Shown: piece by piece, positions 1 to 64,000 of the stretch
Layout: each line of letters starts with the position of its first letter
How positions within the stretch are numbered: position 1 is the first letter of the stretch
DNA from: Desulfobaccales bacterium
GTDB taxonomy: Bacteria; Desulfobacterota; Desulfobaccia; Desulfobaccales; 0-14-0-80-60-11
DNA: 64,000 nt
Reading direction: 5' to 3'
Assembly (NCBI GenBank): GCA_052147455.1
Contig: JBKQKO010000128.1
Span: 7,548 to 71,547 of the forward strand
The notes under the pieces: generated by a model
The model's input: only the letters and a program-made list of their open reading frames with translations
Database searches by the model: none
What the model was told of the DNA's origin: nothing
Position numbers and translations under genes: made by a program

Positions 1-407
1 TCGCCGGTGCCTTTGGGAGGTTGGGGGCCGCCATAGCCCGGCTCGCCCCAGGAGTTCTTCAACTCCACCGCCCCAGGAGGCATCTTCCGGCCCGAGGCGC
101 CCTCTTCCAAGGAAACCGCGGCCCCTGGAATATCCTTCACCAGCCAGTGCACCCAATTCCGGGCCACCGGATGAGGATCGACGATGGACAATGCGAAGGA
201 CTTGGCGCCCGCCGGGGCCCCGGACCAGGCGAGGGGCAGTGATAAATTTTTACCGCCGGCTGCCACCATGACATAGGGCAGGGGAATCTTGCCGCCATTT
301 ATAAAGGCGCTGGATGTGAGCTGCATGACTTGACCTCCTGAGCTGGAATGGAGATTGATGGCCAAAAAAAGGGCCACCAGAAGACCTGAGAAACACCGGT
401 TTTTCAT
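1..407 (-). CDS. YbhB/YbcL (PEBP) family protein with signal peptide; 3' end lies outside the window
   Basis: Hand translation from ATG at 407 (GAGGTG SD 4 nt upstream) gives MKNRCFSGLLVALFLAINLHS..., then GKIPLPYV..LSLPLAWSGAPAGAKSFALSIVDPHP..NWVHWLVKDIP, a PEBP/YbhB pattern. It runs off the left edge, so it is absent from the ORF track. Confidence 0.7.
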   Translation of the reverse strand, partial: MKNRCFSGLLVALFLAINLHSSSGGQVMQLTSSAFINGGKIPLPYVMVAAGGKNLSLPLAWSGAPAGAKSFALSIVDPHPVARNWVHWLVKDIPGAAVSLEEGASGRKMPPGAVELKNSWGEPGYGGPQPPKGTG

Positions 408-450
408 AAGCACCTCGCGTTGAGTGCTGGAGTTCGTGCAGACCATGGCC

Positions 451-804
451 TCAGGCAGAGGTCTTTCCTTCCAAATAGAGTTTCAGGGCTGCCGCGGCGT
501 TGTGGATCTCATCCCGGGAGCCATACACCAGAGTGAGGTTGCCTTGCCGGCCCTTTTCCCGGAGCAGCCCGATTTCCTGGCCTTTGTCAGCCAATTCGGC
601 CCAATAACGCTGGCAAAACCTCTCCCATTTCCTGGGATCGTGGCCGAACCATTTGCGCAGCCCCGGGCTGGGGGCCACCTCCTTGAGCCAGAGGTCCAAC
701 GCCACCTCCGGTTTGCTCAGACCCCGGGGCCAGAGACGCTCCACCAGCACCCGGGAGCCGTCATCCGCCGTGGCGGGCAGATAGGCCCTTTTCGACTTGA
801 TCAT
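451..804 (-). CDS. DUF488 family protein
   Basis: 117-aa ORF with VLVERLWPRGLSK....WLKEVAPSPGLRKWFGHDPRKWERF, typical of DUF488. GAGGTG SD upstream. Confidence 0.8.
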   Translation of the reverse strand: MIKSKRAYLPATADDGSRVLVERLWPRGLSKPEVALDLWLKEVAPSPGLRKWFGHDPRKWERFCQRYWAELADKGQEIGLLREKGRQGNLTLVYGSRDEIHNAAAALKLYLEGKTSA

Positions 805-807
805 GAT

Positions 808-1008
808 TCACCTCGCGGGCTCCTGGGTGGGGGGTGCGCCCCCATAAAAATAGCCGCCAGGGGCCGGGTGCGCCGCCCCCACCGCGGCGGCGCTGGCCAG
901 TTCCCCCCAGCCCTCCAGGAGCTTGGCCAGGTTGTAGTTGCCCCCCACGTGATCGGGATTATGGAAAATCCGCAACCTGACACCAGGCGAATAGTCTAAC
1001 CACGCCAT
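808..1008 (-). CDS. hypothetical small protein (uncertain)
   Basis: 66-aa ORF ending 3 nt before the DUF488 start. No recognisable family. Could be a chance ORF in GC-rich DNA. Confidence 0.3.
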   Translation of the reverse strand: MAWLDYSPGVRLRIFHNPDHVGGNYNLAKLLEGWGELASAAAVGAAHPAPGGYFYGGAPPTQEPAR

Positions 1009-1187
1009 CTAACAGTGGAAGATAGGCACGGTCCTCACCTGAGGCAAGAGGGCGGGGGAAGATGCGGAGGTTAACGGCTGGGAATTTTTCCCGATTAGGC
1101 CGGCAAGGAGGAGCGCGGCGGGGAGGGTGAGGGCCGTGGCCCGCAGCCACTCCCCGCGTGGTTCAATTAGGTCAACCCGGCGCCCCT

Positions 1188-1631
1188 TTAAAAAGGAACC
1201 CGGCCGGTCTCCAGGGCTGCCAGGCGTTTTTTCAGCTCCTGTTCCCGCTGCCAGCGCGCGGTGACGTCCCGAATGATGGCCGCGGCGCCCAAGATCCGGC
1301 CCTCCTCGTTACGTATCAAGGTAATGGTAAATTCCAGGGAGAGGCGGCGGCCGTCCTTGGCCAGGCCCGGGACCGCCAGGAGTTCCTTGGCATATTTGCT
1401 GGCGCCGCTGGCCATAACCTGCCGATAGCCCTGGTTGTGCCGGACCCTCAACTTCTCAGGGATGATCAGGTCCAGGGGGTGGCCCAGGACCTCGGAGGGT
1501 TGATAGCCGAACAACTCCGCGGCCCCGGTGTTCCAGAGGCGAATGACCCCTTCCGGATCAGCAAAGATGATGGCATCCCGGCTGTCGGCCACCAGGCGGG
1601 CGCCTAGCCATTCCTGGGAAAATTCCCCCAT
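1188..1631 (-). CDS. PAS domain-containing protein
   Basis: PAS S-box pattern (IIFADPEGVIRLWNTGAAELFGY...GRILGAAAIIRDVT). I chose the ATG at 1631 because AAGGAGGAG lies about 10 nt upstream. The ORF is open to 1709. Confidence 0.75.
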   Translation of the reverse strand: MGEFSQEWLGARLVADSRDAIIFADPEGVIRLWNTGAAELFGYQPSEVLGHPLDLIIPEKLRVRHNQGYRQVMASGASKYAKELLAVPGLAKDGRRLSLEFTITLIRNEEGRILGAAAIIRDVTARWQREQELKKRLAALETGRVPF

Positions 1632-1876
1632 CTTCCCGCTCCTCCTTCGGGCCCCGGCGGGGGCGCCGCCGGCCCTCATCCCTAGATTTATCCAGGGGTT
1701 CAAGGGCAAGAAAACCCCTCCAGCCGGGCCGGAGGGGTTTTCTTTGGTGAGGGCTCTCCATCCGGAGCAGATCGGGTAAGGACTCTTCTCCTTGCCAGCT
1801 ATGGGAGTGCCCCTGGATTATTCTACCAAGCGCTCCATCGGAGAAGACCTGCCAAGATTCTGCGGCAGTCGCGAGC

Positions 1877-2317
1877 CTACGGATGAATGGTGAGCACCGG
1901 ACAAGGGGCGTTGGTTACCACCTTGTCGGCCACGCTGCCGAAGAAGACCCGCTCCAGGCCCGTGCGGCCGTGGGCGCCCATGATAATCAGATCAATTTTC
2001 TCTTTTTTGGCCAGCTCCAGGATCTTGGCGGCCGGGTCACCCGTCAGGACCCGGGACTCAAGTTTGGGGAATTGCCCAAAATGTTCCTTGATCGTGGCGG
2101 CCATCTTCTTGTTGGCGCCCGCCTCCGCCTGCTCCTGGAAACTCTGGATGTTGCCGTGGGGCACGTGAAAGCTGGAAAAGCTCGACAGGTCCTGGGTGAT
2201 GAACAGGACATAGAGGGTGGCGTCGAACTTGGTCACGAAGGTGGAGACCCAGGGCAACAGGGTATCGTAGTGCTCGGCAAAGTCGAGGGGGAAAAGGATT
2301 TTTGCAATTGGCTTCAT
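1877..2317 (-). CDS. universal stress protein (UspA family)
   Basis: 146 aa ending DLIIMGAHGRTGLERVFFGSVADKVVTNAPCPVLTI, the classic Usp C-terminal ATP-binding motif. Confidence 0.85.
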   Translation of the reverse strand: MKPIAKILFPLDFAEHYDTLLPWVSTFVTKFDATLYVLFITQDLSSFSSFHVPHGNIQSFQEQAEAGANKKMAATIKEHFGQFPKLESRVLTGDPAAKILELAKKEKIDLIIMGAHGRTGLERVFFGSVADKVVTNAPCPVLTIHP

Positions 2318-2593
2318 TAGTTATGCTCCCTTCGGCTATCTTTCCTTGTGATTGTGAAATATAGTGTAAACTAATTGCTGACCCTGATATTGTCAAGTAA
2401 AAAACCGGCCGCGGCAGATAATGCCGGGGAGCAGGGAGTGGGAAACAGGGCTATCCGGGAGGAGAAAAAATCCCGGCTTCTGTCAAAGTGACAAACCAGA
2501 CAAAAAATCCTTGCCAAACTGATTTTAGATTATTATATTTCCCAGCGTCTCCCTAGCAAAAAAAGCGGGGGAAGGCTGAGATCATCAGGGATT

Positions 2594-3004
2594 ATGGTGA
2601 GCGCCATCGGCGAAATGCGCTTCGGTCGGGACCATGTATGGGTGCGGATGGATGATGAAACCCAGGCCACCATCGGCCTGACGGATTATCTCCAGGAAAA
2701 GTTGGGAGAGATTTACGGCATCCGGCTCCCCGAAGAAGGTGAGGAGTTCCTTAAAGATGAGTCCTTTACCAAGGTCGAGGCTAAAAACGGCCGTCGTGAC
2801 GTAAAGGCGCCGGTTTCCGGTGAGGTCCTCGAGGTCAATTACGAAGTCGTGGAAGAACCGGAGATCATCAATGAGGACCCCTTGTCGGAAGGCTGGCTGG
2901 TCAAGGTGGAGTTGACTTCCAACCAGGAGTTTGACGAACTCCTAACCGAAGAGGAATACAAAGACTACTTGAGCGAAGAAGAAGAGGACCTGGAAGAAGA
3001 TTGA
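2594..3004 (+). CDS. glycine cleavage H-protein-like (GcvH-like) protein with acidic tail
   Basis: HVWVR..ATIGLTDYLQEKLGEI....VKAPVSGEVLEVN...PLSEGWLVKVEL matches the GcvH fold pattern. The lipoyl-lysine column is not conserved in register (see findings). Confidence 0.7.
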   Translation: MVSAIGEMRFGRDHVWVRMDDETQATIGLTDYLQEKLGEIYGIRLPEEGEEFLKDESFTKVEAKNGRRDVKAPVSGEVLEVNYEVVEEPEIINEDPLSEGWLVKVELTSNQEFDELLTEEEYKDYLSEEEEDLEED

Positions 3005-3110
3005 CGTAATAACCGCCTCTCCGGTTTCTTCCTCCATTCCCCTGGATCTTCCCTGAAGCTCCGATCCCCCGCCGTCTTGGCCGGGAAGTCCGAGGTCTGC
3101 ACCTAAACTC

Positions 3111-4469
3111 ATGTCCACCACCAAAAGGCAAGCCCAGCCGAAATCCCGACTGTGGGGCTGGCTGACCTCCATTCGCCTCACCGTCCACCTGCTGCTGATC
3201 CTGGCGGCCGTGGCCATCCTCGGCGCCGTGCTGCCCCAGCAGCAGCCGGCGGAGGTTTATGTTAGCAGCTTCGGGGACATCTGGGGCGCTATTATCTGGC
3301 GGAGCGGGCTGGCCAACATCTACTTCAGCATCTGGTTCCTGGCCCCCATTTGCCTCCTGGCCCTGAATATCCTGTCCTGCCTGATCCGCGGCCTGCCCCG
3401 GGCCTGGCGCCGTTCATTTACGCCCCTCAGCGGCGAGGCAGCCCTCACCCTGCCGCAGCGTGCCAGGCTCCAATGGCCCCGGGGAACGGACCCTCGGGAA
3501 GCGGTGGCCGGTATTTGGCGCCGGGAATTGGGCCGCACCCGGCGCCAGACCCTGCCGGGAAAAGAGGTCTTCTCTCATGAAACCGGCCGTTTCCGGCCCC
3601 TGGGGCCATACCTGGTGCACCTGGCCCTGTTGTTCATCCTGGCCGGGGGCCTGATCGGCAAGTTCTGGGGGATCGAAGGCAGTCTGCCCCTGACGCAGGG
3701 GGAAACGGCCCAGAGCTTCCTGGCGGGGGGCGCCGAGGTGCCCTTAGGTTTTCAGGTGCGCCTGGACCGCTTTCAGGTACAGTTCTATGAGGAAGGCGGC
3801 ATACCCAAAGAATTTCGCTCCGACCTCACATTTACCAAAAATACCAAAAATCTCCAAGACGGCCGTGAGCTGCGGGCCATTTGCCGGGTGAACGAACCGG
3901 TGAGCTTCGGCGGCTTCACCTTTTACCAGGCCTCCTACGGCACCCAACCTGAGGGCCAGGTGCGCTTGCAGGTCATCCAGGGGTCCCGCCGGGATAGCCT
4001 CCAGGCGTCCCTGCACCAGTGGCTGACCCTGCCCGGCGGCGAGGCGCAAATCATGGTCATCGAGGGGGAAGGCAACCTCCAGGGTTATGGACCGGCCGTG
4101 CAGCTCGCCTATAAAAGCGGCCCGGAGCATCCCTTATTTTTCTGGGTCCTAAAAGATCATCCGGAGATGCAGGAGCCCATCGGGCCTTACCGGTTTGCCC
4201 TGGAATCGGTAAATTTTCAATTTTATTCGGTATTCCAGGTGAGTCGGGATCCAGGGGTCCCCTGGGTTTACCTGGGATTTCTCCTGTTGTTGCCGGGATT
4301 TTACCTGGCCTTCTTCCGGCCCCACCAGTGTTGGGCGCTGGTCCTGGAAAAATCTCCCCAGGGGGACTGGCAGGGACGCCTCCTGGGGTCGAGTCCCCGG
4401 GCCCGGGAGGACTTTGACCTCCGCCAGACCCGCCTTCTGGAGGAACTCAAGAAGGGAACCCCATCATGA
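3111..4469 (+). CDS. ccsB: cytochrome c biogenesis protein ResB/CcsB
   Basis: 452-aa membrane protein with the ResB-like N-terminal pattern (SIRLTVHLLLILAAVAILG). Its stop overlaps the ccsA start (ATGA). Confidence 0.85.
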   Translation: MSTTKRQAQPKSRLWGWLTSIRLTVHLLLILAAVAILGAVLPQQQPAEVYVSSFGDIWGAIIWRSGLANIYFSIWFLAPICLLALNILSCLIRGLPRAWRRSFTPLSGEAALTLPQRARLQWPRGTDPREAVAGIWRRELGRTRRQTLPGKEVFSHETGRFRPLGPYLVHLALLFILAGGLIGKFWGIEGSLPLTQGETAQSFLAGGAEVPLGFQVRLDRFQVQFYEEGGIPKEFRSDLTFTKNTKNLQDGRELRAICRVNEPVSFGGFTFYQASYGTQPEGQVRLQVIQGSRRDSLQASLHQWLTLPGGEAQIMVIEGEGNLQGYGPAVQLAYKSGPEHPLFFWVLKDHPEMQEPIGPYRFALESVNFQFYSVFQVSRDPGVPWVYLGFLLLLPGFYLAFFRPHQCWALVLEKSPQGDWQGRLLGSSPRAREDFDLRQTRLLEELKKGTPS

Positions 4470-5323
4470 GTCAGTTACTTGGCGTGGCAATGTTGATCTA
4501 TTTGGGGGTGGCCATCATCCTGATCATGGCCGAGTTGTGGTCCTCCCCCTGGATGCAGCGGGCGGGGCGAGGGTTGCTGTGGGCCGGCCTGGCGCTGCAC
4601 AGCGGGGCCCTCGTCGGCCGCTGGTACGCCTCTTACCGGATGGCCGCCGGGCCCACCCCGCCGCCGGTCTTTCTGGAAAAGCTCCGCCTGGTTATCTTGC
4701 AGGCGCCGTTGTCAAATTATTACGATTCCCTGGTATTTTTCTCCTGGTGCCTGCCGGCCATGGGTCTGCTGGCATTCCGCCGCTATTTAAAGGGATGGCT
4801 GGGGGCGATCATCGCGATGCTGGCCTGCCTGCTCCTGGCCAAGGCCTCTTTCGGCGGGGTGGATGCCAACATTCAGCCCCTGATGCCGGCCCTGAAGAGC
4901 AACTGGCTCCTCATCCACGTGGTCGTTTGCTTTTTGGGCTACGCCGCCTTGACGGTGGCCTTCGGCGCCGCCCTCCTCTACCTGATCCAGGATTATAGTC
5001 CCAGGAAGGCCCTGCCGGCCCTGCCGTTGTTGGACCGACTCATCTACCGGGCTGCGATCCTGGGGTTTTTCCTGCTCACCTTCGGCATCCTGACGGGAGC
5101 GGTGTGGGCCGAAACCGCCTGGGGCAAGTACTGGAGTTGGGACCCCAAGGAGGACGCCTCTTTGGTCACCTGGCTCATTTACGCCGCCCTGCTTCACGCC
5201 CGCCTGCTGAAGGGGTGGCAGGGCCGCCGCATCGCCTGGCTGGCGGTCCTGGGCTTCCTGGCGATTATCTTCACCTACTTCGGCGTCAACTACCTGCAAA
5301 GCATGCACGCCTACATGACCTGA
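4466..5323 (+). CDS. ccsA: cytochrome c biogenesis protein CcsA (ResC)
   Basis: Polytopic membrane protein with the Trp-rich haem-handling motif WGKYWSWDPKE. Confidence 0.9.
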   Translation: MSQLLGVAMLIYLGVAIILIMAELWSSPWMQRAGRGLLWAGLALHSGALVGRWYASYRMAAGPTPPPVFLEKLRLVILQAPLSNYYDSLVFFSWCLPAMGLLAFRRYLKGWLGAIIAMLACLLLAKASFGGVDANIQPLMPALKSNWLLIHVVVCFLGYAALTVAFGAALLYLIQDYSPRKALPALPLLDRLIYRAAILGFFLLTFGILTGAVWAETAWGKYWSWDPKEDASLVTWLIYAALLHARLLKGWQGRRIAWLAVLGFLAIIFTYFGVNYLQSMHAYMT

Positions 5324-5338
5324 GATTCCTTCTCAGAA

Positions 5339-5371
5339 TCAAAAAAAAAGGGGCGCGGCCAACCGCGCCCC
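5339..5371 (-). terminator. Rho-independent terminator downstream of the Cys-rich ORF; the hairpin also follows ccsA
   Basis: GGGGCGCGG-ccaa-CCGCGCCCC hairpin at 5350-5371, followed on the minus strand by a run of 9-10 T. Confidence 0.55.
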
Positions 5372-5478
5372 ATAATCGTCCTGAGTCTAACCCAACCGGC
5401 GACCGGGAGTTCAAAGGCTGCAGCGATGCTGCGGCGATTTAGCCCCCAGAGCAACTCCTTACCGGCGAAAAGCGGGAT

Positions 5479-5715
5479 TCACTTTGTCGGCACACTGGTG
5501 GGTTCGCAGAGCAAATCCCCGGAAGTAGCCAGCCGGCCACATTTGCCGCAGACATACTTGATGTCTTCCAGCTTGCCCTTGCAATAATGCTTGGTGTGAG
5601 GGGCCTTCTCTCCGCAAAAGGCGCAGGTCATGGGGTCCATGTTGGGGTTGCACAGGTGTCCCGGCTCCTCGGCCAGGGCGCCGCAGCTCTGACAGGTATA
5701 AACTTTTTTTGCCAT
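5479..5715 (-). CDS. Cys-rich small protein with three internal CxxC-x10-C repeats
   Basis: 78 aa. Modules are C8xxC11-x10-C22, C31xxC34-x10-C45 and C56xxC59-x10-C70. It has its own terminator. No family recognised. Confidence 0.6.
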   Translation of the reverse strand: MAKKVYTCQSCGALAEEPGHLCNPNMDPMTCAFCGEKAPHTKHYCKGKLEDIKYVCGKCGRLATSGDLLCEPTSVPTK

Positions 5716-5856
5716 GTTTGCCTCCCGGCGATCTAGTCTTTAAAAAAGGTTAAGGCTCAAAAAGGCGATGTCAATGCGCCGGTCCAGAAAAATTACCCCC
5801 GAGGCGTCAGGCCAGCGGGCTTAGTGAATTGGCCGGGAATTAGGGGCGCGCGCGCT

Positions 5857-6801
5857 TTAGCCAGCAAGGGAGAGGCTGGCGGTACGTGAATCGAGGCGGG
5901 CCTGGGCCCCCAGGGGCAGGGTGTGGTTGTCCGGCTGGTGGCCCAGGGGCAGGCCGGCCAATACCGGCACCTTCAGGGGCTCCAAGGCTGCCGCGAAGAC
6001 CTCCAGCAGGCCCTCGCGGCTGCTGCAGCCGTTGAAGCCCCCCAGGACCACGCCCTTGACCCCGTCCAGGGCCTCGGCCAGCAGCAGGTGATGGATCATG
6101 CGGTCCAGGCGGTAAAGGGCCTCGCGGTGATCTTCCAGGAAGAGGAGATAGCCCCGCAGTTGCGGGGCAAACGGGGTTCCCAGCAGATGGCAGAGGGTGG
6201 TGAGGTTGCCGCCCGCCAGCGGGCCCTCGGCCACTCCGGGGCAGAGGACGGTCAGATCCGCAAAGGTGACCGCCCGGGGACCCGGGGCCGTCAGCCAGTC
6301 GAACAGGCTTTGCCGGGCGCCCTCGGTCATCTCCCCCAGTTGGGCCACGGTGGGGCCGTGGAAGGTCACCAGGCCCAGGCGCTGGTGCAGGTGCCAAAGG
6401 AGATTGGTAAGGTCGCTGAAGCCCACCAGGCGTTTGGGGACCGCCCCCAGGGAAGCCGGGTCCAGGTAGGGCAGGAGCTTCAGGGAGCCGTAGCCGCCCC
6501 GCACCCCCATGACCGCCTTGATTTCCGGGTCACACCAAAGCTCCTGGAAGCGCCGGGCCAACAGCCGGTCGGTCTCCCTTCCGGGGGCCCGGCTGGAGAA
6601 GACCTCCGGGCCGCACTTCACCCGAAAGCCCCAATCCCTCAGCACCCGCACCCCGGCCTCCCAGGCCTCCCGGGCCACGCAACTGGCCGGGGCCGCCAGG
6701 GCGATGGCCTCCCCGGGCGAGAGCGGCGGCGGCCAATGAAAGCTGGCCGGGGGCCGGGGGCCGCCCCCCTCCCCTCCCCTATCCTGGAAATCTGGCCCCA
6801 T
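5857..6801 (-). CDS. ldcA: LD-carboxypeptidase (peptidase S66, LdcA-like)
   Basis: Motifs VRGGYGS, nucleophile GFSDLTNLL, GGNLTTL, LFLED and LGH. The N-terminal 30-40 codons may be over-extended and the start is uncertain. Confidence 0.8.
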   Translation of the reverse strand: MGPDFQDRGGEGGGPRPPASFHWPPPLSPGEAIALAAPASCVAREAWEAGVRVLRDWGFRVKCGPEVFSSRAPGRETDRLLARRFQELWCDPEIKAVMGVRGGYGSLKLLPYLDPASLGAVPKRLVGFSDLTNLLWHLHQRLGLVTFHGPTVAQLGEMTEGARQSLFDWLTAPGPRAVTFADLTVLCPGVAEGPLAGGNLTTLCHLLGTPFAPQLRGYLLFLEDHREALYRLDRMIHHLLLAEALDGVKGVVLGGFNGCSSREGLLEVFAAALEPLKVPVLAGLPLGHQPDNHTLPLGAQARLDSRTASLSLAG

Positions 6802-7008
6802 TCGCTTTCCTTACCACAGGTTCCCAACAGTTGCTCATGAGCCGCGGGCTCACCAGTAAATCATAAAAATGTGGCGCCGCCGCCCCCGGCGGCGCGGGAA
6901 CCGGCTGCCAGAGGGTGAGTATTTCATAAGCAGTGCCCCCTCTCACATCCACATCCAAATTATTCCTAATGTCTTTACCGATTTTTATATTATAATAATC
7001 AAATTGAT

Positions 7009-8565
7009 ATGATTATTGCCAGTCATTTAGCTAACCTGGGGCGGCGCCTCCGGTCCCCGGCTGTCGCGGCGCCATTGGTCCTGGCCCTGATTTGGGTCCT
7101 GGCGTTGGCCTTTCGCCTCAGCGACCTGGCGGCCCGGGACTTATGGACCGACGAGGCCTGGGTTGCCCTGGCGGTCTTGAAATCCTCCGCAGCCGCGGCC
7201 CTGGCCGCGGGCCATTCCACCCCGCCCTGGTATCTCCTGGGCGTCTGGGCCGCGGCCAGGCTCCTGGGAGGCCAGGAATGGGCCCTGCGGTTTCTGTCCT
7301 TCGCCTTCGGGGCCGGCACCCTCCTGACCATCTGGCTGTTGGCCCGCAAACTTACCTCCCGGCCCGCCTCCTTGCTGGCCTTGGCCATGGTGGCCGTCTC
7401 CCCCGTAATGGTGTACTATTCCAAGGAGTTGAAGCAGTATAGCGGCGACGCCTTCTTTGCGGTACTGGTGTTTTATCTGGCGGAACGTCTCTGCTCCAGC
7501 CACGGCCGTCGCGGCTGGGCCGCCCTGGCCCTGACCGGGGTGCTGGGGATGGGCTTTTCCCATCCCCTGGTCTTCAGCCTGCCGGTGGCGGGGCTCATCC
7601 TGTGGCGCAAGCTGCCCGCGGCCCGGACCCGCCTGGCCCTCCTGGGGGGCCTTTGGCTCCTGGCCTTCGGGGCCTATTATTTTCTGTTCTTCCGCCACAA
7701 CGTAGACCCGGAGTTGGTGTCCTATTGGGTCAAGGACTATCCCGATCTCTCCGGCCCAGGCCGGTTTTTCCTCTGGCTGGGGCCCGCCCTGTACCGCTAC
7801 TTCTGGTATTTCCTGGGGAAATGGGGGGTGTTCTGGGGCCCGCCCCTGCTGGTGGCCGGGGCCTACGCCCTGTGGCGCACCGGCGGCAGCCGGGCGCTGG
7901 CCTACTGGGGCCTTCCCATCCTGCTGGCCCTGGGGGCCGCGGCGCTGCACCGCTACCCCTTTATGGCTGACTACGGCGGCAACCGGCTGATGCTGTTCAC
8001 CGCGCCCCTGCTCTATCTGGTGCTGGCCGCCGGGGCCTGCCTGGTGCTCTCCTACCTGTGGCACGGATGGCGCCGCGGGCTGGCCGTGGGGTTGACCGCG
8101 GCCCTGATTATCTCACTTAACCCCTGGCAAAACTTCCGGGAAAATCTCCACCCTTTGATGAACCGGGAGGAGATCAGTCCCCTGGTTGCCCGCCTGCAGC
8201 AGGAACTGCAGCCCCGGGATGAAGTCTACGTCTACTACTTTGCCCAATGGCCGTTTGCCTATTATTACCGCGGGCCCGGGGCGCGCCTCTGCATCGGCAA
8301 GTCGTGCATCGAGACCGGGCTGCAACCGGAGTCCCAGAGGCCGGCGCCGACGCGGCTCTGGCTCATCGCCTCCCACATTTCCAACCTCCGGGACATGCGG
8401 GAATTCGCCGCCAAACTGCTGGGGCCGGCCTGGCGGGAAGGCGCCTGCTACCAGGCCGACGCCGCGGTGCTCTTTTGCTTCCAGCGCGCCACTGAAACCA
8501 GGTTGGCGGTTAATCGCCACCGGGCGAAGCCAGGGCCGCCTGAATTTGCTGCTACAACTCGCTAA
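7009..8565 (+). CDS. GT-C glycosyltransferase (family 39 / ArnT-PMT-like) membrane protein
   Basis: 518 aa with many transmembrane segments and a first-loop LWTDEAW (DE) motif, typical of ArnT/PMT_2-type transferases. Confidence 0.7.
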   Translation: MIIASHLANLGRRLRSPAVAAPLVLALIWVLALAFRLSDLAARDLWTDEAWVALAVLKSSAAAALAAGHSTPPWYLLGVWAAARLLGGQEWALRFLSFAFGAGTLLTIWLLARKLTSRPASLLALAMVAVSPVMVYYSKELKQYSGDAFFAVLVFYLAERLCSSHGRRGWAALALTGVLGMGFSHPLVFSLPVAGLILWRKLPAARTRLALLGGLWLLAFGAYYFLFFRHNVDPELVSYWVKDYPDLSGPGRFFLWLGPALYRYFWYFLGKWGVFWGPPLLVAGAYALWRTGGSRALAYWGLPILLALGAAALHRYPFMADYGGNRLMLFTAPLLYLVLAAGACLVLSYLWHGWRRGLAVGLTAALIISLNPWQNFRENLHPLMNREEISPLVARLQQELQPRDEVYVYYFAQWPFAYYYRGPGARLCIGKSCIETGLQPESQRPAPTRLWLIASHISNLRDMREFAAKLLGPAWREGACYQADAAVLFCFQRATETRLAVNRHRAKPGPPEFAATTR

Positions 8566-8574
8566 CCCCCGTCT

Positions 8575-8889
8575 TTAAGAGCCCCCCACCCGGATACGCA
8601 GGTCCCGGACCTGGCCGGGCCCCAGGACCCTGGCCAGTTCCTCGAGGATTCTGGGTTTCAGGAATTGCAGTTCCTGGCCCCAGACGCCGTCCGGCACTTC
8701 CACCCAGAGCTCCCGCCGCCGGAGGTCCACCAGGCGGGCGTGTTCCCTAATGAAGGCGGGCGCCGCCCGCTCCCAGACCTGGCGGATGCGCTGGCGCAAC
8801 TCCAGGCCTTCCCGGTCCGCGGGCGAGAGCAAGTCCTGGAGCACGTCCTTGACGGCCAGCGGCCGGGACAATGGAGGGTGTTTTGCCAT
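8575..8889 (-). CDS. DUF721 (DciA-like) domain protein
   Basis: 104 aa with W..A.P.I..H.RLVDLRRRELWVEV.D..W..EL.FLKP.IL, the DUF721 pattern. Confidence 0.7.
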   Translation of the reverse strand: MAKHPPLSRPLAVKDVLQDLLSPADREGLELRQRIRQVWERAAPAFIREHARLVDLRRRELWVEVPDGVWGQELQFLKPRILEELARVLGPGQVRDLRIRVGGS

Positions 8890-8904
8890 ATGCCAGTTAT
8901 CGAA

Positions 8905-8986
8905 GGGTTAGGGACCAGGGGTTAGGGATCAGTTCAAAGAAAACCTTTCGTTTCTAACCCCTAACCCCAACCCCTAATCCCTGACC
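8905..8986. repeat. TTAGGG(G)-type G-run / C-run imperfect inverted repeat
   Basis: Plus strand reads GGGTTAGGGACCAGGGGTTAGGG (8905-8927), then CCCCTAACCCCAACCCCTAATCCC (8958-8981). GGGGTTAGGG at 8918-8927 is the exact reverse complement of 8959-8968. Confidence 0.85.
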
Positions 8987-8987
8987 T

Positions 8988-10169
8988 CTAACCTGCCCGC
9001 TCTCGCGCCCGGGCGAAGCCGGGGGCGGCATTTTCGATCACCGTTTCCGGCACGCAAAAGGCCAGGCGGAAATGGCCCGGCCGGCCGAAGCCCCGGCCCG
9101 GCACCGCCAGGATGTTCTCCTCCTTCAGGAGGGCCACGAAGGCCAGGTCGTCGCCCCCCGGGGCCTTGGGGAAGAGATAGAAGGCCCCTTTGGGTCTGAA
9201 AAATTCATAACCGGCCTGCTCCAGCACCTGGCAAAAAATCTCCCGGCGCCGGGCATAGGGTGCGATATCCACCCTAACTTCCGTCAGGGGAGCCACCACT
9301 CGCTGCATCAGGGCCGGGGCGTTGACAAATCCCAGGATGCGGTTGGCCAGCACCAGGCCGCCCGCCAGCTCCAGGCGCCCCGGGGTCCGGGGGCTCACCG
9401 CCACATAGCCCAGGCGCTCCCCGGCGATGGAGAGATCCTTGGAAAAGGAAGTGGCCAGCAAGGTGTCGGGGTAGGCCGCGAAGACGCTGGGGACCTCAAG
9501 TCCATCGTAGACGATGCGGCGGTAAGGCTCATCCGCCACCAGATAGACCGGCCGGCCGTGGGCTGCCGCATGCCGCCCCAGCAGTTGACCCAACTCCAGC
9601 AGGGCCGCGGCCTCATAGACCTGGCCGCTGGGATTGTTGGGGGAATTAATGATCACCGCCCGGGTCCTGGGGCTCAAGACCGCGGCCAGGCGGTTCAGGT
9701 CCAGTTGAAAGTTCGCATCGGTTTCCGCCACCCGGGCCACGCCGCCGTGGTTGTCGGCGTAAGCCAGATATTCCACGAAATAGGGGGCAAACACGATCAC
9801 CTCATCACCGGCGTCCAGGATGGTCTTGAGGATGACGTTGAGGGCCCCGGCGGCGCCGCAGGTGAGGATCAAGTCGTCGGCCCTGAAGTCCAGTTGATGG
9901 ACCCGGCCCAGGTGGGCGGCCAGGGCCTGGCGGGTCTCCGGCAACCCGGCGTTGGGCATATAGCCGTGGAGACCGGGGCGGGGGTCTTGCGCCGCGGCCA
10001 GCAGTTCCTCTTTGAACCGGCGGGGCGGCTCCAGGTCGGGATTGCCCAGGGTGAAATCGAAGACTTTATCCGCCCCCAGCCGCGCCCGGAGCTCCCGGCC
10101 CTCTTCGAACATCCTCCTAATCCAGGAGGAGCTCTCCATGGCCGACTTGATGCGAGAGGCAATGCTCAT
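8988..10169 (-). CDS. pyridoxal-phosphate-dependent aminotransferase (class I/II)
   Basis: 393 aa with the PLP-lysine motif SFSKDLSIAGERLGY and NPSG. Confidence 0.85.
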   Translation of the reverse strand: MSIASRIKSAMESSSWIRRMFEEGRELRARLGADKVFDFTLGNPDLEPPRRFKEELLAAAQDPRPGLHGYMPNAGLPETRQALAAHLGRVHQLDFRADDLILTCGAAGALNVILKTILDAGDEVIVFAPYFVEYLAYADNHGGVARVAETDANFQLDLNRLAAVLSPRTRAVIINSPNNPSGQVYEAAALLELGQLLGRHAAAHGRPVYLVADEPYRRIVYDGLEVPSVFAAYPDTLLATSFSKDLSIAGERLGYVAVSPRTPGRLELAGGLVLANRILGFVNAPALMQRVVAPLTEVRVDIAPYARRREIFCQVLEQAGYEFFRPKGAFYLFPKAPGGDDLAFVALLKEENILAVPGRGFGRPGHFRLAFCVPETVIENAAPGFARARERAG

Positions 10170-10178
10170 AAAGTGCCT

Positions 10179-10205
10179 GTTTTCCGTTTTCCGTTTTCCG
10201 TTTTC
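10179..10205 (-). repeat. heptanucleotide tandem repeat (GGAAAAC)x4 in the sense strand, 10 nt upstream of the aminotransferase ATG
   Basis: Plus strand reads GTTTTCC GTTTTCC GTTTTCC GTTTTC. It lies in the 53-nt ilvA-aminotransferase spacer. Confidence 0.9.
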
Positions 10206-10222
10206 AATTCGAAAACCGTCTG

Positions 10223-11434
10223 TTAAGCCTGTTCTTCCACCTGGTAGCCCGCTTCCTGGAGGGCCTGGAGCACCGCCTGGCCATGTTCCAGGTCCCGGGT
10301 CTCCAGATTCAGCTGCACCCGGGTATAGTCCAGGGGCAATTCCCGGGCCAGGCGGTCATGGAACAGGTGGAGGATGTTGGCCCCGGTCCGCCCCAGGAGG
10401 GTGGTGAGGCGCCCCAGAGACCCGGGATAATCTTCCAAGGCCACCCGCAGGGTCAGGAGGCGGCGTTTCTCCAGAAGGGCCCGGGTCAGCACCCGCTCCA
10501 GCAGGGGGATGTCGATATTGCCGCCGCTCACCAGCAGGACCACCCGCCGGCCCAGGGGGCGGGAGGCCAGTTGTCCCAGGAAGGCCGCGGTGGCCACGGC
10601 CCCGGCCCCTTCGGCCAGCACCTTTTTGCTTTCCAATAGCAGCAGCAAGGCCTGGGCGATTTCCTGCTCCTCTACCAATACCAGGTCATTCAGGTACTTT
10701 TTGAGCAAGGGATAGGGCCGGCTGCCGGTCAGGGGCACCCGGATGCCATCGGCCAGGGTGGGCAGGGCCGGCACCGCCGCCGGGGCCCCGTGCCGGAAGG
10801 CCGCCGCCAGGGAAGGCACCTGCACGGTCTGCGCCCCGATGATCCGGACTCCCGGCCGGGATTCGCTCAAGGCCAGGGCGGCGCCCGCCGCCAGGCCGCC
10901 GCCCCCCACCGGCAGCACCACGGTATCCACCTCCGGCAGGTCCTCCAGGATCTCCAGCCCCAGGGTCCCCTGGCCGGCCATCACTTCCTGGTCGTCATAG
11001 GGATGGATGAGGCTATAACCCGCGGCCTCCATGGCCCTGGCCTTCTCCAGGGACTGGGAGATGTCCTGGCCGGACAGGATGACCCGGGCCCCGTATGCCT
11101 GGGTGGCCATCTGCTTGGAAATGGAGGCCCCCTGGGGCATGACGATGGTGGCCGGGATTCCCAGATGAGCCGCCGCGAAGGCCACCCCCTGGCCATGGTT
11201 TCCCGCGGAGGCGGCAACCACCCTCCCACTTCCTTCGCCCCGCTCCTTCAGGAGGGAGAGGCGGTTCATCGCCCCCCGCAGCTTGAAGGAGCCGGTGGTC
11301 TGGAGATTCTCCAGCTTGAGATAGACCTCCCGGCCGCTTACCCGGCTCAAGGTGTGGGAATAAATCAGCGGGGTGTGCAGTACCACCCCTTTAATCCGCT
11401 CTCTGGCTGCTTTGATGTCTCGGAGGGTCAGCAT
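10223..11434 (-). CDS. ilvA: threonine ammonia-lyase (threonine dehydratase) with C-terminal ACT-like domain
   Basis: MLTLRDIKAARERI...LENLQTTGSFKLRGA (PLP lysine). Start set at ATG 11434. The 517-aa ORF extension upstream has no homology pattern. Confidence 0.85.
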   Translation of the reverse strand: MLTLRDIKAARERIKGVVLHTPLIYSHTLSRVSGREVYLKLENLQTTGSFKLRGAMNRLSLLKERGEGSGRVVAASAGNHGQGVAFAAAHLGIPATIVMPQGASISKQMATQAYGARVILSGQDISQSLEKARAMEAAGYSLIHPYDDQEVMAGQGTLGLEILEDLPEVDTVVLPVGGGGLAAGAALALSESRPGVRIIGAQTVQVPSLAAAFRHGAPAAVPALPTLADGIRVPLTGSRPYPLLKKYLNDLVLVEEQEIAQALLLLLESKKVLAEGAGAVATAAFLGQLASRPLGRRVVLLVSGGNIDIPLLERVLTRALLEKRRLLTLRVALEDYPGSLGRLTTLLGRTGANILHLFHDRLARELPLDYTRVQLNLETRDLEHGQAVLQALQEAGYQVEEQA

Positions 11435-11663
11435 CACATGCTTAGGTTTAGGGGAATATTCTCGCTTCAGGCAACCTGGGCCTGGCGCCCACCCCGGCTT
11501 GAGGCCGCCCGACTGGGCGATCCATTCGGCTTGCACGGACTTGAGGTTCAGGTTCAGGCCGGCCTGATCTCTCCAGGGGCCGTCGCCGCCATTGCCAGGG
11601 TCGGTTCTAGTTACTATTTTTCGGCTATAATGACAATACCTTAAAAGGGCCGGGACGCGGGTC

Positions 11664-12347
11664 ATGGAAGTCATGGCAACATTGCTAACCAGGTTCAAAG
11701 GCCGCTTCGCCGGGGAATTGGGGCTTAAGGTCTCCTCCGGCCCCGAGGCGCGGCAGCAGTGGTTTCTGGCGGCCATCTTCTACGGAGCCCGCATCTCCGG
11801 CCTCCTGGCCGCCCGCACCTTCCGGGTCTTCGCGGCGGCCGGAGTCACCTCACCCGAAGCCATCCTGGCCCGGGGCTGGGACGGACTGGTGGCCCTCCTG
11901 GACCAGGGCGGCTATACCCGCTATGACTTCAAGACGGCCAACAAGCTGCTCCAGGTGATGGCGTCTTTGCAAGAGCGCTATCAAGGCTCCCTGGAGCGCC
12001 TGCACGAGGTGGCGGCGGACCCTGCGGACCTGGAGCGGCGGATCATGCAACTGGCCCCGGGGATCGGCCCCGCCACGGTCAACATCTTTTTGCGGGAACT
12101 GCGGGGGATCTGGGTCAAGGCGGCGCCGCCCCTGAGCCCTTTGGCCCAGGCCGCCGCCGTAGAATCGGGACTGGCGCCCCGGGGGCTCAGCCCCCGGGAG
12201 GCCTTGGAGGAGCTTGGCCGCCACTGGCAGGCCCAGGCGCTGCCCGGCTATGACTTCGCCGACCTGGAAGCCGCCCTGGTGCGCCTCGGTCTGGAACTGC
12301 GCCGGGGCAGCCGAAAAAAGGTGGAGGCAGGGGATAAGGGGAGTTAA
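11664..12347 (+). CDS. HhH-GPD / endonuclease III-like domain protein
   Basis: Helix-hairpin-helix signature LAPGIGPATVNIFLRELRG. Family assignment is from memory of the motif only. Confidence 0.55.
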   Translation: MEVMATLLTRFKGRFAGELGLKVSSGPEARQQWFLAAIFYGARISGLLAARTFRVFAAAGVTSPEAILARGWDGLVALLDQGGYTRYDFKTANKLLQVMASLQERYQGSLERLHEVAADPADLERRIMQLAPGIGPATVNIFLRELRGIWVKAAPPLSPLAQAAAVESGLAPRGLSPREALEELGRHWQAQALPGYDFADLEAALVRLGLELRRGSRKKVEAGDKGS

Positions 12348-12420
12348 AACTAAAATAAAAACTCGAAACTCGAAACTGGGCGACCCAGCGGGTCGCCCCT
12401 ACGACTCGAAACTCAAAACT
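12346..12420 (+). repeat. A-rich heptad array (AAACTCG/GAAACTC type) interrupted by a REP-like hairpin, upstream of the HIT gene
   Basis: aaaactaaaataaaaACTCGAAACTCGAAACT, then hairpin GGGCGACCCagcGGGTCGCCCctac, then gACTCGAAACTCAAAACTCAGAGG, then the ATG at 12433. Confidence 0.85.
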
Positions 12421-12432
12421 CAGAGGAACCCC

Positions 12433-12846
12433 ATGCCAAACTGCATCTTCTGCCGGATCGCCTCCGGCCAGGCCCCGGCGGCGCGGGTCCTGGAGACCCC
12501 CGGGGTCCTGGCCTTCCTGGATATCGCCCCGGTGCACTATGGCCACACCCTGGTCATTCCCAAGGAGCATTATCCCACCCTGCTGGAGCTGCCCGACGAC
12601 CTCTGGATGGAAATGGGGTTGGTGAGCCGCCGGGTGGCCCGGGCCCTGGGGACCGCCCTTGCTGCCCCGGGCTTCAACATCGGTATGAATAATGGCGCAG
12701 CCGCCGGCCAGGCGGTCCCGCACGCCCACCTCCACGTCATCCCCCGCTATTTCGGCGATGGCCTGCAACTCTTTCCCCATGATAGCTATCGCCCCGGGGA
12801 TCTGGAAAAGACCGCAGCCCAATTGCGCCAGTCACTGCGGGGGTGA
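12433..12846 (+). CDS. HIT family hydrolase
   Basis: MPNCIFCRI...histidine triad HAHLHVIPR. AGAGGA SD upstream of ATG 12433. The longer ORF from 12214 overlaps the previous gene. Confidence 0.9.
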   Translation: MPNCIFCRIASGQAPAARVLETPGVLAFLDIAPVHYGHTLVIPKEHYPTLLELPDDLWMEMGLVSRRVARALGTALAAPGFNIGMNNGAAAGQAVPHAHLHVIPRYFGDGLQLFPHDSYRPGDLEKTAAQLRQSLRG

Positions 12847-12893
12847 AAACGTAATTTGGTTAAAGGCAGGGTGAGGGGGGAATGATATATTTT

Positions 12894-12994
12894 GTAGGGG
12901 CGCACCCATGTGTGCGCCCCCTTGGAAATGGCGGGCTGTAGGGGCGGGTTTTAAACCCGCCCTTACAGGGCGGACACATGGGTCCGCCCCTACG
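12894..12994. repeat. cluster of three REP-like palindromes (GTAGGGGCG family)
   Basis: GTAGGGGCGCACCCATGTGTGCGCCCC, GTAGGGGCGGGTTTTAAACCCGCCCTTAC and GGGCGGACACATGGGTCCGCCCCTAC. Confidence 0.85.
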
Positions 12995-13117
12995 AAAAAC
13001 CAAGCGAAGCCATTCCCGCGAGATAATGTAAGCTTTTTCAGGAAAATTGGATTATGCATAGTATTAAAATAATCTATGCATATTCTGGATCAGATTAAAT
13101 GCTTCGCCTATGGACTA

Positions 13118-13543
13118 TCAATGTTCTTCATAAATGCCGTATTTTGGATAAAGCATACCGGTAACATACCCTTCTATTGCACCTCTTTTTCGGATATCCG
13201 GCTCTTCAATCCAACGGACCCAGCAATATGATTTTATAAACTTTTTTGCTTCTTCTAATGAGACACACTCGCCAAAATCTATTAGGTACTTTTTAAGACG
13301 AGCATTAGAGAGAGGTCCCATGAGGTGATTGTTATATAATCTTTGTCTAAGATTCTTGCTCCTGCCAATATAGTATGGTATTTGCTTTTCTTCATGGCGT
13401 GCAGTTATGACGTACACACCAGGATTTTGAGGAATTACTGACGGGGTCAATTTCGAGAAAGCAAACGGAGCAGCAGAAAGTAATCTTTCATACGATTTCT
13501 TAAGAAATTCGAACCAGGCATCATCCGGCATATAAATATTCAT
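13118..13543 (-). CDS. GIY-YIG nuclease domain protein
   Basis: GVYVITAR....IPYYIGRSKNLRQRLYNNH matches the GIY...YIG...R motif spacing. It sits in an AT-rich patch of about 650 bp that contrasts with the flanks. Confidence 0.65.
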   Translation of the reverse strand: MNIYMPDDAWFEFLKKSYERLLSAAPFAFSKLTPSVIPQNPGVYVITARHEEKQIPYYIGRSKNLRQRLYNNHLMGPLSNARLKKYLIDFGECVSLEEAKKFIKSYCWVRWIEEPDIRKRGAIEGYVTGMLYPKYGIYEEH

Positions 13544-13670
13544 ATCTCTTTTTTCCTGTAAATTCTTTTTTACTTTATTGATTAATTTATTGCTAAATGT
13601 GCTCAGTTGTCAATTTTTTCTTCAAGAAACTTTGATAGCAAGGTGACATGGTAAGTCCCAACCATTTCAA

Positions 13671-13710
13671 ATAAAAAAGTCGGAGCGATTCACCCTCCGG
13701 CTTTTTTTTA
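13671..13710 (-). terminator. bidirectional Rho-independent terminator after pabC
   Basis: Stem GTCGGAG/CTCCGGC (13679-13701) flanked by A6 on the left and T8 on the right, so a T-run follows the hairpin on both strands. Confidence 0.6.
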
Positions 13711-13741
13711 GGTTAAGCGTTCAGGAGCGCCCGCAGCACCT

Positions 13742-14570
13742 TCACCGCCCGGCTTCGGCCCAGAGGCTTTCCCGCAGAGAATCGGACTTTTCGGAGATGG
13801 GAATTGCTTGACCGTCGATGGAGGCCACCGGCATCAGGCCCAGGAGGGCGTTGGCCAGCCAGATACCCTCGGCCTGGCGCAACCGGGTAGGCTCGGTGGG
13901 GACCACTTCCAGTAACAGACCCAGGCGGCCCAGGGCTAGGGTTAAAACAGCCAGGGTGACTCCCGGCAGGGCGCTGGCCGCCGCCGGGGTGCCATAGACC
14001 CCGCGGCTGAGATAGACCAGGCTGGTGGCGGCGCCTTCGGACACCAGGCCGTCGGCCTCCAGGATGAGGGCCTCCCTGGCCCCCCGTTCCAGGGCGTACT
14101 GCCGGGCCGTCAGGTAAAACAGGTAATTGAGGCTCTTGTGGCGGCCGAGGCAGGTGGTACGCCGCTCCGGAAAGGTGACCACCGGCCAGCCGGCGGCGTA
14201 CTCCGCGGGCGGCGGCGGTTCATAGGGCTGGGCCCAGATCACCAAAGTGGGGCGGCTCGCCGCCGGCAAACCCAGCCCCGCCACCGCACCTCGGCTAAGC
14301 AAGATCTTCACCCGGGCCACCCCCCGGTCCAGACCGTTCACCGTCAGCAGCCTATTCAGGTGCGCCTCCCAGGGCAGGTCCCCGGGAAAGGGCAGGCGGA
14401 AGGCCGTGGCCGAAGCCTCCAGGCGGATCAAATGTTCTCTGAGAAAATATATCCTGCCGGCCTCGGCCCGGATAGTTTCAAAAAGGCCGTCCCCGTATTG
14501 AAAGCCCCGATCATTCACCGACACCCGGGCCTGGTCCAGGGGAACCAGGTCATCATTGAGCCAGACAAAT

Positions 14571-14584
<14 letters not shown>
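13742..14584 (-). CDS. pabC: aminodeoxychorismate lyase (class IV aminotransferase fold)
   Basis: 280 aa with the class IV pattern (RGFQYGDGLFET, EGAATSLV). Overlaps the pabB stop and lies last in the pabA-pabB-pabC order. Confidence 0.75.
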
Positions 14585-16018
<1,434 letters not shown>

Positions 16019-16022
<4 letters not shown>

Positions 16023-16768
16023 TTCCCCCGCCCTCTCCTCAAGCTCTCCTGTCCACCCCCTGGATGGGGCAGGGGATTGGGGGAAGGTTTTGATATTTTG
16101 GGCAGTTCGGGTATTTTTGGAATTTTTCGTATTTTTGGTATTTTTTGTAAGGGCAGGGACCGTCGGCCCCCGGCGTTTTCCCAAAACTCCCCCCAACAAC
16201 TATCCCGCCCCTCCCGCAAAAAATTCGCCGCCAGTTGCCGGCCGTAACCGGTGAGGAAGGACTCCGGGTGGAACTGGACCCCGTGCAGGGGATAGCGCCG
16301 GTGGCTCAGGGCCATGATCACTCCATCTTCACTGCGGGCGGTGACCTCCAGGTCAGGGGCGACGGAGGCCGCCATCAGAGAATGGTAGCGGGCCGCGGCA
16401 AACGGCGACGGCAGGCCGGCAAACAGGCCCCGCCCCTGGTGGCAAACCTGGGAGGTCTTGCCATGCACCGGGGCCGGGGCCCGGACCGTGACGCCGCCGA
16501 AGACCTCGTTGATGGCCTGGTGGCCCAGGCAGACCCCCAGGATGGGCAGGCGCCGATGAAAATGGGCGATCGCCGCCTTGCTGATCCCGGCTTGGGCTGG
16601 GGCCTTGGGGCCGGGGGAGATGCAGAGCCAGGCGGGCTTGAGGGCCTCGATCTCCGCCAGGGTCACCGCGTCGTGACGGAAGACCAGGACCTCCAGGTTA
16701 AACTCATAGAAGAGCTGCACCAGGTTGAAAGTGAAAGAATCGTAATTATCGATCATCACCAGGCGCAT
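16019..16768 (-). CDS. pabA: aminodeoxychorismate/anthranilate synthase component II (glutamine amidotransferase) with about 55-aa K/P-rich tail
   Basis: MRLVMIDNYDSFTFNLVQ, catalytic GVCLGHQ and FHPES. The homology pattern ends near ANFLRE, but the ORF continues through the 9-nt repeat (KIPKIRKIPKIPELPKI). Confidence 0.85.
16111..16146 (-). repeat. 9-nt tandem repeat x4 (sense CAAAAATAC type) at the pabA/pabB junction
   Basis: Plus strand reads GTATTTTTG GAATTTTTC GTATTTTTG GTATTTTTT. Confidence 0.9.
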
Positions 16769-16884
16769 TCCAGCCCCCATAAAAAAAAGCCGCCCCAGGA
16801 GTCTGGGTGGCTTTGGCCTGAACATAACTCTCAGCTTTTATATATGGAGATTAACCGGCGGTGTCAATGGTTTTCTCAGGCCGC

Positions 16885-17238
16885 TCAGGACCCGGAGTTG
16901 CCCCGCATGCGGATGAAATAGAGGGTGCCGAAGGCGCTGCCAGCCAGGCAGTGATGCTCTAGGTCGTAATGCGAAACATAGCCAGCGTCGTAGTCCTCAC
17001 CTTCCCCCAGACCCATGGCCCGGTCCATATCGCCGTCAGTGGCCATAACCAGGGCCTGGAGGAAGACGGCGCCGCCGTTGCGGGCCGTGGGATCGTGGGC
17101 GAACACCGCCCCGCAGTCGCAGAATCCCCCGGCAAAATCGTACCACTGACCCTCCTGCAACTGCACCGGGCGCAGCACCTCAACGCCGCAAAAAGGGCAG
17201 CGCACCTTGTGGGTTTGGTCTGAAAACAGCTTCGGCAT
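16885..17238 (-). CDS. hypothetical protein with N-terminal CPFC...CDC zinc-ribbon-like motif
   Basis: 117 aa from ATG 17238 (GAGG SD 8 nt upstream). It is the first gene of the pabABC string. No family recognised. Confidence 0.55.
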   Translation of the reverse strand: MPKLFSDQTHKVRCPFCGVEVLRPVQLQEGQWYDFAGGFCDCGAVFAHDPTARNGGAVFLQALVMATDGDMDRAMGLGEGEDYDAGYVSHYDLEHHCLAGSAFGTLYFIRMRGNSGS

Positions 17239-17504
17239 CAAATAACCTCGCAAAGCATTGCTGGGCCGGGATCACCTCGGAGAGCCGCCGCCGGAGAAAA
17301 TTGCCGTTGGTGGGGCGGGCCGCAGTAATCGCCAGTTACGGCAGGCAGAGCCGCCTGCCCCACCCGGCCGCCGCACTAACCAAATCCCGGTTCAGTCCAT
17401 TATCCACCATTTTTCCGTTTTCGGCAATTATCTCCACTTCTATTGACACTGCGGCTTCTTAGCCTTAAATTATTCCATACCTCGCAGTCAAAGGAGAGGA
17501 AACC

Positions 17505-17684
17505 ATGGCTGACAAGATTATATCCTTTTCGGTCCAGGAGCAGATGAAGCTCGAGGCCATCGTCATCGACAAAGACGGGGAAGAGGCCTTGCGCTACCTG
17601 GCGCAACTGGATGACCGGTTAAATCCGCATTACGGCCACGCCTGCGGGCCGAAGACGGCGGAAGGCCCCCCGGGGCGCGGCTGA
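17505..17684 (+). CDS. small protein (59 aa), paralog 1, GHACG motif
   Basis: AGGAGAGG SD then ATG. Sequence MADKIISFSVQEQMKLEAIVIDKDGEEALRYLAQLDDRLNPHYGHACGPKTAEGPPGRG. Below the 60-aa cutoff of the ORF track. Confidence 0.55.
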   Translation: MADKIISFSVQEQMKLEAIVIDKDGEEALRYLAQLDDRLNPHYGHACGPKTAEGPPGRG

Positions 17685-17811
17685 TAACCATTTTTTTTAA
17701 CGAGAAAAGCGACGGCTACAGGGGCTGGACCGGCCCCTGGGCGCCCGCCGCGGCACCGCCCCCCCGATAAACCGCCATCCGGGGAGGGTTCACCTGGCAG
17801 ATGAGGACATT

Positions 17812-17976
17812 ATGGCAGACAAAGAGATCGTCTTTTCGGATCAGGAGCAGCAGCAGATACAGGCCATAGTCATTGACAAGGACAAAGACGAAGCCGTCCG
17901 TTATTTAGCCCGCCTGATGGACCGCATCAAGGGGCAGGCCGGCCATGCTTGCGGCTTCAAGCCGGCCAGGGGGTAA
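17812..17976 (+). CDS. small protein (54 aa), paralog 2, GHACG motif
   Basis: GAGGA SD then ATG. Sequence MADKEIVFSDQEQQQIQAIVIDKDKDEAVRYLARLMDRIKGQAGHACGFKPARG. About 60% identical to the upstream small ORF at protein level, with diverged DNA. Confidence 0.55.
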   Translation: MADKEIVFSDQEQQQIQAIVIDKDKDEAVRYLARLMDRIKGQAGHACGFKPARG

Positions 17977-18005
17977 AGAAGGCGATAAGCGCTCCTGAAG
18001 GCGAG

Positions 18006-18641
18006 ATGGACCGGTTGGCCCTGGTGTCCGACACCCACGCCTACCGGGCCGGTATGCCCGCGTTGTTCGTCTTTCTCCGGCGCCAGGGCCTGCGTCACCT
18101 GGCCTGCCTGGGGGACTGCCAGCCGGAGCCTTTCCGGGATTGGCTGTCCCTGGACCCCGGCCACCGCCTTTATTGGGTCTATGACGTCTTTGGCCCCCAG
18201 TTGCCGGGAGCCACCGCCTGCGGGGTGGTCCTGGAATTGGAGGCCAGGGTCTTTCTGGCCCATACCCGGGCTCTGATCTGGACCCATTACGATGAGCGCA
18301 TCCGGGCTTACCGGCGCGGGGCCCATACCTGCCGCCCGCCCCTGCTGGCCTGCCATGGGCATACCCACGTGCCTTGCGTCACCCGCTTTGCCCCACCCTT
18401 CAGCCGCCTGCTTTACATCAATGACGCCATCCGGCCCGCGGAGTTCCAGCCGCGCCAGGCCTGCCTGAGCCTGGAGCCGGACACCGTTTACCTCATAGTC
18501 CCCGGGGCCTTCACCCTGGAGGAGGGGCGTCATTCCACCTTCAGTTTCGCGGTGCTGGACCTCCTTACCTCACGGCTGGCCATGGTTTCCCTGCGGGACC
18601 TGGCCGTCCTGGATTCCTTGCAGCTGTTCCCCCCGGAGTAA
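18006..18641 (+). CDS. metallophosphoesterase family protein
   Basis: MDRLALVSDTH (DxH), CLGD (GD) and ACHGHTHVP (GHTH) motifs. Start set at ATG 18006. Confidence 0.7.
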   Translation: MDRLALVSDTHAYRAGMPALFVFLRRQGLRHLACLGDCQPEPFRDWLSLDPGHRLYWVYDVFGPQLPGATACGVVLELEARVFLAHTRALIWTHYDERIRAYRRGAHTCRPPLLACHGHTHVPCVTRFAPPFSRLLYINDAIRPAEFQPRQACLSLEPDTVYLIVPGAFTLEEGRHSTFSFAVLDLLTSRLAMVSLRDLAVLDSLQLFPPE

Positions 18642-18689
18642 GTAACCACGCGGCAATAATTACATAATTTCGTAATTATAGTAACGTTT

Positions 18690-18880
18690 CCCCCCCCCTC
18701 ACCCTATCCTCTCTCTTCCCCGGTAGGGGCGGCGTCTCGCCGCCCGGGCGGGGAAACCCCGCCCCTACGGCGGGGAGAGAGGGAGCAAAAAGCCGGTTTC
18801 CCCAGGTTTACTGAGAGCGTCAATGGGATTGTATCTTTAGCCCCTCTCCCCCAATGGGGGACGACACCGGGTGAGGGGGA
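18690..18880. repeat. nested REP-like palindromes (two families)
   Basis: CCTCTCTCTTCCCCG-GTAGGGGCGGCGTCTCGCCGCCCGGGCGGGGAAACCCCGCCCCTAC-GGCGGGGAGAGAGGGAG, and CCCCTCTCCCCCAATGGGGGACGACACCGGGTGAGGGGG. Confidence 0.85.
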
Positions 18881-19051
18881 AATAAGCGTCTCTCTCTTTA
18901 TCTTTGGTTTCCGTGCGTCCTGGCGCCTAGGGAGGAAAGTTTCTCTAACTTATTATAACTCCTGGGAAAAATATTCGCGACGAGGCGCGCCAGTGGGGAG
19001 CAAAATAATTTGAGAGGAGATTAGATGCGGGGACGCCGGGGATAACCGGCA

Positions 19052-19597
19052 TTAGCGGGTCGAAGACAGAATATCCGGGATCAGGTACATCTTTCCGGCT
19101 TGCAGTTCCCCGGCTACCAGGGCGTCGGTGGGAAAGGCCAGGGGCTGGGGCGGCTGGGCCACTGGGAAAAAGGCCACTTCGGTGAGATCGTCTCCGGCCC
19201 TCAGGTCCCCTCCCACCACGCGGCCGGCAAACCAGAGGCCCACGGTGAGACGCTCCGGGTCGTGGAAATTGGAGTGGGCCGCCAGCAGTTCCCCCACTTC
19301 CACCGCCAGGCCCGTCTCCTCCTGGAACTCCCGGGCCGCGGCCTCCCTGACCTCTTCTCCCCACTCCAGGTAACCGCAGGGGATGCACCAGGCCCCCGGT
19401 GCTGGTCCCCCGGCCCGGCGCCCCCATAAAATCTGCTCCCCCCGGCGCACCACCACTGCCACCCCCACCGCGGGGTTGACGTACAAAACCCGGCGGCAGT
19501 CCCGGCAGGCCAGGCGGTCCCGTCCCCCCAGGGGACGCCTCTCCAATGGCCCGCCGCAGCAGGGGCAGAAGCGGAAAGAGGGTGGATTGCAGGACAT
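19052..19597 (-). CDS. NUDIX hydrolase with N-terminal zinc ribbon
   Basis: MSCNPPSFRFCPCCGG...CRDC, then NUDIX box GYLEWGEEVREAAAREFQEETGL. Only the last 181 codons of the 407-aa ORF are NUDIX. Confidence 0.85.
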   Translation of the reverse strand: MSCNPPSFRFCPCCGGPLERRPLGGRDRLACRDCRRVLYVNPAVGVAVVVRRGEQILWGRRAGGPAPGAWCIPCGYLEWGEEVREAAAREFQEETGLAVEVGELLAAHSNFHDPERLTVGLWFAGRVVGGDLRAGDDLTEVAFFPVAQPPQPLAFPTDALVAGELQAGKMYLIPDILSSTR

Positions 19598-19601
19598 GTT
19601 A

Positions 19602-19650
19602 GTTTCGAGTTTCGAGTTTCGAGTTTCGAGTTTTGAGTTTTGAGTTTTGG
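19602..19650 (-). repeat. heptanucleotide tandem array x7 (sense TCGAAAC x4, TCAAAAC x2, CCAAAAC) ending 4 nt upstream of the NUDIX ATG
   Basis: Plus strand reads GTTTCGA x4, GTTTTGA x2, GTTTTGG. Confidence 0.9.
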
Positions 19651-19696
19651 TGGTTAATTGATTTGTGGAGCCCTGGCATACCCCTTCTCTTTTCTT

Positions 19697-19731
19697 ATAA
19701 ACCGAAAACTGAAAACCCAAAACCGATAAAT
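19697..19731 (+). repeat. heptad array (ATAAACC GAAAACT GAAAACC CAAAACC GATAAAT) in the sense strand upstream of EF-G
   Basis: Read directly. It is roughly the inverted counterpart of the 19602-19650 array in the same divergent spacer. Confidence 0.8.
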
Positions 19732-19804
19732 GTCTTTTAAGGTTGAAAGTGCAGGCAAATTCATTTAAAAAAAATCGTGGCTCCAATTTTTTCGGAGAAG
19801 TCCC

Positions 19805-21853
19805 GTGTCCAACCCCAGGCTCATGGCCATCCGCAATATCGGCATCATCGCCCACATCGACGCTGGGAAGACTACTCTCACGGAGCGCATCCTTTATTAC
19901 ACCGGCCGCACCCACAAGATGGGGGAGGTGCATAACGGCGCCGCGGTCATGGACTGGATGCCCGAAGAGCAGGAACGCGGCATCACCATCACCGCGGCGG
20001 TGACCACCTGCCAGTGGAAGGGGTGCGTCATCAATATCATCGACACCCCGGGACATGTGGACTTCACCATGGAAGTGGAGCGCTCCCTCCGGGTTCTGGA
20101 CGGCGCCATCGGGGTCTTCGACGCGGTGAGCGGGGTGGAGCCCCAGTCGGAAACCGTCTGGCACCAGGCCGACAGATACCGGGTGCCGAAATTGGCCTTC
20201 ATCAACAAGATGGACCGCCTGGGCGCCAACTTCTGGGCCGCGGTGGCCTCCTTGAAGGAGAAACTGGGGGCCCATCCCCTGGTGCTCACCATCCCCTGGG
20301 GGGAAGAAGACCAGTTCCAGGGGGTCATCGATCTTCTGGCCATGAAGGCCCTGAAATGGCGGCAGGAAACCCTGGGGGTAGCCTTCGAGGAACTAAAGAT
20401 CCCCCCGGACCAGGAGGCCGCGGCAGCCGCGGCCCGGGAAGCCCTGGTGGAGGCCCTGGCGGAGGTGGACGACGAAGTGATGGAGGCCTATCTGGCAGAA
20501 CGCCGGCTGCCCCCGGAGGAGATCAAGGCCGGGGTGCACCGCGCCACCCTGGCCCTCAAGGGGGTGCCCACCTACTGCGGCTCCGCCCTGCGCAACAAAG
20601 GGGTCCAACCCCTGCTGGATGGCATCAAGGATTTCCTGCCCAATCCCATGGAAGTGCCTGCCATCCTGGGGCAAAACCCCAAAACCGGGGCATCCGAACC
20701 GCGGCCGGCCCGGGACGACGGCCCCCTGGCTGCCCTGGCCTTCAAGATCATGGTGGACCAAAACCAGCGCCTCACCTATGTGCGCCTCTATTCCGGCACC
20801 CTGAAGGTGGGCCAGGAGGTCTTTAACCCGGTCAAAGGCGTCTCCGAAAAGGTGGCCCGCATCCTGTGGATGCACGCCAACAAGCGAGAACCCCTGGAGG
20901 AGGCCCACGCCGGCAGCATCGTCGCCCTCCTGGGCCTGAAGGCCACCACCACCGGAGACACCCTGTGCAGCCGGGACCGCCCCATCGTCCTGGAGCCCAT
21001 CTCCTCCTACCTGCCGGTAATTTCCCTGGCCATCGAACCGCTGACCCGGGACGATCAGGAGAAGCTGGAACCAGCCCTGGCCCGGGTGTCCGAAGAGGAT
21101 CCCAGCCTGCGCATCCATACCGATGAAGACACCGGCCAGACCCTGCTCTCCGGCATGGGAGAACTGCACCTGGAAGTGATTATCCACCGCCTGCAGCGGG
21201 AGTTCCACGCCCAGGTTCGGGCCGGCCGCCCCCAGGTGGTCTATCGGGAAACCATCGCCCTGGCAGCCGAAGAGTCCGGGACCTTCGACCGGGAATTGGC
21301 AGGCAAACACCACTTCGCCGAAGTGCGCCTGAGCCTCTCCCCCCGTCCCCGGGGCTCAGGCAATGCCTTCGTTTCCCTGCTGGCCGCGGAACACCCGGCC
21401 CAGGGCTGGGTTGCGGTCATTGGCCGGGCGGTGCAGGAAGCCCTGGAAGGGGGGGTGGTCTACGGCCACCCCGGGGTGGATGTGGCCGTGGCCCTGGCCG
21501 GGGCCGCGATCAAAGAGGGCCAGGCCTCGGAGATGGCCTTCCGCATCGCCGCCACGGCCGCCCTGAGGCAAGGGTTTAATCAGGCCCAGCCCCAACTGCT
21601 GGAACCCATCATGAAGGTGGAGATCATCACCCCGGAAGAGTTCACCGGGGAGGTCGTGGGAGACTTCGCGGCCCGCAAGGGCAAAGTGGAACAGCTCCTC
21701 GCCAAGGGGCCGGTGCGCCTCATCACCGGCGCCGCCCCCCTGGCGGAGATGTTCGGCTATGCCACCGCCCTGCGCTCCCTGACCCAGGGGCGGGGCACCT
21801 TTACCCTGCAGTTCGACCATTACGGCTCCGTGGAGCGGCGGGAGGAGAAGTGA
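19805..21853 (+). CDS. fusA: elongation factor G family GTPase (stand-alone paralog, GTG start)
   Basis: G motifs [14 protein letters not shown] and NKMD. 682 aa. It is not in an rpsL-rpsG context. Confidence 0.9.
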
Positions 21854-21897
21854 GTGAGCAGTGACCAGTGAAAGGGGCTAGTGGTCGTAGCATTTGG

Positions 21898-22072
21898 GTA
21901 GCCGCAGGCTTTAGCCTGCGCTATTGTTGTGCTTCGTAATAGTATGGCATTAAATCGAATGAAAACCTAAGTTCCAGGGGTATTAAAGTCCCCCTTTGGA
22001 AAAGGGGGATTTAGGGGGATTTCAGGAGGTTATTTTAAATCCCCCCCCTGCCCCCCTTTTTCAAAGGGGGGT
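21898..22072. repeat. REP-like hairpins and G/C-run palindromes between convergent fusA and prfB
   Basis: GCAGGCtttaGCCTGC, CCCCCTTTggaaAAGGGGG, GGGGGATTT x2 and CCCCCCTTTTcAAAGGGGGG. Confidence 0.7.
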
Positions 22073-22382
22073 TAAAAAACCGTAGTTTGAAATGTTTATA
22101 GCAATTATGAAGCATCACACCAGGGCCGGATTTTAAATACGCCCCTACGGAAACTCTGTTTCTCTTCGGCAGGGGTAATGGGTTGGAGTCCTGCCATGAA
22201 AACCGAGTTGAGGGAAACCGGGAGCCGCGTCATCAAAGAAGGCATGCCGCGCCAGTGCGCCCACGTCCAGGCGGCGGCGCCCTGGAGGGCGGAGTGCCCC
22301 CCGGCCCTCCGGCTGAGTGCGGAAATAACTCCCCGCCCGGGCCGGGCCGGGTAAGGGAAGGCATGAGGGGGTGGGGCGAGGA

Positions 22383-23514
22383 TCAGCGGCCGTTAGCCCG
22401 GGCCGGGGTCTGGAGTTCCTTCTTTTCATCCCGTTCCAGGATATAGGCCTCGATGAAGCCGTCCAGGTCGCCGTCCAGGACCGCATCGACGTTGCCGGCC
22501 TCGTACTTGGTACGGTGGTCTTTCACCAGCCGATAGGGCTGCATCACGTAAGAGCGAATCTGGCTGCCCCAGGCGATATCCTTCTGGGATTCCTGCATCT
22601 CGTGCTTCTTCTCTTGCTGCTTCCGCCTTTCCAGGTCATAGAGCCGGGCCCTGAGGACCTTCATGGCCAACTCCCGGTTGCGGTGCTGGGAGCGCTCCGT
22701 CTGGGAGGAGACCACGATGCCGCTGGGCAGGTGGGTGAGGCGCACCGCCGAGGAGGTCTTGTTGACGTGCTGGCCGCCGGGACCACTGGCCCGGAAGGTG
22801 TCGATGCGCAGGTCTTTCTCCTGGATGTCGATCTGGATGTGGTCGTCCACCTCCGGCAGTACCTGGACCGCGGCGAAGGAGGTGTGGCGGCGGCCGCTGG
22901 CGTCGAAGGGGGAGATGCGCACCAGCCGGTGGATGCCCGATTCGCTCTTCAGATAGCCATGAGCGTAAGGGCCGGAAACGCTGAAGGTGGCGCTCTTGAC
23001 CCCGGCTTCATCCCCCGGCAAGAGGTCGATGGTTTCGCTCTTAAAGCCGTGGCGTTCGGCGTAGCGCAGATACATGCGCAAGAGGATTTCAGTCCAATCC
23101 TGGGCCTCGGTGCCGCCGGCGCCGGCATGGATGGTAACGATGGCGTTGAGCGGGTCTTCCTCGGCCCCCAGCAGCAGCTTGAGCTCCCAATCCCGGAAGG
23201 TTTCCACCAGTTTGGCGAGCTCGCCGGCCACTTCCTTGAAGGCCTTGTGGTCTTCCTCCTCCACCGCCAGGTCCAGGAACACCTCGAGGTCCTCTACCTG
23301 GCGTTCCTTCCCTTGCCAGTCCGCCAGGGCCTGCAGCAAGGCGCCCCGCTCCTTGAGGATCTCCGCGGCTCGGGCCTGGTCGTCCCAGAGTTCCGGGGCG
23401 GCCAGCAGTTCTTCCAAATGGCGCAATCGCACCTGTTTTCCAGCCAGATCAAAGATGACCTCGGAGCAGTTCCAGCCGGTCTTTAAAGTCATTTATCTTA
23501 ACCCGGATTTCCAT
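22383..23514 (-). CDS. prfB: peptide chain release factor 2, requires programmed +1 frameshift
   Basis: Frame 0 from ATG 23514 reads [24 protein letters not shown]. The +1 frame continues [15 protein letters not shown]... with SPF and GGQ motifs. Confidence 0.9.
23449..23460 (-). promoter_or_regulatory. RF2 +1 frameshift site GGT CAT CTT TGA T with upstream GAGG SD-like element
   Basis: Minus strand CGAGGTCATCTTTGATCTG. The CTT TGA shift site is at 23454-23449. Confidence 0.85.
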
Positions 23515-23731
23515 GACGTCGGGTAACATAAGCCATCTCCATTAAGGGTTTTGATGAAATGCGCAGGCGGGAGTGAATCGGCCCCGCTGGGAGCGCACCC
23601 CCGGTACGTCCCGGATTTTTTCAAGGGGCGGCCTCCGCCTCTGCGGCCAGGAGTCGAAACCAGCCTGGGAAATCATCTTATTAAATTTTATCAGAAAAAT
23701 GGGAAATGGGAAGATCCGCAGGCCCCGGGCC

Positions 23732-24469
23732 CTAGTTAAAGAGCAGGGCTCCCAACAATACCGCAACCTCCACCACCTCGTTGGCCGCGCCCAGGGCGTC
23801 CCCGGTGACCCCGCCCAGGGTTCTCTTAAAATACCGGCTCATCAGCCAGATGAGGACCCCGGCCCCGGCCCAGAGGAGCAGACCCTTGAGTCTCAGCAAC
23901 AGCACCGCCAACCCCAAGGCGCTGAGACCGGCCCCGGCCGCGGTGCGGCGGCTCACGGTGGTCATGGCCTGCCCCAGTCCGCCTTCCGGACGGGCGTAAG
24001 GGGAGAGATAGGCGAGGAACACCATACCCCAGCGGCTCACCAGAGGATAAAGGATGAACTCGGCGCGCCAGCCCTGCTGCCCGGCGGCCAGAAAACAGGC
24101 GAATTTCAGCAGCAACACCAGGATCAGGCTCATTACCCCGAAGGCGCCCACCCGGGAGTCCTTCATGAGGCGCCGCCGCTCTTCCGGGGTGCGGCCGCCA
24201 CCCAGGCCGTCCATGGTATCCGCCAGGCCGTCCAGATGGAGGCCGCCGGTGATCCAGACACTGAGGCAAAGCAGCAGGGCCGCGGCCGCCGGCAACGGCA
24301 GCACCCGGGATAACCCCAGCCAGGCCCCCAGGAAGATCAGGCCCAGCAGGGCCCCCACCCAGGGAAACCAGAACAGGGAGCGGGCCAGGTCCTGCGGCGA
24401 CGCCAGCGGCGCCCGGGGCCAGGGCGCCTTGGTAAGAAAGGTGAGAGCCAGAGGAAAGGTGCAATTCAT
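23732..24469 (-). CDS. cobS: adenosylcobinamide-GDP ribazoletransferase (cobalamin synthase)
   Basis: 245-aa membrane protein with the GGLHLDGLADTMDGL motif. Confidence 0.9.
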   Translation of the reverse strand: MNCTFPLALTFLTKAPWPRAPLASPQDLARSLFWFPWVGALLGLIFLGAWLGLSRVLPLPAAAALLLCLSVWITGGLHLDGLADTMDGLGGGRTPEERRRLMKDSRVGAFGVMSLILVLLLKFACFLAAGQQGWRAEFILYPLVSRWGMVFLAYLSPYARPEGGLGQAMTTVSRRTAAGAGLSALGLAVLLLRLKGLLLWAGAGVLIWLMSRYFKRTLGGVTGDALGAANEVVEVAVLLGALLFN

Positions 24470-24595
24470 CGGATTTTCCGGGTTGACTTGCAGAGGCGGC
24501 AGTGCACCGGCCTCCGGGCGGTCAATCGAGTCGCCCGGGCGGCCCCATCACCGGCTGGAAACCTGCGCCACTGTCACCCCTACGCCTGAGAAAGG

Positions 24596-25657
24596 CTACC
24601 CCTCCTTTTCGGACACCCCGGCCTCGGCGAAGGTGGCCATCTCGCGGTAGATCTTGAGGGCGGCCTCCACCAACAGCATCCCCAGGGCGGCGCCGGTACC
24701 CTCTCCCAGCCGCATATTGAGTCGCAGCAAGGGGTTCAGCTTCAGATAATCCAATACTAACTGATGTCCCGGCTCCACCGAGCGATGGGCGGCGATGAGA
24801 TAATCGGTGGCCGCCGGCGCCAGGGCCGCGGCCACCAGGGCCCCGGCGCTGGCGATGAAGCCGTCCAGCAGCAGCGGCCGCCGGGCCGCGGCGCACCCCA
24901 GGATAAGCCCGGCGATCCCGGCAATCTCCAGGCCCCCCACCGCGGCCAGGGTCCCCAGAGGGTCGCTCGGGTCCGGCCGGTGCAGGTTGATGGCCGTGTT
25001 GATGACCGCCACCTTGTGTTGCCAAACCTTATCTTCGATACCGGTGCCCCGGCCGGTGACCGCGCTCACCGGGCGGCCGCAGAAGACCGAGGCCAGGGCC
25101 GAAGCCGGGGTAGTGTTGCCGATACCCATATCGCCGGCGGCGATCAGGTCCACCCCGGCGGCGACGGCCGCTTCAGACCGTTCCACCCCCACCAGCAAGG
25201 CCCGCAGGGCCTCCTCCCGGGTCATGGCCGGCTCCCGGGCCATATTCCGGGAGCCATAGGCCACCTTGCGGGAGATGAGCTCCGGGGCCTCGGCGAAATC
25301 GTGGTTGACCCCGATGTCCACTACTTCCACCCGGGCCTGGGCATGGCGGGCCAGGACATTGATGCCCGCGCCTCCATGGAGGAAGTTGTAGACCATCTGA
25401 AAGGTGACGTCCTGGGGGAAGGCGCTCACCCCTTCGGCGACCACTCCATGGTCCGCAGCAAAAACCACCACCCATTTTCTCTGCAGCTCCGGCCAGGGGT
25501 CCTGGCGGATGGCCACATAGCGGGCTGCCAGCTCCTCCAGGCGACCCAGGCTGCCCGGGGGCTTGGTGAGGGAATCCAGGCGCTCCTGGGCCCGGGCCAG
25601 CCAGGCGGGGTCCACCGGTTCTATCTGGGCGATTATCTGGGATAATTCCTTCATCAT
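24596..25657 (-). CDS. cobT: nicotinate-nucleotide--dimethylbenzimidazole phosphoribosyltransferase
   Basis: 353 aa with GDMGIGNTT and the GSLGRLEEL pattern. Confidence 0.9.
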   Translation of the reverse strand: MMKELSQIIAQIEPVDPAWLARAQERLDSLTKPPGSLGRLEELAARYVAIRQDPWPELQRKWVVVFAADHGVVAEGVSAFPQDVTFQMVYNFLHGGAGINVLARHAQARVEVVDIGVNHDFAEAPELISRKVAYGSRNMAREPAMTREEALRALLVGVERSEAAVAAGVDLIAAGDMGIGNTTPASALASVFCGRPVSAVTGRGTGIEDKVWQHKVAVINTAINLHRPDPSDPLGTLAAVGGLEIAGIAGLILGCAAARRPLLLDGFIASAGALVAAALAPAATDYLIAAHRSVEPGHQLVLDYLKLNPLLRLNMRLGEGTGAALGMLLVEAALKIYREMATFAEAGVSEKEG

Positions 25658-25856
25658 GGGAAATTTACCTTTTACCTTTCGCGACTGATTTTCAGGATAT
25701 CCATAAACCAGTGATTCTTCCGTTGCGCCGAAGGCTGATTAGCTCAGTAGTATCCGGCAACAAAATTGCATGGAGAAGGTTACGCTATCTCGCAGTTAAA
25801 CTCTATACCATTATAATTTCAACGATATCAACATATTATACCGATGCAACTAAATT

Positions 25857-26046
25857 CCCTCTCCCCTGCGAGGGGACGACACCGGGTGAGGGGTGGATTC
25901 ATCGGTCGTTCCATACCCCCCTCACCCTGCCATCTCCCCCCAGGGGGGGAGATGGAAATAACTTGTAAATTCCATGAATTGATTAGCCAGTGGGCATGCC
26001 TGAGTTAAAAAAGATCTCTGGTTTTGGTGGGCAGTGCCCACCCTAC
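25857..26046. repeat. REP-like palindrome cluster inside the cobU-cobT spacer
   Basis: CCCTCTCCCCTGCGAGGGGACGACACCGGGTGAGGGG (same family as 18841), CCATCTCCCCCCAGGGGGGGAGATGG, and GGTGGGCAGTGCCCACCCTAC (also at 29004). Confidence 0.85.
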
Positions 26047-26084
26047 ATGCCTCATAGCAAAAACCTTGCCGGACACTACGGTGA

Positions 26085-26639
26085 TTAGCTCCCCTTTAGA
26101 ACCAGCGGCAATCCTGCCACTACCAGGACCACCAGGTCCGCGGCCCGGGCCACTTGCTGGTGCAACCAGCCGAGGCCGTCCCGGTACCTGCGGGCCAGGG
26201 GACTCTCCGGGACAATCCCCAGACCCACTTCATTGCTGACGAAGATGGTGGGGGTGGTGAGCCTCGAAAGCAGCGCCAGTAGACGCCGGCTCCCCGCCTG
26301 CAAGTCTTCATCCGTGGCTGTTTCCCGGAGCATCAGATTGGCCAGCCACATGGTGAGGCAATCCACCAGGATGGCGCCGTAGCGCCCCTGGCCATGGCTG
26401 ACGGCCTCTGGCAGTTCCAGAGGCACTTCCCGGGTTTCCCAGCCGGGACCCCGTTCCTCCTGGTGGGCGGCGATGCGGGCCGCCATCTCCCCATCCCGAG
26501 CCTCGCCGGTGGCCAGGAAGAGACGGGGGGCCGGGAAAGACTCGGCCAGGGAGATGCCGTAGCGGCTTTTGCCGCTGCGGGCGCCCCCCAAAATTAGAGC
26601 CACCTTGAAGTTTGCCGGTAAGGGTCCGCCAGGATACAT
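26085..26639 (-). CDS. cobU: bifunctional adenosylcobinamide kinase / adenosylcobinamide-phosphate guanylyltransferase
   Basis: P-loop LILGGARSGKS. Start uncertain (ATG 26639 or 26675). Confidence 0.85.
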   Translation of the reverse strand: MYPGGPLPANFKVALILGGARSGKSRYGISLAESFPAPRLFLATGEARDGEMAARIAAHQEERGPGWETREVPLELPEAVSHGQGRYGAILVDCLTMWLANLMLRETATDEDLQAGSRRLLALLSRLTTPTIFVSNEVGLGIVPESPLARRYRDGLGWLHQQVARAADLVVLVVAGLPLVLKGS

Positions 26640-26687
26640 AGTCAACCAACTAATAATAATGAAACTCGGTGCCACAGGGTTCCTGCT

Positions 26688-26782
26688 GGTGAAAACCGTG
26701 GTGTAGCATTGCCGCCTCCCGGGCGGGGAAACCCCGCCCCTACAACCGCCGAGGGCGCTGGCTTTACACCACGATTTTCACC
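26688..26782. repeat. 95-bp compound palindrome with a REP-like core in the cobU/cobO divergent spacer
   Basis: GGTGAAAACCGTGGTGTAG ... CCCGGGCGGGGAAACCCCGCCCCTAC ... TACACCACGATTTTCACC. Confidence 0.8.
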
Positions 26783-26952
26783 GGCTGGAGGTCTGTGCTA
26801 GTAATCGTGCAAAATGTTACCTGAATTGACACCGTCTGCCAAGTGCAAGTCGTCCTTTCCTTGGGTCTGAGCTTTCCCATTGACCCTGGTCGGTAAATTT
26901 GAAAAAATAATAAAATTCACGCCTAGCAGAAACATTGATTAACGGAGAGAGT

Positions 26953-27492
26953 ATGCCCAGAGAACGTCTGGCCCAGGGGCTGCTCCAGGTGTACACCGGA
27001 GACGGCAAGGGCAAGACCACCTGTGCCCTGGGCCTGGGCCTGCGGGCCATCGGCCAGGGATTCCGGGTCTTCATGGTGCAGTTCATGAAAGGCCGGGACA
27101 CCGGCGAGGCCTTGATCGCCGCCCAACGCCTGGCCCCGGACTTCACCCTGCGTCATTTCGGGCGCCAGGCCCTGGTAAACCTGCGGGCCCCAGCCCCTGA
27201 AGATCTGGCCCTGATCCGGGAGGCCTGGGACCTGGCCCGGCAGGTCCTGCAGGCAGGGGAGCACGACCTGGTGATCCTGGATGAAATCAATTTGGCCCTG
27301 GCCTTCAACCTCATTCCCTTGGAGGAGGGACTGGAGGCGCTGCGCCGGCGGCCCCCCTGGGTGGAGGTGGTCCTCACCGGCCGTCAGGCCCCGCCGGAAC
27401 TCATCGAGCTGGCGGACCTGGTAACGGAAATGCGGCCCCTGAAGCACTACTTTGCCGCCGGAGTCCGGGCCCGCCGCGGGATTGAGTGGTAG
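26953..27492 (+). CDS. cobO: cob(I)yrinic acid a,c-diamide adenosyltransferase
   Basis: VYTGDGKGKTT P-loop, LVILDE, TGR. GGAGAG SD upstream of ATG 26953. Confidence 0.85.
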   Translation: MPRERLAQGLLQVYTGDGKGKTTCALGLGLRAIGQGFRVFMVQFMKGRDTGEALIAAQRLAPDFTLRHFGRQALVNLRAPAPEDLALIREAWDLARQVLQAGEHDLVILDEINLALAFNLIPLEEGLEALRRRPPWVEVVLTGRQAPPELIELADLVTEMRPLKHYFAAGVRARRGIEW

Positions 27493-27668
27493 GGTGCGGG
27501 GCCGGGGAGAGCCTTAAATGGCAAGATCTGGCCGCAGGTCGTCGCCACCCTCGGGGCGCCCGCCCTGGCTCATTACCTTACGGGGATTTGCGGGCGGGTT
27601 GGCTACCCGCGCCCGCACGAGACCGGGAATGCCTGATTACGGTCTAAACCGAGCCTAGCGATGCAATT

Positions 27669-28898
27669 ATGACCCCTGGAAAGGTTAAGAGATTCCTGGC
27701 GAACCTGACCTTGGTCCTGGCCGGTGTGCTGGCGGCAGCGCTCTTGCTGGAGGCCGCCCTGCACTTTACCCCATACCGCCGCCTGCTGCTCCGGTCCCAG
27801 TACCTTCGCTACTATTATCAGGCCGACGCCGCCAAGGGCTTCGACATCCGCCCCAACGTCGGCAAGATGCACACCTCGGTGGACATGAGCGTGGATTACG
27901 ACATCTGGTCCAACGAGCTGGGTTGTTTCGATGAACCCTACCGGGGGGAGCCGGACTTCATCCTCCTGGTGGGGGACAGCTTCACCCATATGTTCGCCCC
28001 TTTTAAGGACAAATGGGGCACCCGCATCGAAAAACTCCTGAACTACCGGGTCATCAAGGCGGGAGTCAGCGGCTACGGCACCAAACAGGAGCTATTGAAG
28101 GCCCAGGAGATCATCGCCCGCATCCATCGCAGCCCCCGCCTTATCATCGTGGGCTACTTCTGGGCCGCCTTGGACCGCGACCGCGCCTTTCCCGACATGA
28201 CCGTGGTGGACGGCTTTCTGGTGGTGGCCACCCAATATAAGGACCAGACCGGGCGCCTGGTCAACATCAAGGCCTTGGAAAGGCCTTACAGCTTCTGGGA
28301 TAAACTGACCGGGAACTACCCCTTGGGCTTCCGGCAGTTGGTTGACTTCTTTCTGGATCAGCACTTCATTCTGGTTAACCTGATCAATGATGCCGCGGCG
28401 CGGCTGGTTGTCCCCAAATTCTCGTACGCCAATCCCTTGGATTTTTTGGCCTTTTCCCAGGAGCCCTGGATAGCGCAGGAATGGGTCAAGCACGAAAAAA
28501 ACCTGGCGGCCTTTAAGGAATGGGCCGCGGCCCAGGGGGCCGAGCTGCTGGTGGTGCTGATTCCTACCAATACTCAGGTCTATCCCTTTCTCACCGGAGG
28601 CCGCCAGATCGACCTGGAGCGCCCCAACCGCATTCTGGGCGACTTTCTCCAGACAGAGCAGATCCGCTACCTGGACCTCCTATCCTTTTTCCGGAAATAT
28701 GCCGACGAGACTCCCCGAAAGCGCCTGGATTCGAAAAAAGACCTTTATTGGCAGTCCAATTCCCATTTCAGCTTCAAAGGCGAGCGCCTGGCGAGTTTGC
28801 TGGTTTCCAGGGAGATCCTGAAGGACAACCTGGTGCAGGTGGCGGACCGGGAGGGTAAGCTTAAGGAGATTGAAGAAAAGTTGAATAACTTTCATTAA
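27669..28898 (+). CDS. membrane-anchored SGNH/GDSL-like hydrolase family protein
   Basis: N-terminal transmembrane helix, then block I LLVGDSFTH. The family call is weak. Confidence 0.55.
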   Translation: MTPGKVKRFLANLTLVLAGVLAAALLLEAALHFTPYRRLLLRSQYLRYYYQADAAKGFDIRPNVGKMHTSVDMSVDYDIWSNELGCFDEPYRGEPDFILLVGDSFTHMFAPFKDKWGTRIEKLLNYRVIKAGVSGYGTKQELLKAQEIIARIHRSPRLIIVGYFWAALDRDRAFPDMTVVDGFLVVATQYKDQTGRLVNIKALERPYSFWDKLTGNYPLGFRQLVDFFLDQHFILVNLINDAAARLVVPKFSYANPLDFLAFSQEPWIAQEWVKHEKNLAAFKEWAAAQGAELLVVLIPTNTQVYPFLTGGRQIDLERPNRILGDFLQTEQIRYLDLLSFFRKYADETPRKRLDSKKDLYWQSNSHFSFKGERLASLLVSREILKDNLVQVADREGKLKEIEEKLNNFH

Positions 28899-28954
28899 GG
28901 GGCGGCAGTGGCGCCGGCATCCGGCCGGTGGCAACTCGCTTTGGGGCGACTCGC

Positions 28955-29026
28955 GTAGGGGCGCCTCGATCACAGGCTGGAAGCCTGTGCCACTTTAAGG
29001 AAATGGTGGGCAGTGCCCACCCTACA
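28955..29026. repeat. REP-like palindromes
   Basis: CGCGTAGGGGCGCC, CACAGGCTGGAAGCCTGTG and GGTGGGCAGTGCCCACCCTAC. Confidence 0.75.
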
Positions 29027-30043
29027 CTACTTCCACACCCCGTCCACGGGGGTCTGGCACTTGGGGCATTTGCCGTCTTTCAGCAGGTAACGCCGGATGG
29101 TATAGCCCTGGCGCTCGATGAGGAGTTCCTGGCAGCCGTGGCAATAGGTGTTCTCCCCACCCTCCCCGGGGGGGATGTTGCCGGTGTAGACATAGCGCAG
29201 CCCTGCCTGGATCCCGATCTCCCGGGCCCGGCGCAGGGTGGCCACCGGGGTGGCGGGGCGGTCCATCATCTTGAAGGTGGGATGAAAGGCGCTGACGTGC
29301 CAGGGTACCTCCGGGCCCACCCCCTTGATGAACTGGGCGATTTCGCTCAGTTCCGCCACCGAATCGTTGTGGCCGGGAATGACCAGGGTGGTGACCTCCA
29401 GCCAGATCCCCAACTGTTTGAGGCGCACGATGGTGTCCAGCACCGGCTGCAGCCGGGCCTTGCAGACCTTGCGGTAGAAATCGTCCCTAAAGCTCTTCAG
29501 ATCCACGTTGTCGGCGTCGACGAAATCCGCCAGCGCGGTAGCGGACTCCTCCGTCATGAAGCCGTTGGACACGAAGACGTTTTTCAGGCCCTGCTCCCGG
29601 GCTATTTTCCCCACGTCCTGGGCGTACTCCAGAAAGATGGTGGGCTCGGTGTAGGTATAAGCGATGCTGGCCGAATGGGAGGCCAGGGCGTAGGCCACGA
29701 TGCCCTCCGGCTCCCGCTCGTCCCCCCGGATCAGGCCGCCGTGGACCCGGGGATACTGGGAAATGTCGTAGTTCTGACAATGAAGGCACATGAAATTGCA
29801 GCCCGTGGTGGCGATGGAGTAAGAGCGGGTGCCGGGGAGAAAGTGAAAGAGAGGCTTCTTCTCGATGGGGTCGATGTGTTCGGCGATGATCCGGCCGTAA
29901 TTGAGGCTGAAGAGGCTGCCGTCCCGGTTTTCCCGCACGTGGCAGAGGCCCCGTTTCCCCGGGTCGATCTCACATTGATGGGCGCACAAATGGCACTGAA
30001 CCTTGCGCTCCTCCAGACTTTCCCACATTCTCGCCAGAATCAT
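29027..30043 (-). CDS. AmmeMemoRadiSam system radical SAM enzyme
   Basis: 338 aa with KVQCHLCAHQCEI..GKRGLCHVREN, IEKKPLFHF and the CNFMCLHCQN (CxxxCxxC) cluster. This pattern is typical of that family. Confidence 0.8.
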   Translation of the reverse strand: MILARMWESLEERKVQCHLCAHQCEIDPGKRGLCHVRENRDGSLFSLNYGRIIAEHIDPIEKKPLFHFLPGTRSYSIATTGCNFMCLHCQNYDISQYPRVHGGLIRGDEREPEGIVAYALASHSASIAYTYTEPTIFLEYAQDVGKIAREQGLKNVFVSNGFMTEESATALADFVDADNVDLKSFRDDFYRKVCKARLQPVLDTIVRLKQLGIWLEVTTLVIPGHNDSVAELSEIAQFIKGVGPEVPWHVSAFHPTFKMMDRPATPVATLRRAREIGIQAGLRYVYTGNIPPGEGGENTYCHGCQELLIERQGYTIRRYLLKDGKCPKCQTPVDGVWK

Positions 30044-30212
30044 AGGCCCTCCTCGGGGGCGGCTTCTTTTCTAAATTACAACCTGCGGCCCGAGATGTAA
30101 AGGGCTTCCAGGGCTTAAGAGGCGGGCCGCCGCCAGCGAAAGCGGATCCGGTCAGGCGCGGCAACGGGCCGGCATGAGCGCCAGGCGCGCCTCTTTCCGC
30201 AAGCCCTCACCC

Positions 30213-30241
30213 TTGCCAGGAGACGAATCCTGTGTTAAATA
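30213..30241 (+). promoter_or_regulatory. putative sigma70-type promoter of tRNA-His
   Basis: TTGCCA - 17 nt - TAAATA, ending 9 nt before the tRNA 5' end. Confidence 0.35.
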
Positions 30242-30250
30242 GGAGCGGAT

Positions 30251-30327
30251 GGTGGGCGTAGCTCAGACGGCAGAGCTCCGGGTTGTGGCCCCGGTGGTCG
30301 CGGGTTCAAGTCCCGTCGCTCACCCCA
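30251..30327 (+). tRNA. tRNA-His (anticodon GTG) with encoded G-1 and CCA
   Basis: Folded by hand. G-1; acceptor GTGGGCG/CGCTCAC; D stem GCTC/GAGC; anticodon stem CCGGG/CCCGG with loop TTGTGGC; T arm GCGGG-TTCAAGT-CCCGT; discriminator C; CCA. Confidence 0.95.
30306..30327 (+). repeat. attL core: 22-bp direct repeat (tRNA-His 3' end)
   Basis: TCAAGTCCCGTCGCTCACCCCA is repeated exactly at 51221-51242. Confidence 0.9.
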
Positions 30328-30346
30328 GTAATTTTCAAGTAATTTC

Positions 30347-30378
30347 GGGCTATTGGATGTTTCCAATAGCCCATTTTA
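30347..30378 (+). terminator. hairpin terminator immediately inside the island left end
   Basis: GGGCTATTGG-atgttt-CCAATAGCCC followed by ATTTTAT. Confidence 0.55.
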
Positions 30379-30380
30379 TG

Positions 30381-30400
30381 TGTCCGTAAACTGTCCGTAA
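30381..30400 (+). repeat. arm-type direct repeats TGTCCGTAA ACTGTCCGTAA (left arm)
   Basis: The same CTGTCCGTA motif is duplicated at 51139-51158, in the same orientation. Confidence 0.75.
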
Positions 30401-30520
30401 GCCCATGGGGATGCGATTGGCACCTTACTGTACCAACCCCAAAGGGGCCAAGTCCTACCACCTGACCCCTGGACATTGCTGATACTGAATTGATTTAAGC
30501 CGAAAACCTGGAAAAAATAA

Positions 30521-30904
30521 TTACATACGCAAATCATTCCGGTGGTAGGCCGTATTGCTGGCCAGGTCCATATTGTCCACCTTGTGGCGGTGGTGGACAC
30601 CAACCTGGTAAGCAAGTACAACCTCTTCATTCTGCAAGCTATCAAGGTCTGGACTGATCCTGAGCGCCAAGGTCGCCGGATGATCCATGCCAATGGGGAT
30701 GGCACCTTCGTGGTCGATGGCAGGACCATCAATCTGAAAAAAAAGATGGTGAAGTGGCAAGCCTTCGTGTGATCCTTTATAGATAATCATCACAAAGAGT
30801 ATTCCCAATAGGCAATCACTTTTCGGCCCAACACGTTTAATTTTGGCAAGTGAGCCGATATTTATCCTTAAAATTGCTAAGGTCTTGATTCCACCCTTAT
30901 ACAC
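30521..30904 (-). CDS. hypothetical ORF (possibly a gene remnant)
   Basis: 127-aa ORF downstream of the enolase-superfamily gene. No motif recognised, and competing ORFs exist on both strands. Confidence 0.25.
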   Translation of the reverse strand: MYKGGIKTLAILRINIGSLAKIKRVGPKSDCLLGILFVMIIYKGSHEGLPLHHLFFQIDGPAIDHEGAIPIGMDHPATLALRISPDLDSLQNEEVVLAYQVGVHHRHKVDNMDLASNTAYHRNDLRM

Positions 30905-30924
30905 ATATCGAGTGGAATTTCGGT

Positions 30925-32040
30925 TTAGTCGATTCGGTACCTCTTAACAGTCTCCAAATCGACTTCAACCCCCAGGCCCGGTCCATTAGGGATGGGGACG
31001 ACCCCATTTTTGATTACGCTTGGGTCACATAGGAGTTCACTACGGAGAGGGTTTGGTGTAGCATCGAGTTCAACAATAATTCCACCTGGTAAGGCCGCGA
31101 AAAGATGCAAAGTTGCTGCGAGACCAATGGCATTGCCAAAGAAATGTGGAGCCCACGGTAGCCCCCAAGCTTCTGCCATGTCACAAATGATTTTCATCTC
31201 AGAAATTCCGCCGGTTTTAGTAACGTCGGGCTGAGCAATGCGGAACAGTTTACCGGAAAATGCCTTCCGGAACCCATCCCGGCAGTAGACATTTTCTCCT
31301 CCAGAAACTGGGATCGGACTGTTGGCAGTGACATAAGCCAGGTGATCGGGTTCCTCACAGGAGCAGGGTTCTTCAAGCCATTCGATGCGGTATTTTGCTA
31401 GGATATCCGCCATTCTCAGCGCCTCTTCTGGCTTCCACCCCATATTGGCATCGATCATCAACTTGCCTTGAGGTCCGATTACCTTCCTGGTTTCACGAAT
31501 ATTCCGCACGTCTGTCTTCTCGCCAAATCCGACTTTGACTTTCACGGACCTGATGCCGAGTTCTATGCTTGCCTCAGCCCGAACTTCGGGGTTTTTTGGA
31601 CCAAGGCCGCTGGCATACACCGGTGCTTCGGATATAAATTTTCCGCCGAGAAGTTCGTAGATCGGCATATTTTTATATTTGCCTAATATGTCCCACAAAG
31701 CTATGTCTGCGCCGCTGATTGCCTGTATTAACTGCCCGCGACAACCTGCCTGAATGCCAATAGTATTTAATTGCCCGTACATTTTGTGCCAAAGGCGGCC
31801 GACATCAAGAGGATTTTCTCCTATTAAGAGGGGTTCGATGGCTTTGGCTATTGTTTTTTTCCGCTCCTCAAGAGCCCAGTATGGATGGTTTACAAAACTT
31901 TCCCCCCATCCTTCGATACCTGCGTCCGTCGTGATGTGAACCAGGCAGCTTTTCCTGTGCGTCATCAGGCCGAATGAGAAACTGAGAGGTTCTTGCAACG
32001 GAACTGCGAGGCTGATGGTCTCAACCTTGATTATTTTCAT
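30925..32040 (-). CDS. mandelate racemase / muconate lactonizing enzyme family (enolase superfamily) protein
   Basis: 371 aa with GIEGWGE, KVKVG, IDANMGW and WLEEP metal-ligand and barrel motifs. Confidence 0.85.
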   Translation of the reverse strand: MKIIKVETISLAVPLQEPLSFSFGLMTHRKSCLVHITTDAGIEGWGESFVNHPYWALEERKKTIAKAIEPLLIGENPLDVGRLWHKMYGQLNTIGIQAGCRGQLIQAISGADIALWDILGKYKNMPIYELLGGKFISEAPVYASGLGPKNPEVRAEASIELGIRSVKVKVGFGEKTDVRNIRETRKVIGPQGKLMIDANMGWKPEEALRMADILAKYRIEWLEEPCSCEEPDHLAYVTANSPIPVSGGENVYCRDGFRKAFSGKLFRIAQPDVTKTGGISEMKIICDMAEAWGLPWAPHFFGNAIGLAATLHLFAALPGGIIVELDATPNPLRSELLCDPSVIKNGVVPIPNGPGLGVEVDLETVKRYRID

Positions 32041-32057
32041 TTCATTTTACCCCTTCC

Positions 32058-32771
32058 TTAATGCTTCTCCGCTTCCGTCCAGATTGGCCTTAAGGGCCCG
32101 GTAACAAAAGTGAAAGAAGCCGCACCCAGAAGTGCGACTATACACATCATTAGAAAGGCCATCTCAAATGACCCGGTGCGCGTCACAATGATGCCGGTAA
32201 GGATGGGGGCGAGAACTCCGCCCCCAAACATTCCTGCGGTATTCATGATCCCGCCGATCGAACCCACATAGTCCGTTGCCGGTGCAATATCGGTAGGCGT
32301 CGCCCAAATACATCCATAAGCCATCCTCATGATAAATGCCGTAAGACAGAGAAGGGCAACGGCCATAAAGGGAGTATGCGCTCGTCCGACTGCAAATATA
32401 GAGATGGCGCCACCGATCATGCCGACACAGATAGGAATTTTTCTGGCAACCGCCAGACTCATCTTCCGGCGTACCATGGCATCAGACCAGGACCCGCCGA
32501 TCAAGCCGCCGATCAGACCTGCGATACCCGGCAACATTCCATAAATTCCCATTTTTATAATTGAAAAGTGCTGTGCTCTAACCAGGTAGGTGGGAAGCCA
32601 GGTATAGAAGAAGGCATACACAAATGGATAACAGAAATATCCGAGGGTAATTCCCCAGACTTGACGGTGCTTAAATAAAGAAAACCAGGATACATTCATT
32701 GAAGATGGCGTCGATAGTTTAGAGGCATCGGGGTGAATTGCAATTTCATCAACCTGTTCAATATAATCTAA
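32058..32771 (-). pseudogene. MFS transporter (ACS/hexuronate-galactonate type), C-terminal half, split by IS insertion
   Basis: Six-TM half starting ...DYIEQVDEIAIHPDASKLSTPSSMNVSWFSLFKHRQVWG. It joins in frame to 35680-36320 once the insertion is removed. Confidence 0.85.
32764..32771. repeat. 8-bp target site duplication TAATCTAA (left copy)
   Basis: Identical octamer at 35680-35687, directly abutting both terminal inverted repeats. Confidence 0.85.
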
Positions 32772-32794
32772 GGCGATTATCAGCTTGACACAGT
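32772..32794 (+). repeat. terminal inverted repeat (left) GGCGATTATCAGCTTGACACAGT
   Basis: The reverse complement of 35657-35679 is GGCGATTATCCGCTTGACAAAGT. Confidence 0.9.
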
Positions 32795-32963
32795 AAACCT
32801 AAAAAGTTTGCACGCAAATTGGAGGTTTTGCGTGAAGGTCGGAGCGAAGGAAAGTTTACCACGCCAAGGTGAACTTGACAAAAACTTTCCTTCATGGGAA
32901 GGTAATTTAAAATCAGGCGCATTGATTGAGTCTCTTTCTGGTAGCGGCAAAAGGTATATAACC

Positions 32964-33659
32964 GTGCTTGAAGCCTATTTGGATGAAAGTGGGACTCATG
33001 TTGGAGCAAATTTGCTTTGTGTCGCTGCATATGTAGGAAACCGCAAAGAATGGCTTGCCTTTGAGGAAAAATGGCAAAAGGAAATTGATAGAGCTAAATT
33101 ATCTTGTTTCCATGCCAAAGAACCGAAAAGTAGGCTTTTAAAACTACCCCTAATAGAAGCGATTGAAAATCGTAATTTTACTGGTTTCATTTGCTCTGTC
33201 CGACCAGAAGTTTTTAACCTTCATGCAGGGCCACAATATAGAAGTAGCTTAGGTAATGCGTATTCAGCTTGTACTCTTACTGTTGCAAAAGGTGTATTTG
33301 ACTTAACAAAGGATAAGAAATTAGGACCAATATTGTTTTACATAGAAGATGGTCAACCCAATGCTAGATTTGTTGAGCGAACCTTAAGATTATTGTTAAA
33401 TAATCGCCAATTTCCTGTGGCCGGTGTATTTCTTGGAAGAAAAGATGAATTTTTACCCCTTCAAACAGCAGATTTTTTAGCACATTCATATGCCATTAAG
33501 GATCAACCTTGGCTTGATTTATTGCTTCGGCGGCGAAAAGTCCACGGCGGGGAAATGACAGCGGAACACTTAATCAATGCATCAAGGGAAATTAAAAAGC
33601 TAATAAGTCGGCAGCGGAACATAAGGCGTAAAGCAAATAGAGGAAGGATTGAAATCTAA
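32964..33659 (+). CDS. DUF3800-like protein (passenger gene A)
   Basis: The N-terminal YLDESG and C-terminal LPLQTADFLAH motifs match my recollection of DUF3800 (DESG ... QxAD). I propose the GTG at 32964. The ORF is open from 32808, so the start is uncertain. Confidence 0.65.
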   Translation: MLEAYLDESGTHVGANLLCVAAYVGNRKEWLAFEEKWQKEIDRAKLSCFHAKEPKSRLLKLPLIEAIENRNFTGFICSVRPEVFNLHAGPQYRSSLGNAYSACTLTVAKGVFDLTKDKKLGPILFYIEDGQPNARFVERTLRLLLNNRQFPVAGVFLGRKDEFLPLQTADFLAHSYAIKDQPWLDLLLRRRKVHGGEMTAEHLINASREIKKLISRQRNIRRKANRGRIEI

Positions 33660-33692
33660 AGTTTATTTTGACTATAATTTTGGAGCTTACTT

Positions 33693-34193
33693 ATGTTCGA
33701 AAGGATTAAGACGTTTTATAAGGGTGTCAAAGGTGATCTAGCAATCAATAAAATTAATAGGCAATCTAATTTAGTTATGACCGGAGTGGGTATTATATTA
33801 CTTTGTGAATTCATAGAGGAAATGGGATTTGATAAAGCGCAAGTATTGGCCGCCCAAGTCGTAAACTACCTTCAAGGCTATGATATAGATAGAATGATTC
33901 TTGAATCAGAAGAGCCATTAAAATCACGGATTATTGCTGTAAAAGATATCGTGAAGGACCGGGCAATCAAGGTTATGGATAATAAAGGTGAAATAAAAGA
34001 AATGGTTGTCCATGAACTAAGGGTCCACAAAACACTAAGGTATTTGGGTATTGAAAATCCCATTCCTTCAGAAATAGAGCAGGTTGATTTTCTGCTTAAT
34101 AAATATGAAACAGATATTGATTATGATACATATAATTTCGTGGCTAGTATTTTTTGGGGGCGTGTTAAAAAAGCAGGGGGAAAGACAAAATGA
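33693..34193 (+). CDS. hypothetical 166-aa protein (passenger gene B), one hydrophobic segment
   Basis: TGGAG SD 7 nt upstream of the ATG. Hydrophobic stretch LVMTGVGIILLCEFI. No family recognised. Confidence 0.6.
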   Translation: MFERIKTFYKGVKGDLAINKINRQSNLVMTGVGIILLCEFIEEMGFDKAQVLAAQVVNYLQGYDIDRMILESEEPLKSRIIAVKDIVKDRAIKVMDNKGEIKEMVVHELRVHKTLRYLGIENPIPSEIEQVDFLLNKYETDIDYDTYNFVASIFWGRVKKAGGKTK

Positions 34194-34366
34194 GCACTCA
34201 ATTGCAAAGCAAAAAGGAAATTCTCAAAGACAGGGTGGTTACTTTGGTCAAGGAGTTTGTACAAGCCGAGGGCGGCATAACACTCGTGGATATTGAAGCC
34301 CTTTTTGGGCATAATCCCCACTACGAGGTTATTGCTGCTCTCTACCAAACACTTAGGCTTACTTAA
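34190..34366 (+). CDS. hypothetical 58-aa protein (passenger gene C)
   Basis: ATGA overlap with the stop of gene B. Sequence MSTQLQSKKEILKDRVVTLVKEFVQAEGGITLVDIEALFGHNPHYEVIAALYQTLRLT. Below the ORF-track cutoff. Possibly winged-helix-like. Confidence 0.5.
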   Translation: MSTQLQSKKEILKDRVVTLVKEFVQAEGGITLVDIEALFGHNPHYEVIAALYQTLRLT

Positions 34367-34372
34367 CTTAGG

Positions 34373-34573
34373 TCATTGTTGCGGGTACATTTTTTCGTAA
34401 AACCGCAACATAAGGTCTTTAATTTCATTGAGCCTGCGACCAGAAATAGTGAAAGCGCAATCTCCGCGAGCTTGTTTTGCGCCACCCATATATAGGGCGC
34501 AATTGGGGTCACATTTATCCTTAAAGGGACATGATCTATCTTCAAAGGTACACAAATCGTCATTGACAGCCAT
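34373..34573 (-). CDS. Cys-rich 66-aa protein (passenger gene D)
   Basis: AAGGAGA SD 10 nt upstream. Cysteine spacing CTFEDRSCPFKDKCDPNCALY...GDCAF (C-x7-C-x5-C-x3-C-x13-C). Lies downstream of the transposase on the same strand. Confidence 0.5.
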   Translation of the reverse strand: MAVNDDLCTFEDRSCPFKDKCDPNCALYMGGAKQARGDCAFTISGRRLNEIKDLMLRFYEKMYPQQ

Positions 34574-34672
34574 GGCTTCTCGTCTCCTTAGATATGTGAT
34601 TCGGCAAAATCAGCATACCATAGAGATAGACGGGAAGCCATGGGGTTTTAACGAGGCAATTTCATCTTGCCC

Positions 34673-35554
34673 TTAGAAAGTCGTTTTCAGGACCTCATCC
34701 ATGATATTGAAGTTATCCCGGTTGTTGAACCGGAAAGTGAACTCATTCAGATACAAGGGCAGATACTTAGCGGAAACCTTATGAAAGACGCCGGTAATGC
34801 CACGCTTGAAAAGGGACCAAACATTCTCAATTCCGTTTGTATGAATATTCCCGGCCTTCACATAGGTCATTCTATGGTTTACGGTATTGTGAACAAATTC
34901 AGAGGCGTCAATCCAGCAATAGGATTTAAACTCATCGGTATGAATTTCGGCCCCAGGCGCGGCATAATTGCGGATGAAAGCCGCAAGGGTGCTTTTCTTA
35001 ACGTTACTCACCGCTTTCAAGAGGATTTTACCCGATGTCCGCTCTTTTATTCCAACTACGGGAACTTTATTGGCGGCTCCGCGCCCGGATGGACCTTTTG
35101 CTTTGCCACCTATATAAGTCTCGTCAACTTCGCAAATCCCGGCGAACTTCTGACAAAAATCCTCATCTTCCTGCATAGCCAAGCGGATACGATGAGCCAT
35201 ATACCAAGCGGCCTCATAGCCGGTAGAAAGATGGCGTTGAAGATGCTTGGCAGAAACTCCCTTCTTGGCGGAGCAAATCAGGAAGATCGCCAGGAACCAC
35301 TTGGTAAGTGGCAAGTGGGAATCGTGAAAGACCGTTCCACTAGTGATCGAATATTGATAACGGCAATCCTTGCACTCGTACAGATGGCGCACCTTGCCGG
35401 TCTTGCCCTTGGCGTCAAACTTCATCACCCGAGGGCTACCGCACTTGACACAGACGAGACCTTGCGGCCAGCGAATCCGTTCAAAGTGCGCGATGCACTT
35501 TTCTTCGGTATCGAACCGCTTGACGATCTCGAAAAGGGAAGGTGGTTTGTTCAT
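34673..35554 (-). CDS. IS1595 family (ISXO2-like) transposase
   Basis: N-terminal zinc ribbon CVKCGS...CKDCRYQYS, HLPLTKWF and EVDETYIGGK. AAGGAG SD. Confidence 0.9.
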   Translation of the reverse strand: MNKPPSLFEIVKRFDTEEKCIAHFERIRWPQGLVCVKCGSPRVMKFDAKGKTGKVRHLYECKDCRYQYSITSGTVFHDSHLPLTKWFLAIFLICSAKKGVSAKHLQRHLSTGYEAAWYMAHRIRLAMQEDEDFCQKFAGICEVDETYIGGKAKGPSGRGAANKVPVVGIKERTSGKILLKAVSNVKKSTLAAFIRNYAAPGAEIHTDEFKSYCWIDASEFVHNTVNHRMTYVKAGNIHTNGIENVWSLFKRGITGVFHKVSAKYLPLYLNEFTFRFNNRDNFNIMDEVLKTTF

Positions 35555-35656
35555 GGCTTGCTCCTTATCCTGGTTTCTACCTATATCTATCTCTCTACGC
35601 GGGCGAGGTTTTATAGATATAGATAGCTGATAGTCTATATATAATACAGGAAATTC

Positions 35657-35679
35657 ACTTTGTCAAGCGGATAATCGCC
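35657..35679 (-). repeat. terminal inverted repeat (right)
   Basis: ACTTTGTCAAGCGGATAATCGCC on the plus strand. Confidence 0.9.
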
Positions 35680-35687
35680 TAATCTAA
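35680..35687. repeat. 8-bp target site duplication TAATCTAA (right copy)
   Basis: See 32764-32771. Confidence 0.85.
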
Positions 35688-36320
35688 TTCTTTTTTAGAT
35701 AACCTCTTATGCTTCCGGGGTTCGTCATAGAGCCACCACCAACCGATGGCCCACAACAAACTAATGGCAGCAAAAGCATAAAAAACCTGGCGCCAGCCAA
35801 AGGTAAAGAGTAACCAGGCAGCCAGGGGCATGCCGATAATGATGCCACCGTCATTTCCCAAGGCGTAAAGTGCGCTGGCAGTGGCGCGCTCCTGCTTTGG
35901 GAACCAGGCCCGGACCGTGTGTGCCGCTGCGGGAAAATTAGGAGCCTCGCCAGCTCCCAGCAGAATGCGTGCACCCATTAAACTCTTGAATCCGATGGAT
36001 AAACCGCTCGCCAAGGTGGCTATGGCCCACCAGATGCCTACTAATGTAAAAGTTCTCCGGGGTTTCCACTTGTCCACCAGAATACCGCCGGGGATATTAC
36101 CGGCCACATAGGTCCAGAAGAAGGCGGATATGACGATGCCCATCATTGTGGGGTCCAATCCCAGGTTTTTAGCGATAACAGGCACAGTCACCGCTAAATT
36201 TACGCGGTCCGCTGACTGGATAGTGATACCCAGAAAAAGCATTATTCCGATTGCCCAGCGAAACTTGGGGATCCGTTCTAAATGGTCCTTTACCACGGCC
36301 TCGCTGACTGCGTTGCTCAT
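35680..36320 (-). pseudogene. MFS transporter, N-terminal half, split by IS insertion
   Basis: Six-TM half with GGILVDKWKPRR and the GAGEAPNFPA motif. It ends ...LSKKELD at the IS junction, where a TAG is created across the TIR boundary. Confidence 0.85.
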
Positions 36321-36397
36321 AATAGGCTCCTTCTTATGAGATAGCTATACCGGGCGCCGGATTTGGGATTGCCACCCTGGCGTGGCTAAAGTTGAGA

Positions 36398-36636
36398 CTA
36401 GATCACCTGGCTAATGTGCACCACCTTATAGCGTGCTCCCTCAGCACCTGCTCTAGATAATTGGATCAGGCAGGCAGGACATTCGGTCGCAATGACGTCG
36501 GCCCCGGTTTTGCGAAAGGCGGCATTCTTTTCAGCCAGAATCTTTCTCGACTCTTGGGGAAAATCGAGGTAAAAGGTCCCCGCGCCACCGCAGCACATGT
36601 CCACCTTGGCCGATTCGACGAAATTCCCCGCCTTTC
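36398..36636 (-). pseudogene. C-terminal fragment of a CCG-domain (Fe-S)-binding oxidoreductase (GlcF/LutA-like), truncated by IS3
   Basis: ...FVESAKVDMCCGGAGTFYL...TGADVIATECPACLIQL. The reading frame runs straight into the IS end at 36637, and the 5' part is absent on the far side. Confidence 0.7.
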
Positions 36637-36749
36637 TGACCTGTCCCCAGTAGTTGTACCAAGTTTTAAGTTAGGAGGGGGTTAAGTTGGAGATGCCCCC
36701 AGCTTGGGACCATTTTGAGTGAGAAAATTCAGCTTCTTTTGGGGTTCCT

Positions 36750-37609
36750 TCACCCTGCCAGCCCCCCGGGGGGCTGGCCCGTCTGGAGACCGGTTGCCCT
36801 TCCGTCTTGGATTAGAGCCTGATGCTCCGCGGGAGACTTATATCCCAGGCTGCTGTGGGGCCGTTCTTCATTGTAGTGAAAACGCCAAGCATTGACCTTA
36901 TCTGTAGCATCTTCCAAGCTCAAAAACCAGTGCTCGTTCAAGCACTCCTGGCGAAAACGGCTGTTGAACGCTTCGATGAAGGCATTGTCCGTGGGCTTGC
37001 CAGGCCGGGAAAAATCTAGGACCACCCTATGGGCATAGGCCCATAGGTCTACCTCCTTGGAGATGAACTCCGGGCCATTGTCCACCCGGATACGCTCCGG
37101 CACCCCATATTGGGCCACTGCCAGGTTGAGGGCCGAGACCACATCATAGCCTTTGTAGCGGAATTCCACCCCGATAAAGGGACTAACACGGCTAAAGTTA
37201 TCGACTATCGTTAAGAGCCGCAAGCGTTTGCCGTCGAAGAGCTCATCGGCCATAAAATCCTGGACCAACACTGATTGGGACGAGTAGCATCCGTCCGGTC
37301 TTCCCGCAGTTGGGCGCTGACCCGGCGCCGGGGAGGCTTGTGGCGCATCTGCAAACCCTCCTGGCAATAGAGTCGATAGACCCGCTTATGGTTGACTACC
37401 CAGCCCTCCCGCTGCAGGAGGGTGTGAATCCGCCGGTAGCCATAACGAACCCGGACTGCAGCAATCTCTTTGATCCGTTGTCTCAGGGGTGCCTGCTCAG
37501 ACTTGCGGGACCGGTAGTAGAAGGTGGAGCGGGGACCGGGAAGCGTCTGGGAGGCCCGCCGGATGCTCACCTGGTAGCAGGTTCGCAAGAGCTCCACCAT
37601 GGCCCGCAC
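36750..37609 (-). pseudogene. IS3 transposase orfB (DDE/rve integrase core), carries an internal frameshift near 37350
   Basis: ...RPNQCWS in one frame and DFMADELFDGKRLRLLTIVDNFSR...RVDNGPEF...YNEERPHSSLGY in another. Confidence 0.8.
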
Positions 37610-37626
37610 CTGGGCAGGCTTTAGAG

Positions 37627-37633
37627 CTTTTTT
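37627..37633 (-). promoter_or_regulatory. IS3 programmed -1 frameshift heptamer A AAA AAG
   Basis: Minus strand reads CGAAAAAAGCTCTAA. The -1 frame continues KKALKPAQVRAMVELL. Confidence 0.7.
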
Positions 37634-37657
37634 CGGATCACCTCCTGGAGCATTTCC

Positions 37658-37918
37658 TTATCCAGGGAGAGATCGGCCACCAGCCGGCGCAGCCGGGCCA
37701 TTCTCCTCCTCAAACTGCTTGAGCTTGCGGACCTCCGAGGGCATCAGGCCCCCATACTTCTTCTTCCAACGGTAAAAAGTCTGCTCGCTGATGCCCATCT
37801 TGCGGGTGACCTCGGCCACCTGCGTCCCTTGCTCAGCCTGCTGCAGGGCAAAGGCAATCTGCTGCTCGGTAAATCGGGGCCGCTTCATCGAGAAAATCCT
37901 CCTTGCCAGATTTTTCAT
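37658..37918 (-). pseudogene. IS3 transposase orfA (HTH), disrupted by a 1-nt insertion near 37697
   Basis: MKRPRFTEQQIAFALQQAEQGTQVAEVTRKMGISEQTFYRWKKKYGG...LKQFEEEN. The expected ARLRRLVADLSLDKEMLQEVIRKKL is only readable after skipping one G. Confidence 0.75.
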
Positions 37919-38293
37919 CTTAGCAAAATTCTCTCATTATGAATGGTCCAGTTTTCGGGGAGCAGACCATCGGCAAGGGAAAAGAGTACCTCAGCATCCG
38001 GCAGGGCATTAAGTCAATCTAATAATGGCTGTTTTGGTTTGAGTACAGCTATTGAGCGGTTAATGGAGTACATTTGGCCTACTTCGATAACTACTACCTG
38101 GATTAATTATCTTGCTGAAATATGGGTATTTGTTAATTTTATATTAAGTATTTCCCTGTATGTCTTTTGGGATAGGCACCTCAATATAAATATCTTAGAT
38201 GAACTATTTATCTGAGATTTTGGGGTGCCTATATTTCAATTACAAATTACACAAAACAATGATCCGGCTTTCGGAGAACTATCAAACTGCCCT

Positions 38294-39037
38294 CTAAGGT
38301 AAGCTCACCATCTTCTGATAAATTAATTGAAAAGTGTCTGGTTTCACCGTAATGAAACCGGAAAACGGCGTGTTAATATCCCAAATAAAAAGGAGACAAG
38401 ACAAGACCATGAAGAAGACAATCAACTCAAAGATAAAGGACAACGCCGTTTGGTGCCGATTCAAGAGGACGAATCCGAACACCATCGCCCCAAAGCCAAA
38501 GATGAGAATGATCCAGACCGTTGGGTAAAGATTGCCTTTCATCATGGCAGAACGGGACAGGCGCAGTCGGTTGGCTTCCGTAAGACTATTATAAATTGCC
38601 CCGAGCTTGTCAGAATCGCCACTGATTGCAGAAAACTTGGCCAAGACGTCATCAAAACGACGACTGGCTGCCTCGCTCATCGAGTCTTGTCCCATTTGTG
38701 GCCATTCATCTTCGACCACCGTTTTGACATAGTTTTTCAGAGCTTGGCGGAAGGCCGCGGAATTCGGCAAATTTCGGGAGGCGTAGTAGGCGCTTATGAT
38801 CGTTGTAGCTTCACGGTTGACATCGGCTTTGGCAGTGAGAAACGTCGACCATAAGGTGACGATGGCAAAGCCGATGAAAAAGGCGTAGAGGGTAGTGAAG
38901 AAATCAAAAATAGAGGAGTGAATATATTCCTGGTCTTTCAGGCGCTGCCCAAAACGCCTGCGAATCAGCAGCAGCAGCCCCGAAAACAACGCACTGGCAA
39001 GCAAGATCAAAAAAAATATGAATACAAATGTTTTCAC
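38294..39037 (-). CDS. DUF4239-like membrane protein
   Basis: 247 aa. N-terminal transmembrane helix, LYAFFIGFAIVTLWSTF, REATTIISAYYASRNL, and a C-terminal pair of transmembrane helices. Family recalled from pattern only. Confidence 0.55.
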   Translation of the reverse strand: MKTFVFIFFLILLASALFSGLLLLIRRRFGQRLKDQEYIHSSIFDFFTTLYAFFIGFAIVTLWSTFLTAKADVNREATTIISAYYASRNLPNSAAFRQALKNYVKTVVEDEWPQMGQDSMSEAASRRFDDVLAKFSAISGDSDKLGAIYNSLTEANRLRLSRSAMMKGNLYPTVWIILIFGFGAMVFGFVLLNRHQTALSFIFELIVFFMVLSCLLFIWDINTPFSGFITVKPDTFQLIYQKMVSLP

Positions 39038-39266
39038 TTTAACCCGAGATTATGCGTCAATCTTGCCACTACAGTTTAAAAATTGGTTAGGGAACCTGAT
39101 CCGGTTTCAATTTAATCTAACCATGGTCAAAAGTTTGTCAATTTCCACAAAATAATTTTACCCCAAAATTTGCACCTGGGAGGCGACTGGGACGGGCGGC
39201 TGATTCAGGCAAAAGGATACAGACACCAATCTGCGGGGAAATCGAAGCAGATCTGATTCAAGACAG

Positions 39267-39623
39267 TTAATTCATTAACATCAATTTTTTCAGAGTCTGC
39301 AGATCATATCTCATATCGTTTTCGGACTTGATCTTACTGACGATTCCTTGTTTGTCGAAGAACACCGAAAGCTGGCGGGTCTTATTCGAAATCCCCAAAA
39401 CCGGATCGATGCTGGTCTGGGAATAGTTATAGTCCCATAATTCCCCATCCCGCAAAGGAGTGATTCTGGCTGGCGTCCCGAACGCATTCTGGACATCCGC
39501 TTTGGTAGATTTCCCTTCCTGAATACGATCCAGGTAGGTTTGTTGGGTAATAGCCTGATTGCCGCCGGAGGCGCAGCCTGCCAAAAGCATTAAACAGAAA
39601 AATATAGGCAAAAATTTGTTCAT
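39267..39623 (-). CDS. lipoprotein with SmpA/OmlA (BamE-like) domain
   Basis: Lipobox LLAGC, then GKSTKADVQNAFGTP... Confidence 0.6.
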   Translation of the reverse strand: MNKFLPIFFCLMLLAGCASGGNQAITQQTYLDRIQEGKSTKADVQNAFGTPARITPLRDGELWDYNYSQTSIDPVLGISNKTRQLSVFFDKQGIVSKIKSENDMRYDLQTLKKLMLMN

Positions 39624-40035
39624 TGCGGCGCTCTTTACCCCTCTTTAGGATTTATGTAAAAAAACCAATACTGCAACCACTACCAGATTTTTCAACAATA
39701 ACATAAACTTGAACCTTCCTCTTAGATATCGGGAATTCCTGATTTTTGGGGTGAAAAAGACTGAATTTTTAAAAAAACTACCAACAGAAGTTGAAGTGAG
39801 TATAGCTGGCAGGTGGGCTGAAAATGATTTAGTTTACTCGTGGTGACGGCGGCAGGTTAACGGCAATGGAATACAGAAACTAAACCTGCGGGGATAATGT
39901 CAAATTGAGTTTGATTTAGGACAAATAATTAATAGATTCTAGGCATTATTTTCTTCAGCAGCCGAGCCTCTCCCAAATTCAGTTGAAAGTGGCTGGCGGT
40001 TAAAGGTTGATAAAGATTAGGCTGCCATCCATCCT

Positions 40036-40467
40036 TTAGATTTGGATCAACGCTATTCCTGATGCAGGATCGAGTTTCTTCTGAAGATGAGTCGGACTCT
40101 CGGTCAAAATCAATTCGCATGTCGGACGCACGCGAGCCTCAAGGAGGTGCCCACCGTGGGCAGTCCCGTCGGAGCGTCCTACTACCGCGTGCGCATGCAC
40201 CTGTGGTTCTCCGTCCTTGAGGGCGATGTCGCCAATGAGCGAAAGCAGTTCCACTTGTTCGTGGAGAACGCTGGCTAGCTCGTACTTTTTCGTCTCCCAG
40301 TTGAACCAACCCAGCTTCGCGTAAGAAAGAGCGCCGATGGCTTGGAAGCTACTTCCCCCCAAACCCTGTTCCTTCGAGAACTGTTGCAGCACGCTGGCGA
40401 TCTCGTCGCCGGTCTCAAAGATTAGGGCAAAAACCTTCGGTTCATCCTCGATTTGTTTCCACCGCAT
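40036..40467 (-). CDS. PPC (DUF296) domain DNA-binding protein
   Basis: F.AIGALS.A.LG......Y.......E.VELLSL.G.I.....EP..H.H.V......A.GGHL pattern. Confidence 0.7.
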   Translation of the reverse strand: MRWKQIEDEPKVFALIFETGDEIASVLQQFSKEQGLGGSSFQAIGALSYAKLGWFNWETKKYELASVLHEQVELLSLIGDIALKDGEPQVHAHAVVGRSDGTAHGGHLLEARVRPTCELILTESPTHLQKKLDPASGIALIQI

Positions 40468-40641
40468 GTCGGCTCCTTTTCCTAAATGGGAATCAGAATT
40501 AGAGAGAAGGAAATCCTTTGGTAATCATCAAGAGCGGCCGAGATTCTCATAAACTTTTCCTCCGTGCTGTTCCGGCTCGGGCTTGACTTGGCAGGAATAC
40601 CCCCCGGTACCTTTCCGGGTACTTTAGTCTTTGAGAAAATC

Positions 40642-41148
40642 TTATAATTTCTTGGAGCAGGCCCGTATGAAAGCCGGGAGATCAGCGGGGCTGCGGCTAG
40701 AAATCAGGTTGCCGTCCTCAACGACCTCCTGATCAATAAATTCGGCCCCCGCATTTTTGATATCTTGGATCAAGGATTTCCAGCCGGTAATCTTGCGCCC
40801 TTTGAGCACCTGGGCGGTGATGAGAAGTTGCGGGGCATGGCAAATCAGGAAAACTGGTTTGCCGCTTTCCACGAACTCTTTGACAAACCACACCACATGG
40901 TCATCGACCCTCAATTTATCCGGCGAATAACCGCCGGGAATTAAGAGGGCGTCGAAGTCGCCTACCTTGACCTCCTGGGCGGCTTTGTCGACCTTAACCG
41001 GCGTGCCTTGCTTCTCGCCCTTCACGGTAACTCCACTTTTTAAACCGACATGAATCAGTTCGTGGCCGGCTTTCTTAAAGGCTTCGGCCGGCTGGGAATA
41101 TTCCGAATCTTCGAACCTGTCGGTGATCAAGACCGCCACTTTACTCAT
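40642..41148 (-). CDS. DJ-1/PfpI family type 1 glutamine amidotransferase / intracellular protease
   Basis: KVAVLITDRFEDSEY, ALLIPGG, and nucleophile elbow ICHAPQLL. Confidence 0.85.
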   Translation of the reverse strand: MSKVAVLITDRFEDSEYSQPAEAFKKAGHELIHVGLKSGVTVKGEKQGTPVKVDKAAQEVKVGDFDALLIPGGYSPDKLRVDDHVVWFVKEFVESGKPVFLICHAPQLLITAQVLKGRKITGWKSLIQDIKNAGAEFIDQEVVEDGNLISSRSPADLPAFIRACSKKL

Positions 41149-41196
41149 GGTGGTTCCCTCCTTTTGGGTGGATCGAATCCCCAGCCGGCGCTACGG

Positions 41197-42201
41197 TTAA
41201 CCCAGCCATTGGGGGTTGCGAGCCGTACTGTCGAAATGATCCGAGGTCTTGTAAAATTCAAATCTGCCCCGCGCCGCGGCTTTGGCAGTCTTGGCCAACA
41301 GGGCCGCGACTTCTTGGGCGCTCAAGGGCCGGAAGGTGCGGGCAGCAGTCAGGGCCTGCTCCAAAATGGGCCTGGAGTCGCAGCCGGTAATCACCACGGC
41401 AACCGGCAGATTCATGTCATAGTGCAGGCATTCCATGGGGGTTACGGTGTTGCTCTCCAGAAGGAAGTGGTCACCCATTGATTTCATCGCCAGGGGCCCG
41501 ATGCCGTGCTGCAGGAGCATGGGCAGAACCTGCTTTTGGAAGCTGTCATAGTGCGCGTCCATGAGATTCAAGGGCATTTGCACGGTGGCAGGGGTGAAGT
41601 TGTTAGCGAAGCAGAGTTCCAGCATCTTCAGGTGGATTGCGGGGCTCTTGTGCCCGGTGAAGCCGATATAGCGGATTTTTCCGGCTTTTTTGGCTGCGAC
41701 CATGGCCTCGTAGGCGCCGCGGGGGGCAAAGATACGCTCGGGGTCGGACATGCGAATCAATTCATGGAACTGCAGCAGATCGATGGTATCCGTTTGGAGG
41801 CGCTGGAGAGATTCATCCAGCTGTTTGGCGGCGGCTTCCGCAGTACGGCCGTCAATCTTGGTCATGAGAAAAACTTTCTGGCGATAGCCGTCTTTCAGGG
41901 CCTTGCCCAGGCGGATTTCGCTCTCGCCACTGTTGTAATCCCAGGAGTTGTCCATGAAGTTAATGCCGTTGTCGATGGCGGTGCGAATGATGCGGATGCT
42001 CTCCTGCTCCTCCGGCCGGCCGAGGTGAAAACCGCCCAGGCCGACGATGGAAACTTTCTCACCCGTGCTGCCCAACACACGGTAAGGCATCTGGCTTTTT
42101 TCTTGGACCGCCCAGGCATGAGGCAGCGGGCCGGGAATCCGCGCCACTCCTGCGGCTACTCCCAGGGCCGTTAAGTTCTTAATAAACTCGCGACGCTCCA
42201 T
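41197..42201 (-). CDS. aldo/keto reductase with twin-arginine (Tat) signal peptide
   Basis: MERREFIKNLTALGVAAGVA...AWA, then an AKR core (YRVLGSTGEKVSIVGLGG, IDLLQFHE). Confidence 0.85.
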   Translation of the reverse strand: MERREFIKNLTALGVAAGVARIPGPLPHAWAVQEKSQMPYRVLGSTGEKVSIVGLGGFHLGRPEEQESIRIIRTAIDNGINFMDNSWDYNSGESEIRLGKALKDGYRQKVFLMTKIDGRTAEAAAKQLDESLQRLQTDTIDLLQFHELIRMSDPERIFAPRGAYEAMVAAKKAGKIRYIGFTGHKSPAIHLKMLELCFANNFTPATVQMPLNLMDAHYDSFQKQVLPMLLQHGIGPLAMKSMGDHFLLESNTVTPMECLHYDMNLPVAVVITGCDSRPILEQALTAARTFRPLSAQEVAALLAKTAKAAARGRFEFYKTSDHFDSTARNPQWLG

Positions 42202-42216
42202 TTTTCGGTCCTTGCA

Positions 42217-42280
42217 ACCGAGATTATCCAGCAGCCTTGGCCACCACAGTCCAAAAATGTTTTTAGGGACCTCTTGCCCG
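42217..42280 (-). repeat. promoter-like module of about 64 bp, copy 1 (upstream of the AKR gene)
   Basis: About 80% identical to 43886-43949. The minus strand contains TTGGAC-N18-TGGATAAT. Confidence 0.7.
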
Positions 42281-42696
42281 AGTTAACCACAAAAAATGAC
42301 CAATTCTCTGAGATAATGCCTTTGATAAGCATGACTTTTATAAAAGTCAATATTTCCATAGACACGGCATACAACCTCTGAACTTCACGCCAGGATAGAG
42401 ATAACCCATAGAAAAAGCTGGGAAGGTGAAGGCGCTTTTCTTTGGTAAAAATTCAACATATCTTGCCCCTTTCATAATTTCCTAAAAATTGCCAAAATAT
42501 CAATATATCTCCTCAATATCAAAACCCTTCTTCTGATTACCCCACCCACCTCTTTTCAGCATTGACACGTTTACACCTACCACAAAAAGCCATTTATAAC
42601 AATAATATCAATATGTTTAATTTTATCAGGGGTTCACTGGGGGTGGTTACACCGGGTTTACACCTATGAAAACCCAAAAGAGTGCGACCTGCGTGG

Positions 42697-42807
42697 CTCA
42701 AGATGAGGGTTTGGGCCTACAACTTCCTGCATATGATCGGACAGTTCTATATCTGGGGGGAAGGAGTGCGTCGGTCAATGGATTGGCTGATCAAGCGTAT
42801 GATTAAG
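42697..42807 (+). pseudogene. IS1380-family transposase C-terminal fragment
   Basis: LKMRVWAYNFLHMIGQFYIWGEGVRRSMDWLIKRMIK aligns with the 44096-44400 fragment (LQMGILAYNFLHLIRQFYVWGAGVRRSIDWLIKRMIK). Confidence 0.6.
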
Positions 42808-43124
42808 TGGGAGCCAGTTCAGAATTGACCTGCTTCATTAAATTGTGTACGTTTTTAAAGATAATTGATGAGCAGAGTAATAATGACATTGAAAAGAAGG
42901 AGGCAATGATAATGATAAATGCAGAAAAGAAGAGTTTATAAATCGCCTGAAGGGCCTGCTTGAGGGCCTGAGAGAAAAAATCCCATTAGACACTTATCGT
43001 GGGGAGGGGAATCTCCATATATGGTCTGAATATCAGATGTAAAAAACCGATATTCACGTATACCATCAGGTGGCATAAAAAAAGGGTTGGCCCAAAACGA
43101 CTATTGCGAATAGTCGCGCTCTTA

Positions 43125-43808
43125 TCACCTCTTTGAAACTTCATCCAAAACTTTACGGTTTTCGGGGTAATCCGGAGCAAGACGGACGGCCTCCTGGGCC
43201 AAACTGAGGGCTTTGTCCCGATCACCAAAAGGCGTCCAACGCGGGGCCTGGAAATAAAGCTGACTAAGGACCCGGGAGGCGCCGGCATGATCTAAGGTTG
43301 GCGCAGTCTGACGCACTAGGTCCAATTCCCTGATGCCTTCTTTGACTATGGAAAACGCCCCCAGTCCACCTTTTTTTTGAGCCTTTTTAAGCAATGCCAA
43401 TCCATACCAATAGTGAGCCGCCGGGAGATTCTCCATATGCAATGCTGTTTGAGCGTAAGTCTCCGTCTTTTCGTAATACTGATATTCCCCGGCCACATCG
43501 GCATCAGGGTTGGCCAGGCGATAGTAGGCTTCAGCCAGATAGAGAGGGAATCGTACCTCTGCCGGAAACTGCGCGCTATTGCCTTCCAGAAGAGAGATGG
43601 CTTTACGCAGGCTCTGGGGATTGTCTTGGTTTATCAAGCCGTGAGCCTCTTGCAGGATAGCTTCTTTAGAGGGAGATGGCTGGCTGGCAGGAGCTGCCAG
43701 GAGCGGCTGGGTAAAAGAAAATAAAAGCCAAGACGCCAGTATGATTCTTATTCCGAAGGAGATTCTGTAGCCACGGCATTTGCTGGTTTCCGACAATATA
43801 TTTATCAT
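43125..43808 (-). CDS. secreted TPR-repeat protein
   Basis: Signal-like N-terminus and repeated AxxYY/ALxxA TPR-like helices. Confidence 0.65.
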   Translation of the reverse strand: MINILSETSKCRGYRISFGIRIILASWLLFSFTQPLLAAPASQPSPSKEAILQEAHGLINQDNPQSLRKAISLLEGNSAQFPAEVRFPLYLAEAYYRLANPDADVAGEYQYYEKTETYAQTALHMENLPAAHYWYGLALLKKAQKKGGLGAFSIVKEGIRELDLVRQTAPTLDHAGASRVLSQLYFQAPRWTPFGDRDKALSLAQEAVRLAPDYPENRKVLDEVSKR

Positions 43809-43885
43809 ACATTTTTCCTCGGGTGATCAAGGTCTGCCAGAATAGCTTAACCGGCAGTAGATAAGGAATTTTTTGATATATATTG

Positions 43886-43949
43886 ACCGAGATTAGGCGC
43901 CAGGCTTGCCCACCGCAGTCAAAAAAAGGTTTTTGGGACCTCTTGCCTG
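43886..43949 (-). repeat. promoter-like module of about 64 bp, copy 2 (upstream of the TPR gene)
   Basis: ACCGAGATTAGGCGCCAGGCTTGCCCACCGCAGTCAAAAAAAGGTTTTTGGGACCTCTTGCCTG. The minus strand has TTGACT-N17-CGCCTAAT. Confidence 0.7.
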
Positions 43950-44095
43950 GAAAAAATCCCCCCAAGTTTCTGTTCTTGAAGCCGAATCCTCTCGTCGACC
44001 ACATGGTAGCACAAGTTTCCTTGAAAAAATACTTTTTTCCTGAATTTTGGGCATATCTAATCCTCAGAACCCCAGACACTCTACTGCTGTGGAGG

Positions 44096-44400
44096 TTAAG
44101 GACCCCAGGCCGGCACCGCCCGGTAGTGGTGGGATAGAGGGAAAGCCGAGGCAACATGGACATACCACCTCCGGGCAGGATAAGAGACTCTGGCTCCCAC
44201 TTTAATCATACGCTTGATCAGCCAATCTATTGACCGACGCACTCCTGCACCCCAGACGTAGAACTGCCGGATCAGGTGCAGGAAGTTGTAGGCCAGAATC
44301 CCCATCTGTAGCCTGGCCTGGTTGGCCTCGAACCTTTGGCAACTGGTTTTGTCCCACCGAAGAGTGTGCTTCCCTTCCTTCTCGGGGATCTGGTGATTAC
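44096..44400 (-). pseudogene. IS1380-family transposase C-terminal fragment
   Basis: ...WDKTSCQRFEANQARLQMGILAYNFLHLIR...RRWYVHVASAFPLSHHYRAV. The N-terminal three quarters are missing. Abuts and overlaps the 3' end of livH. Confidence 0.65.
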
Positions 44401-44495
44401 CGGTCCCACCCGGACCGACGTCATGGATATTCGTTTGATGATGATTGGGTAAGACTTGACCGGCAAAATGGTGGGCGAGCCGATGAGCTTTTGGG

Positions 44496-45329
44496 TTACG
44501 CCTCAATCGGTTTGATGATCAATACCAGGCCCATCACTACGAATACCATCGTGTCGGCGGCGGGACCCCAGAACCTGCCGGTGACGGACATCACCATCCC
44601 CAGAGCAAAAGCAGCAACAAAAGTCCCTCTGATGCTTCCCAACCCTCCCACCACCACCACCGCGAAGCAGATCAAAAGAACCTGGAATCCCATGTAGGGA
44701 TTTACCGCAGTGATGGGCGCGTACAGGACGCCTCCGAGTGCCGCCAGGCAGCTTCCTAAAGTGAAGGCCACGGCAAAATATTTATCCACGTTGATTCCCA
44801 GGCTGGCAACCGCCTCCTTGTCCTCCAGGCCGGCGACGATGATTTTCCCCACCACTGTGCGGCTAAAGAAGAGTTCCAATCCGACAAAGATCAGCAGCGA
44901 AATCAGAATGATGATGAGACGGTAGACCGGAAGCTCCACGCCCAACAGGGAAAAGTAGGTGCCGACGGGATCGGATAAGGGAATGGGGCTGGCCCCCCAG
45001 ATCCATTTGATGGCATCAACCCCGATGAGGAGGACAGCATAGGTGGCAATGATGGCATAATCAACGGCTTGTCCATAGAGTCTGCGAATGACGTAGCGCT
45101 CGATCAGGTATGATATAGGGATGACGGCTATTACTGCGATAACGGCTGCTAGGAAAAATCCCAAGCCTAACTTTTGAAGGGTGGTGACCAGGATATAGGC
45201 GCCCAGCGTATATACCAGGGCATGAGCGAAGTTGACGATCCGCATGGTCCCGAACGTCAGGGACAGTCCGATGGAAATAATGTAGAGGATTCCCCCTACG
45301 GTTAATCCATAGGCAAGCGTGCTGATCAT
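44496..45329 (-). CDS. livH: branched-chain amino acid-type ABC transporter permease (LivH family)
   Basis: 277-aa polytopic permease, fourth gene after the binding protein. The last few codons may be altered by the adjacent IS remnant. Confidence 0.8.
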   Translation of the reverse strand: MISTLAYGLTVGGILYIISIGLSLTFGTMRIVNFAHALVYTLGAYILVTTLQKLGLGFFLAAVIAVIAVIPISYLIERYVIRRLYGQAVDYAIIATYAVLLIGVDAIKWIWGASPIPLSDPVGTYFSLLGVELPVYRLIIILISLLIFVGLELFFSRTVVGKIIVAGLEDKEAVASLGINVDKYFAVAFTLGSCLAALGGVLYAPITAVNPYMGFQVLLICFAVVVVGGLGSIRGTFVAAFALGMVMSVTGRFWGPAADTMVFVVMGLVLIIKPIEA

Positions 45330-46339
45330 CGTCTGATCTCCGACTGAGGCGTTGACTCCACGTTAGCCGGCTTTTCAAAACGGTTGAGCAATGCCACGAC
45401 ATATCCCCAAACCCCGGTTCTGAACTTGAACACCAGCAGAAGAAGGACAACCCCCAAAAACATCTCCCAGCGCTGAATGTAGTTGGGCAGGTAATTGCTT
45501 ATCAACTTATAGCTTACGCCTCCGATCAGCGCTCCATACACACTTCCCGCCCCGCCGATGAGGCTTGCAAAGATGACTTCTACACTCCTGAGGGGGTCGA
45601 TGAAGCTGGTGGTAACATAGCTGTAGTTGAGAATAAACAGTGCCCCGGCAAAACTGGACAGGCTGGTCGAGACGATAAAGGCCACCATTTTGACGGCAAA
45701 AGTATTATAGCCCAGGAACTGCACCCGGGTTTCATTTTCCTTGATACCGCGCAGGAGAAGGCCAAAGAGGGAGTTCGTGAGCCTCCGCACTAAAAATATG
45801 ACCAGGAGTAGACACACGAGGGTGAAGTAGAAAACTATCATGCGGTTGGCAAAGTTGAATATCCACACCTTCTGGAAAGAGGCGGACATGCCGTCTTCGC
45901 CCCCGGTCCAGCGCGAGAACGCCACCAGGGCCAGGAAAAATCCGAGCTGATTGAAGGCCAGATTAATGAGCGCAAAACAGGCGCCGGTGGTGCGCACAAT
46001 GATGGGCCCTAAGATAAGCCCCACGGCCGCACCCGATCCCACGGCAATAAGAAGGGCCAAAAAGGGATTTCCCGATAGGTGCTCCCCTGACAAGGCAAAG
46101 GCGTACGCCCCCACTCCCAGATAAAGCATATGGCCGAACGAAAGCCTTCCCATGTGGCCGTATAACAGATCGTAGGCCAGCACGAAGATACAGAAGATCA
46201 TAAAATCAATGGTTCGGTCCGCGGAGAGAAGCGGCATCAGCAGCAAAAAGAGGGCTGCGATGACGAGCAAATCAAATTTTCTGAGAAATTCGAGGGTGGA
46301 ACTGATCAGGGATTTGCCGCCGGTCCTGGGTAAGCTCAT
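45326..46339 (-). CDS. livM: branched-chain amino acid-type ABC transporter permease (LivM family)
   Basis: 337-aa permease. Its stop overlaps the livH start. Confidence 0.8.
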   Translation of the reverse strand: MSLPRTGGKSLISSTLEFLRKFDLLVIAALFLLLMPLLSADRTIDFMIFCIFVLAYDLLYGHMGRLSFGHMLYLGVGAYAFALSGEHLSGNPFLALLIAVGSGAAVGLILGPIIVRTTGACFALINLAFNQLGFFLALVAFSRWTGGEDGMSASFQKVWIFNFANRMIVFYFTLVCLLLVIFLVRRLTNSLFGLLLRGIKENETRVQFLGYNTFAVKMVAFIVSTSLSSFAGALFILNYSYVTTSFIDPLRSVEVIFASLIGGAGSVYGALIGGVSYKLISNYLPNYIQRWEMFLGVVLLLLVFKFRTGVWGYVVALLNRFEKPANVESTPQSEIRR

Positions 46340-46351
46340 GGTCGTGATCCG

Positions 46352-47044
46352 CTATAAATAAGTCTCCAGATAAGATTGATTCTGAATGGCGGCCGGCTCG
46401 GAAAGTTCCGCGGGTATGCGTCCTTCCTGCATGCAATAGATGCGGTCAGCCAATCGGGATACCACGGGAAGATTCTGTTCAACGATGACCATAGTCACTT
46501 CGCCTTTCATAAGTTCAAGGGCTTTCAAGACCTCTTCGATGGTACCCGCGGCCAGACCTTCGGTAGGCTCGTCGATGAGGAGCAGGCGAGGGGAGCCCAC
46601 CATCGCCCGGCCGATGAGGAGCAGTTGCCGTTGACCTCCTGAAAGCCCTCCTGCCTTGTTTTCCAGGAACCTGGAGATCTGCGGGTAGATTTGCACCACC
46701 CGATCCAGGGCATCTCTGAGCTTGACGTTGGCGGCGTAAGCGGCCAGCTCGATGTTCTCCCTGACTGTGAGTTTGGTGAACACCCGTTTATCCTGGAACA
46801 CGTACCTGATCCCCAGGCGAGCCACCTTATCAGGAGGCCTTCCGGATATTTCCTCCCCAGCAAATTTAATCGTGCCGCGTAAAGGGGGCAGAAAACCGGC
46901 AATGGTCTTCAACAGGGTGGTCTTGCCGGCCCCGTTGCGGCCCACGATAAATACGACTTCACCCAGCCTGGCGTGTAAGGAGACCTCTGAGAGAACCCGG
47001 GCATTCCCGTAAAACACATCGATCCGGTCTACCGACAACAGCAT
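46352..47044 (-). CDS. livF: ABC transporter ATP-binding protein (LivF family)
   Basis: Walker A GRNGAGKTT, signature LSGGQRQ, Walker B LLLIDEP. Confidence 0.85.
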   Translation of the reverse strand: MLLSVDRIDVFYGNARVLSEVSLHARLGEVVFIVGRNGAGKTTLLKTIAGFLPPLRGTIKFAGEEISGRPPDKVARLGIRYVFQDKRVFTKLTVRENIELAAYAANVKLRDALDRVVQIYPQISRFLENKAGGLSGGQRQLLLIGRAMVGSPRLLLIDEPTEGLAAGTIEEVLKALELMKGEVTMVIVEQNLPVVSRLADRIYCMQEGRIPAELSEPAAIQNQSYLETYL

Positions 47045-47045
47045 G

Positions 47046-47837
47046 CTAGGCTCCCTGAGGCTTGTCCGGGGGGCGGCAAGTCACGTCGCCCCAATAAACT
47101 CGCCGTACCGTCTCGTCGGCCAAAACAGCTTCGGGCAGGCCATCTGCAATCAACCTGCCCTCGTGCATGACACTGAGGCGCGTAACCAGGCCCAGGATGC
47201 GGGTAATCTTGTGCTCAATGATCACGAGCGTAAACTCATCCTTTAACTTATGGATCAGATCGAGGACATCGGTAATCTCCCCCTCACTCAGGCCGGCAAA
47301 GGGTTCATCCAGCAGAAGCACCTGAGGTCTGAGGGCCAGGGCCATGGCGATTTCGAGTTTACGTTTATCCCCATAAGAAAGTTCGGAGGTGGGTAGACTC
47401 ATCTTCTTGGCGAGGCCCGCTCTCTCCAGGGCAGATCTGCAGTTATCCACCACCTGGGGAGAATGCGGATTACCCAGGAGGCGCCATAGCAGTCCTTTGG
47501 ATTCGGGCTGGGAGTGAACGACCGCGAGGACGAGATTGTCAAGGACCGCCAAGGAGTCAAAGACGGAGACCAATTGAAAGGTCCGGATCAATCCGAGGGC
47601 TACCCGCTTATGGGCCCCCTGGTTGGTGATATCGGCGCCGAGGTAGGTAATGGTTCCTTCAGAAGGCGGGAAAAGGCCGGTAAGGAGATTGAAAAAAGTT
47701 GACTTGCCGGCGCCGTTGGGCCCAATAATGCCCGTAACTTCTCCTTTTCGGAGTCCGTAGTCCACGCCGTCAACCGCGGTGAAGTCGCCGAAACGCTTAC
47801 TAAGGCCATGGCTTTGGAGAATGACCTCTTCTGACAT
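47046..47837 (-). CDS. livG: ABC transporter ATP-binding protein (LivG family)
   Basis: Walker A GPNGAGKST, signature LSYGDKRKLE, Walker B LLLLDEP. Confidence 0.85.
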   Translation of the reverse strand: MSEEVILQSHGLSKRFGDFTAVDGVDYGLRKGEVTGIIGPNGAGKSTFFNLLTGLFPPSEGTITYLGADITNQGAHKRVALGLIRTFQLVSVFDSLAVLDNLVLAVVHSQPESKGLLWRLLGNPHSPQVVDNCRSALERAGLAKKMSLPTSELSYGDKRKLEIAMALALRPQVLLLDEPFAGLSEGEITDVLDLIHKLKDEFTLVIIEHKITRILGLVTRLSVMHEGRLIADGLPEAVLADETVRRVYWGDVTCRPPDKPQGA

Positions 47838-47972
47838 GCGGGGGGTCCTTGCCAGTGCGCCAACGACGGCGCGTCATTCTGAGAGGTGGTCTGTATAGGG
47901 CGGGAGGGCCATATCCTGACCTCGGGAGAGAGTAAATATCAACGGTCCGGGAGGCTGGTGGCCGGGGAGGCC

Positions 47973-49238
47973 TTAGTATCCCAGCGACTTTAAAGACGGC
48001 AGGTAATCTTCACCGGTATAGGCGCCGATAACCTTCACCAGGTCCCACTTAGGATCTTTCCGTTCCGCCGCTCCTTTGCCCACCACTACAAAGGCATTGT
48101 ATTTGAAGATTGGTTGGTGGTCGATGCGCCAGGTCCCTTGGCCCTTCATCGATTCGAAGGTGGGATTTGCCATAATGGCATTGGCGACGGCCATGCCTTC
48201 ACTACTCTTGGCGATAGAGATGCCGCGCAGGGCCTCCTTGGTGCCGATGTAGGCCATAGCCGAATAGGGATCAGGAGGATATCCATACGCCTTGGTAAAC
48301 TTATCGGAAAAGGCCTTGGCCTGCTTAACGATGGCTTCGTCCGGGAAGCCGCTCAAGTCATAATACCAAGCCATTAGGGAATAGACGCCTTCCAGGGCCT
48401 CGGGGGGCACACCACTGCCAAAGGCATCCGTCATCCAATCGAACCAGATCTTGGACTTCCTCTTCAAGCCGGTTTCGTGAGCTTGCTTGAGCACGTTGAT
48501 GGCATCAGTCCCCCAGTGGGCCAGCATGACGATCTGAGGATTCATCTCCATTATTTTCGTCATATACGGCGTGAAATCGCTCGTCCCCACCGGTGACTCC
48601 AGATACTCGACTTTGATACCCAGTTTGTCGAAGGCATCCTTGGCGCCACGCCATTGGTCCTGGCCAAAGGCATACGCCGGGCCGAAGAAGACGATTTTGT
48701 TCAACCCCAATTTGTTCACGATATAAGAAGCCCCGGCGTAACCGATGGAGTAGGCGCAGCCATTCACGGCAAAGGTAGTGGGAGCCATCTCCCCTTTCTC
48801 AAACATCTTCAAGGCCACTACATTGACGGGGAAATAACCGATGGGATGCTGTTTTACTTCCTTATTGAGCGCGGCACTGATGGGAGCAAAGGTCTGCCCG
48901 ACGACAACATCGACCTTGTCTTCATCGACCAACTCGCGGAAACGGCGAATGCCCACGTCCGATTTGGACTCATCGTCTTTAATGACATACTTAACGGGGA
49001 CCTTCTTGCCGCCCCAATCGAGACCGCCGGCCGCATTAATCTCATCGATGGCCAATTTGGAGCCATCCAACTGCACCGGGCCCACCGGGGAGGCGGCTCC
49101 GGTCAGACCATAGAGCAACCCCACCTTGACTTCCTTGGGCGGCTCCGTGGCCAGGGCCGTAACCCCAAGGGTAAATACCAGGCAGCTTACCGCAGCCGCA
49201 ACTATCAAAGCCGTCTTGCCAGATGTGCGCACCTGCAT
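47973..49238 (-). CDS. ABC transporter substrate-binding protein (type 1 periplasmic binding fold, LivK/amide-binding family)
   Basis: 421 aa with a signal peptide and VKVGLLYGLTGAAS near the N-terminus. Confidence 0.8.
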   Translation of the reverse strand: MQVRTSGKTALIVAAAVSCLVFTLGVTALATEPPKEVKVGLLYGLTGAASPVGPVQLDGSKLAIDEINAAGGLDWGGKKVPVKYVIKDDESKSDVGIRRFRELVDEDKVDVVVGQTFAPISAALNKEVKQHPIGYFPVNVVALKMFEKGEMAPTTFAVNGCAYSIGYAGASYIVNKLGLNKIVFFGPAYAFGQDQWRGAKDAFDKLGIKVEYLESPVGTSDFTPYMTKIMEMNPQIVMLAHWGTDAINVLKQAHETGLKRKSKIWFDWMTDAFGSGVPPEALEGVYSLMAWYYDLSGFPDEAIVKQAKAFSDKFTKAYGYPPDPYSAMAYIGTKEALRGISIAKSSEGMAVANAIMANPTFESMKGQGTWRIDHQPIFKYNAFVVVGKGAAERKDPKWDLVKVIGAYTGEDYLPSLKSLGY

Positions 49239-49293
49239 GAATGGAGCCCTCCTTATTTTTGCTGACTGAACTTAACTGGTGATTAGGAGTTGC

Positions 49294-49944
49294 CTAAGAG
49301 ATGGCCGTGAGAAACTCCTTACTCGTCATTACTTGACCGATGCGGGGAAAGATCACCTCTTCAGCATAGAGTTGCTCACGGTCGGTATCCGTCGCGGTGC
49401 AATCTTTAATCAGGATCACCCGATAGCCCAGGTCGTAAGCGGAACGGGCCGAAGATTCCACGCACCAGTTGGTATGGAATCCGGTGAACGCCACATACTC
49501 GATCTCATTGGCGCGCAGGAGGTAGTTAAGGGCGGTGGAGTGAAAGGCATCCAGGGTCAGCTTGCCGCGCACCAGGATGTCTCCTGCTTTCGGCTTCAGG
49601 GGCTCGATGATCTCCGGGCCTGGGGTCCCTTCCAACCAGGCCCCGGTACCCCAGTCAGCTTTCATCTCCATTTCTATGCCGCGCAGGCCCGCGGTTCCAG
49701 GTCCTCCCGGCTTCAATTCCGGAAAACCGGGCTTAAAAGCCTGAAAGGGGACATAGAAGATCTTTACCTTGCCCCGGGCGCCATCCAAAAGGGACTTCAA
49801 GTTATTGATAACGCCCCTTTTGGCTAGCTGGTCGGCAATGAACTGATACATCGTGCCCCCAGGGCTGAGAAAGTCGTTTTGGGCCTCAATGAGAACAATG
49901 GCTGTTCTGTCAGCCGGTAACTTCATAGCTGTCTCCTTCTGCAC
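49294..49944 (-). CDS. cysteine hydrolase (isochorismatase family)
   Basis: TAIVLIEAQNDF and catalytic Cys context FTGFHTNWCVESSARSA. Confidence 0.8.
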   Translation of the reverse strand: MQKETAMKLPADRTAIVLIEAQNDFLSPGGTMYQFIADQLAKRGVINNLKSLLDGARGKVKIFYVPFQAFKPGFPELKPGGPGTAGLRGIEMEMKADWGTGAWLEGTPGPEIIEPLKPKAGDILVRGKLTLDAFHSTALNYLLRANEIEYVAFTGFHTNWCVESSARSAYDLGYRVILIKDCTATDTDREQLYAEEVIFPRIGQVMTSKEFLTAIS

Positions 49945-49989
49945 AGGTTAAGGTGTATGGGTAGTCGAGTAGTTGGACGGGACCCTAGG

Positions 49990-50658
49990 TTACCGCCCCC
50001 CGAGCTGCTTCCAGCGGCCCGCGTCCAGATCTTCCCGAATTTGGGCCATCATATATCGGTTATGCCTGCGGAAGGCCTCCTCGGCCTTTTCCGGGTCGCG
50101 CCCTCGCAGGGCCCAGACAAGTTCAGCATGTTGGTCAATGAGCTTCGAGAAATCGGGCTGCATATGCAGGGTCAAGGGGCGCATCTTATTTTTGATGGTT
50201 TCGAGGAGTTCCTTGAGCCACTCGTTGCCACAGGCATCATATACGGTGGCATGGAATTCAAAGTCCAGCTTGGAGTAACCCAGGATATCGTGCTTCTCGA
50301 TCACCTCCCTCTGCCTCAGGATAAATTTGGCCATTTTTCCGAGGGAGCTTTCATCAATGCGGGTAGCCGCCAGTCGGGCGGCCATGCCCTCCAGTACCTC
50401 CCTTACCGCATACAGGTCCAGGGCATTCTCCGCGGTGAGCGATGACATGAAAACGCCTCGGTTGGGAATATTCTCCACGAGGCCTTCCTGCTCTAAACGC
50501 CTCACGGCTTCCCAGACAGGGGTGCGACTCACCTCGAGTTCCCTGGCGATGCTTTCGATGTTAAGGCGGGCTCCCGGCTGGAAGCGGTAATTAGCTATCA
50601 TCTTCTTCAAAACGGTGTAAATCTGATCGCCGAGCTTTTCCCGCTGTAGTTTTGCCAC
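49990..50658 (-). CDS. GntR family transcriptional regulator (FadR/FCD type)
   Basis: N-terminal wHTH (LNIESIARELEVSRTPVWEAVRRLEQEGLV) and a helical FCD-like C-terminal domain. Confidence 0.85.
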   Translation of the reverse strand: MAKLQREKLGDQIYTVLKKMIANYRFQPGARLNIESIARELEVSRTPVWEAVRRLEQEGLVENIPNRGVFMSSLTAENALDLYAVREVLEGMAARLAATRIDESSLGKMAKFILRQREVIEKHDILGYSKLDFEFHATVYDACGNEWLKELLETIKNKMRPLTLHMQPDFSKLIDQHAELVWALRGRDPEKAEEAFRRHNRYMMAQIREDLDAGRWKQLGGR

Positions 50659-50832
50659 TAATGCCTCCCGTGTCCCTGACCATAGAAACCAGCCGGTGAA
50701 TTGTCAAGCACATTTTTCATATTTCATTAAAAATAAATTATGAAGGAGCCCATCCGCTGAGATAGGCATCTGGAATCTATAAGAATTCACAGCATCAAAC
50801 TTGATAACGATTCATGAACTCCAGGCCCATAT

Positions 50833-50870
50833 TGACCTGCCCCCAGTAGTTGTACTAAGTTTTAAGTTAG
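50833..50870 (+). repeat. solo copy of the IS3/IS407-like terminal repeat
   Basis: TGACCTGCCCCCAGTAGTTGTACTAAGTTTTAAGTTAG here versus TGACCTGTCCCCAGTAGTTGTACCAAGTTTTAAGTTAG at 36637. Confidence 0.8.
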
Positions 50871-50939
50871 TCTGGGGGGCAAGTCAAGCCAGAGATCCCG
50901 GCGGAGCTGTGCTGCGCCAGGATCTCTGGGCATCACCTG

Positions 50940-51182
50940 GATGGCCTCGGGTGCGGGTGGCCGATAACCCAATGCACTGTGAGGCCTTACCGTATTGCCA
51001 CGCAAAAAGTTATCGCCGGGTATTCAGAGCGCAAGGTTGGGGCTGCCATGGGTCATAAAGACCCTTACTCCACCAGGCGCTATGCGAAAATGGCAACTGA
51101 AGCTCTGCGAGGGATGATCGAGGAGTGTCCGCCTGACACTGTCCGTACACTGTCCGTAGAAGTAGATAGACAGATTAATTGA
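50940..51182 (+). pseudogene. tyrosine recombinase (integrase) C-terminal remnant
   Basis: ...VRPYRIATQKVIAGYSERKVGAAMGHKDPYSTRRYAKM resembles box II (R...LGH....T..Y). The upstream three quarters of the gene are missing next to the solo IS end. Confidence 0.65.
51139..51158 (+). repeat. arm-type direct repeats CTGTCCGTAC ACTGTCCGTA (right arm); a third partial copy GTGTCCG lies at 51125
   Basis: Same motif and orientation as 30381-30400. Confidence 0.75.
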
Positions 51183-51220
51183 TTAATAATTTCAATATAT
51201 TTACGCAAATCGCGACGGGG

Positions 51221-51242
51221 TCAAGTCCCGTCGCTCACCCCA
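51221..51242 (+). repeat. attR core: 22-bp direct repeat of the tRNA-His 3' end
   Basis: TCAAGTCCCGTCGCTCACCCCA. Imperfect similarity extends about 11 nt further 5'. Confidence 0.9.
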
Positions 51243-51252
51243 AAGACTTTAG

Positions 51253-51287
51253 AGGGTTAGCTTTAATCGGCTAACCCTTCTATTTTT
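51253..51287 (+). terminator. probable original tRNA-His terminator, displaced by the island
   Basis: AGGGTTAGC-tttaatcg-GCTAACCCT then TCTATTTTTA, starting 11 nt after attR. Confidence 0.6.
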
Positions 51288-51415
51288 ATTTCCAACCCTA
51301 TTTGCAACCCAGGGCGGAAAAATCGGGGTAAACAGGGATTAGATGTCAAGATGGTACGCCGGAACCCCGAGATCCAGTCAAAAACCGCAACAAGAACGAG
51401 CTGTCCGCCAGATCC

Positions 51416-51985
51416 CTACCCCAGAACTTCCTGAACTTCCTGCAATATCAGCCGGGCTGCCGTCGGTATGGCCTTAGCCACCGCCGGAGAAAGTGTTTGT
51501 CCGACGCCAAAATCCTGGCCCTCGATGCCATAGACCACCAGAAAAGGCGGCAATTGCCGGAGGACCTGCCCCAAAGCCACGGCCTGGGCGATACCCCAGG
51601 CGTGGGTGGAGGCGGCCGGAAACAGGTCTGCCGGCAATGCGGCCTCGTGCACCGGGAAGCGGTAAATCTTGCCCGGCGGCCCGCCGGCCCGGACGGCGTC
51701 GGCCAGGATAACGGCGTCGGCCCCATCCCAGGCAGCCAACAAATCGCTGATCGAACCGGAGGTTTCCAAAACTGTCACCTGGGACCGATTTGGCGTCAAG
51801 GAAGCAGCATCTGTTGCAGGGGCGCTCCCAGGCGCGCGCCCTCCCGGGGTTGGACCCGCGGGTCCGCCCCTACAGGTCTGGGGAAGTTTCAAAAGTCGGG
51901 CCACCAGGAGCCCGGCCGCGTCGTCGCCCCGCCACTCCTGGCCGACGCCGATGATCTGCAGTTGAAAATTCTGGGGAAAAGCCAC
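51416..51985 (-). CDS. hydrogenase maturation endopeptidase (HoxW/FrhD-like) with insertion of about 30 aa
   Basis: IIGVGQEWRGDDAAG ... VILADAV ... H.WG pattern. GTG start 9 nt after the large-subunit stop. Confidence 0.8.
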   Translation of the reverse strand: MAFPQNFQLQIIGVGQEWRGDDAAGLLVARLLKLPQTCRGGPAGPTPGGRAPGSAPATDAASLTPNRSQVTVLETSGSISDLLAAWDGADAVILADAVRAGGPPGKIYRFPVHEAALPADLFPAASTHAWGIAQAVALGQVLRQLPPFLVVYGIEGQDFGVGQTLSPAVAKAIPTAARLILQEVQEVLG

Positions 51986-51994
51986 TGCGGTCCT

Positions 51995-53284
51995 TTACTG
52001 CCGCTCCAGCCGGATTTTCAAAAAGTGGGTGGCGCAGGAGATGCAGGGGTCGTAGTTGCGCACCAACTGTTCGCACTGCCAGGTAAGTTGGTCGTCAGGT
52101 AAATCGAGACGTTTTTCCACGAACCGCCAGAGGTCCTGTTCGATGATCTTCAGGTTTTGGGAGGTGGGCGGCACGATCTTGGCCTCCAGGATGGCCCCGG
52201 ACTCGTCCAGGCGATAGCGGTGGTAGAGCAGGCCCCGGGGCGCCTCGGTGGCGGCGCAGCCTACCCCGGAGCGGGGCTCCACTTTAATTGCCGGTTGATC
52301 AGGCCGGGCGTAGGCCGCGATGATCCTTAGAGCCTCATCCACCGCGTAAAGGGTTTCCACCGCCCGCACGATGATGCTCTGGAAGGGGTTGCGGCATTTC
52401 CGGCTCAATCCGGCCTCCTGCGCGGCTTCTTGGGCCAGGGGCGAGAGGCGGTCGAAATTCAGATGGTAGCGGGCCAGGGGGCCGACAAAATAGAGGCCGT
52501 GTCCCTGGTGCCGCGAGCGCAGGGCATTGGAGTATGAGACCTGCTCCTCGGCAAAGTGGGCCTCGTAGTCCTGAACCGCAATATCCAGGCCCTGATTGGA
52601 GACCAGCCGTCCTTCGTTGAAGGGGTATTCCTCGGCATGGCGCAGGGAGACGAATTCGTAATCCTGCTCAAACTCCGGCATGGGGAGAGCCGCCACCCAG
52701 CGCACCGTCTTCAGGGCCGCGTCCCGGGCCCACTTGAGTTCCTCCACCAGCGGGGCCAGTTCCGGTTTGGTGGGCACACGGTAGAACCCCCCCACCCGGA
52801 CGTTAATGGGATGGATCTCCCGGCCGCCCACCAGGGTGACCACCTCGTTGCCGATCTTTTTGAGCCGGAGGCCCATCTTGACCACATCCGGGTGATCCTG
52901 GGCCATGCGGATGGCGTCCTGGTAGCCCAGGAAATCCGGGGCGTGCAGCAGGAAGATGTGGAGGGCATGGGATTCGATCCACTCACCGCAATAAAGGAGG
53001 CGGCGCAGGTCCCTCAAGGGGCCGGTGACCTTCACCCCCATGGCGTCCTCCATGGCGTGCACCGCGCTCATCTGGTAGGCCACCGGGCAGATGCCGCAGA
53101 TGCGGGCAGTGATATCCGGGGCTTCGTGGAACTGGCGGCCTCTTAGGAAAGCCTCGAAAAACCGGGGCGGCTCGAAGATCTTCAGCTTGACTTCGGCCAC
53201 GGCGTCGCCTTTGACCCGGAGGTACAGGCCACCTTCGCCCTCCACCCGGGTCAGGATATCGACCTTGATGGTTCTACTTTTCAT
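51995..53284 (-). CDS. [NiFe] hydrogenase large (alpha) subunit, group 3-like
   Basis: [19 protein letters not shown]-terminal [11 protein letters not shown]-terminal DPCISCATH. Start set at ATG 53284. Confidence 0.9.
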
Positions 53285-54053
53285 GGGCCTCGCTCTCCCG
53301 GCGGAACTCCGGGGCATTGGCGTAGAATTTACGGAAGGCCTGCACCAAACCCGCTTCGGAGACCCCAAAACGCTGACTGAACCAGGCAGCCAGGGAGGCG
53401 GTGTTGGGCGTCTCCTTGGGGCCATAGCAGCCATAGCAGCCCCGGTGGTAGGTGGGGCACAGGGCCCCGCAGCCACCGTGGGTAACCGGCCCCAAACATG
53501 GAGTGCCCATGACCATGACGCAGATATTGCCCCGAGCCTTGCATTGCAGGCAGACGCTGTGGGGCGCCAGCAGCGGGGTGCAGCCGCTGAGGTAGGCGCT
53601 GATCACCTGCAGGAGCTGTCGTTTGTTGATGGGACAGCCGTTGAGCTGATAGTCCACCTTGATATGGGCCGACAGCGGCGTGGACTGTTCCAGGGTCTGG
53701 ATGTATTCCGGATGGGCGTAGACTGCCTTAATGAAATCGTTAACGTCCTTGAAGTTGCGCAGGGCCTGGATGCCGCCGGAGCAGGCGCAGGTGCCCATGG
53801 CCACCAGGTATTTGGAGTCCCGGCGCACCTTTTTAATGAGTTCGGCGTCGTGGGCCGTGGTGATGGAGCCGTCCACCAGGGTCAGGTCGTAGGGGCCCTT
53901 GCCCATGGCCCGGGAGGCCTCGACGAAAAAGGCCAGTTCCACCTCATTGGTGATGGCCAGCAGCTCGTCTTCGCAGTCCAGGAGGGATAGCTGGCAGCCG
54001 TCGCAGGAGGCGAATTTCCAGACCGAAAGCCGGGGCTTTTTTTTCAAGGCCAT
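53274..54053 (-). CDS. hydrogenase small (delta) subunit, NuoB/20-kDa-like
   Basis: [11 protein letters not shown]... and C-terminal Cys clusters. Overlaps the alpha start by 11 nt. Confidence 0.85.
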
Positions 54054-54056
54054 GAC

Positions 54057-54896
54057 TCAGACCTCCCGCCGTTCGAACCAGTCAGCGACCGCATCGTAGC
54101 GAAAGACCGGACCGTCCTTGCAGACGAAGAAGGGCCCCCACTGGCAGTGGCCGCAAAGGCCCAGGCCGCATTTCATGTGGCGTTCCATGGAGATGAAGAT
54201 TTGCCCGGGCCCCAGGCCCCGGCTCAGCAGTTCCATTACGGTGTAGCGCATCATCAACTGGGGGCCGCACACCAGGGCGGTGGTGTTGGCCAGGTCAAAG
54301 CGGGCCCGGGGAATGACGGTGGTCACCACCCCCACGCTCCCCAGCCAGTCTGCCGCGGCAGTGTCCACCGAGACGTGCACCCGGACGTCGAAGCGGCCCC
54401 GCCAACGCTCCAGTTCCTGGCGGTAGAGCAGGTCCGCGGGGGTGCGGGCCCCGTAAATCAACTCGAATTTTCCGTAGTCCGGGCGATGGCTAAGAAAGTG
54501 GTAAATGGCGGGCCTCAAAGGCGCCAGGCCTAGGCCCCCAGCCACGATGAGCACGTCCTGGCCGGCCATTTCCGTCACCGGCCAGGGGACGCCGAAGGGG
54601 CCCCGCACTCCCAGTTGCGCCCCGGGGCTAGCCTGACAAATAGCCCGGGTGATGTTGCCTAAACTGCGCACCGTGTGTGTCAGGCTTTCGGGCCGGGTCG
54701 GGTCGCCGCTGATGGAGATGGGCACCTCTCCCAGGCCGAAGGCGTAGAGCATGTTGAACTGCCCGGGCGCAAAGGCAAAGTCCGCCGTCGCGCCGGGCCG
54801 GGCCAGGTCAAGGGTGAAGGTGTCGGCGGTTTCGCGTCGCACCCGTTGGATCCGGAAGATTTCCGGCAGCATGGGGGACGGGTTATTTGCAATCAT
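54057..54896 (-). CDS. hydrogenase gamma subunit: FAD/NAD(P)-binding oxidoreductase with 2Fe-2S site
   Basis: Ferredoxin-reductase-like fold pattern and C-terminal CGLGLCGHCQ...C. Confidence 0.85.
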   Translation of the reverse strand: MIANNPSPMLPEIFRIQRVRRETADTFTLDLARPGATADFAFAPGQFNMLYAFGLGEVPISISGDPTRPESLTHTVRSLGNITRAICQASPGAQLGVRGPFGVPWPVTEMAGQDVLIVAGGLGLAPLRPAIYHFLSHRPDYGKFELIYGARTPADLLYRQELERWRGRFDVRVHVSVDTAAADWLGSVGVVTTVIPRARFDLANTTALVCGPQLMMRYTVMELLSRGLGPGQIFISMERHMKCGLGLCGHCQWGPFFVCKDGPVFRYDAVADWFERREV

Positions 54897-54916
54897 TTTC
54901 CTGCCAGGTTAGCTAT

Positions 54917-54983
54917 GGTGCGTCTTGCGCACCAGCAATTCTGTTCTGAAAAGGCTAATTATCGTTGGTGCTGAAGACGCACC
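54917..54983 (-). other. intercistronic long-stem hairpin between the cNMP-binding gene and the gamma subunit
   Basis: GGTGCGTCTT-gc-GCACCA ... 31 nt AT-rich loop ... TGGTGC-tg-AAGACGCACC. Confidence 0.5.
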
Positions 54984-55015
54984 CCACAGGGCGGGCCCGG
55001 AGACCCCCCACCCGT

Positions 55016-55474
55016 TCAGTCCTGAAACATGTCGGTGAGCTGCAGGCTGCACGCCCGGAAACGCACCGCCAGGGAATGGGCGTAGCGTTTCAACATTTCA
55101 TAGCCCAGCTCGTGGTCGGCCTCGCACTTTTCCCGGAGGCAGCTCAGCTCGAGGCCCAGGGCTCGAGTGAGGCCCACCGCCCGGGCGTCCGCGGGCCAGC
55201 GAGAAGGCTCATGGTTGACCCAAAGCCAACCCAGCGTGTCCCCTTCCCCTATGGTCTGCAAGGTCATGGGCCCGCGCCGGGCGCTGAAGATTTCCACCGA
55301 GACCCGGCCTTGGAGAATCAGGTAGAAGTGAGAAACCTTCTCCCCGGCCCGACTGAGAAACTGGCCGTCGGTAAAATTGAACCGGGAGGCGCAGGCGGCC
55401 ACCTCGTGGATATGCTGCGGCTGCATACCCCGGAAAAACGGTTGGGCCGCCAAGATGGGCTCAATGCTCTCCAT
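55016..55474 (-). CDS. cyclic nucleotide-binding domain protein embedded in the hydrogenase operon
   Basis: PFFRGM....I..........F..G..L...GE....[12 protein letters not shown]......G...L.T.G.GD..G pattern of cNMP/Crp-type beta-roll. No HTH follows. Confidence 0.75.
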
Positions 55475-56624
55475 GCTCGCTCTCCTTGAGAGGGACTTCA
55501 TTATCCCGAATGGCCCGGACCTCCTCGGTGAGGTCGATGCCCACCGGGCACCAGGTTAGACAACGGCCGCAGCCGACGCAGCCGGAGCAGCCGAACTGGT
55601 CATGCCAGGTAGCCAGTTTGTGGGTCAGCCACTGGCGGTAACGCGACCGGGGCGAGGAGCGGATACTGCCGCCATGAATGTAGGAATAGTCCACGGTGAA
55701 ACAGACGTCCTGGCGGCGCCATCTTTCGGCCACGGCGCCGGTCAAGTCGGTAACCTCTTCGACGGTATGGCAGAAGCAGGTGGGGCAGACCCAGGTGCAA
55801 TTGCCGCAGTTGAGGCAGCGGGACGTGACTTCATCCCAGCGGGGATGTTCGTAATTGCGATAGAGGAGTTCCTTGAGACCCTGGGTGTCCAGCTTCCGGC
55901 CAATATTGGCTGCCACAGCCGCGACTATGCTGGTGGCAGCCTCGATTTCCGCGAATTCGGCCGGTCGCTGGGGAACTGAATGGAGAACCCCGGCGCCCCG
56001 GCCGGTTCCCACTTCCACCAGGAAGTAATGTTTGCCTTCCTGCAAAACCTCGGTGAGCGCCAGATCGAAGCCGGAAGTGGCCCGGGGGCCGCTGCCCATG
56101 GAGACGCAGAAACATGTGCCGCAACCCCGGCCGCCGCAGTTGACCGCCAGGATGAAGGCCTGCTCCAGGCGAGCCTGATAAACCGGGTCAACGTGAGGGC
56201 CCTGAAGAAAGACCCGGCCCTGGACCGCCATGGCATGGAGGTCGCAGGCATGGACTCCGATGAAGGCGTAACGGGGGACGCTCTCGGCCGGCGGGATAAT
56301 CTGAAAGCCGCTGCCGTGGCGTTCGGCCCGCCAGAGCAGGTGCTGGGACGGAAACAGGAACTGCTTCCAGGACTGCTGCCCGACCCCGTAGCCGAAGAGG
56401 GCCTGGTCGCCCCGCGGTTGCAGACGGAAGGAGCCGGGTTCCTGCACGTCGGTCCAGCCCACGGGCAGGTCGGCCACCCCGGTCAGGTCACCGTAGAGCA
56501 ACTGGCCGTCCCGCAGAGTAGGCCCCACCAGGTGGTAGCCCCGGCGGTCCAGGGCTGCCAGGAGTTGTGGAAATTCTATTGCGGCCATCACCAGCTTGGC
56601 GCCAACCGACGCGGGAGCAGCCAT
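55461..56624 (-). CDS. hydrogenase beta subunit: 4Fe-4S dicluster protein (HydB/sulfhydrogenase beta-like)
   Basis: [16 protein letters not shown] and [14 protein letters not shown] clusters. First gene of the operon. Confidence 0.85.
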
Positions 56625-57409
56625 AACTCTCCAGGCTCGTAATTTAAAGGACTATCTCACTTATCGAACCGGTCCGCATAATCTTCACCCTATATATATG
56701 GCCTGGCTTACCTGGGGTCAAGGACAAGTTTAGTAAACGCGGGCTTTGAGGAAGCGAGAAACCGAGAGGTCGCGGGCGGGCCAGGCCCACCCGGCGCGTG
56801 GTTTTTAAGGTTAACGGGGCAGGAAGGATTTTCTGATGAACTCCAACCTCCGGCTAACAGCTCTTTTTGAGCCTTCGGCCTCATCTTCATGGGGCCGGCC
56901 ATATCAGTCTGTCGGTCCTCGGGGCCCTGCGGGATATCCCCTCAGCAAGCAATTTGCCTTTTTGACCATGACCCGGGCAGCTTTAAGGAATCAACTCCTC
57001 TGGTTGTCATAAAAGCACCGATCCAGGGTCAATCTCAAAAAGCAGTTCGTCCGCCACCCCTCCTCCCGCGGATATTCTGGAAAAAAATTATACAGGGTAC
57101 TTGCATTCCCCATAAAAATAATTATTAACAAATAATAAATATTATCTAAATTATTGGGCGTCAAATCACAGACCCATCTCCAAGGATGCGCCTGTGTATG
57201 TCCTCCGCCGAAATGTTGAGGTAAAAAGAGGCAGAAGATGGATTAACCTTTTCCCGAACCGGAACTCTTTCCGGATCGGCCTGAGTCCATCAAGGGAGAC
57301 GGGGTCCTTGACCACCCCCTCTCACTCAACTCCCTAAAACGGATATCTGGCTCAATCTCCCCCACCCGGTGCAATTAACCTGGAATGGGAATTATCCAAA
57401 GAGGATGTG

Positions 57410-57631
57410 ATGTCAAAACCGGAAGAGATGTGGCAGTGCCAAGTTACCAACTGTGGTTATATCTATGACCCGGCCCACGGAGATAAGAAGGGTAAGATCC
57501 CTCCGGGAACCCGTTTTGAGGACCTCCCTGAAGACTGGAAGTGCCCATGCTGCGGGTCAACCAAGAAAATGTTCCGACCCCTGGCAGGGCCCGGCTCGGT
57601 GGCCGAGCAGGCGAGCCACTGCGACACGTGA
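57410..57631 (+). CDS. rubredoxin-like protein (CX4C first pair, C-terminal extension)
   Basis: [16 protein letters not shown]....[28 protein letters not shown]. Confidence 0.85.
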
Positions 57632-57665
57632 CCTCCAAACCAATCAAATTACTAAGGAGTGAGAC

Positions 57666-58040
57666 ATGACTGAGAAATTGCAGGTTTACAAATGTGAAGT
57701 CTGTGGAAACATAGTGTCCATGTTGCATTCTGGAGCAGGCGATCTGGTATGTTGCGGCGCTCCCATGAAACTTATGTTGGAGAACGTGGTGGATGCTGCC
57801 AAGGAAAAGCATGTGCCGGTTATCGAGAAGACCGCCGCGGGCTTTAAAATAAAGGTGGGAAGCGTCGCCCATCCCATGGAGCAGACCCACTACATTGAAT
57901 GGATCGAGGTCATTGCCGACGGCAAAAGCGACCGCCAATTCCTGAGTCCGGGGGAAGCGCCGGAAGCCACTTTTGCCATCAAGGCTGAGAAGGTGGTGGC
58001 GCGGGAATATTGTAATCTGCACGGCCTCTGGAAGGCCTAA
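57666..58040 (+). CDS. dfx: desulfoferrodoxin (2Fe superoxide reductase)
   Basis: Centre I CEVCGNIV...CCG. Centre II H..E..H....H..CNLHGLW. 124 aa. Confidence 0.9.
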
Positions 58041-58128
58041 CCATTACGGCCTGGTTAAAGCCGCCATCCTACGCTCAACAAATTAAACACCCTTCGACCC
58101 CGAGGGGCAAATTAATCAGGTAATCATC

Positions 58129-58470
58129 ATGTCAGAGTTGATCAAATGGCGCCCGGACTGGCAGGAGGCCTTGCGCGAGGCGAAAAAAGCCAACCGCCCT
58201 CTTGCTCTGGAATTTTTTATGGAAGGGTGACCTCACTGTGACCGGTTGGTCCGTGAGACCCTCCAAGACCCCGCAGTGGTTCAGGCACTGAACGAGCGCT
58301 TCATCCCGGTGCGCCTGGAAGGACGCAGCCACCTGGATCTGGTGCGCCAATATCAGGTTACCGGGACGCCCACCACCATCCTGTTCTCTCCTGAGGGGGA
58401 GGAGAAGCACCGGTTCGCCGGTTTTTACCCCTCCGAGGAGTACCTCAAGGAACTGGCGAAAGGCGGCTGA
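58129..58470 (+). CDS. thioredoxin-fold protein, candidate selenoprotein (UGA at codon 34 in a U-P-H-C redox motif)
   Basis: MSELIKWRPDWQEALREAKKANRPLALEFFMEG-TGA-PHCDRLVRETLQDPAVVQALNERFIPVRLE...YQVTGTPTTILFSPEGEE. The same frame is kept across the TGA at 58228-58230, and a hairpin follows immediately. Confidence 0.65.
58232..58257 (+). promoter_or_regulatory. SECIS-like stem-loop 1 nt downstream of the in-frame UGA
   Basis: CUCAC-U-G-U-GACC GGUU GGUC-C-GUGAG. The stem has 10 bp with two bulged U and a GGUU apical loop starting 14 nt 3' of the UGA. Confidence 0.55.
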
Positions 58471-58613
58471 AGCACCTGCTGAAAGATTGTGTTACCCTGG
58501 GGCCTAGTCCGGAATCTCCTTTCTGTGTGATGAGTTATGGCTAACCCATCCTAACGGATTCAGGGAGTTTTCGGACTTTTTTTAATCATTTAACCGGACA
58601 ACCCTGTCCAACT

Positions 58614-60548
58614 TTATAATTGTTGTTCCGCCTCATTGGGTTTATTGATTTTTATAGGTAAAATAAAAGAAATCTTGGTTCCTTTGCCCTCTTGACTCCA
58701 TAATTTAAGAGTGCCGTCCAGCATCCGTACCCGTTCTTCCATAGATCCCAGCCCCATTCCACCTGCGGTGGCAGTTCCGGCCAAGACCTGCTCCACATTA
58801 AACCCGGTTCCGTTATCTTTCACGCTAAAATGGATGGTTTCCCCGCACTTTTTGATAGCCATCTCTACCTGGGTAGCCTGGGCATGTTTTCCAATATTAG
58901 TCAGAGTTTCCTGAAAGATTCGATAAATAATGATTTCCGTCTCCCGAGACAATGAGTTGGCGATATCATCCATGTCAATAGAACATTCAATCTCTTGTCC
59001 CTTACAAAATTCCTCAAACAGTCGTATGAGGGTCCCAGAGAGGCCAATATCTTCCAGAATTGAAGGCCTGAGGTCATTGGAAATGCGGCGGATATTATCA
59101 ATGATGCCGTCAAGATAGTTAAGCGCGACGGAACATCCATCCCTGGCGTCCTTAAGCTCAGGTGGCAGGTTCTTCTCAACAGCTCGCATCTGCAACTTTA
59201 AAACCATCAGGGATTGGCCCAAGTCATCATGTAATTCCAGCGAGATCCGCTTGCGCTCCCTTTCTTGGGCGGTTAAGAGCTGGGAAGCCAGGAAGCGGAG
59301 CCTCTGTTCAGCCTCCTTGAGGGCCTCCTCCGCGCGCAGGCGCTCCGTTATTTCCTCCTGCAAGGACTCCACCGTAAACTTTAATTCGGCAGTGCGCTCT
59401 TCCACCAAGCGTTCCAGGTCCGCGTGGGCTCTGTGCAGGGCTTCCTCGGCTCTTACCCGCTGGATAGCCGTGCCTAGTTGCATACCCAGCTTTTCTAGCA
59501 ATTCCACCGTGGCTAGCGGCATGAGGTCTTTCCGGGGATCGGCCGCATGGACCATGCCCAGGATCTGATCCCCAAGACGGATAGGCACCAGGGCCATGGA
59601 TTCGTAGCCGAACTTCCGGCAGTTGCCCCGAAGACCTTCCTGCACTTCCGGTGAAAGCTTGCAGAAAAATTCATCCAGGCGGTTTATGTAGAAAGAGCCG
59701 CCCGGGGTGTAATAGGGAAGTTGGGGATCGGTATCCCCCTTCACGATGTTGATGCACATGCACCGGTCCACCCAGATGGAGAGACGGTTTTCCAGGTCAT
59801 AGAATTGCTGCCTGAAGCCATCGTAGGACTCATAAGGGATCTCCCCATTTTCCTGGAGGATCCTGATCCCCGCCGCCTTATAGCCGGTGAGGTTCTTGAT
59901 TTCCGCCACAAAGGCCTGCAGCAAGGGAGCCATCCTCTTGTGGTAATTGGCAATTTCCAGAAACCGGTAGGAAGCCTGGAGGGCTTTCTCGGCCCACTTG
60001 CGCTTGCTGGTGTCCGAGAAGGCAGTTCTGACAAAACTTCTCCCGGCCGTATCCTGGTAGAAGGCGCTCTCCAGGAGGGTAAAAAACGCCTGCCCGTCTC
60101 TTATCTTCAATCTTAATTCGACGGTCTGCCGTTCCCGCCCCTTAAGCACCAGGTTGAGATGCCGGCGAAACGCCCCTCTATCTTCCGTAACCATGAAATG
60201 GGTCAATTGCCGGTCCATGAGCCGGCTTCTCTCCACCTGCAATAGCCGGGCGGCGGTGAGGTTGGCTTCTCTGATAATTCCGAGTTCATCAAGGGTGAGG
60301 TAGCCGATGGGGGCAAAGTCATAGAGGTCGCTGTAGCGGCTGCGGGATTCTTCCAATATTTCCTGAGCCTGGCGCAGTTCATCGTTCTGCATCTCCAACT
60401 CGATTTGATGCACCCGCAATTCGTGAATCAACTTTTGGGCCTCGGCCGGCGAAATTTCTTCCGGGAAAGGATTTTCCAATTGCAGTCTATCCTCGGCCTT
60501 CCCCCGGAGTTCCTCAGCGTGAGAACGATCCGGTTTTCTCTTCTTCAT
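58614..60548 (-). CDS. PAS/GAF sensor histidine kinase (HisKA_3 / NarX-type)
   Basis: Coiled coil, PAS, GAF, H-box ISLELHDDLGQSL, and HATPase N/G boxes (VKDNGTGF, GGMGLGSMEERV). I prefer ATG 60548 over the TTG at 60632. Confidence 0.85.
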   Translation of the reverse strand: MKKRKPDRSHAEELRGKAEDRLQLENPFPEEISPAEAQKLIHELRVHQIELEMQNDELRQAQEILEESRSRYSDLYDFAPIGYLTLDELGIIREANLTAARLLQVERSRLMDRQLTHFMVTEDRGAFRRHLNLVLKGRERQTVELRLKIRDGQAFFTLLESAFYQDTAGRSFVRTAFSDTSKRKWAEKALQASYRFLEIANYHKRMAPLLQAFVAEIKNLTGYKAAGIRILQENGEIPYESYDGFRQQFYDLENRLSIWVDRCMCINIVKGDTDPQLPYYTPGGSFYINRLDEFFCKLSPEVQEGLRGNCRKFGYESMALVPIRLGDQILGMVHAADPRKDLMPLATVELLEKLGMQLGTAIQRVRAEEALHRAHADLERLVEERTAELKFTVESLQEEITERLRAEEALKEAEQRLRFLASQLLTAQERERKRISLELHDDLGQSLMVLKLQMRAVEKNLPPELKDARDGCSVALNYLDGIIDNIRRISNDLRPSILEDIGLSGTLIRLFEEFCKGQEIECSIDMDDIANSLSRETEIIIYRIFQETLTNIGKHAQATQVEMAIKKCGETIHFSVKDNGTGFNVEQVLAGTATAGGMGLGSMEERVRMLDGTLKLWSQEGKGTKISFILPIKINKPNEAEQQL

Positions 60549-60638
60549 ATCCTTCCCCTTGTACTGATGCACAACTGGCGAAACTCCTAAGGTCCTAGCG
60601 GATGCTGCCTTTTGCCCCCGCGGTAGTTGCAATAATAG

Positions 60639-63545
60639 CTAATGTGGTCTCTTGTCGGTAATATCCTCCATCGCCAAGAGAAGGCGCGCCGGTTGACTCT
60701 CCCCGCCCGGAATCTGGCGGGCGTTGAGTAGCATTGTTTTCCTGCCTAAATCCGGGAATTCAACTTCCACCGCAAAGTCTTCAAATGAGGTATTCTGGGA
60801 GATAATCTCTTCCAGCAGTTCCCGCAGACTGGGAATATTCCATTGGCCTTTTCCCAGGTCGAAGATGTGCCGATTTTCGGTATCTGCCGCCGACATCCTG
60901 AAAAATCGGTAGAAAGACCGGTTGCCAGAGACCACCATCAAGTCGCCAGCGAGCACCAAAAGAGGCTCCCGCACGGTATCCACAATGCTTTCCGCATAGG
61001 TCCTGGCCGCCTGGATGAGGTCTTCCAGCCTTTTGCGTTCGGTAATATCGACGAAGGTAAGCACCACCCCGTCAATCATATTCTCCGAGGTCCGATAAGG
61101 CAAAAAGCGCAGATTATACCATTTGCCATCCACCCCGGCTTTAATCTCCCTTTCCTTGGTTTGCAGGGTGGCCAGCACCGCTTCAGCATCCTGGCAAATA
61201 TGGTCGTACCCGGTTTTTGAGGTGATATCCCGCAGGGATCGGCCGGCGTCGGTGGGAATCAGGTTAAAGAACTGGGTTATGTTGGGAGTGAAACGTCTGA
61301 TGCCTAACTGGCTGTCCAGAAAAATTATGCCGACCTCCGTACTGATAAACAGATTATTGATATCGTCATTAATTTCCGCCATATCATCTATTTTCATCTG
61401 AAGTTCTGAGTTTACCGAGACCAATTCCTCATTAGTGGATTGCAGCTCTTCTCTGCCGGTCTCCAACTCTTCATTGGTGCTTTGTAGCTCCTCGTTAGCC
61501 GACTGGAGTTCTTCATTGGAGGCTCCTAATTCTTCGATGGTAGTCTCCAAATATTCTTTGGTGGCCTGGAGTTCCTGTTCCAGAGTGGTGAGGCGCGCCT
61601 CGGCTTCTGCCGTCTCCGGTGGGGTTTCCCTGTCTGTTTCTTTCGGCCGGGCTGGAGTTTTTTCATCAAAGACTACCAGGAACAGGTTGGCGGGGGCTTC
61701 CGGTGTTTCGAGAAGGGGTTGAATATGCAGATCAACGGTTACCGAGCCATCTTTTTGTTTTAGTTGCACTCCCGGATAACTGACAGTTCTTTTTTCTTTC
61801 ATGGCTTGACGGAGTGCGGTGGTTAATTTATAGCGCAGACCTTCTCGGGCCATTTTTAAAATATTAAAACTCGGCTCTCCTGAAGGTGACGCCAAATATT
61901 GGTCGGTGTTCCCCTGGAAATAGAGAATCTCGTGCCGCTCATTAACGAGAACGGACGGAGGGGCGTACTTATCCAGAATAATTCTTCCCATGATTTCTCG
62001 CACATTCATTTCTCGCGTCACCCTTTTGATGGTTGGTTCGGTCTCCGGGGAAGTCGGCATAAACCCCCGGGCCGGATAGGCAGCCGGTTTCTGCCTGGCC
62101 AACCCCTTGCTTTGGAAAATTTTCCATTTCACGTCGATGGGGGTAAAGAGATCGGCAAATGCCCCGATGGTCTCGGATGAACCTAAAAATAAGTAACCTT
62201 CCGGATTTAAGGTGAAGTGAAACAGGGGCAGGATCTTTTTCTGTATCGTGGCATTCATATAGATGAGCAAATTGCGACAACAGATCAGGTCCAATTTGGT
62301 GAAGGGTGGATCGCTGACCAGGTTTTGGACGGCATAAAGCACCATCTCCCGAATTTTCTTCTTGATCTTATAGTTGCCGTCCTTTTTGACAAAAAAACGT
62401 TGCAGGCGCTCCGGAGAGACGTCGGCAACCACACTCTCCGGGTATTCCCCCAATCGAGCCCGTTCGATGGCGTCGGGATCGATGTCGCTGCCGAAGATTT
62501 GCACGTTAAGATGTTTTCCCAGCCGGTCCATGGCCTCCGCCATGATTATGGCAAGGGAGAGAGATTCTTCTCCGGATGCGCAGCCTGGGACCCAAACCCG
62601 CACGTTCCCATTCCCCCCTTTGCTTTCCAAAATGCGGGGTATTACCTTGTTAACCAAAACCTCAAACGCAGCAGGGTCTCTAAAAAAACTGGTCACCGTG
62701 ATCAGCAGGTCTTTAAAGAGGGCCTTTACTTCCGGCGGGTTCTCTTGAAGATAACGGTGGTATTCAGCAATCCGGGCAACTTTATGGAGGGCCATGCGCC
62801 GTTCTATTCGGCGGCAAATGGTGTTGGCCTTATAATGAGAAAAATCATGGCCGGTGGTGCTCCGAATCAGCATCAGAATTTTTGGCAAAAAGTTTTCACG
62901 TAGTCCTTCTCCGGTTATAGTCTCGGGCCCTTCCAGATAAGGCTGTTTTACATAGTTGATCAGTTCCCCCGGCATCTTTTCCACCGGCAACACCAGGTCC
63001 ACCATCCCGGTGTCAACCGCGCTTCGGGGCATGCCGGGGTATTTGGCCTGTTGTTCCGCTTGAGCCATGGTCAGACCCCCGGCTCCTTTAACTGCTTCCA
63101 ATCCCAAGGTCCCGTCGCTGCCGGTTCCCGAGAGGATTATGCAAATGGCCTTTTCCGCCTTTTCTTCCGCCAGAGAGCGGAAAAAATGATCGATGGGTAA
63201 CCTGATCTTCCGGGTTCTGTCCGGCTCCACCAGTTGAAAAATGCCATTGAAGATGCCGACCTCCTGGTCCGGTGGGTTCAAATAAATACAGTTGGGGACA
63301 ATCCTCATTCCATCTTGCACTTCTACGACCTTCATCGAGGTGTCTTTTTTAAGAATGTCCCCCAAGATACTTTTATGTTGGGGACTTAAATGCTGGATAG
63401 CCACAAAAGCCATACCCACTCCCGTTGGCATGTGGGCAAAGAAGGTTTCCAGGGCCTCCAGACCTCCGGCGGAGGCCCCTATCCCCACTATGGGAAAGGA
63501 CTGCTTACTTCTCGGTTTTCGGTCTTTTGGTTGGATCTGCTTCAT
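60639..63545 (-). CDS. CheB methylesterase - CheR methyltransferase - coiled coil - PAS fusion protein
   Basis: 968 aa. IVGIGASAGG (CheB-like), CheR SAM-binding region VWVPGCASGEE, the ELQSxNEEL heptad coiled coil, and two PAS-like regions. Confidence 0.85.
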   Translation of the reverse strand: MKQIQPKDRKPRSKQSFPIVGIGASAGGLEALETFFAHMPTGVGMAFVAIQHLSPQHKSILGDILKKDTSMKVVEVQDGMRIVPNCIYLNPPDQEVGIFNGIFQLVEPDRTRKIRLPIDHFFRSLAEEKAEKAICIILSGTGSDGTLGLEAVKGAGGLTMAQAEQQAKYPGMPRSAVDTGMVDLVLPVEKMPGELINYVKQPYLEGPETITGEGLRENFLPKILMLIRSTTGHDFSHYKANTICRRIERRMALHKVARIAEYHRYLQENPPEVKALFKDLLITVTSFFRDPAAFEVLVNKVIPRILESKGGNGNVRVWVPGCASGEESLSLAIIMAEAMDRLGKHLNVQIFGSDIDPDAIERARLGEYPESVVADVSPERLQRFFVKKDGNYKIKKKIREMVLYAVQNLVSDPPFTKLDLICCRNLLIYMNATIQKKILPLFHFTLNPEGYLFLGSSETIGAFADLFTPIDVKWKIFQSKGLARQKPAAYPARGFMPTSPETEPTIKRVTREMNVREIMGRIILDKYAPPSVLVNERHEILYFQGNTDQYLASPSGEPSFNILKMAREGLRYKLTTALRQAMKEKRTVSYPGVQLKQKDGSVTVDLHIQPLLETPEAPANLFLVVFDEKTPARPKETDRETPPETAEAEARLTTLEQELQATKEYLETTIEELGASNEELQSANEELQSTNEELETGREELQSTNEELVSVNSELQMKIDDMAEINDDINNLFISTEVGIIFLDSQLGIRRFTPNITQFFNLIPTDAGRSLRDITSKTGYDHICQDAEAVLATLQTKEREIKAGVDGKWYNLRFLPYRTSENMIDGVVLTFVDITERKRLEDLIQAARTYAESIVDTVREPLLVLAGDLMVVSGNRSFYRFFRMSAADTENRHIFDLGKGQWNIPSLRELLEEIISQNTSFEDFAVEVEFPDLGRKTMLLNARQIPGGESQPARLLLAMEDITDKRPH

Positions 63546-63830
63546 TTCTTCTTTCCTGATGAGGGATTTGCAGGTCGCCTGGCGCCAGTCAATGATACTG
63601 CCGTAGTCTCAGCAGGCGGCAGAATACCTTAAGTAAAAATAACCCTTCGGGATCGAAAATAAATTGCTGAGGTCTTGTAAACCATAATGGCAAGCATTTC
63701 CCATAAAAACCGGCTGAATTTTTAAAATTAATCATGCACTGCATTTTTTTCAACCCTCGTGAAACGACAAATTTTAGGCATGGCGGCACGGCAGGAGCAC
63801 GGGCAGGAAGATAATAAAGACGATCCTGCG

Positions 63831-64000
63831 CGGTTGCAGATGGAAGGCCCCGAGTTCCTGCGCCTCGGTCCAGCCCGCGGGCAGGTCGGCAACCATGACC
63901 AGGTCTCCTTAGATCAACGGGCCATCCCGCAGAGTAGGTCCCACCCTGCGGTAGCCCAGGCGGTCCACGGCTGCCAGAAGTTGCGGAAAATCTACTGCGG
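63831..64000 (-). pseudogene. 5' fragment of a second hydB-like gene with an in-frame stop, truncated at about 63831; start lies outside the window
   Basis: About 78% nt identity to 56424-56593. Reads ...[59 protein letters not shown], then homology is lost. Confidence 0.65.

Follow-up and report, generated by a model that had tools for sequence, protein, structure and literature searches.

The MAG of an uncultured member of the Desulfobaccales (Thermodesulfobacteriota) carries tandem arrays of A-rich heptamers directly upstream of unrelated genes, with the A-rich strand as the sense strand. We analyzed a 64,000-nt stretch of this genome (the window) and found that the arrays are heptameric simple-sequence repeats prone to slippage, with units, and in a lineage, that are new. 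Each unit is made up of a run of A closed by a C and of two or three further bases that vary (RAAAC-NN). The arrays probably assist ribosomes in initiating at genes whose ordinary ribosome-binding site is weak or lacking. With a probability of about 0.45, we favor the reading that RAAAC-NN repeats born by slippage have been kept as unstructured, G-poor ribosome-loading leaders.

All six array stretches claimed in a first-pass annotation were recovered where it had placed them, and in 6 out of 6 the A-rich strand was, as it had claimed, the sense strand. The strong cases were the aminotransferase, NUDIX and HIT arrays, which lie 2-13 nt from the ATG with the A-rich strand sense.

10179-10205, minus strand: (GGAAAAC)x3.9 array in the spacer between the PALP-enzyme and aminotransferase genes (TRF (GTTTTCC)x3.9, 100% matches)
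12346-12377, plus strand: 5' half of the HIT-leader array, TTAAAACTAAAATAAAAACTCGAAACTCGAAACT (strict tandem 12359-12377; TRF AAACTCG x2.7)
12380-12403, plus strand: REP-type element, GGGCGACCCAGCGGGTCGCCCCTAC, a 9-bp GC hairpin, perfectly paired, with CTAC after it
12404-12422, plus strand: 3' half of the HIT-leader array, ACTCGAAACTCAAAACTC (TRF ACTCAAA x2.7)
19601-19649, minus strand: (GAAACTC)x4 (AAAACTC)x3 array in the NUDIX leader (TRF (AGTTTCG)x6.7 at 19601-19647, 97% matches)

The GGAAAAC array reported upstream of the aminotransferase ATG proved real, with 3.9 copies by TRF. The PALP-enzyme gene stops at 10223 and the class I/II aminotransferase gene begins with an ATG at 10169; the array lies in the 53-nt spacer between the two, nine nt (AGGCACTTT) short of this ATG. 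The NUDIX array ends about 3-4 nt from its ATG (19598), and an SD scan bore out the claim that this gene has no Shine-Dalgarno (SD) motif; NUDIX is transcribed divergently from a 206-nt intergenic spacer. The HIT array had been described as one stretch at 12346-12420; the repeats are real, but they form two short arrays with a GC-rich hairpin between them. Downstream of the 3' half come AGAGGAACCCC and the HIT ATG at 12433, and the gene retains a GAGGA SD alongside the array. The hairpin occupies the same spot in the close relative L008, and L007 and L009 are without it. Further GTAG/CTAC hairpins resembling it stand at 12890-12997 and 18718-18773. REP elements do not explain the heptamers, as the first-pass annotation said, but its statement on REP elements and coding has to be amended for the REP in the HIT array and for a 9-mer array inside an ORF.

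The cobT, EF-G and 9-mer arrays are weaker cases.

19697-19731, plus strand: degenerate array CCGAAAACTGAAAACCCAAAACCG upstream of EF-G (TRF 4 copies, 80%, at 19699-19726)
25664-25679, minus strand: weak (AAAGGTA)x2.3 array in the cobT leader (TRF TTTACCT x2.3)
16088-16149, minus strand: 9-mer array, CAAAAATAC-like, x6.9, 73% matches (TRF), in the C-terminal tail of pabA/GATase

The repeat before EF-G is present, but it ends 74 nt from the called GTG (19805), which has its own GGAG, and hence does not adjoin that start. A gap of 6 nt separates this array from the ATG of a 12-codon ORF (19730-19768), and the array is partly complementary to that of NUDIX. The cobT repeat also exists, A-rich in sense and 6 nt from the cobT (DBI_PRT) ATG at 25657, but alone it falls within chance (self-match score 9; 0.25 such runs expected per window). 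The 9-mer array is a real repeat but a coding one, in frame within the called pabA/GATase ORF (16019-16780, minus strand) past the end of the GATase domain (residue 189), and translated as ...KIPKIRKIPKIPELPKISK.... It stands 66-127 nt before the pabB start as called, which is at 16022 and not at 16199, and was seen in the window and L007 only; the pabA-pabB spacer of L015 has a (CTGACTG)x3 heptamer array at that place.

Within the window, tandem RAAAC-NN arrays of at least 3 units occurred at four loci, far more than chance allows (0.04): RAAACNNRAAACNNRAAAC with at most one mismatch gave 10 overlapping matches at four loci (shuffle expectation 0.04), and there were 4 period-7 self-match runs scoring at least 10 (shuffle mean 0.04). 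The other periods from 4 to 12 yielded zero window arrays under a stricter criterion, which left out arrays reducible to a shorter period. Close relatives L007-L010 harbored 21 period-7 arrays in 85 kb and at most 4 of any other period; other taxa harbored 1.1 period-7 arrays per 100 kb. We counted 33 RAAAC pairs in the 7-nt register in 232 kb of Desulfobaccales DNA, compared to ~4.75 per alternative spacing, and 16 at that register in 963 kb from other taxa. The AAAC core is nearly invariant, the remaining 2-3 positions of the unit differ between arrays and between orthologs, and the usual copy number is 3-5.

The strand and position bias near start codons that the first-pass annotation had proposed to look for was found in Desulfobaccales and in metagenome contigs. 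For 15 out of 24 A/T-skewed Desulfobaccales arrays, a long ORF began no more than 40 nt downstream on the strand rich in A, in most cases with an ATG 0-16 nt away. ORF starts on the opposite strand were seen at 5 of the 24; all five were GTG and are likely antisense shadows. Among 94 arrays on 80 unrelated metagenome contigs (GC 0.23-0.71), found with a search pattern that itself required RAAAC, a long ORF began up to 40 nt away on the A-rich strand in 25 cases and on the opposite strand in 1 (binomial p ~8e-7), and within 30 nt the split was 20 to 0. Pairs of A-rich motifs show a background bias in orientation of only ~2:1. Genes downstream of arrays are unrelated (NUDIX, HIT, aminotransferase, TGT, LigT, ABC ATPase, DEAD helicase, response regulators). 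Co-directional ORFs flank 12 of the 25 start-proximal metagenome arrays, some with spacers under 50 nt; together with the 53-nt PALP-aminotransferase spacer, these short co-directional spacers favor a role at the RNA level.

SD motifs are scarce near the arrays. Neither GGAG, GAGG, AGGA nor AAGG accompanied 27 of 31 array-adjacent metagenome starts; in the MAG, 24 of 36 called genes have an SD. Aminotransferase orthologs without an array have a clear AGGA, GAGGA or AGGAG, whereas those with one have AGG or GGG only; A-rich heptamer arrays of different units stand in the leaders from L007, L008, L011, L012 and L021. The HIT-leader array is kept in L007, L008, L009 and L010 and is missing from L012, L013, L015 and L021, where a plain SD is found instead. 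In L009 the NUDIX ortholog is preceded by at least 5 GAAACTC units, then TAAT, then the ATG. Arrays persist across species in the aminotransferase, HIT, dciA and NUDIX leaders at protein identities of 73-96% (down to 70% for HIT in L010), with flanking intergenic DNA that is unalignable and with units and copy numbers that change between orthologous leaders. Because slippage can sustain arrays without selection, persistence is no proof of function. The leaders of three array genes folded weakly, at -5.6 to -7.8 kcal/mol, and 33 other leaders averaged -12.3 (sd 6.5); the three fall inside the spread of other genes. Joint control of NUDIX and HIT through their common GAAACTC unit, an earlier suggestion, is not supported, since the unit also precedes a response-regulator gene in L020 and orthologs swap units freely.

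In the ribosome-loading reading, arrays would originate and turn over by replication slippage, 7-nt units being favored in many prokaryotes, and would be retained, in Desulfobaccales and apparently in further environmental bacteria, preferentially within 5' leaders and intercistronic spacers that are transcribed and whose mRNA is the strand rich in A and C and poor in G and U. An array that stops a few bases short of the start codon, the normal place of the SD, would supply an RNA tract unable to fold, a ribosome landing or standby site of the type bound by ribosomal protein S1, from which initiation could proceed at weak-SD (aminotransferase, AGG or GGG) or SD-less (NUDIX) starts. From sequence we infer that the arrays are transcribed and act on translation, either through S1 or through the unstructuredness of the RNA. 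A reading as SD-independent (as first proposed) or weak-SD translation leaders fits the position bias and the SD scarcity; HIT, which has an array plus a good SD, counts against it. The near-invariant AAAC core is also more specific than an unstructured A-rich tract needs, and two further arrays in the window bear on a role in leaders.

8904-8993, minus strand: inverted heptamer array pair, in mRNA order (GGGTTAG)n, a 25-nt loop and (CCCTAAC)n (TRF, folding)
23697-23712, plus strand: weak AAATGGG x2.3 array between the minus-strand prfB-like and cobS genes (TRF)

The inverted pair, evidence that not every heptamer array of this genome is rich in A, lies between the stop of the aminotransferase gene and the start of dciA and folds to a long hairpin (MFE -49.7 kcal/mol); both arms are present in L007 and L010 and the G-rich arm only in L008 and L009. 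Inverted pairs elsewhere in the lineage also fold to long hairpins. The AAATGGG array is T-rich in sense, opposite to the six listed arrays, and ~5 of the lineage's 24 arrays have a T-rich sense strand and lie 1-20 nt past a stop codon (L017, L018, L021, L010, L006). With such post-stop arrays and inverted pairs, a leader-only role is incomplete. The first-pass annotation was silent on the G-rich arrays, T-rich-sense arrays after stops and inverted pairs of this genome.

The arrays may instead be functionless by-products of slippage that survive where harmless, the U/G-rich orientation being purged near starts, which we consider unlikely but deserving of serious weight. Ordinary leaders in the MAG already hold more A (29%) than T (20%), so repeats born from them would inherit part of the bias, toward an A-rich sense strand, and U/G-rich tracts could pair or mimic terminators. 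The 2:1 background orientation, the many unit types (G-rich and GTTCAAA included, and one array in a coding region), the drift of unit and copy number among species and the arrays after stop codons are consistent with this account. In the findings of Mrazek et al. (2007) as relayed in PMC4679880, no class of long simple-sequence repeats is commoner in prokaryotes than heptamers, which are attributed to polymerase slippage. The 25:1 orientation, however, is far above background, and leaders are as rich in G as in A whereas arrays are G-poor. Arrays also stay at a given leader while spacers are scrambled, and strong SDs are lost where arrays are present.

HutP is a ring-shaped regulator whose targets are UAG triplets at 7-nt spacing. 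A dedicated RNA-binding protein, comparable to HutP or to cold-shock chains, each of whose subunits reads one AAAC at a spacing of 7 nt, would subject many unrelated genes to a common post-transcriptional control; we regard its existence as doubtful. The nearly fixed AAAC beside variable positions, a register ~7-fold over other RAAAC spacings in this lineage, an enrichment that other taxa do not show, and the typical 3-5 copies argue for it, as do the regulator proposed for TAACTGA (PMC4679880) and the binding partner proposed for Nostoc heptamers (10.1101/2022.06.06.494920). The protein is without a candidate, however, and core conservation in the metagenome set is circular because the search imposed RAAAC. 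Contigs spanning GC 0.23-0.71 would demand a very widespread factor, and G-rich, GTTCAAA and other heptamers at equivalent positions point to a unit-independent process.

It is improbable that the arrays act as DNA, those with T that abut an ATG being weak promoters of leaderless or near-leaderless mRNAs. Four TCGAAAC units do provide a -35-like TCGAAA (4/6 matches to TTGACA), 17 bp and a -10-like GAAACT, which shares with TATAAT the key A2 and T6, and three unit lengths yield the canonical 23 nt from start to start. Promoters have a direction, arrays often end 0-10 nt short of the ATG, divergent NUDIX needs a promoter in its 206-nt spacer, and leaderless mRNA would also account for missing SDs. 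Yet a promoter scan gave zero sites in A-rich arrays, and placement is identical for arrays free of sense T (GGAAAAC, ACAGAAA), which cannot supply a -10-like hexamer, and for single-T arrays (ACCGAAA in L021), which offer at most one. Many arrays also lie in very short intercistronic spacers, and an SD follows some (HIT, L125, L157).

Contingency loci that switch or tune expression, or pieces of one dispersed mobile repeat, are not supported and very improbable: the one-unit difference at the NUDIX array of strain L006 (3 GAAACTC units vs 4), the sole differing array, lies at a discontinuity in the left flank, a 99.58%-identical strain is gap-free across three arrays in 11.4 kb, 7-nt arrays outside reading frames cannot switch frame, the adjoining genes are housekeeping and not surface genes, and arrays that share GAAACTC at several loci in several species or enclose a REP have no common flanks, terminal repeats or transposase, the REP being an insertion in some orthologs only.

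Heptamer repeats of this sort have been described before (PMC4679880, PMC4692102, PMC2700814), precedents that the first-pass annotation did not mention. For the Nostoc heptamers, an as-yet-unnamed binding partner has been proposed (10.1101/2022.06.06.494920). The TAACTGA heptamers of Beggiatoaceae lie directly upstream of start codons that mostly have no RBS; S1, Csp or CsrA were suggested as binders, and a post-transcriptional regulator was proposed (PMC4679880). The RAAAC-NN arrays are repeats of the same kind as these, with another unit and in another lineage.

We read the six repeat stretches proposed in the first-pass annotation directly from the sequence, and all of them were present as described, with units such as GGAAAAC, TCGAAAC, TCAAAAC and similar. 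The arrays as delimited by Tandem Repeats Finder, together with the neighboring genes as mapped from Pfam and from gene calls on record for matching public contigs, were as follows.

8988-10169, - strand: class I/II aminotransferase gene, 53 nt after the PALP gene
10179-10205: array (GTTTTCC)x3.9, 100% matches
10223-11776, - strand: PALP enzyme gene
11664-12347, + strand: 227-aa ORF upstream of HIT
12359-12377 and 12404-12422: two arrays of 2.7 copies
12433-12846, + strand: HIT gene
16019-16780, - strand: pabA/GATase gene, overlapping the called pabB start (16022)
16088-16149: 9-mer array
19052-19598, - strand: NUDIX gene (protein matches Pfam NUDIX), divergent from EF-G
19601-19647: array (AGTTTCG)x6.7, 97% matches
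19699-19726: degenerate four-copy array
19805-21853, + strand: EF-G gene
23697-23712: weak array of opposite orientation
24596-25657, - strand: CobT gene
25664-25679: 2.3-copy array on the cobT side

These arrays are real and statistically strong. In a strict self-match scan of periods 4 to 12, from which arrays reducible to a shorter period were left out, period 7 was the sole period with tandem arrays in the window. Four period-7 runs scored 10 or more, against a shuffle mean of 0.04, and the pattern RAAACNNRAAACNNRAAAC, allowing at most one mismatch, matched 4 loci where 0.04 were expected. The cobT array scored only 9; with 0.25 such runs expected per window, it is by itself within chance. 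Every A-rich heptamer array in the window lies between called genes; the only arrays inside ORFs are a GC-rich GGCCGGG x2.7 and the 9-mer array. At gathering score, Rfam 15 matched only a tRNA-His (30252-30324) in the whole window and no RNA family on the arrays. Nor did anything in a promoter and terminator scan coincide with the A-rich arrays, the one overlap being with the weak opposite-sense array at 23697-23712.

The claim that the A-rich strand is the mRNA was correct at each of the six loci, but its extension to all arrays fails at 23697-23712. The (GGAAAAC)4 array sits in the spacer between the PALP and aminotransferase genes, 9 nt upstream of the ATG. The EF-G array is less close than had been proposed, lying 74 nt from a GTG start that has its own GGAG. 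A 12-codon ORF (MSFKVESAGKFI; ATG at 19730 to TAA at 19768, + strand) begins 6 nt past this array and stops 36 nt short of the EF-G start; it may encode a leader peptide or have arisen by chance. The 9-mer array is not in an intercistronic spacer before pabB, as had been thought, but inside the pabA frame, past the end of the GATase domain at residue 189, where it translates as KIPKIRKIPKIPELPKISK (KIP repeats). The pabA/GATase ORF extends 64 residues beyond the domain, through the array and into the overlap with the pabB start (GTGA). In distant relatives pabA stops earlier and a non-coding spacer separates it from pabB; in one of them (L015) this spacer has (CTGACTG)x3 14 nt before pabB.

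Before the HIT gene the tandem units are there, but as two short arrays split by a perfect hairpin plus CTAC, GGGCGACCCAGCGGGTCGCCCCTAC, which we take to be a REP signature, judging by the REPs of E. coli. Clusters of comparable GTAG/CTAC hairpins lie at 12890-12997 and 18718-18773. The view that neither REP elements nor coding explain the arrays thus stands for the heptamers, which are direct repeats without a palindrome, but not for the hairpin at 12380-12403 inside the HIT array or for the 9-mer in its ORF. That hairpin occurs in the window and one close relative (L008) and is absent from two others (L007, L009). The three-hairpin REP-like cluster at 12890-12997 is the end point of both short-read MAG contigs (L001, L005). 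Beside it lies a 45% GC patch (13000-13700; elsewhere the genome is 60-66% GC, apart from a low-GC block at 30-51 kb), within which a 141-aa ORF (13118-13543, - strand) weakly matches a GIY-YIG nuclease.

MAG GCA_052325785.1 and a second assembly encode identical aminotransferase and EF-G proteins, and when the aminotransferase was used to scan species-representative genomes, the window fell among Desulfobaccales MAGs. Aminotransferase identity was 94-96% in three close relatives (L007-L009), 84% in a fourth (L010) and 66-79% in more distant ones (L011-L021). Period-7 arrays are a trait of this lineage. The 85 kb of the four close relatives contained 21 of them, and any other period at most 4; density was 6 per 100 kb in the more distant Desulfobaccales versus 1.1 in 65 loci of other taxa. 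Most of the Desulfobaccales units have an A-run followed by C (GAAAACG, GAAACTC, AAAACTC, AAAACCG, AAAACAG, AAACCGC), which we write as RAAAC-NN, and RAAAC pairs spaced at exactly 7 nt were about 7-fold more frequent than at other spacings, with no such excess in other taxa. Other heptamers occur in the lineage too: GTTCAAA, GGGTTAG/GGGATTAG and a few GC-rich units. Arrays of (GTTCAAA)n, in the sense strand and at most 5 nt past the stops of HIT and another gene (L007 5128-5154; L008 7080-7115 and 19716-19750), constitute a second unit family at 3' rather than 5' ends.

Orthologous leaders retained arrays of differing composition. Before the aminotransferase we found (GAAAACG)4 in the window, CGCAAAC/AGAAAAC in L007, (ACAGAAA)4 in L008, (AAAAACA)3 in L012 and, in L011 and L021, A-rich arrays of three units; only AGG or GGG is left at the Shine-Dalgarno (SD) position of these leaders. 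The aminotransferase leaders of L013-L019 and L022, the last from another order, lack an array and have a clear AGGA, GAGGA or AGGAG there. GAAACTC/AAAACTC arrays are kept before HIT in the window and all four close relatives, touching the ATG in L010; in L012, L013, L015 and L021 HIT is preceded by a plain SD. In L009, five or more GAAACTC units precede the NUDIX ortholog, separated from its ATG by TAAT. The dciA leader has (ACCGAAA)n in L011 and L021; its array in the window and in L007 is the C-rich arm of a hairpin built of heptamers. Because the spacer sequence around orthologous arrays is unalignable between these same species, a given leader keeps an array even as the unit sequence and the number of copies change.

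A second strain at 99.58% identity had zero indels across the arrays at 8954, 10179 and 12359, and these three kept the same copy number in four assemblies; a difference between strains was seen at the NUDIX array, which has three AGTTTCG units in another assembly (L006) and four in the window. The gene to the left of that array is a different one in L006, and its TAG stop is 1 nt away from the array. Synteny with other assemblies of the same population breaks at 19596-19601 and at 22082, the latter adjoining an inverted repeat (21979-22081), and beyond 22082 two assemblies (L005, L006) carry ndk and other genes not in the window. Both breaks are either real rearrangements at repeats or assembly joins. 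Further along the window, a tRNA-His gene at 30252-30327 is followed by the low-GC block (37-57% GC, within 30252-51000), which holds a branched-chain amino-acid ABC transporter operon and two halves of an MFS transporter gene (35679-36320 and 32058-32699) split by an IS1595-family transposase (34673-35554).

The first-pass annotation had called for a comparison of strand and position relative to start codons. Since gene starts in MAGs are uncertain, we used a symmetric test free of gene models, looking for an ATG or GTG that opens 90 codons or more just past the array end on the A-rich strand, or just past the other end on the T-rich strand. The expected bias was found. In Desulfobaccales 15 of 24 A/T-skewed arrays scored forward within 40 nt, nearly all with an ATG at 0-16 nt, versus 5 in reverse; all 5 reverse scores were GTG and are apparently antisense shadows of the upstream gene. 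Searching JGI metagenome contigs for RAAACBS x3 plus RAAAC gave at least 80 loci (GC 0.23-0.71). Among the matches listed (94 arrays), 34 were forward and 12 reverse within 80 nt, 25 and 1 within 40 nt (binomial p ~8e-7), and 20 and 0 within 30 nt. The same motif pairs at other spacings have a background bias of about 2:1, and ordinary leaders of the MAG are 29% A and 20% T, but 28% G as well, so that composition carried over from leader sequence accounts for no more than part of the bias. Counts of ORF ends near arrays were discarded as evidence, since T-sense and some A-sense units contain TGA, which inflates them.

Among the matches listed, 12 of the 25 forward metagenome arrays have ORFs running in the same direction on both sides, the spacer being shorter than 50 nt in some cases, and an SD-like tetramer is absent at 27 of 31 array-adjacent starts; 24 of 36 called genes in the window's MAG have an SD. 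In the window itself, NUDIX and the aminotransferase lack an SD and HIT has one. Genuine proteins, unrelated to one another, are encoded downstream (TGT, LigT, an ABC ATPase, a B12-binding domain protein, a DEAD helicase, a sigma-54 activator, a response regulator, NUDIX). Predicted folding of array leaders is weak, at -5.6 to -7.8 kcal/mol for three genes versus a mean of -12.3 (sd 6.5). RAAAC-type heptamer arrays are widespread in the metagenome contigs L087-L166 (GC 0.23-0.71, among the matches listed), of which L119 and L158 (CCCAAAA) and L152 (CCCTAAA) probably carry eukaryotic telomere-like repeats and are unfit for a bacterial census.

Some arrays depart from this pattern. In about five from the lineage the sense strand is T-rich and the array starts 1-20 nt past a stop codon (L017, L018 and L021 among the distant relatives, L010 and L006). 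An inverted pair at 8904-8993, between the aminotransferase stop and the dciA start, consists, on its - strand mRNA, of (GGGTTAG)n and (CCCTAAC)n joined by a 25-nt loop, with a predicted hairpin of -49.7 kcal/mol. Its arm at 8954-8993 has at least four units with G-tracts of three or more (GGGATTAGGGGTTGGGGTTAGGGGTTAG on the mRNA strand) and, because of these four or more G-tracts, would be capable of forming a G-quadruplex, with which the predicted duplex competes. At the same spot other orders have CAGGTGA (L022), CAGGGTA (L083) or GGTTCAA (L024) arrays. Between convergent genes in L010, (AGTTTCG)n and (AAACTCG)n flank a REP hairpin, giving a predicted structure of -61.8 kcal/mol (z = -8.7), and the NUDIX and EF-G arrays are partially complementary. 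The general picture is of G/U-rich arrays past stops and A/C-rich arrays before starts, sometimes paired. T-rich post-stop arrays and inverted pairs do not fit a pure leader element.

As judged from sequence, a translation-related leader element is plausible. The reading we favor, at a probability of roughly 45%, is that heptamer-biased slippage, a published account of how such repeats arise, would create the arrays, and that selection would then retain A/C-rich, G/U-poor ones in leaders, where they may give unfolded RNA for ribosome loading at starts with a weak SD or none. A possible action as S1-dependent, A-rich or unstructured enhancers, which would raise 30S binding and translation without SD pairing, has indirect support, in that position, lack of an SD and weak predicted structure all agree with it. 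Neutral slippage with purifying selection would do without a function for the arrays, and we regard it as an unlikely alternative. A dedicated binder reading AAAC in a 7-nt register would account for the strict AAAC core; we nonetheless think it improbable. Two named candidates were rejected, CsrA, hinted at by the GGA in (GGAAAAC)n, since most units lack GGA, and Hfq, since a 7-nt period keeps no 3-nt register for ARN triplets. AAACUC is complementary to GAGUUU at the 5' end of 16S rRNA; pairing there was set aside because the units vary and that segment is buried in helix 1.

Decidedly doubtful is a broader conjecture, that RAAAC-NN is a multi-phylum cis-element read in 7-nt register by a conserved factor (the ribosome via S1, or an oligomeric RNA-binding protein) for SD-independent initiation or control, with TAACTGA repeats a special case and T-rich post-stop arrays and array hairpins the other half of an intercistronic punctuation. 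A promoter role at the DNA level is very improbable, since it fails for arrays with a T-free sense strand and is weak for those with a single T. Contingency loci and fragments of a mobile repeat, both raised earlier, find no support in the evidence and are very improbable: the 7-nt arrays lie in leaders and intercistronic spacers outside reading frames with no promoter-like site spanning them, and a mobile origin was rejected for lack of common flanks.

Heptamer repeats next to starts have been reported for a decade in a few unrelated bacteria, without explanation. To these we add a new lineage, the Desulfobaccales, a new family of interchangeable AAAC-core units, and the observation, in orthologous leaders and unrelated metagenome contigs, of highly non-random mRNA-strand placement before starts that goes with weak or absent SD motifs. 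If the arrays load ribosomes or bind a regulator, they would be a common unannotated class of bacterial translation signal and could help gene-start calling in metagenomes. If they are slippage debris only, they still matter to assembly, because contigs break or differ at them.

Among known systems, REP/BIME elements of E. coli combine a GTAG/CTAC tetranucleotide with a GC-rich imperfect palindrome and are associated with RAYT nucleases. Like them, the heptamer arrays are multicopy, intergenic and found between co-transcribed genes, but as direct repeats they have neither palindrome nor GTAG, and the resemblance is limited to the hairpins at 12380-12403 (embedded), 12890-12997 and 18718-18773. 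Geobacter metallireducens, of a related group (former Deltaproteobacteria), has GGACCGG x4 (49 copies) and MTYCTGA x5, annotated as putatively regulatory (Aklujkar et al. 2009, PMC2700814); these too are multicopy sets of 4-5 tandem heptamers, but the units differ, GGACCGG also occurs inside genes, and start-codon proximity is not reported there. In Nostoc PCC 7120, contiguous (TTCAAAA)3 lies near starts or promoters, and reporter output changed when another heptamer repeat, one located upstream of recO, was deleted (Pradhan et al. 2022 preprint, 10.1101/2022.06.06.494920). The (TTCAAAA)3 arrays share A-richness, a position within 100 nt of starts and a non-canonical SD downstream with ours, but differ in unit, organism and the reporting of both orientations. 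The GGGNATC heptamers of Xanthomonas and Nostoc prefer about 4 units, are over-represented between co-directional ORFs, are transcribed and show strand specificity with respect to starts and stops (Rehm et al. 2015, PMC4692102). Of our arrays, (GGGTTAG/GGGATTAG)n at 8954-8993 is similar to these. The A/C-rich arrays, unlike GGGNATC, cannot form G-quadruplexes, and polarity differs, with the A-rich strand sense before starts here and the G-rich strand of GGGNATC antisense before starts and sense after stops.

Our arrays also fall within the LSSRs, prokaryotic repeats with 5-11-nt units, described by Mrazek et al. 2007, as relayed in PMC4679880, as dominated by heptamers, patchy among lineages, mainly non-coding and proposed to originate by slippage. 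They share the heptamer dominance, the patchy distribution and the mainly non-coding location; their head-to-tail units run longer than composition predicts (Tandem Repeats Finder; 4 loci vs 0.04), and orthologous arrays differ in unit number across species. Strand or start-codon bias, strong here, does not figure in that relayed account. A literature string search for RAAAC units found no description of them.

The closest described phenomenon is the TAACTGA direct heptamers of marine Beggiatoaceae, present also in some cyanobacteria and Bacteroidetes (MacGregor 2015, PMC4679880). They occur in 2-6 tandem copies, mainly intergenic, forward, a few nt before starts of unrelated genes and mostly without an RBS, with S1, Csp or CsrA as proposed binders (PMC4679880). 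The RAAAC-NN arrays have in common with them tandem 7-nt units, unrelated downstream genes, forward placement near starts (15/24 in the lineage and, among the matches listed, 25 vs 1 in the metagenomes) and starts usually without a canonical RBS (27/31 among the matches listed). They differ in using several interchangeable RAAAC-NN variants rather than one strict unit, the nearest among the matches listed being a metagenome AAACTGA; in lineage, being in Desulfobaccales (Thermodesulfobacteriota) of 60-66% GC outside the low-GC block; and in the added T-rich-sense post-stop arrays and inverted pairs forming hairpins. RAAAC-NN arrays are a new unit, in a new lineage, of a known class of heptamer repeats.

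Follow-up and report, generated by a model that had tools for sequence, protein, structure and literature searches.

Two small genes, here termed A and B, lie in tandem in the window, a stretch of 64,000 nucleotides from a Desulfobaccales bacterium. Both are real, expressed genes, ancient paralogues held under purifying selection. They define a new, unnamed and uncharacterised small-protein family without a relative in Pfam, NCBIfam or PDB, and they are predicted to be transcribed together with a downstream metallophosphoesterase (MPE) gene from a strong, conserved sigma-70 promoter.

The original prediction described two tandem open reading frames (ORF1 and ORF2, encoding A and B) with MADK starts, Shine-Dalgarno sites, about 60% identity in the N-terminal region and a common GHACG motif, the second ending 29 nt short of the MPE gene. 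All of this holds (Table 1): BLASTP aligns the two proteins without gaps at 34/54 identities (63%; E 8e-23), the motif is present in both, and the ORF2 stop codon ends at 17976, ahead of the MPE start codon at 18006. The C-terminal tails read ..YGHACGPKTAEGPPGRG in A and ..AGHACGFKPARG in B. The further claim, that the DNA has diverged under purifying selection on the peptide, is likewise borne out: the genes are only 65% identical, with pN 0.25 against pS 0.72, values that place synonymous sites near saturation. GenBank lists both as hypothetical proteins from a Desulfobaccales MAG (A, MGO9622556.1; B, MGO9622557.1; locus tags ACLPT6_14260 and ACLPT6_14265), so the genes are already annotated.

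Table 1. Features of the A/B locus, in window coordinates.
Feature	Position	Strand	Description
Divergent conserved hypothetical protein	16885..17238	-	117 aa; CPFC...CxCG (Cys4 zinc-ribbon-like); conserved DPTARNGGAV block
Promoter-like site, divergent zinc-ribbon gene	17399..17427	-	TTGCCG-17-GATAAT
Sigma-70-type promoter, predicted A/B/phosphoesterase operon	17443..17471	+	TTGACA (17443-17448), 17-nt spacer, TAAATT (17466-17471)
Shine-Dalgarno site of ORF1	17490..17499	+	AAAGGAGAGG; 5 nt between site end and ATG
Small protein A gene (ORF1)	17505..17684	+	59 aa; starts MADK
A-B spacer	17685..17811	+	127 nt; GC-rich; no T-tract terminator
Shine-Dalgarno-like site of ORF2	17803-17807	+	GAGGA
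Small protein B gene (ORF2)	17812..17976	+	54 aa; starts MADK; paralogue of A
Metallophosphoesterase gene	18006..18641	+	211 aa; Metallophos_2; third gene of predicted operon, 29 nt after B

Homology searches recovered 265 homologues at E<=0.01. The locus is carried by 71 species-level genomes, in about 60 of which B adjoins A as a tandem pair; this recurrence far exceeds chance. Median dN/dS is 0.18 for A (44 distinct orthologues) and 0.19-0.30 for B, and entropy at third codon positions is 1.4-2.7 times that at positions 1 and 2.

The original prediction could not place the family, and neither could the present searches. Pfam and NCBIfam scans gave no match to A or B and nothing significant for diverse family members (sets of 43 and 10); PDB searches by sequence and by profile, run with three alignments, returned no relatives; Foldseek comparison of the AlphaFold2 model with PDB and BFVD gave no match with E below 2; and a literature search found no description of the A/B family.

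AlphaFold2 modelling predicts a simple architecture for both proteins: a folded amino-terminal domain (N-domain) of about 40 residues, with two helices joined by a D-x-D turn, followed by a flexible His-x-Cys-Gly tail. Confidence is high across residues 1-40 (pLDDT 86-97, and 90-97 for the two-helix domain), which form an extended segment (1-9) and helices at about 10-22 and 25-39. The tail, with pLDDT below 60, is predicted to be disordered and carries the H-x-C-G motif. Residues C47 and G48 do not vary among 117 sequences, and H45 reaches at least 90% conservation, answering the question of whether the GHACG cysteine is constant; the extended motif H-x-C-G-[PF]-K shows almost no variation in the lineage. 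Thus, a conserved N-region with a short Cys-containing tail stands as originally described, but not its likening to a leader plus variable core: the N-region is predicted to fold, and the tail is not hypervariable. For a natural two-module fusion (P0167) modelled as a proxy for the dimer, pLDDT was 48, too low for the model to be of use.

Two motif readings were considered and set aside. The IDKDG segment might be taken for an EF-hand or HAD "DxDG" element; in the model it forms the two-residue helix-helix turn, and HAD enzymes are far larger than these proteins. The CGP and CGF of the A and B tails resemble the CGPC and CGFS redox motifs. Nonetheless, neither protein qualifies as a thioredoxin or glutaredoxin: the motif lies in the disordered tail of a two-helix model of 54-59 residues, and no such Pfam match was found in A, B or diverse family members.

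The operon promoter matches the consensus at 10 of 12 positions, and the block CTATTGACAC-N17-CTTAAATT is conserved over 64 distinct orthologous upstream regions. The alignment of ORF1 upstream regions also retains AAAGGAG, and more than 90% conservation is seen for a TTATCC block (17399-17404), the complement of GATAA in the promoter-like site of the divergent gene. A scan of the A-B spacer found no terminator-like site. Among 30 A/B pairs whose tail motifs allowed them to be typed, it measures anything from 27 to 169 nt and therefore does not count as a conserved element. An Rfam scan of 16800-19900 returned only noise.

Of 82 loci, 74 carry an MPE homologue, mostly with a gap of 9-40 nt after B, and 69 carry the zinc-ribbon gene (tblastn), always upstream and divergent. 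The zinc-ribbon protein (GenBank MGO9622555.1, hypothetical) has no match in Pfam, NCBIfam or PDB. Conserved neighbours of the A/B locus comprise these two genes together with NUDIX, EF-G and pabAB. The locus is chromosomal and not mobile, and is syntenic across the order among housekeeping genes (pabAB, NUDIX, EF-G, ndk).

The MPE belongs to Pfam family PF12850 (E 2.2e-8; 34.7 bits against a gathering cut-off of 27), although PDB sequence searches found no relative at E<=1 and NCBIfam holds no equivalog. It retains the D-x-H, G-D, H and G-H-x-H motifs of YfcE/MJ0936-type enzymes, here conserved as SDTH, CLGDC, AHTR and GHTH in 66 distinct orthologues. Motif III differs: a conserved LYWxYD occupies the position expected for GNH[DE] (G-N-H/C-D in the YfcE/MJ0936 type), as aligned by eye rather than from structure. 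On that manual alignment the motif would lack its Asn ligand, and the second-metal motif (GNHD) looks non-canonical.

In a broad search for the wider family, 714 clusters (90% identity) reach E<=0.001; the 499-502 aa "members" of the cluster containing B were discarded as a clustering artefact, being unrelated porin-like proteins. Distant relatives keep the N-domain and its invariant D-x-D, whereas the tails are subfamily-specific. Some, such as ENASKMKREGI and LDSGKSTGIMT, contain neither Cys nor His, which rules out a Cys/His site as a function common to all members. Tandems of A and B are found across the order. In other subfamilies, diverged pairs share one operon (GMRSHLD-type with HCRP-type, at 9 loci plus L145), and natural two-module fusions occur (P0159 and P0167).

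Genes adjoining the distant relatives were surveyed with Pfam-checked cluster representatives. They include rubrerythrin upstream (14 loci) and Redoxin/AhpC downstream (7 loci); DGC domain (7 loci), ArsM-like methyltransferase (6), Zincin_1 (5) and metallo-beta-lactamase (3); MerB, thioredoxin and NosL together (a cluster of 6); an ArsP permease and a cation-efflux (CDF) transporter; and FUR, ArsR, ferritin, RACo, glutaredoxin/thioredoxin reductase, TusA/DsrE and IscS/NifU. Hence the family is associated throughout with operons for metal, metalloid and thiol-redox stress in anaerobic bacteria of the Thermodesulfobacteriota type. The neighbours are heterogeneous, and the idea that the target is simply the next gene is therefore not general.

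What might A and B do? A tentative model, possible though more apt to be wrong than right, is that they join as a heterodimer, in which the two His-Cys tails together create a metal- or redox-sensitive site that acts on the co-transcribed phosphoesterase. The N-domain of A would pair with that of B, bringing the two tails close enough to form a joint site for a metal, an Fe-S cluster or a disulfide; the complex would then serve as a metal- or redox-responsive regulatory subunit of the MPE, or as one that delivers metal to it. Dimerisation, the metal/redox site and the phosphoesterase as target are all inferred. In favour are the A/B tandems, the diverged pairs and the two-module fusions (for pairing), the metal and redox theme among the neighbours of distant relatives, and the divergent motif III of the MPE as aligned by eye; the Cys- and His-free tails, the mixed neighbours and the low-confidence fusion model count against it. 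The A/B pair also occurs without MPE, beside RACo in Desulfobacca sp. (L048, L051 and L077) and at L074, which speaks against the proposal. A broader version, quite unlikely as it stands, treats the whole family as modular mini-sensors, built from one shared 40-residue domain for dimerisation to which short, exchangeable "ligand tails" are attached; those of Desulfobaccales A and B would bridge a [2Fe-2S] cluster or metal and switch or metallate the MPE, an enzyme short of one canonical metal ligand on this view. If so, other subfamilies would serve peroxide, arsenic, mercury and zinc systems likewise.

The main rival to the heterodimer proposal, itself doubtful, is a ribbon-helix-helix (RHH) regulator. 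Here the strand and two helices of A and B would dimerise and bind an operator at the promoter, as a minimal operon repressor like NikR or an antitoxin, with the Cys/His tail as the part that senses metal or redox state or binds a partner. In common with RHH proteins such as CopG, ParD and the NikR N-domain, the family combines a size of about 45-60 aa and a folded N-domain with a functional or disordered carboxyl-terminal part; the AlphaFold2 monomer has an extended amino terminus followed by two helices, and distant members begin with a CopG-like "..TITLSEQE..". Moreover, the gene is often the first of its operon, and the regulons concerned are ones that small metal sensors usually control. 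Several sub-threshold matches point the same way: Pfam ParD at E about 0.05 in 3 members, NCBIfam NikR over residues 2-55 at E 0.076, a ParD RHH domain as the sole PDB Foldseek match (E 6.9), and DUF1778 and CopG among viral fold matches at E above 2. However, none of these is significant: Pfam and NCBIfam gave nothing below E 0.05, PDB profile searches retrieved no RHH protein, and neither sequence models nor structure matches assign A and B to the superfamily. In hhalign, the family profile scored probabilities of only 1-15% against ParD, NikR and CopG (sequences entered by hand), and the N-domain profile (A7) aligned over just the first 18-19 residues, leaving the second helix unaligned. 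The residues themselves also fit poorly. The turn between the helices is an acidic D-x-D rather than the G-x-S/T/N of RHH proteins; the N-domains are acidic, with net charges, counted from sequence, of about -4 (A) and -1 (B); and the putative outward-facing strand residues are I/E/V/S, not K/R/T/N. Furthermore, the upstream alignment reveals no conserved palindrome or repeat around the operon promoter, and in some operons a dedicated regulator (FUR or ArsR) is transcribed along with the family member.

Rather unlikely is a free-standing carrier or buffer, in which a flexible Cys arm shuttles persulfide, metal ions or reducing equivalents and the phosphoesterase is merely a neighbour. A single invariant Cys in a disordered tail would suit such a role; relatives adjoin TusA, DsrE, IscS/NifU, glutaredoxin, thioredoxin reductase, peroxiredoxin, rubrerythrin and RACo; and the strong consensus promoter suggests that A and B are abundant. 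Functional analogies exist in the DsrC/TusE arm and in the [2Fe-2S] heterodimers of monothiol glutaredoxin with BolA. Like these, A and B carry one reactive Cys, along with a His, in a flexible stretch, and by analogy with glutaredoxin-BolA a ligand site might bridge the heterodimer. They differ in that neither fold nor homology links A and B to thioredoxin, DsrC or BolA, their motif sits in a disordered tail, and some subfamilies lack the Cys altogether. Indeed, the member directly downstream of TusA/DsrE, with tail LDSGKSTGIMT, is one of those. The locus in the window encodes no enzyme of sulfur transfer or redox chemistry, and the close linkage to the MPE and zinc-ribbon genes throughout the order argues instead for a locus-specific partner.

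Antitoxin-like inhibition is very unlikely. It supposes dimerisation through the N-domain and a disordered tail that blocks the active site of the co-encoded metallohydrolase, its Cys thiolate resting on the catalytic metal, much as the PRCGxPD cysteine switch acts in the pro-domains of matrix metalloproteases. The pairing of a folded N-domain with a disordered tail is compatible with this, and in four subfamilies a metallohydrolase lies immediately downstream (Metallophos_2, Zincin_1, Lactamase_B and a weak Zn_dep_PLPC match). Many other subfamilies, though, precede non-hydrolases: peroxiredoxin, ArsM, ApbE, GAF, MtrA and RACo. In addition, the MPE is not a known toxin, PADLOC and PHROGs give no match for A, B, the MPE or the zinc-ribbon protein, and the syntenic housekeeping setting is not that of a mobile element; these four proteins do not constitute a type II toxin-antitoxin or defence module by either comparison.

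Highly improbable is a pair of RiPP precursors, in each of which a conserved leader would precede a short core with a Cys, to be modified by a neighbouring enzyme. The genes do resemble precursors with shared leaders (Nif11/NHLP type) in being small tandem ORFs with a shared N-region, and across the wider family in having termini that diverge between subfamilies; one locus (L005) has a B12-radical SAM gene nearby. In contrast to such precursors, A and B have an N-region predicted by AlphaFold2 to fold stably, tails conserved within lineages and over the whole order, and a housekeeping or stress-operon context. No modifying enzyme, protease or exporter is conserved beside them, the B12-radical SAM gene being confined to L005 and L006. 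The original prediction had proposed precursor peptides or small regulatory or adaptor proteins, with modifying enzymes or phosphoesterases to be sought among the neighbours. The precursor half of that proposal is unsupported because no RiPP enzyme is nearby and the tail is conserved; a phosphoesterase is indeed the usual neighbour, and a regulatory or adaptor role is the best reading remaining.

Finally, there is virtually no chance that both are spurious ORFs, with minus-strand products (17400-17606 and 17901-18533) or none in their place: the ORFs are short, and at 57% GC this genome contains long antisense ORFs, but the hundreds of homologues, a dN/dS near 0.2 and the conservation of both promoter and Shine-Dalgarno site refute it, and the antisense frames, for which the original prediction saw no support, are open in only 32 of 65 and 45 of 65 distinct orthologues, respectively, and thus broken in a third to a half.

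Together, these results establish two ORFs of under 60 codons as real and use them to define an unnamed protein family, while removing a false lead for natural-product mining. They also provide a compact entry point for experiment: a single Cys, a single His and a single co-transcribed enzyme. Such work could show how metalloenzymes are tuned, or redox or metal status sensed, by small proteins in genetically difficult organisms.

Two tandem small genes, ORF1 and ORF2 (encoding proteins A and B, respectively), are genuine. Each ORF starts MADK behind a Shine-Dalgarno-like site and encodes GHACG, as the original prediction described. The proteins align ungapped at 63% identity across 54 residues (BLASTP E 8e-23); their DNA is 65% identical, with pN 0.25 versus pS 0.72. 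GenBank already contains both exact proteins as called genes of a Desulfobaccales MAG, so the window comes from this lineage. A profile built from both retrieves 265 homologues (E≤0.01), each about 52–60 aa; those with a source name are labelled 'hypothetical protein' and come mostly from Desulfobaccales MAGs. A scan that took a single genome from each GTDB species found 71 loci, every one in a MAG labelled Desulfobaccales, Desulfobacca or with a generic deltaproteobacterial name; about 60 of these have the tandem arrangement, in constant order. (Porin-like proteins of 499–502 aa listed in ORF2's 90% cluster, P0372/P0375/P0376, are unrelated, an apparent clustering artefact of the protein collection.)

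The proposed purifying selection on the peptides is evident: in pairwise Nei-Gojobori analysis, 44 distinct sequences of the first copy have a median dN/dS of 0.18, and the second copy has 0.19–0.30; entropy at codon third positions is 1.4–2.7 times that at positions 1 and 2. The two competing minus-strand ORFs are present in the window and, as predicted, unsupported: the antisense frames are uninterrupted in just 32/65 and 45/65 distinct orthologues. The probability that ORF1 and ORF2 are chance ORFs is practically nil.

Features of the small-protein locus and its surroundings (window coordinates)
Feature	Coordinates	Strand	Description
9-bp tandem repeat	16088-16149		TTTTGGTAT x 6.9, pabA/pabB junction
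Zinc-ribbon protein	16885-17238	-	117 aa, hypothetical
ORF1 (A)	17505-17684	+	59 aa; MGO9622556.1, hypothetical protein ACLPT6_14260, Desulfobaccales MAG
ORF2 (B)	17812-17976	+	54 aa; MGO9622557.1, hypothetical protein ACLPT6_14265, Desulfobaccales MAG
Metallophosphoesterase (MPE)	18006-18641	+	211 aa
Structured element	18686-18900		GC-rich, between convergent MPE and NUDIX genes; 28-nt arms at 18718-18773
Heptamer array	19601-19647		AGTTTCG x 6.7, near-perfect (97% matches), NUDIX/EF-G intergenic region
Second heptamer array	19699-19726		

Upstream of ORF1, CTATTGACAC-N17-CTTAAATT and AAAGGAG are kept in 64 distinct orthologous upstream regions; judged by sequence, this block is a near-consensus sigma-70 promoter plus a strong ribosome-binding site. 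No terminator-like site was found between A, B and MPE. The conserved unit comprises, in order, the divergent zinc-ribbon protein, A, B, MPE, a NUDIX gene in convergent orientation and a paralogue of EF-G, usually with pabA/pabB on the opposite side.

MPE begins 29 nt past ORF2, as first reported, and matches Pfam Metallophos_2 above threshold (34.7 bits; cut-off 27). A homologue is present in 74 of 82 loci, mostly 9–40 nt beyond B. Of the five canonical metal motifs, orthologues keep four (SDTH, CLGDC, AHTR and GHTH); assigned by eye, a conserved L-Y-W-x-Y-D appears to occupy the expected G-N-H/C-D position. The protein is unusually Cys-rich, and no PDB sequence relative was found at E≤1. The zinc-ribbon protein, present in 69 of 82 loci and always divergent from the pair, contains a Cys4 zinc-ribbon-like motif (CPFC...CxCG) together with a conserved block, DPTARNGGAV. 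This protein is without family or PDB match, and may be the true partner of A and B.

Inverted repeats are nested within the structured element (CCTCTCTCTTCCCCG/CGGCGGGGAGAGAGG is one example), which as RNA folds at −112 kcal/mol (z = −4.8 versus shuffles); it has no Rfam family and occurs once within the window. The 9-bp repeat translates as KIPKI/TKNTKN-like low-complexity stretches in overlapping ORF calls.

Across 117 aligned sequences, residues F8, I21, D22, D24, C47 (the GHACG cysteine) and G48 are invariant, and H45, A46 and K50 are conserved in at least 90%. First copies always end ..HACGPK, followed by AAEGPPGxG or VV; second copies end ..H[AV]CG, followed by FKPARG, PKPAK, TGPIK, FRPFK or PKRTQ. 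AlphaFold2, run with this alignment, predicts an extended N-terminus and helices at 10–22 and 25–39 (mean pLDDT 79; 86–97 for residues 1–40). The tail from about residue 41, bearing H-x-C-G, is disordered and low-confidence.

Distant relatives retain the N-domain (..I.L...E...LE.I..D.D..EAL.FL..), with D22 and D24 invariant, while their tails differ by subfamily: [HR]ACGP..V, RCGIEKLRK, GHC[KR]PP, LPHCVP.., VPCKSLE.., GM[RK]SHLD, ENASKMKREGI, LDSGKSTGIMT and REASAPH. Neighbours at 96 additional loci (L078–L173) were clustered, and representatives annotated with Pfam. Upstream are rubrerythrin (14 loci), DGC domain (7), ArsP_1 permease (4), FUR (3), low-molecular-weight phosphatase/ArsC-type (3), cation-efflux (CDF) transporter (2) and hybrid-cluster/CODH-type proteins. 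Downstream are Redoxin/AhpC (7), ArsM-like methyltransferase, Cys-rich at its N-terminus (6), six clustered proteins represented by one with MerB, thioredoxin and NosL domains, Zincin_1 (5), metallo-beta-lactamase (3), ApbE (3), MtrA-like (2), PF04060 Fe-S domain (2), thioredoxins, ferritin and ArsR. The shared theme is metal/metalloid handling and thiol/oxidative-stress chemistry, with no single fixed partner.

Two diverged members per operon also occur in other subfamilies (GMRSHLD-type with HCRP-type, nine loci, plus L145). The family also includes two natural two-module fusions. In three Desulfobacca sp. MAGs (L048, L051 and L077), a second A/B pair lies directly upstream of full-length RACo, the reductive activator of corrinoid Fe-S protein, and hemC; there, the primary locus retains just one small gene. 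The Cys-free ENASKMKREGI subfamily lies within arsenic-type operons (L135, L137, L140, L142, L143, L147 and L157), between ArsP_1 permease and ArsM-like methyltransferase genes, with gaps of merely 1–9 nt.

The findings fit small, abundant and probably dimeric proteins, in which the folded N-domain is a constant scaffold and the short tail is functional and context-specific. For the window pair, the favoured but tentative model is that A and B form a heterodimer, whose two His-x-Cys tails would jointly make a metal, Fe-S or disulfide site; this site would modulate or metallate the co-transcribed phosphoesterase. Of this model, only the operon, architecture and genomic theme have been observed.

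It is unlikely that the proteins are instead ribbon-helix-helix (RHH)-like repressors sensing metal or redox. Sub-threshold matches recur to ParD (Pfam) and the NikR N-domain (NCBIfam), and the only PDB fold match, also sub-threshold, is the ParD RHH domain. hhalign against ParD, NikR and CopG sequences gives a probability of at most 15%, and the N-domain profile (A7) aligns over its first 18–19 residues only; RHH membership is therefore unproven. Rather less plausible is a free thiol or metal carrier unconnected with MPE, and inhibition of metallohydrolases in the manner of an antitoxin or cysteine switch is improbable. The precursor-peptide resemblance originally noted fails on three tested points, making RiPP precursors very improbable: a conserved maturation enzyme is absent, conservation and not hypervariability marks the tail, and the region read as a leader is predicted to be a stably folded domain.

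The original observation that the family could not be placed holds: Pfam, NCBIfam, PADLOC and PHROGs have no match to A, B or the zinc-ribbon protein, PDB profile searches found no relatives, and Foldseek gave no match with E below 2. The family is small, since an exhaustive HMM search matched only 72 of 1.84 billion cluster representatives at E≤0.001. No description turned up in literature searches. The family is new, lacking from curated libraries and annotated solely as hypothetical proteins. Its general type is broadly familiar: small proteins, regulatory or metal-associated, that carry a functional tail. A new mechanism is not demonstrated; what the family merits is a DUF-level description.

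Follow-up and report, generated by a model that had tools for sequence, protein, structure and literature searches.

An island at a tRNA-His gene of a Desulfobaccales bacterium, very probably a decayed integrative element

The tRNA-His gene and the borders of the island

The whole stretch of DNA that was analysed, called the window here, is 64 kb in length. It comes from a metagenome-assembled genome of a Desulfobaccales bacterium, and short-read contigs break at positions 50933 and 30700. A tRNA-His (GTG) gene was identified by ARAGORN on the plus strand at 30252–30327, next to a radical-SAM gene, an arrangement that is conserved in relatives. The last 27 nt of this gene, from the T-stem to the CCA end (30301–30327, attL core), are repeated on the same strand at 51216–51242 with one mismatch (attR core, a displaced 3′ fragment of tRNA-His), and all 27 nt are present in an intact relative of the element, L100. 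An exact repeat of the last 22 nt at 51221–51242 had been reported by the first-pass annotation, and a search of the window allowing up to three mismatches confirmed it: the 22-mer TCAAGTCCCGTCGCTCACCCCA is found exactly twice, each time on the plus strand (30306 and 51221), where the chance expectation is 0. No third copy of the core was found inside the block, and a scatter of the repeat over many unrelated loci, which had been raised as an argument against an insertion, is not seen within the window. The left border lies at 30327/30328 and the block extends over 20.9 kb (30328–51242), with the tRNA gene at its left end as the regenerated target.

The composition of the block is foreign. Its GC content is 0.502 as compared to 0.623 and 0.625 in the flanks, GC3 ranges from 0.29 to 0.73 inside and from 0.70 to 0.85 outside, and the tetranucleotide profiles of block and flanks also differ. 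Within the block GC is patchy (0.37–0.58), as had been suspected earlier.

Both borders are followed by a hairpin with a T-run. The hairpin after attL (30347–30382, plus strand), found in a terminator scan, folds at -21 kcal/mol (z = -5.6), is conserved in L010, L012 and L118, and is island-borne, a replacement terminator for the tRNA gene. The one outside the island (51252–51289, plus strand) begins 10 nt past attR and is accompanied by the tandem ATTTCCAACCC / ATTTGCAACCC at 51288–51310, so that the whole feature spans 51252–51310. It had been taken for the probable original terminator of the tRNA gene. The hairpin and T-run are indeed present, and this flank follows tRNA-His directly in the island-free relatives L011 and L034; however, the combination of hairpin and tandem repeats looks like the orphan arm of an older element.

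An empty site, with 30327 joined directly to 51243, had been predicted for a related genome and was found in L011. The left flank of L011 is 89–93% identical to the window at 22.3–30.3 kb, and L011 aligns unbroken across the 30327|51243 junction with 85.8% identity over 332 columns, as do L034, L032 and L049 likewise. The L011 alignment reaches 102 nt beyond the junction (the homologue of 51243–51344); similarity of the relatives to the right flank ends about there, which leaves a short flank as the basis for the empty site. In none of the relatives is tRNA-His adjacent to the hydrogenase genes that lie right of the island. None of the 40 relatives examined has island genes within 10 kb of tRNA-His, and the same insertion point carries different content in them; a gene block common to all relatives at tRNA-His, which had been named as contrary evidence, is not observed. 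Among conspecific contigs, every one that crosses attR has the island, and neither an island-free genome, an empty site nor a circular junction was found.

Metabolic genes and insertion sequences in the interior

Apart from the IS1595-family unit, the genes described in this section are on the minus strand. An enolase-superfamily (MR_MLE) enzyme is predicted at 30925–32040 (Pfam, E = 3.7e-61; also NCBIfam), which resembles acid-sugar dehydratases and misses all curated cutoffs. Beside it is an MFS transporter gene (Pfam), whose C-terminal half (32058–32771) and N-terminal half (35688–36320) are separated by a 2908-bp IS1595-family unit at 32772–35679 with 27-nt inverted repeats and the 8-bp target duplication TAATCTAA. 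Removing the unit together with one copy of the duplication restores a 448-aa ORF. The unit contains a DUF3800-like ORF (32808–33659), an ORF of 166 aa (33693–34193) and a transposase gene (34673–35554, minus strand), and matches NF033547 with 211 bits (cutoff 75). A gene for a CCG-domain Fe-S protein survives as a C-terminal fragment (36409–36636; PF02754, E = 1.4e-11), being cut by an IS3-family copy (36637–37969) that consists of orfA (HTH_Tnp_1) and a frameshifted orfB with HTH_21 and rve in different frames.

Profile matches identified five further genes between 38294 and 42201, coding for a bestrophin-like protein (38294–39037), a BamE-like lipoprotein (39267–39623), a PCC/DUF296 protein (40036–40467), a DJ-1/PfpI protein (40642–41148; TIGR01382 PfpI at 188 bits, cutoff 139) and an aldo-keto reductase (41197–42201), in whose translation an RREFIK twin-arginine leader can be read. 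These are followed by a region of IS debris (42695–44506), in which a 112-nt inverted repeat (42695–42806 and 44202–44313) encloses a TPR gene (43125–43808), and a DDE_Tnp_1_4 transposase is left as a C-terminal fragment (44096–44506). The interval 44496–49238 encodes an ABC importer of the Liv/Urt type, made up of a Peripla_BP_6 binding protein and two each of permeases and ATPases; models for urea and branched-chain amino acids match it weakly and under their cutoffs. An isochorismatase-family hydrolase (49294–49944), matched under cutoff by the biuret amidohydrolase and RutB models, and a GntR/FCD regulator (49990–50658) complete the set.

The island still carries an importer of the amide/amino-acid type with the hydrolase and the regulator, the enolase-superfamily enzyme beside the broken MFS gene, and a Tat-exported aldo-keto reductase with the PfpI-family protein and small envelope proteins. 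Profile and repeat searches agree with the gene content listed in the first-pass annotation, including its count of at least four IS elements or remnants.

The integrase stump and the putative arm sites

The last 62 codons of a tyrosine-integrase gene are located at 50995–51182 on the plus strand, with 93.3% nucleotide identity to the intact gene of L100. Besides the tail, the stump keeps the His of box II as well as the catalytic Tyr, in ...GHKDPYSTRRYAKM..., and it corresponds with 92% identity to residues 280–341 of an orthologue of at least 341 aa. Taken alone it matches PF00589 at E = 0.059, below the Pfam threshold, as compared to 3.6e-24 for the L100/L138 integrase, and its identity as an integrase is drawn from this orthologue. 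The alignment of L100 to the window (93.3% over 315 nt from 50995 onward) covers the stretch common to L100/L138 and the window, namely the 3′ end of the integrase gene, the tail repeats, the 27-nt core and the downstream flank. In the remoter family members L096, L097, L098 and L099 (49–62% identity), tandem tail repeats are likewise present and are directly followed by a tRNA 3′ fragment.

The stump is adjoined by the remnant of a second IS3 copy (50833–50994, minus strand), which has a terminal inverted repeat and the last ~45 codons of orfB. Over 45 nt, its end at 50833 shares 89% identity with the 36637–36681 end of the other IS3 copy, in agreement with the earlier proposal that the integrase was cut off here, and its tail matches rve_3 (E = 4e-4) and has a homologue in L034 at 83%. 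The integrase remnant had been described as about 80 codons long, from 50940. It is real, but its length is about 62 codons from 50995. The segment 50940–50994 was rejected as part of the integrase: it is the C-terminal tail of the IS3 orfB on the opposite strand (NTVRPHSALGYRPPAPEA...*), and homology to L100 begins at 50995. No second integrase, nor an integrase of any kind beyond the stump, is present in the 64-kb window.

The octamer TGTCCGTA has four copies in the 64 kb, all on the plus strand (30381, 30392, 51140 and 51151), which form tandem pairs just inside both island ends and occur nowhere else in the window. On the left (P′) arm, GTGTCCGTA and CTGTCCGTA (30380–30399) are 11 bp apart and start 53 nt after the core. 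On the right (P) arm, the partial copy GTGTCCGCC at 51125, which is also found in L100, and two copies of CTGTCCGTA lie within the integrase tail codons (51125–51158, plus strand) and end 57 nt before the core. The right-arm layout is common to L100/L138 and L096, and recurs in L097, L098 and L099, where the motifs are different. The left-arm motif is also seen after tRNA-His in L118 and L134. L118 has tRNA-His, the hairpin and TGTCCGTAGACTGTCCGTA, and its divergence from the window begins exactly past the repeats; homology to L010 and L012 stops at the same point (30399). L118 and L138 have the same metagenome of origin. L035 and L022, intact islands at this tRNA that belong to a different integrase lineage, each have a repeat of their own on both arms, and the same tandem motif is found 45–75 nt downstream of tRNA-Met, tRNA-SeC and tRNA-His in unrelated metagenomes. 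We infer that the TGTCCGTA-type repeats are putative arm sites of the integrase, as had been suggested; the search for intact homologues with the same repeats, which had been recommended, yielded an orthologue (L100/L138) with these repeats in the same place, third partial copy included.

Origin and decay of the island

Taken together, it is very likely that 30328–51242 represents what is left, after decay, of an integrative element inserted by a tyrosine integrase into the 3′ end of tRNA-His. Judging from the layout, recombination would have occurred inside the 27-nt identity block; the element would have supplied the new tRNA 3′ end and its own hairpin terminator at attL, and the old 3′ end with its flank would have moved 20.9 kb away, to attR. 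The circular attP would then read: integrase tail with two or three TGTCCGTA-type repeats, 57 nt, core, 53 nt and two more repeats, as expected for the arm-type sites of a heterobivalent integrase of the lambda kind, with its gene directed at attP. In phage lambda, int is transcribed towards attP, arm sites lie on both sides of the core, and those of the P′ arm are beside the int stop codon. The window integrase gene similarly points at the core, with direct repeats about 55 nt on either side, and orthologues of the L100 type have an N-terminal region before the SAM-like and catalytic domains. In contrast to lambda, the repeats lie inside the last integrase codons and the target is a tRNA 3′ end; identity to phage integrases (phiJB, phiCTX) is only 24–27%, and neither a Xis gene nor IHF or Fis sites were recognised in the island.

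The decay is evident from the sequence. An IS3 copy and a deletion have taken all of the integrase except its last 62 codons, the IS1595-family unit has since split the MFS gene, and a further IS3 copy and IS debris lie inside. No excision, replication or transfer genes are left in the island, and it is an ordinary immobilised island because its integrase is now a stump; the earlier picture of an immobilised metabolic island that became a sink for further insertions is supported. Genomic islands of the Islander type have their ends marked by a regenerated tDNA and a displaced fragment (Hudson, Lau and Williams 2015, PMC4383910). Our island agrees with them in its intact tRNA gene, displaced 3′ fragment in direct orientation, identity block from the T-stem region, tyrosine-integrase gene at one end, foreign composition and tandem arrays at the site in relatives. 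It differs in its metabolic and IS-rich interior without phage or conjugation genes and in its 62-codon integrase, and the Islander filter for an intact integrase gene would reject it for this reason.

The intact relatives with the same integrase lineage, L100/L138 plus L118 (metagenome Ga0187884, run SRR12951267) as well as L096, share the orthologous integrase (92% over 62 residues), the TGTCCGTA repeats on both arms, the 27-nt tRNA-His core, the hairpin after attL and the flank after attR. Their cargo is different: L138 has an AAA_25 protein and a prim-pol with an NrS-1-like HBD domain, and L096 has a TraI_2 relaxase, HTH_17, SNase, PLD and Phd/ParE, none of which is in the window. What is shared with intact members amounts to ~72 bp on the left and ~248 bp on the right, around a 20.6-kb unrelated mosaic of metabolic genes and IS elements. 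As the interior has no homology to any intact family member, we only infer that it was delivered by the element rather than by later accretion, and the cargo may have come separately from the element ends. It is possible, though we rather doubt it, that the ends derive from one integrase family and the 20.6-kb interior is not the element's own cargo, having arrived by IS transposition or IS-mediated rearrangement, by backbone replacement, or by collapse of a tandem array with loss of the internal att site. Homology to the intact element ends at 30399 and resumes at 50995, the backbone genes of intact relatives are all absent from the window, and those relatives carry replication, transfer or defence genes, never metabolic ones; the patchy GC, the IS elements, the truncated CCG-domain gene and the 112-nt inverted repeat, as well as the tandem arrays at tRNA-His in L009, L022, L035 and L099, point in the same direction. 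However, neither a third core copy nor extra arm repeats are present inside the block, and any two of the family members seen differ wholly in cargo, which makes an unshared interior the norm of the family.

Since the two cores and every arm repeat are still intact (26/27 nt of the core, and four of four full arm repeats perfect despite heavy internal decay), the island could also be mobilisable in cis, excised or co-transferred when a related element provides integrase in trans. An intact orthologue of the integrase, with arm motifs identical to these, is in circulation in related populations, and L009 has an integrase-less unit of 1.6 kb that is flanked by two cores and carries matching repeats at both ends. 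We consider this unlikely, given that no excisionase-like gene was found in the island, that the window has no integrase and that conspecific contigs have neither a circular junction nor an empty site; 60 nt of conserved repeats may merely mean young age. CIMEs of streptococcal ICE families are att-flanked and without recombination or transfer genes. The island resembles these in its functional-looking att sites and in the use of its site by related autonomous elements, and differs in phylum and integrase family; its mobilisation in trans would be hypothetical. An ancestral block, which the island-free relatives would have lost by deletion between the direct repeats and which would not have been inserted in this lineage at any time, is very improbable. 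The direction of change is not derivable from presence and absence alone, all conspecific assemblies carry the block, and a variant of the binding-protein region with 98.7% identity occurs in another run; against this, the GC of the block is 12 points under that of either flank, its GC3 and tetranucleotide profiles deviate as well, all 40 relatives lack it and have other content at the same point, and its ends carry an integrase stump and arm repeats. A chance repeat or an assembly chimera, which the metagenomic source and the contig breaks might suggest, has a negligible probability: no chance matches are expected, both junctions are found at 100% identity in several independent assemblies and runs, and the right junction is found at 93% in an unrelated sample.

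The preferred reading is that of a classical decayed tRNA-integrated island, which is of a known kind and is now fixed and non-autonomous. The tRNA-His site is a hotspot for multiple elements, and the integrase-less unit in L009 indicates that non-autonomous units exist at this site.

Borders of the island at tRNA-His

The only tRNA gene that ARAGORN found in the window is a complete tRNA-His(GTG) at 30252-30327 on the forward strand, and a second, exact copy of its last 22 nt lies at 51221-51242. The first-pass annotation had taken this pair for the att repeats of an integrated element, and the copy is indeed exact and without a further counterpart in the 64 kb. Allowing up to 3 mismatches, the 22-nt core gave 2 matches only in the window and none in 100 shuffles. 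With one mismatch, a repeat finder lengthened the pairing to 27 nt (26/27; 30301-30327 against 51216-51242, both on the forward strand). A complete tRNA and a displaced 3' fragment in the same orientation, bounding the block between them, constitute a feature of the Islander signature. A second feature of this signature is host-unlike composition, which is also seen here, in agreement with the lower GC suspected earlier. The island has a GC content of 50.2% as compared to 62.3% in the left flank and 62.5% in the right flank, third-position GC ranges from 0.29 to 0.73 inside it and from 0.70 to 0.85 outside, and its tetranucleotide profile departs sharply from that of the first 30 kb of the window. 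Each core copy is followed by a hairpin and a T-run, located at 30347-30372 on the left (-21 kcal/mol, z = -5.6) and at 51252-51279 on the right (-17.7 kcal/mol, z = -3.4).

The source organism is an uncultured member of the Desulfobaccales, and we retrieved 80 related loci through the radical-SAM gene adjoining tRNA-His. Synteny with the closest relatives, at about 90% identity, extends over the 8 kb left of the tRNA. In all of them similarity to the window ends at the tRNA, and none has an island gene less than 10 kb away. In one related contig (L011), tRNA-His is followed directly by a homologue of window 51243-51344. Aligned to the sequence expected of an empty site, 30101-30327 fused to 51243-51420, this contig runs without a break across the junction 30327|51243, with 85.8% identity over 332 aligned columns, and three other relatives (L034, L032 and L049) likewise align across the junction. 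The empty site that had been proposed as a check is therefore found in related genomes. Among conspecific contigs no empty site, circular junction or excised form was found; exact-protein look-ups revealed that every conspecific contig crossing attR carries the island at 100% identity. Similarity of the relatives to the right flank stops about 102 nt beyond the junction. Since no relative has HycI or the NiFe hydrogenase of the window's right flank less than 10 kb from its tRNA-His, and the downstream genes of L011 are absent from the window, synteny on the right side is unusable beyond this distance.

Some observations on strain variation and on the rest of the window are recorded here. A contig of another run (L095) matches window 47914-49407, the binding-protein region, at 98.7% identity with an identical encoded protein, so that at least the binding-protein module is present in a second, slightly diverged strain. 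Short-read contigs of different runs all stop exactly at 30700 (L006, L007) and at 50933 (L148, L149). The latter point falls in an IS3 repeat; the former is without a repeat in the window and may reflect strain variation within the left end of the island. Between 57000 and 64000, GC is as low as 0.52, and a drop to 0.62 is seen in the tetranucleotide correlation. This region encodes a histidine kinase (58614-60632) and a CheB/CheR-PAS protein of 968 aa (60639-63545), both on the reverse strand, and may be another acquired segment which runs off the end of the window. A patch of 0.45 GC at 13000-13700, amid a region of 0.65 GC, contains an ORF of 141 aa with a GIY-YIG-like motif (YYIGRSKNLRQRLYNNH; 13118-13543, reverse strand).

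Integrase remnant and putative arm-type sites

At the right end, the forward frame ending at 51182 translates to a sequence terminating in ATQKVIAGYSERKVGAAMGHKDPYSTRRYAKMATEALRGMIEECPPDTVRTLSVEVDRQIN. A search with this 64-aa stump gave a single match of 50 aa, which led to a related contig (L096) and then to the rest of the family. L096 encodes a frameshifted full-length integrase whose tail contains the repeat ACTGTCC(A/G)T three times; a tRNA-His core is found 24 nt past the stop codon. When the catalytic part of this gene was used as query, 15 integrases were recovered, the closest of which (P0002) is present on contig L100. Positions 2454-2768 of L100 match window 50995-51309 at 93.3%, and its integrase ORF is open for 341 codons (a protein of at least 341 aa), of which residues 280-341 survive in the window (92% identity). 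The surviving stump starts at 50995, directly after the RHSF of the HxxR box, and retains the last His and Tyr of the catalytic set (GHKDPYSTRRYAKM). Against PF00589 it aligns only to positions 137-170 of the 172 in the profile (E = 0.059), lacking the complete set (R, K, HxxR, H/W, Y) that is present in the L100 orthologue (E = 3.6e-24). The remnant had been placed at 50940-51182 by the first-pass annotation, an assignment which holds from 50995 onwards, while its first 55 nt (50940-50994) are the tail of an IS3 orfB on the opposite strand, which reads NTVRPHSALGYRPPAPEA and ends in a stop codon. As internal sequence of an IS here meets internal sequence of the integrase gene, a deletion came after the IS insertion.

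An intact tyrosine-integrase gene, which belongs to the Islander signature, is lacking inside the block, and no other integrase was found in the 64-kb window. With residues 280-341 being all that is left of the enzyme, the island appears immobilised, as had been thought. In the orthologues, the SAM-like domain is preceded by about 40 residues, a stretch matching no Pfam arm-binding family. Phage integrases, for example those of phiJB and phiCTX, share 24-27% identity with the integrase family. Together these sequences document an uncharacterised tyrosine-integrase lineage with tRNA 3'-end targeting in Desulfobaccales and other uncultured bacteria.

Four copies of the octamer TGTCCGTA are present in the 64-kb window, all on the forward strand, as tandem pairs at 30381/30392 and 51140/51151, with a partial copy (GTGTCCGCC) at 51125. 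On the island side of the cores, these repeats (30380-30399 and 51125-51158) are separated from the left core by 53 nt and from the right core by 57 nt, so that in the reconstructed attP short non-core repeats flank the core on both sides, as in the lambda-type layout. The tandem copies at both ends are as first described, and their earlier reading as arm-type sites gains from comparison with intact family members. The tail of the integrase gene in L100 and L138, the two contigs with an intact orthologue, has ACTGTCCGTATACTGTCCGTA at the same place as in the window together with a partial third copy, which also answers the earlier call for intact homologues with the same repeats. In L118, a left-end counterpart from the same metagenome as L138, tRNA-His is followed by a hairpin and TGTCCGTAGACTGTCCGTA, and homology covers window 30012-30399, diverging exactly after the repeats. 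When metagenome contigs were scanned for TGTCCGTANACTGTCCGTA, 43 loci were recovered. The motif was present about 75 nt after tRNA-Met in L106, L107 and L126, about 45 nt after tRNA-SeC in L137, after another tRNA-His in L134, and in an integrase tail just ahead of a tRNA-type 3' fragment in L116. The same motif is thus shared by L100/L138, L118, L096 and L116 and found beside other tRNAs, so that it follows the integrase lineage instead of the host site. Distant family members have the same tail layout with other repeats (CGTCCGTAT in L097, GTGTCCC in L098 and CGTCACC in L099). Islands of a different lineage at the same tRNA-His (L035 and L022, described below) likewise use other repeats on both arms. 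Three lines of comparison therefore support the repeats as putative arm sites of the integrase. The presence of such putative sites within the last codons of the integrase's own gene is mildly unusual.

About a third of the 43 matches were iteron-like arrays of CCGTAAA type, unrelated to tRNAs, and were left out as evidence. Long short-repeat arrays of this kind, including TGTCCGTAAACTGTCCGTA and not adjacent to tRNAs, are present in L102, L104, L108, L110, L140, L142 and L143. In viral contigs the motif gave 2 unrelated matches, neither with an integrase or a tRNA.

Gene content and insertion sequences

Pfam and NCBIfam searches bear out the gene list of the first-pass annotation. The island encodes a Liv/Urt-type ABC importer of five genes, an isochorismatase-family hydrolase, a GntR/FCD regulator, an enolase-superfamily enzyme, an aldo-keto reductase with a RREFIK twin-arginine leader and a DJ-1/PfpI protein, along with bestrophin-like, BamE-like and PCC genes, a TPR protein and an MFS transporter gene in two halves. 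Curated NCBIfam cutoffs are passed only by PfpI and the IS1595 transposase, and substrate names are therefore not justified.

The MFS gene is split by an IS1595-family unit at 32772-35679. Its transposase (DDE_Tnp_IS1595 with N-terminal zinc ribbon) has Pfam and NCBIfam matches above cutoff, and the unit is bounded by 27-nt inverted repeats and an 8-bp target duplication (TAATCTAA), all features of this family. Removal of the unit and one copy of the duplication restores an MFS ORF of 448 aa. Unusually, the unit carries two passenger ORFs of 35-40% GC, encoding a DUF3800-like protein of 283 aa and a protein of 166 aa without a family. As the target duplications are perfect, the insertion looks recent. 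An IS3 copy at 36637-37969, with orfA (HTH_Tnp_1), a frameshifted orfB (HTH_21 and rve) and terminal repeats starting with TG as typical of IS3, cuts a fragment of a CCG-domain gene. The IS3-type end reported earlier at 50833 is a second, end-only fragment (50833-50994) which is 89% identical to the first IS3, and further IS debris is seen around the TPR gene as a DDE_Tnp_1_4 transposase fragment and a 112-nt inverted repeat. A candidate miniature IS at 50833-50890, bounded by TGACCTGCCCCCAG and CTGGGGGGCAAGTCA, was rejected because its second arm is stop-proximal orfB coding sequence.

Only the extreme ends of the island, about 72 bp on the left and about 248 bp on the right, are shared with intact relatives. 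The modules of these elements include prim-pol and AAA_25 genes in L138, TraI_2 relaxase, HTH_17, nuclease, PLD and toxin-antitoxin genes in L096, a methyltransferase and a helicase in L097, and a UvrD helicase and PemK in L099; their proteins have left no trace in the window, and megablast of the whole island against the PLSDB plasmids gave nothing beyond a 125-nt IS-like match. The metabolic interior might have replaced the backbone of the element later instead of arriving with it. We consider such a composite origin somewhat doubtful though deserving of serious thought, and it leaves the nature of the borders unchanged.

The tRNA-His hotspot and the place of the island

Two relatives carry intact islands at the same tRNA-His, of 8.8 kb in L035 (cores at 9757 and 931) and 9.6 kb in L022 (cores at 9796 and 159). 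Their integrases belong to a different lineage, about 25% identical to that of the window, with the integrase start facing attR and 51 nt of the tRNA duplicated. They have a repeat of their own (TTACCCGCA, TTCCCAGCA) after attL and beside the integrase start at attR. Among the relatives, no ORF starting within 260 nt after a tRNA or core copy is an integrase; the integrase genes of the hotspot are located next to attR.

The flank after attR in the window points to an older occupant. In island-free relatives the hairpin and T-run at 51252-51289 come next after tRNA-His (directly so in L011 and L034), and it is therefore fair to call them a displaced terminator, as had been suggested. They are followed by a tandem ATTTCCAACCC / ATTTGCAACCC at 51288-51310, and a hairpin, a T-run and two 11-bp repeats make up the layout of the tRNA-proximal arm in the L035 and L022 islands, suggesting that this structure belongs to the arm of an older element and qualifying the terminator reading to that extent. 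Across relatives the repeat after tRNA-His differs while the hairpin, T-run and tandem layout stays. As the tandem has no partner repeat, third core or integrase in the window, it is probably an orphan arm. The hotspot comprises at least three repeat classes, and it is mildly unusual for several integrase lineages to crowd together at a single tRNA. Another relative (L009) has a 1.6-kb unit without an integrase between two tRNA-His cores (about 11300-12920 in the reverse complement; cores at 9737 and 8116 in the original), with GGTTGCGNATAGGTTGCA-type repeats near both ends and two small ORFs. Its left flank also follows the tRNA in L008 and L086 and attR in L096, and the unit looks like a miniature non-autonomous element of a third repeat class.

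Taken as a whole, the island agrees with the standard tDNA-island signature (PMC4383910) except for the missing integrase. Very probably, a lambda-like tyrosine integrase directed site-specific integration into the T-stem-to-CCA segment of tRNA-His, the element regenerating the tRNA 3' end and bringing its own terminator. An IS3-linked deletion then removed the integrase, with further IS insertions afterwards. With att sites on both sides and neither recombination nor transfer genes, the island has two of the features of a CIME. A related element might conceivably still mobilise it in trans through its intact att ends, which would be another mildly unusual point. A further-reaching proposal is that the island is cis-mobilisable at a tRNA-His hotspot used by three or more integrase lineages, every one of which would have an arm-repeat code to itself (TGTCCGTA, TTCCAACCC-type variants and GGTTGCRNAT). 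The arm sites of the TGTCCGTA lineage may be written into the last codons of its integrase, an incoming L100-type relative may excise or carry along the 20.9-kb metabolic block, and the perfect cores and arms beside a wrecked interior may reflect such use. We regard this joint reading as unlikely.

The segment has lost the ability to mobilise itself. It changes nothing in the known workings of such islands and is of a classical type. For the Desulfobaccales, tRNA-His beside the radical-SAM gene emerges as a much-used landing site. For this organism, 20.9 kb of acquired DNA are delimited from the native chromosome to the base, comprising an importer of amide or amino-acid type together with a hydrolase and a regulator, a sugar-acid-type dehydratase with a broken transporter, and stress or detoxification proteins.
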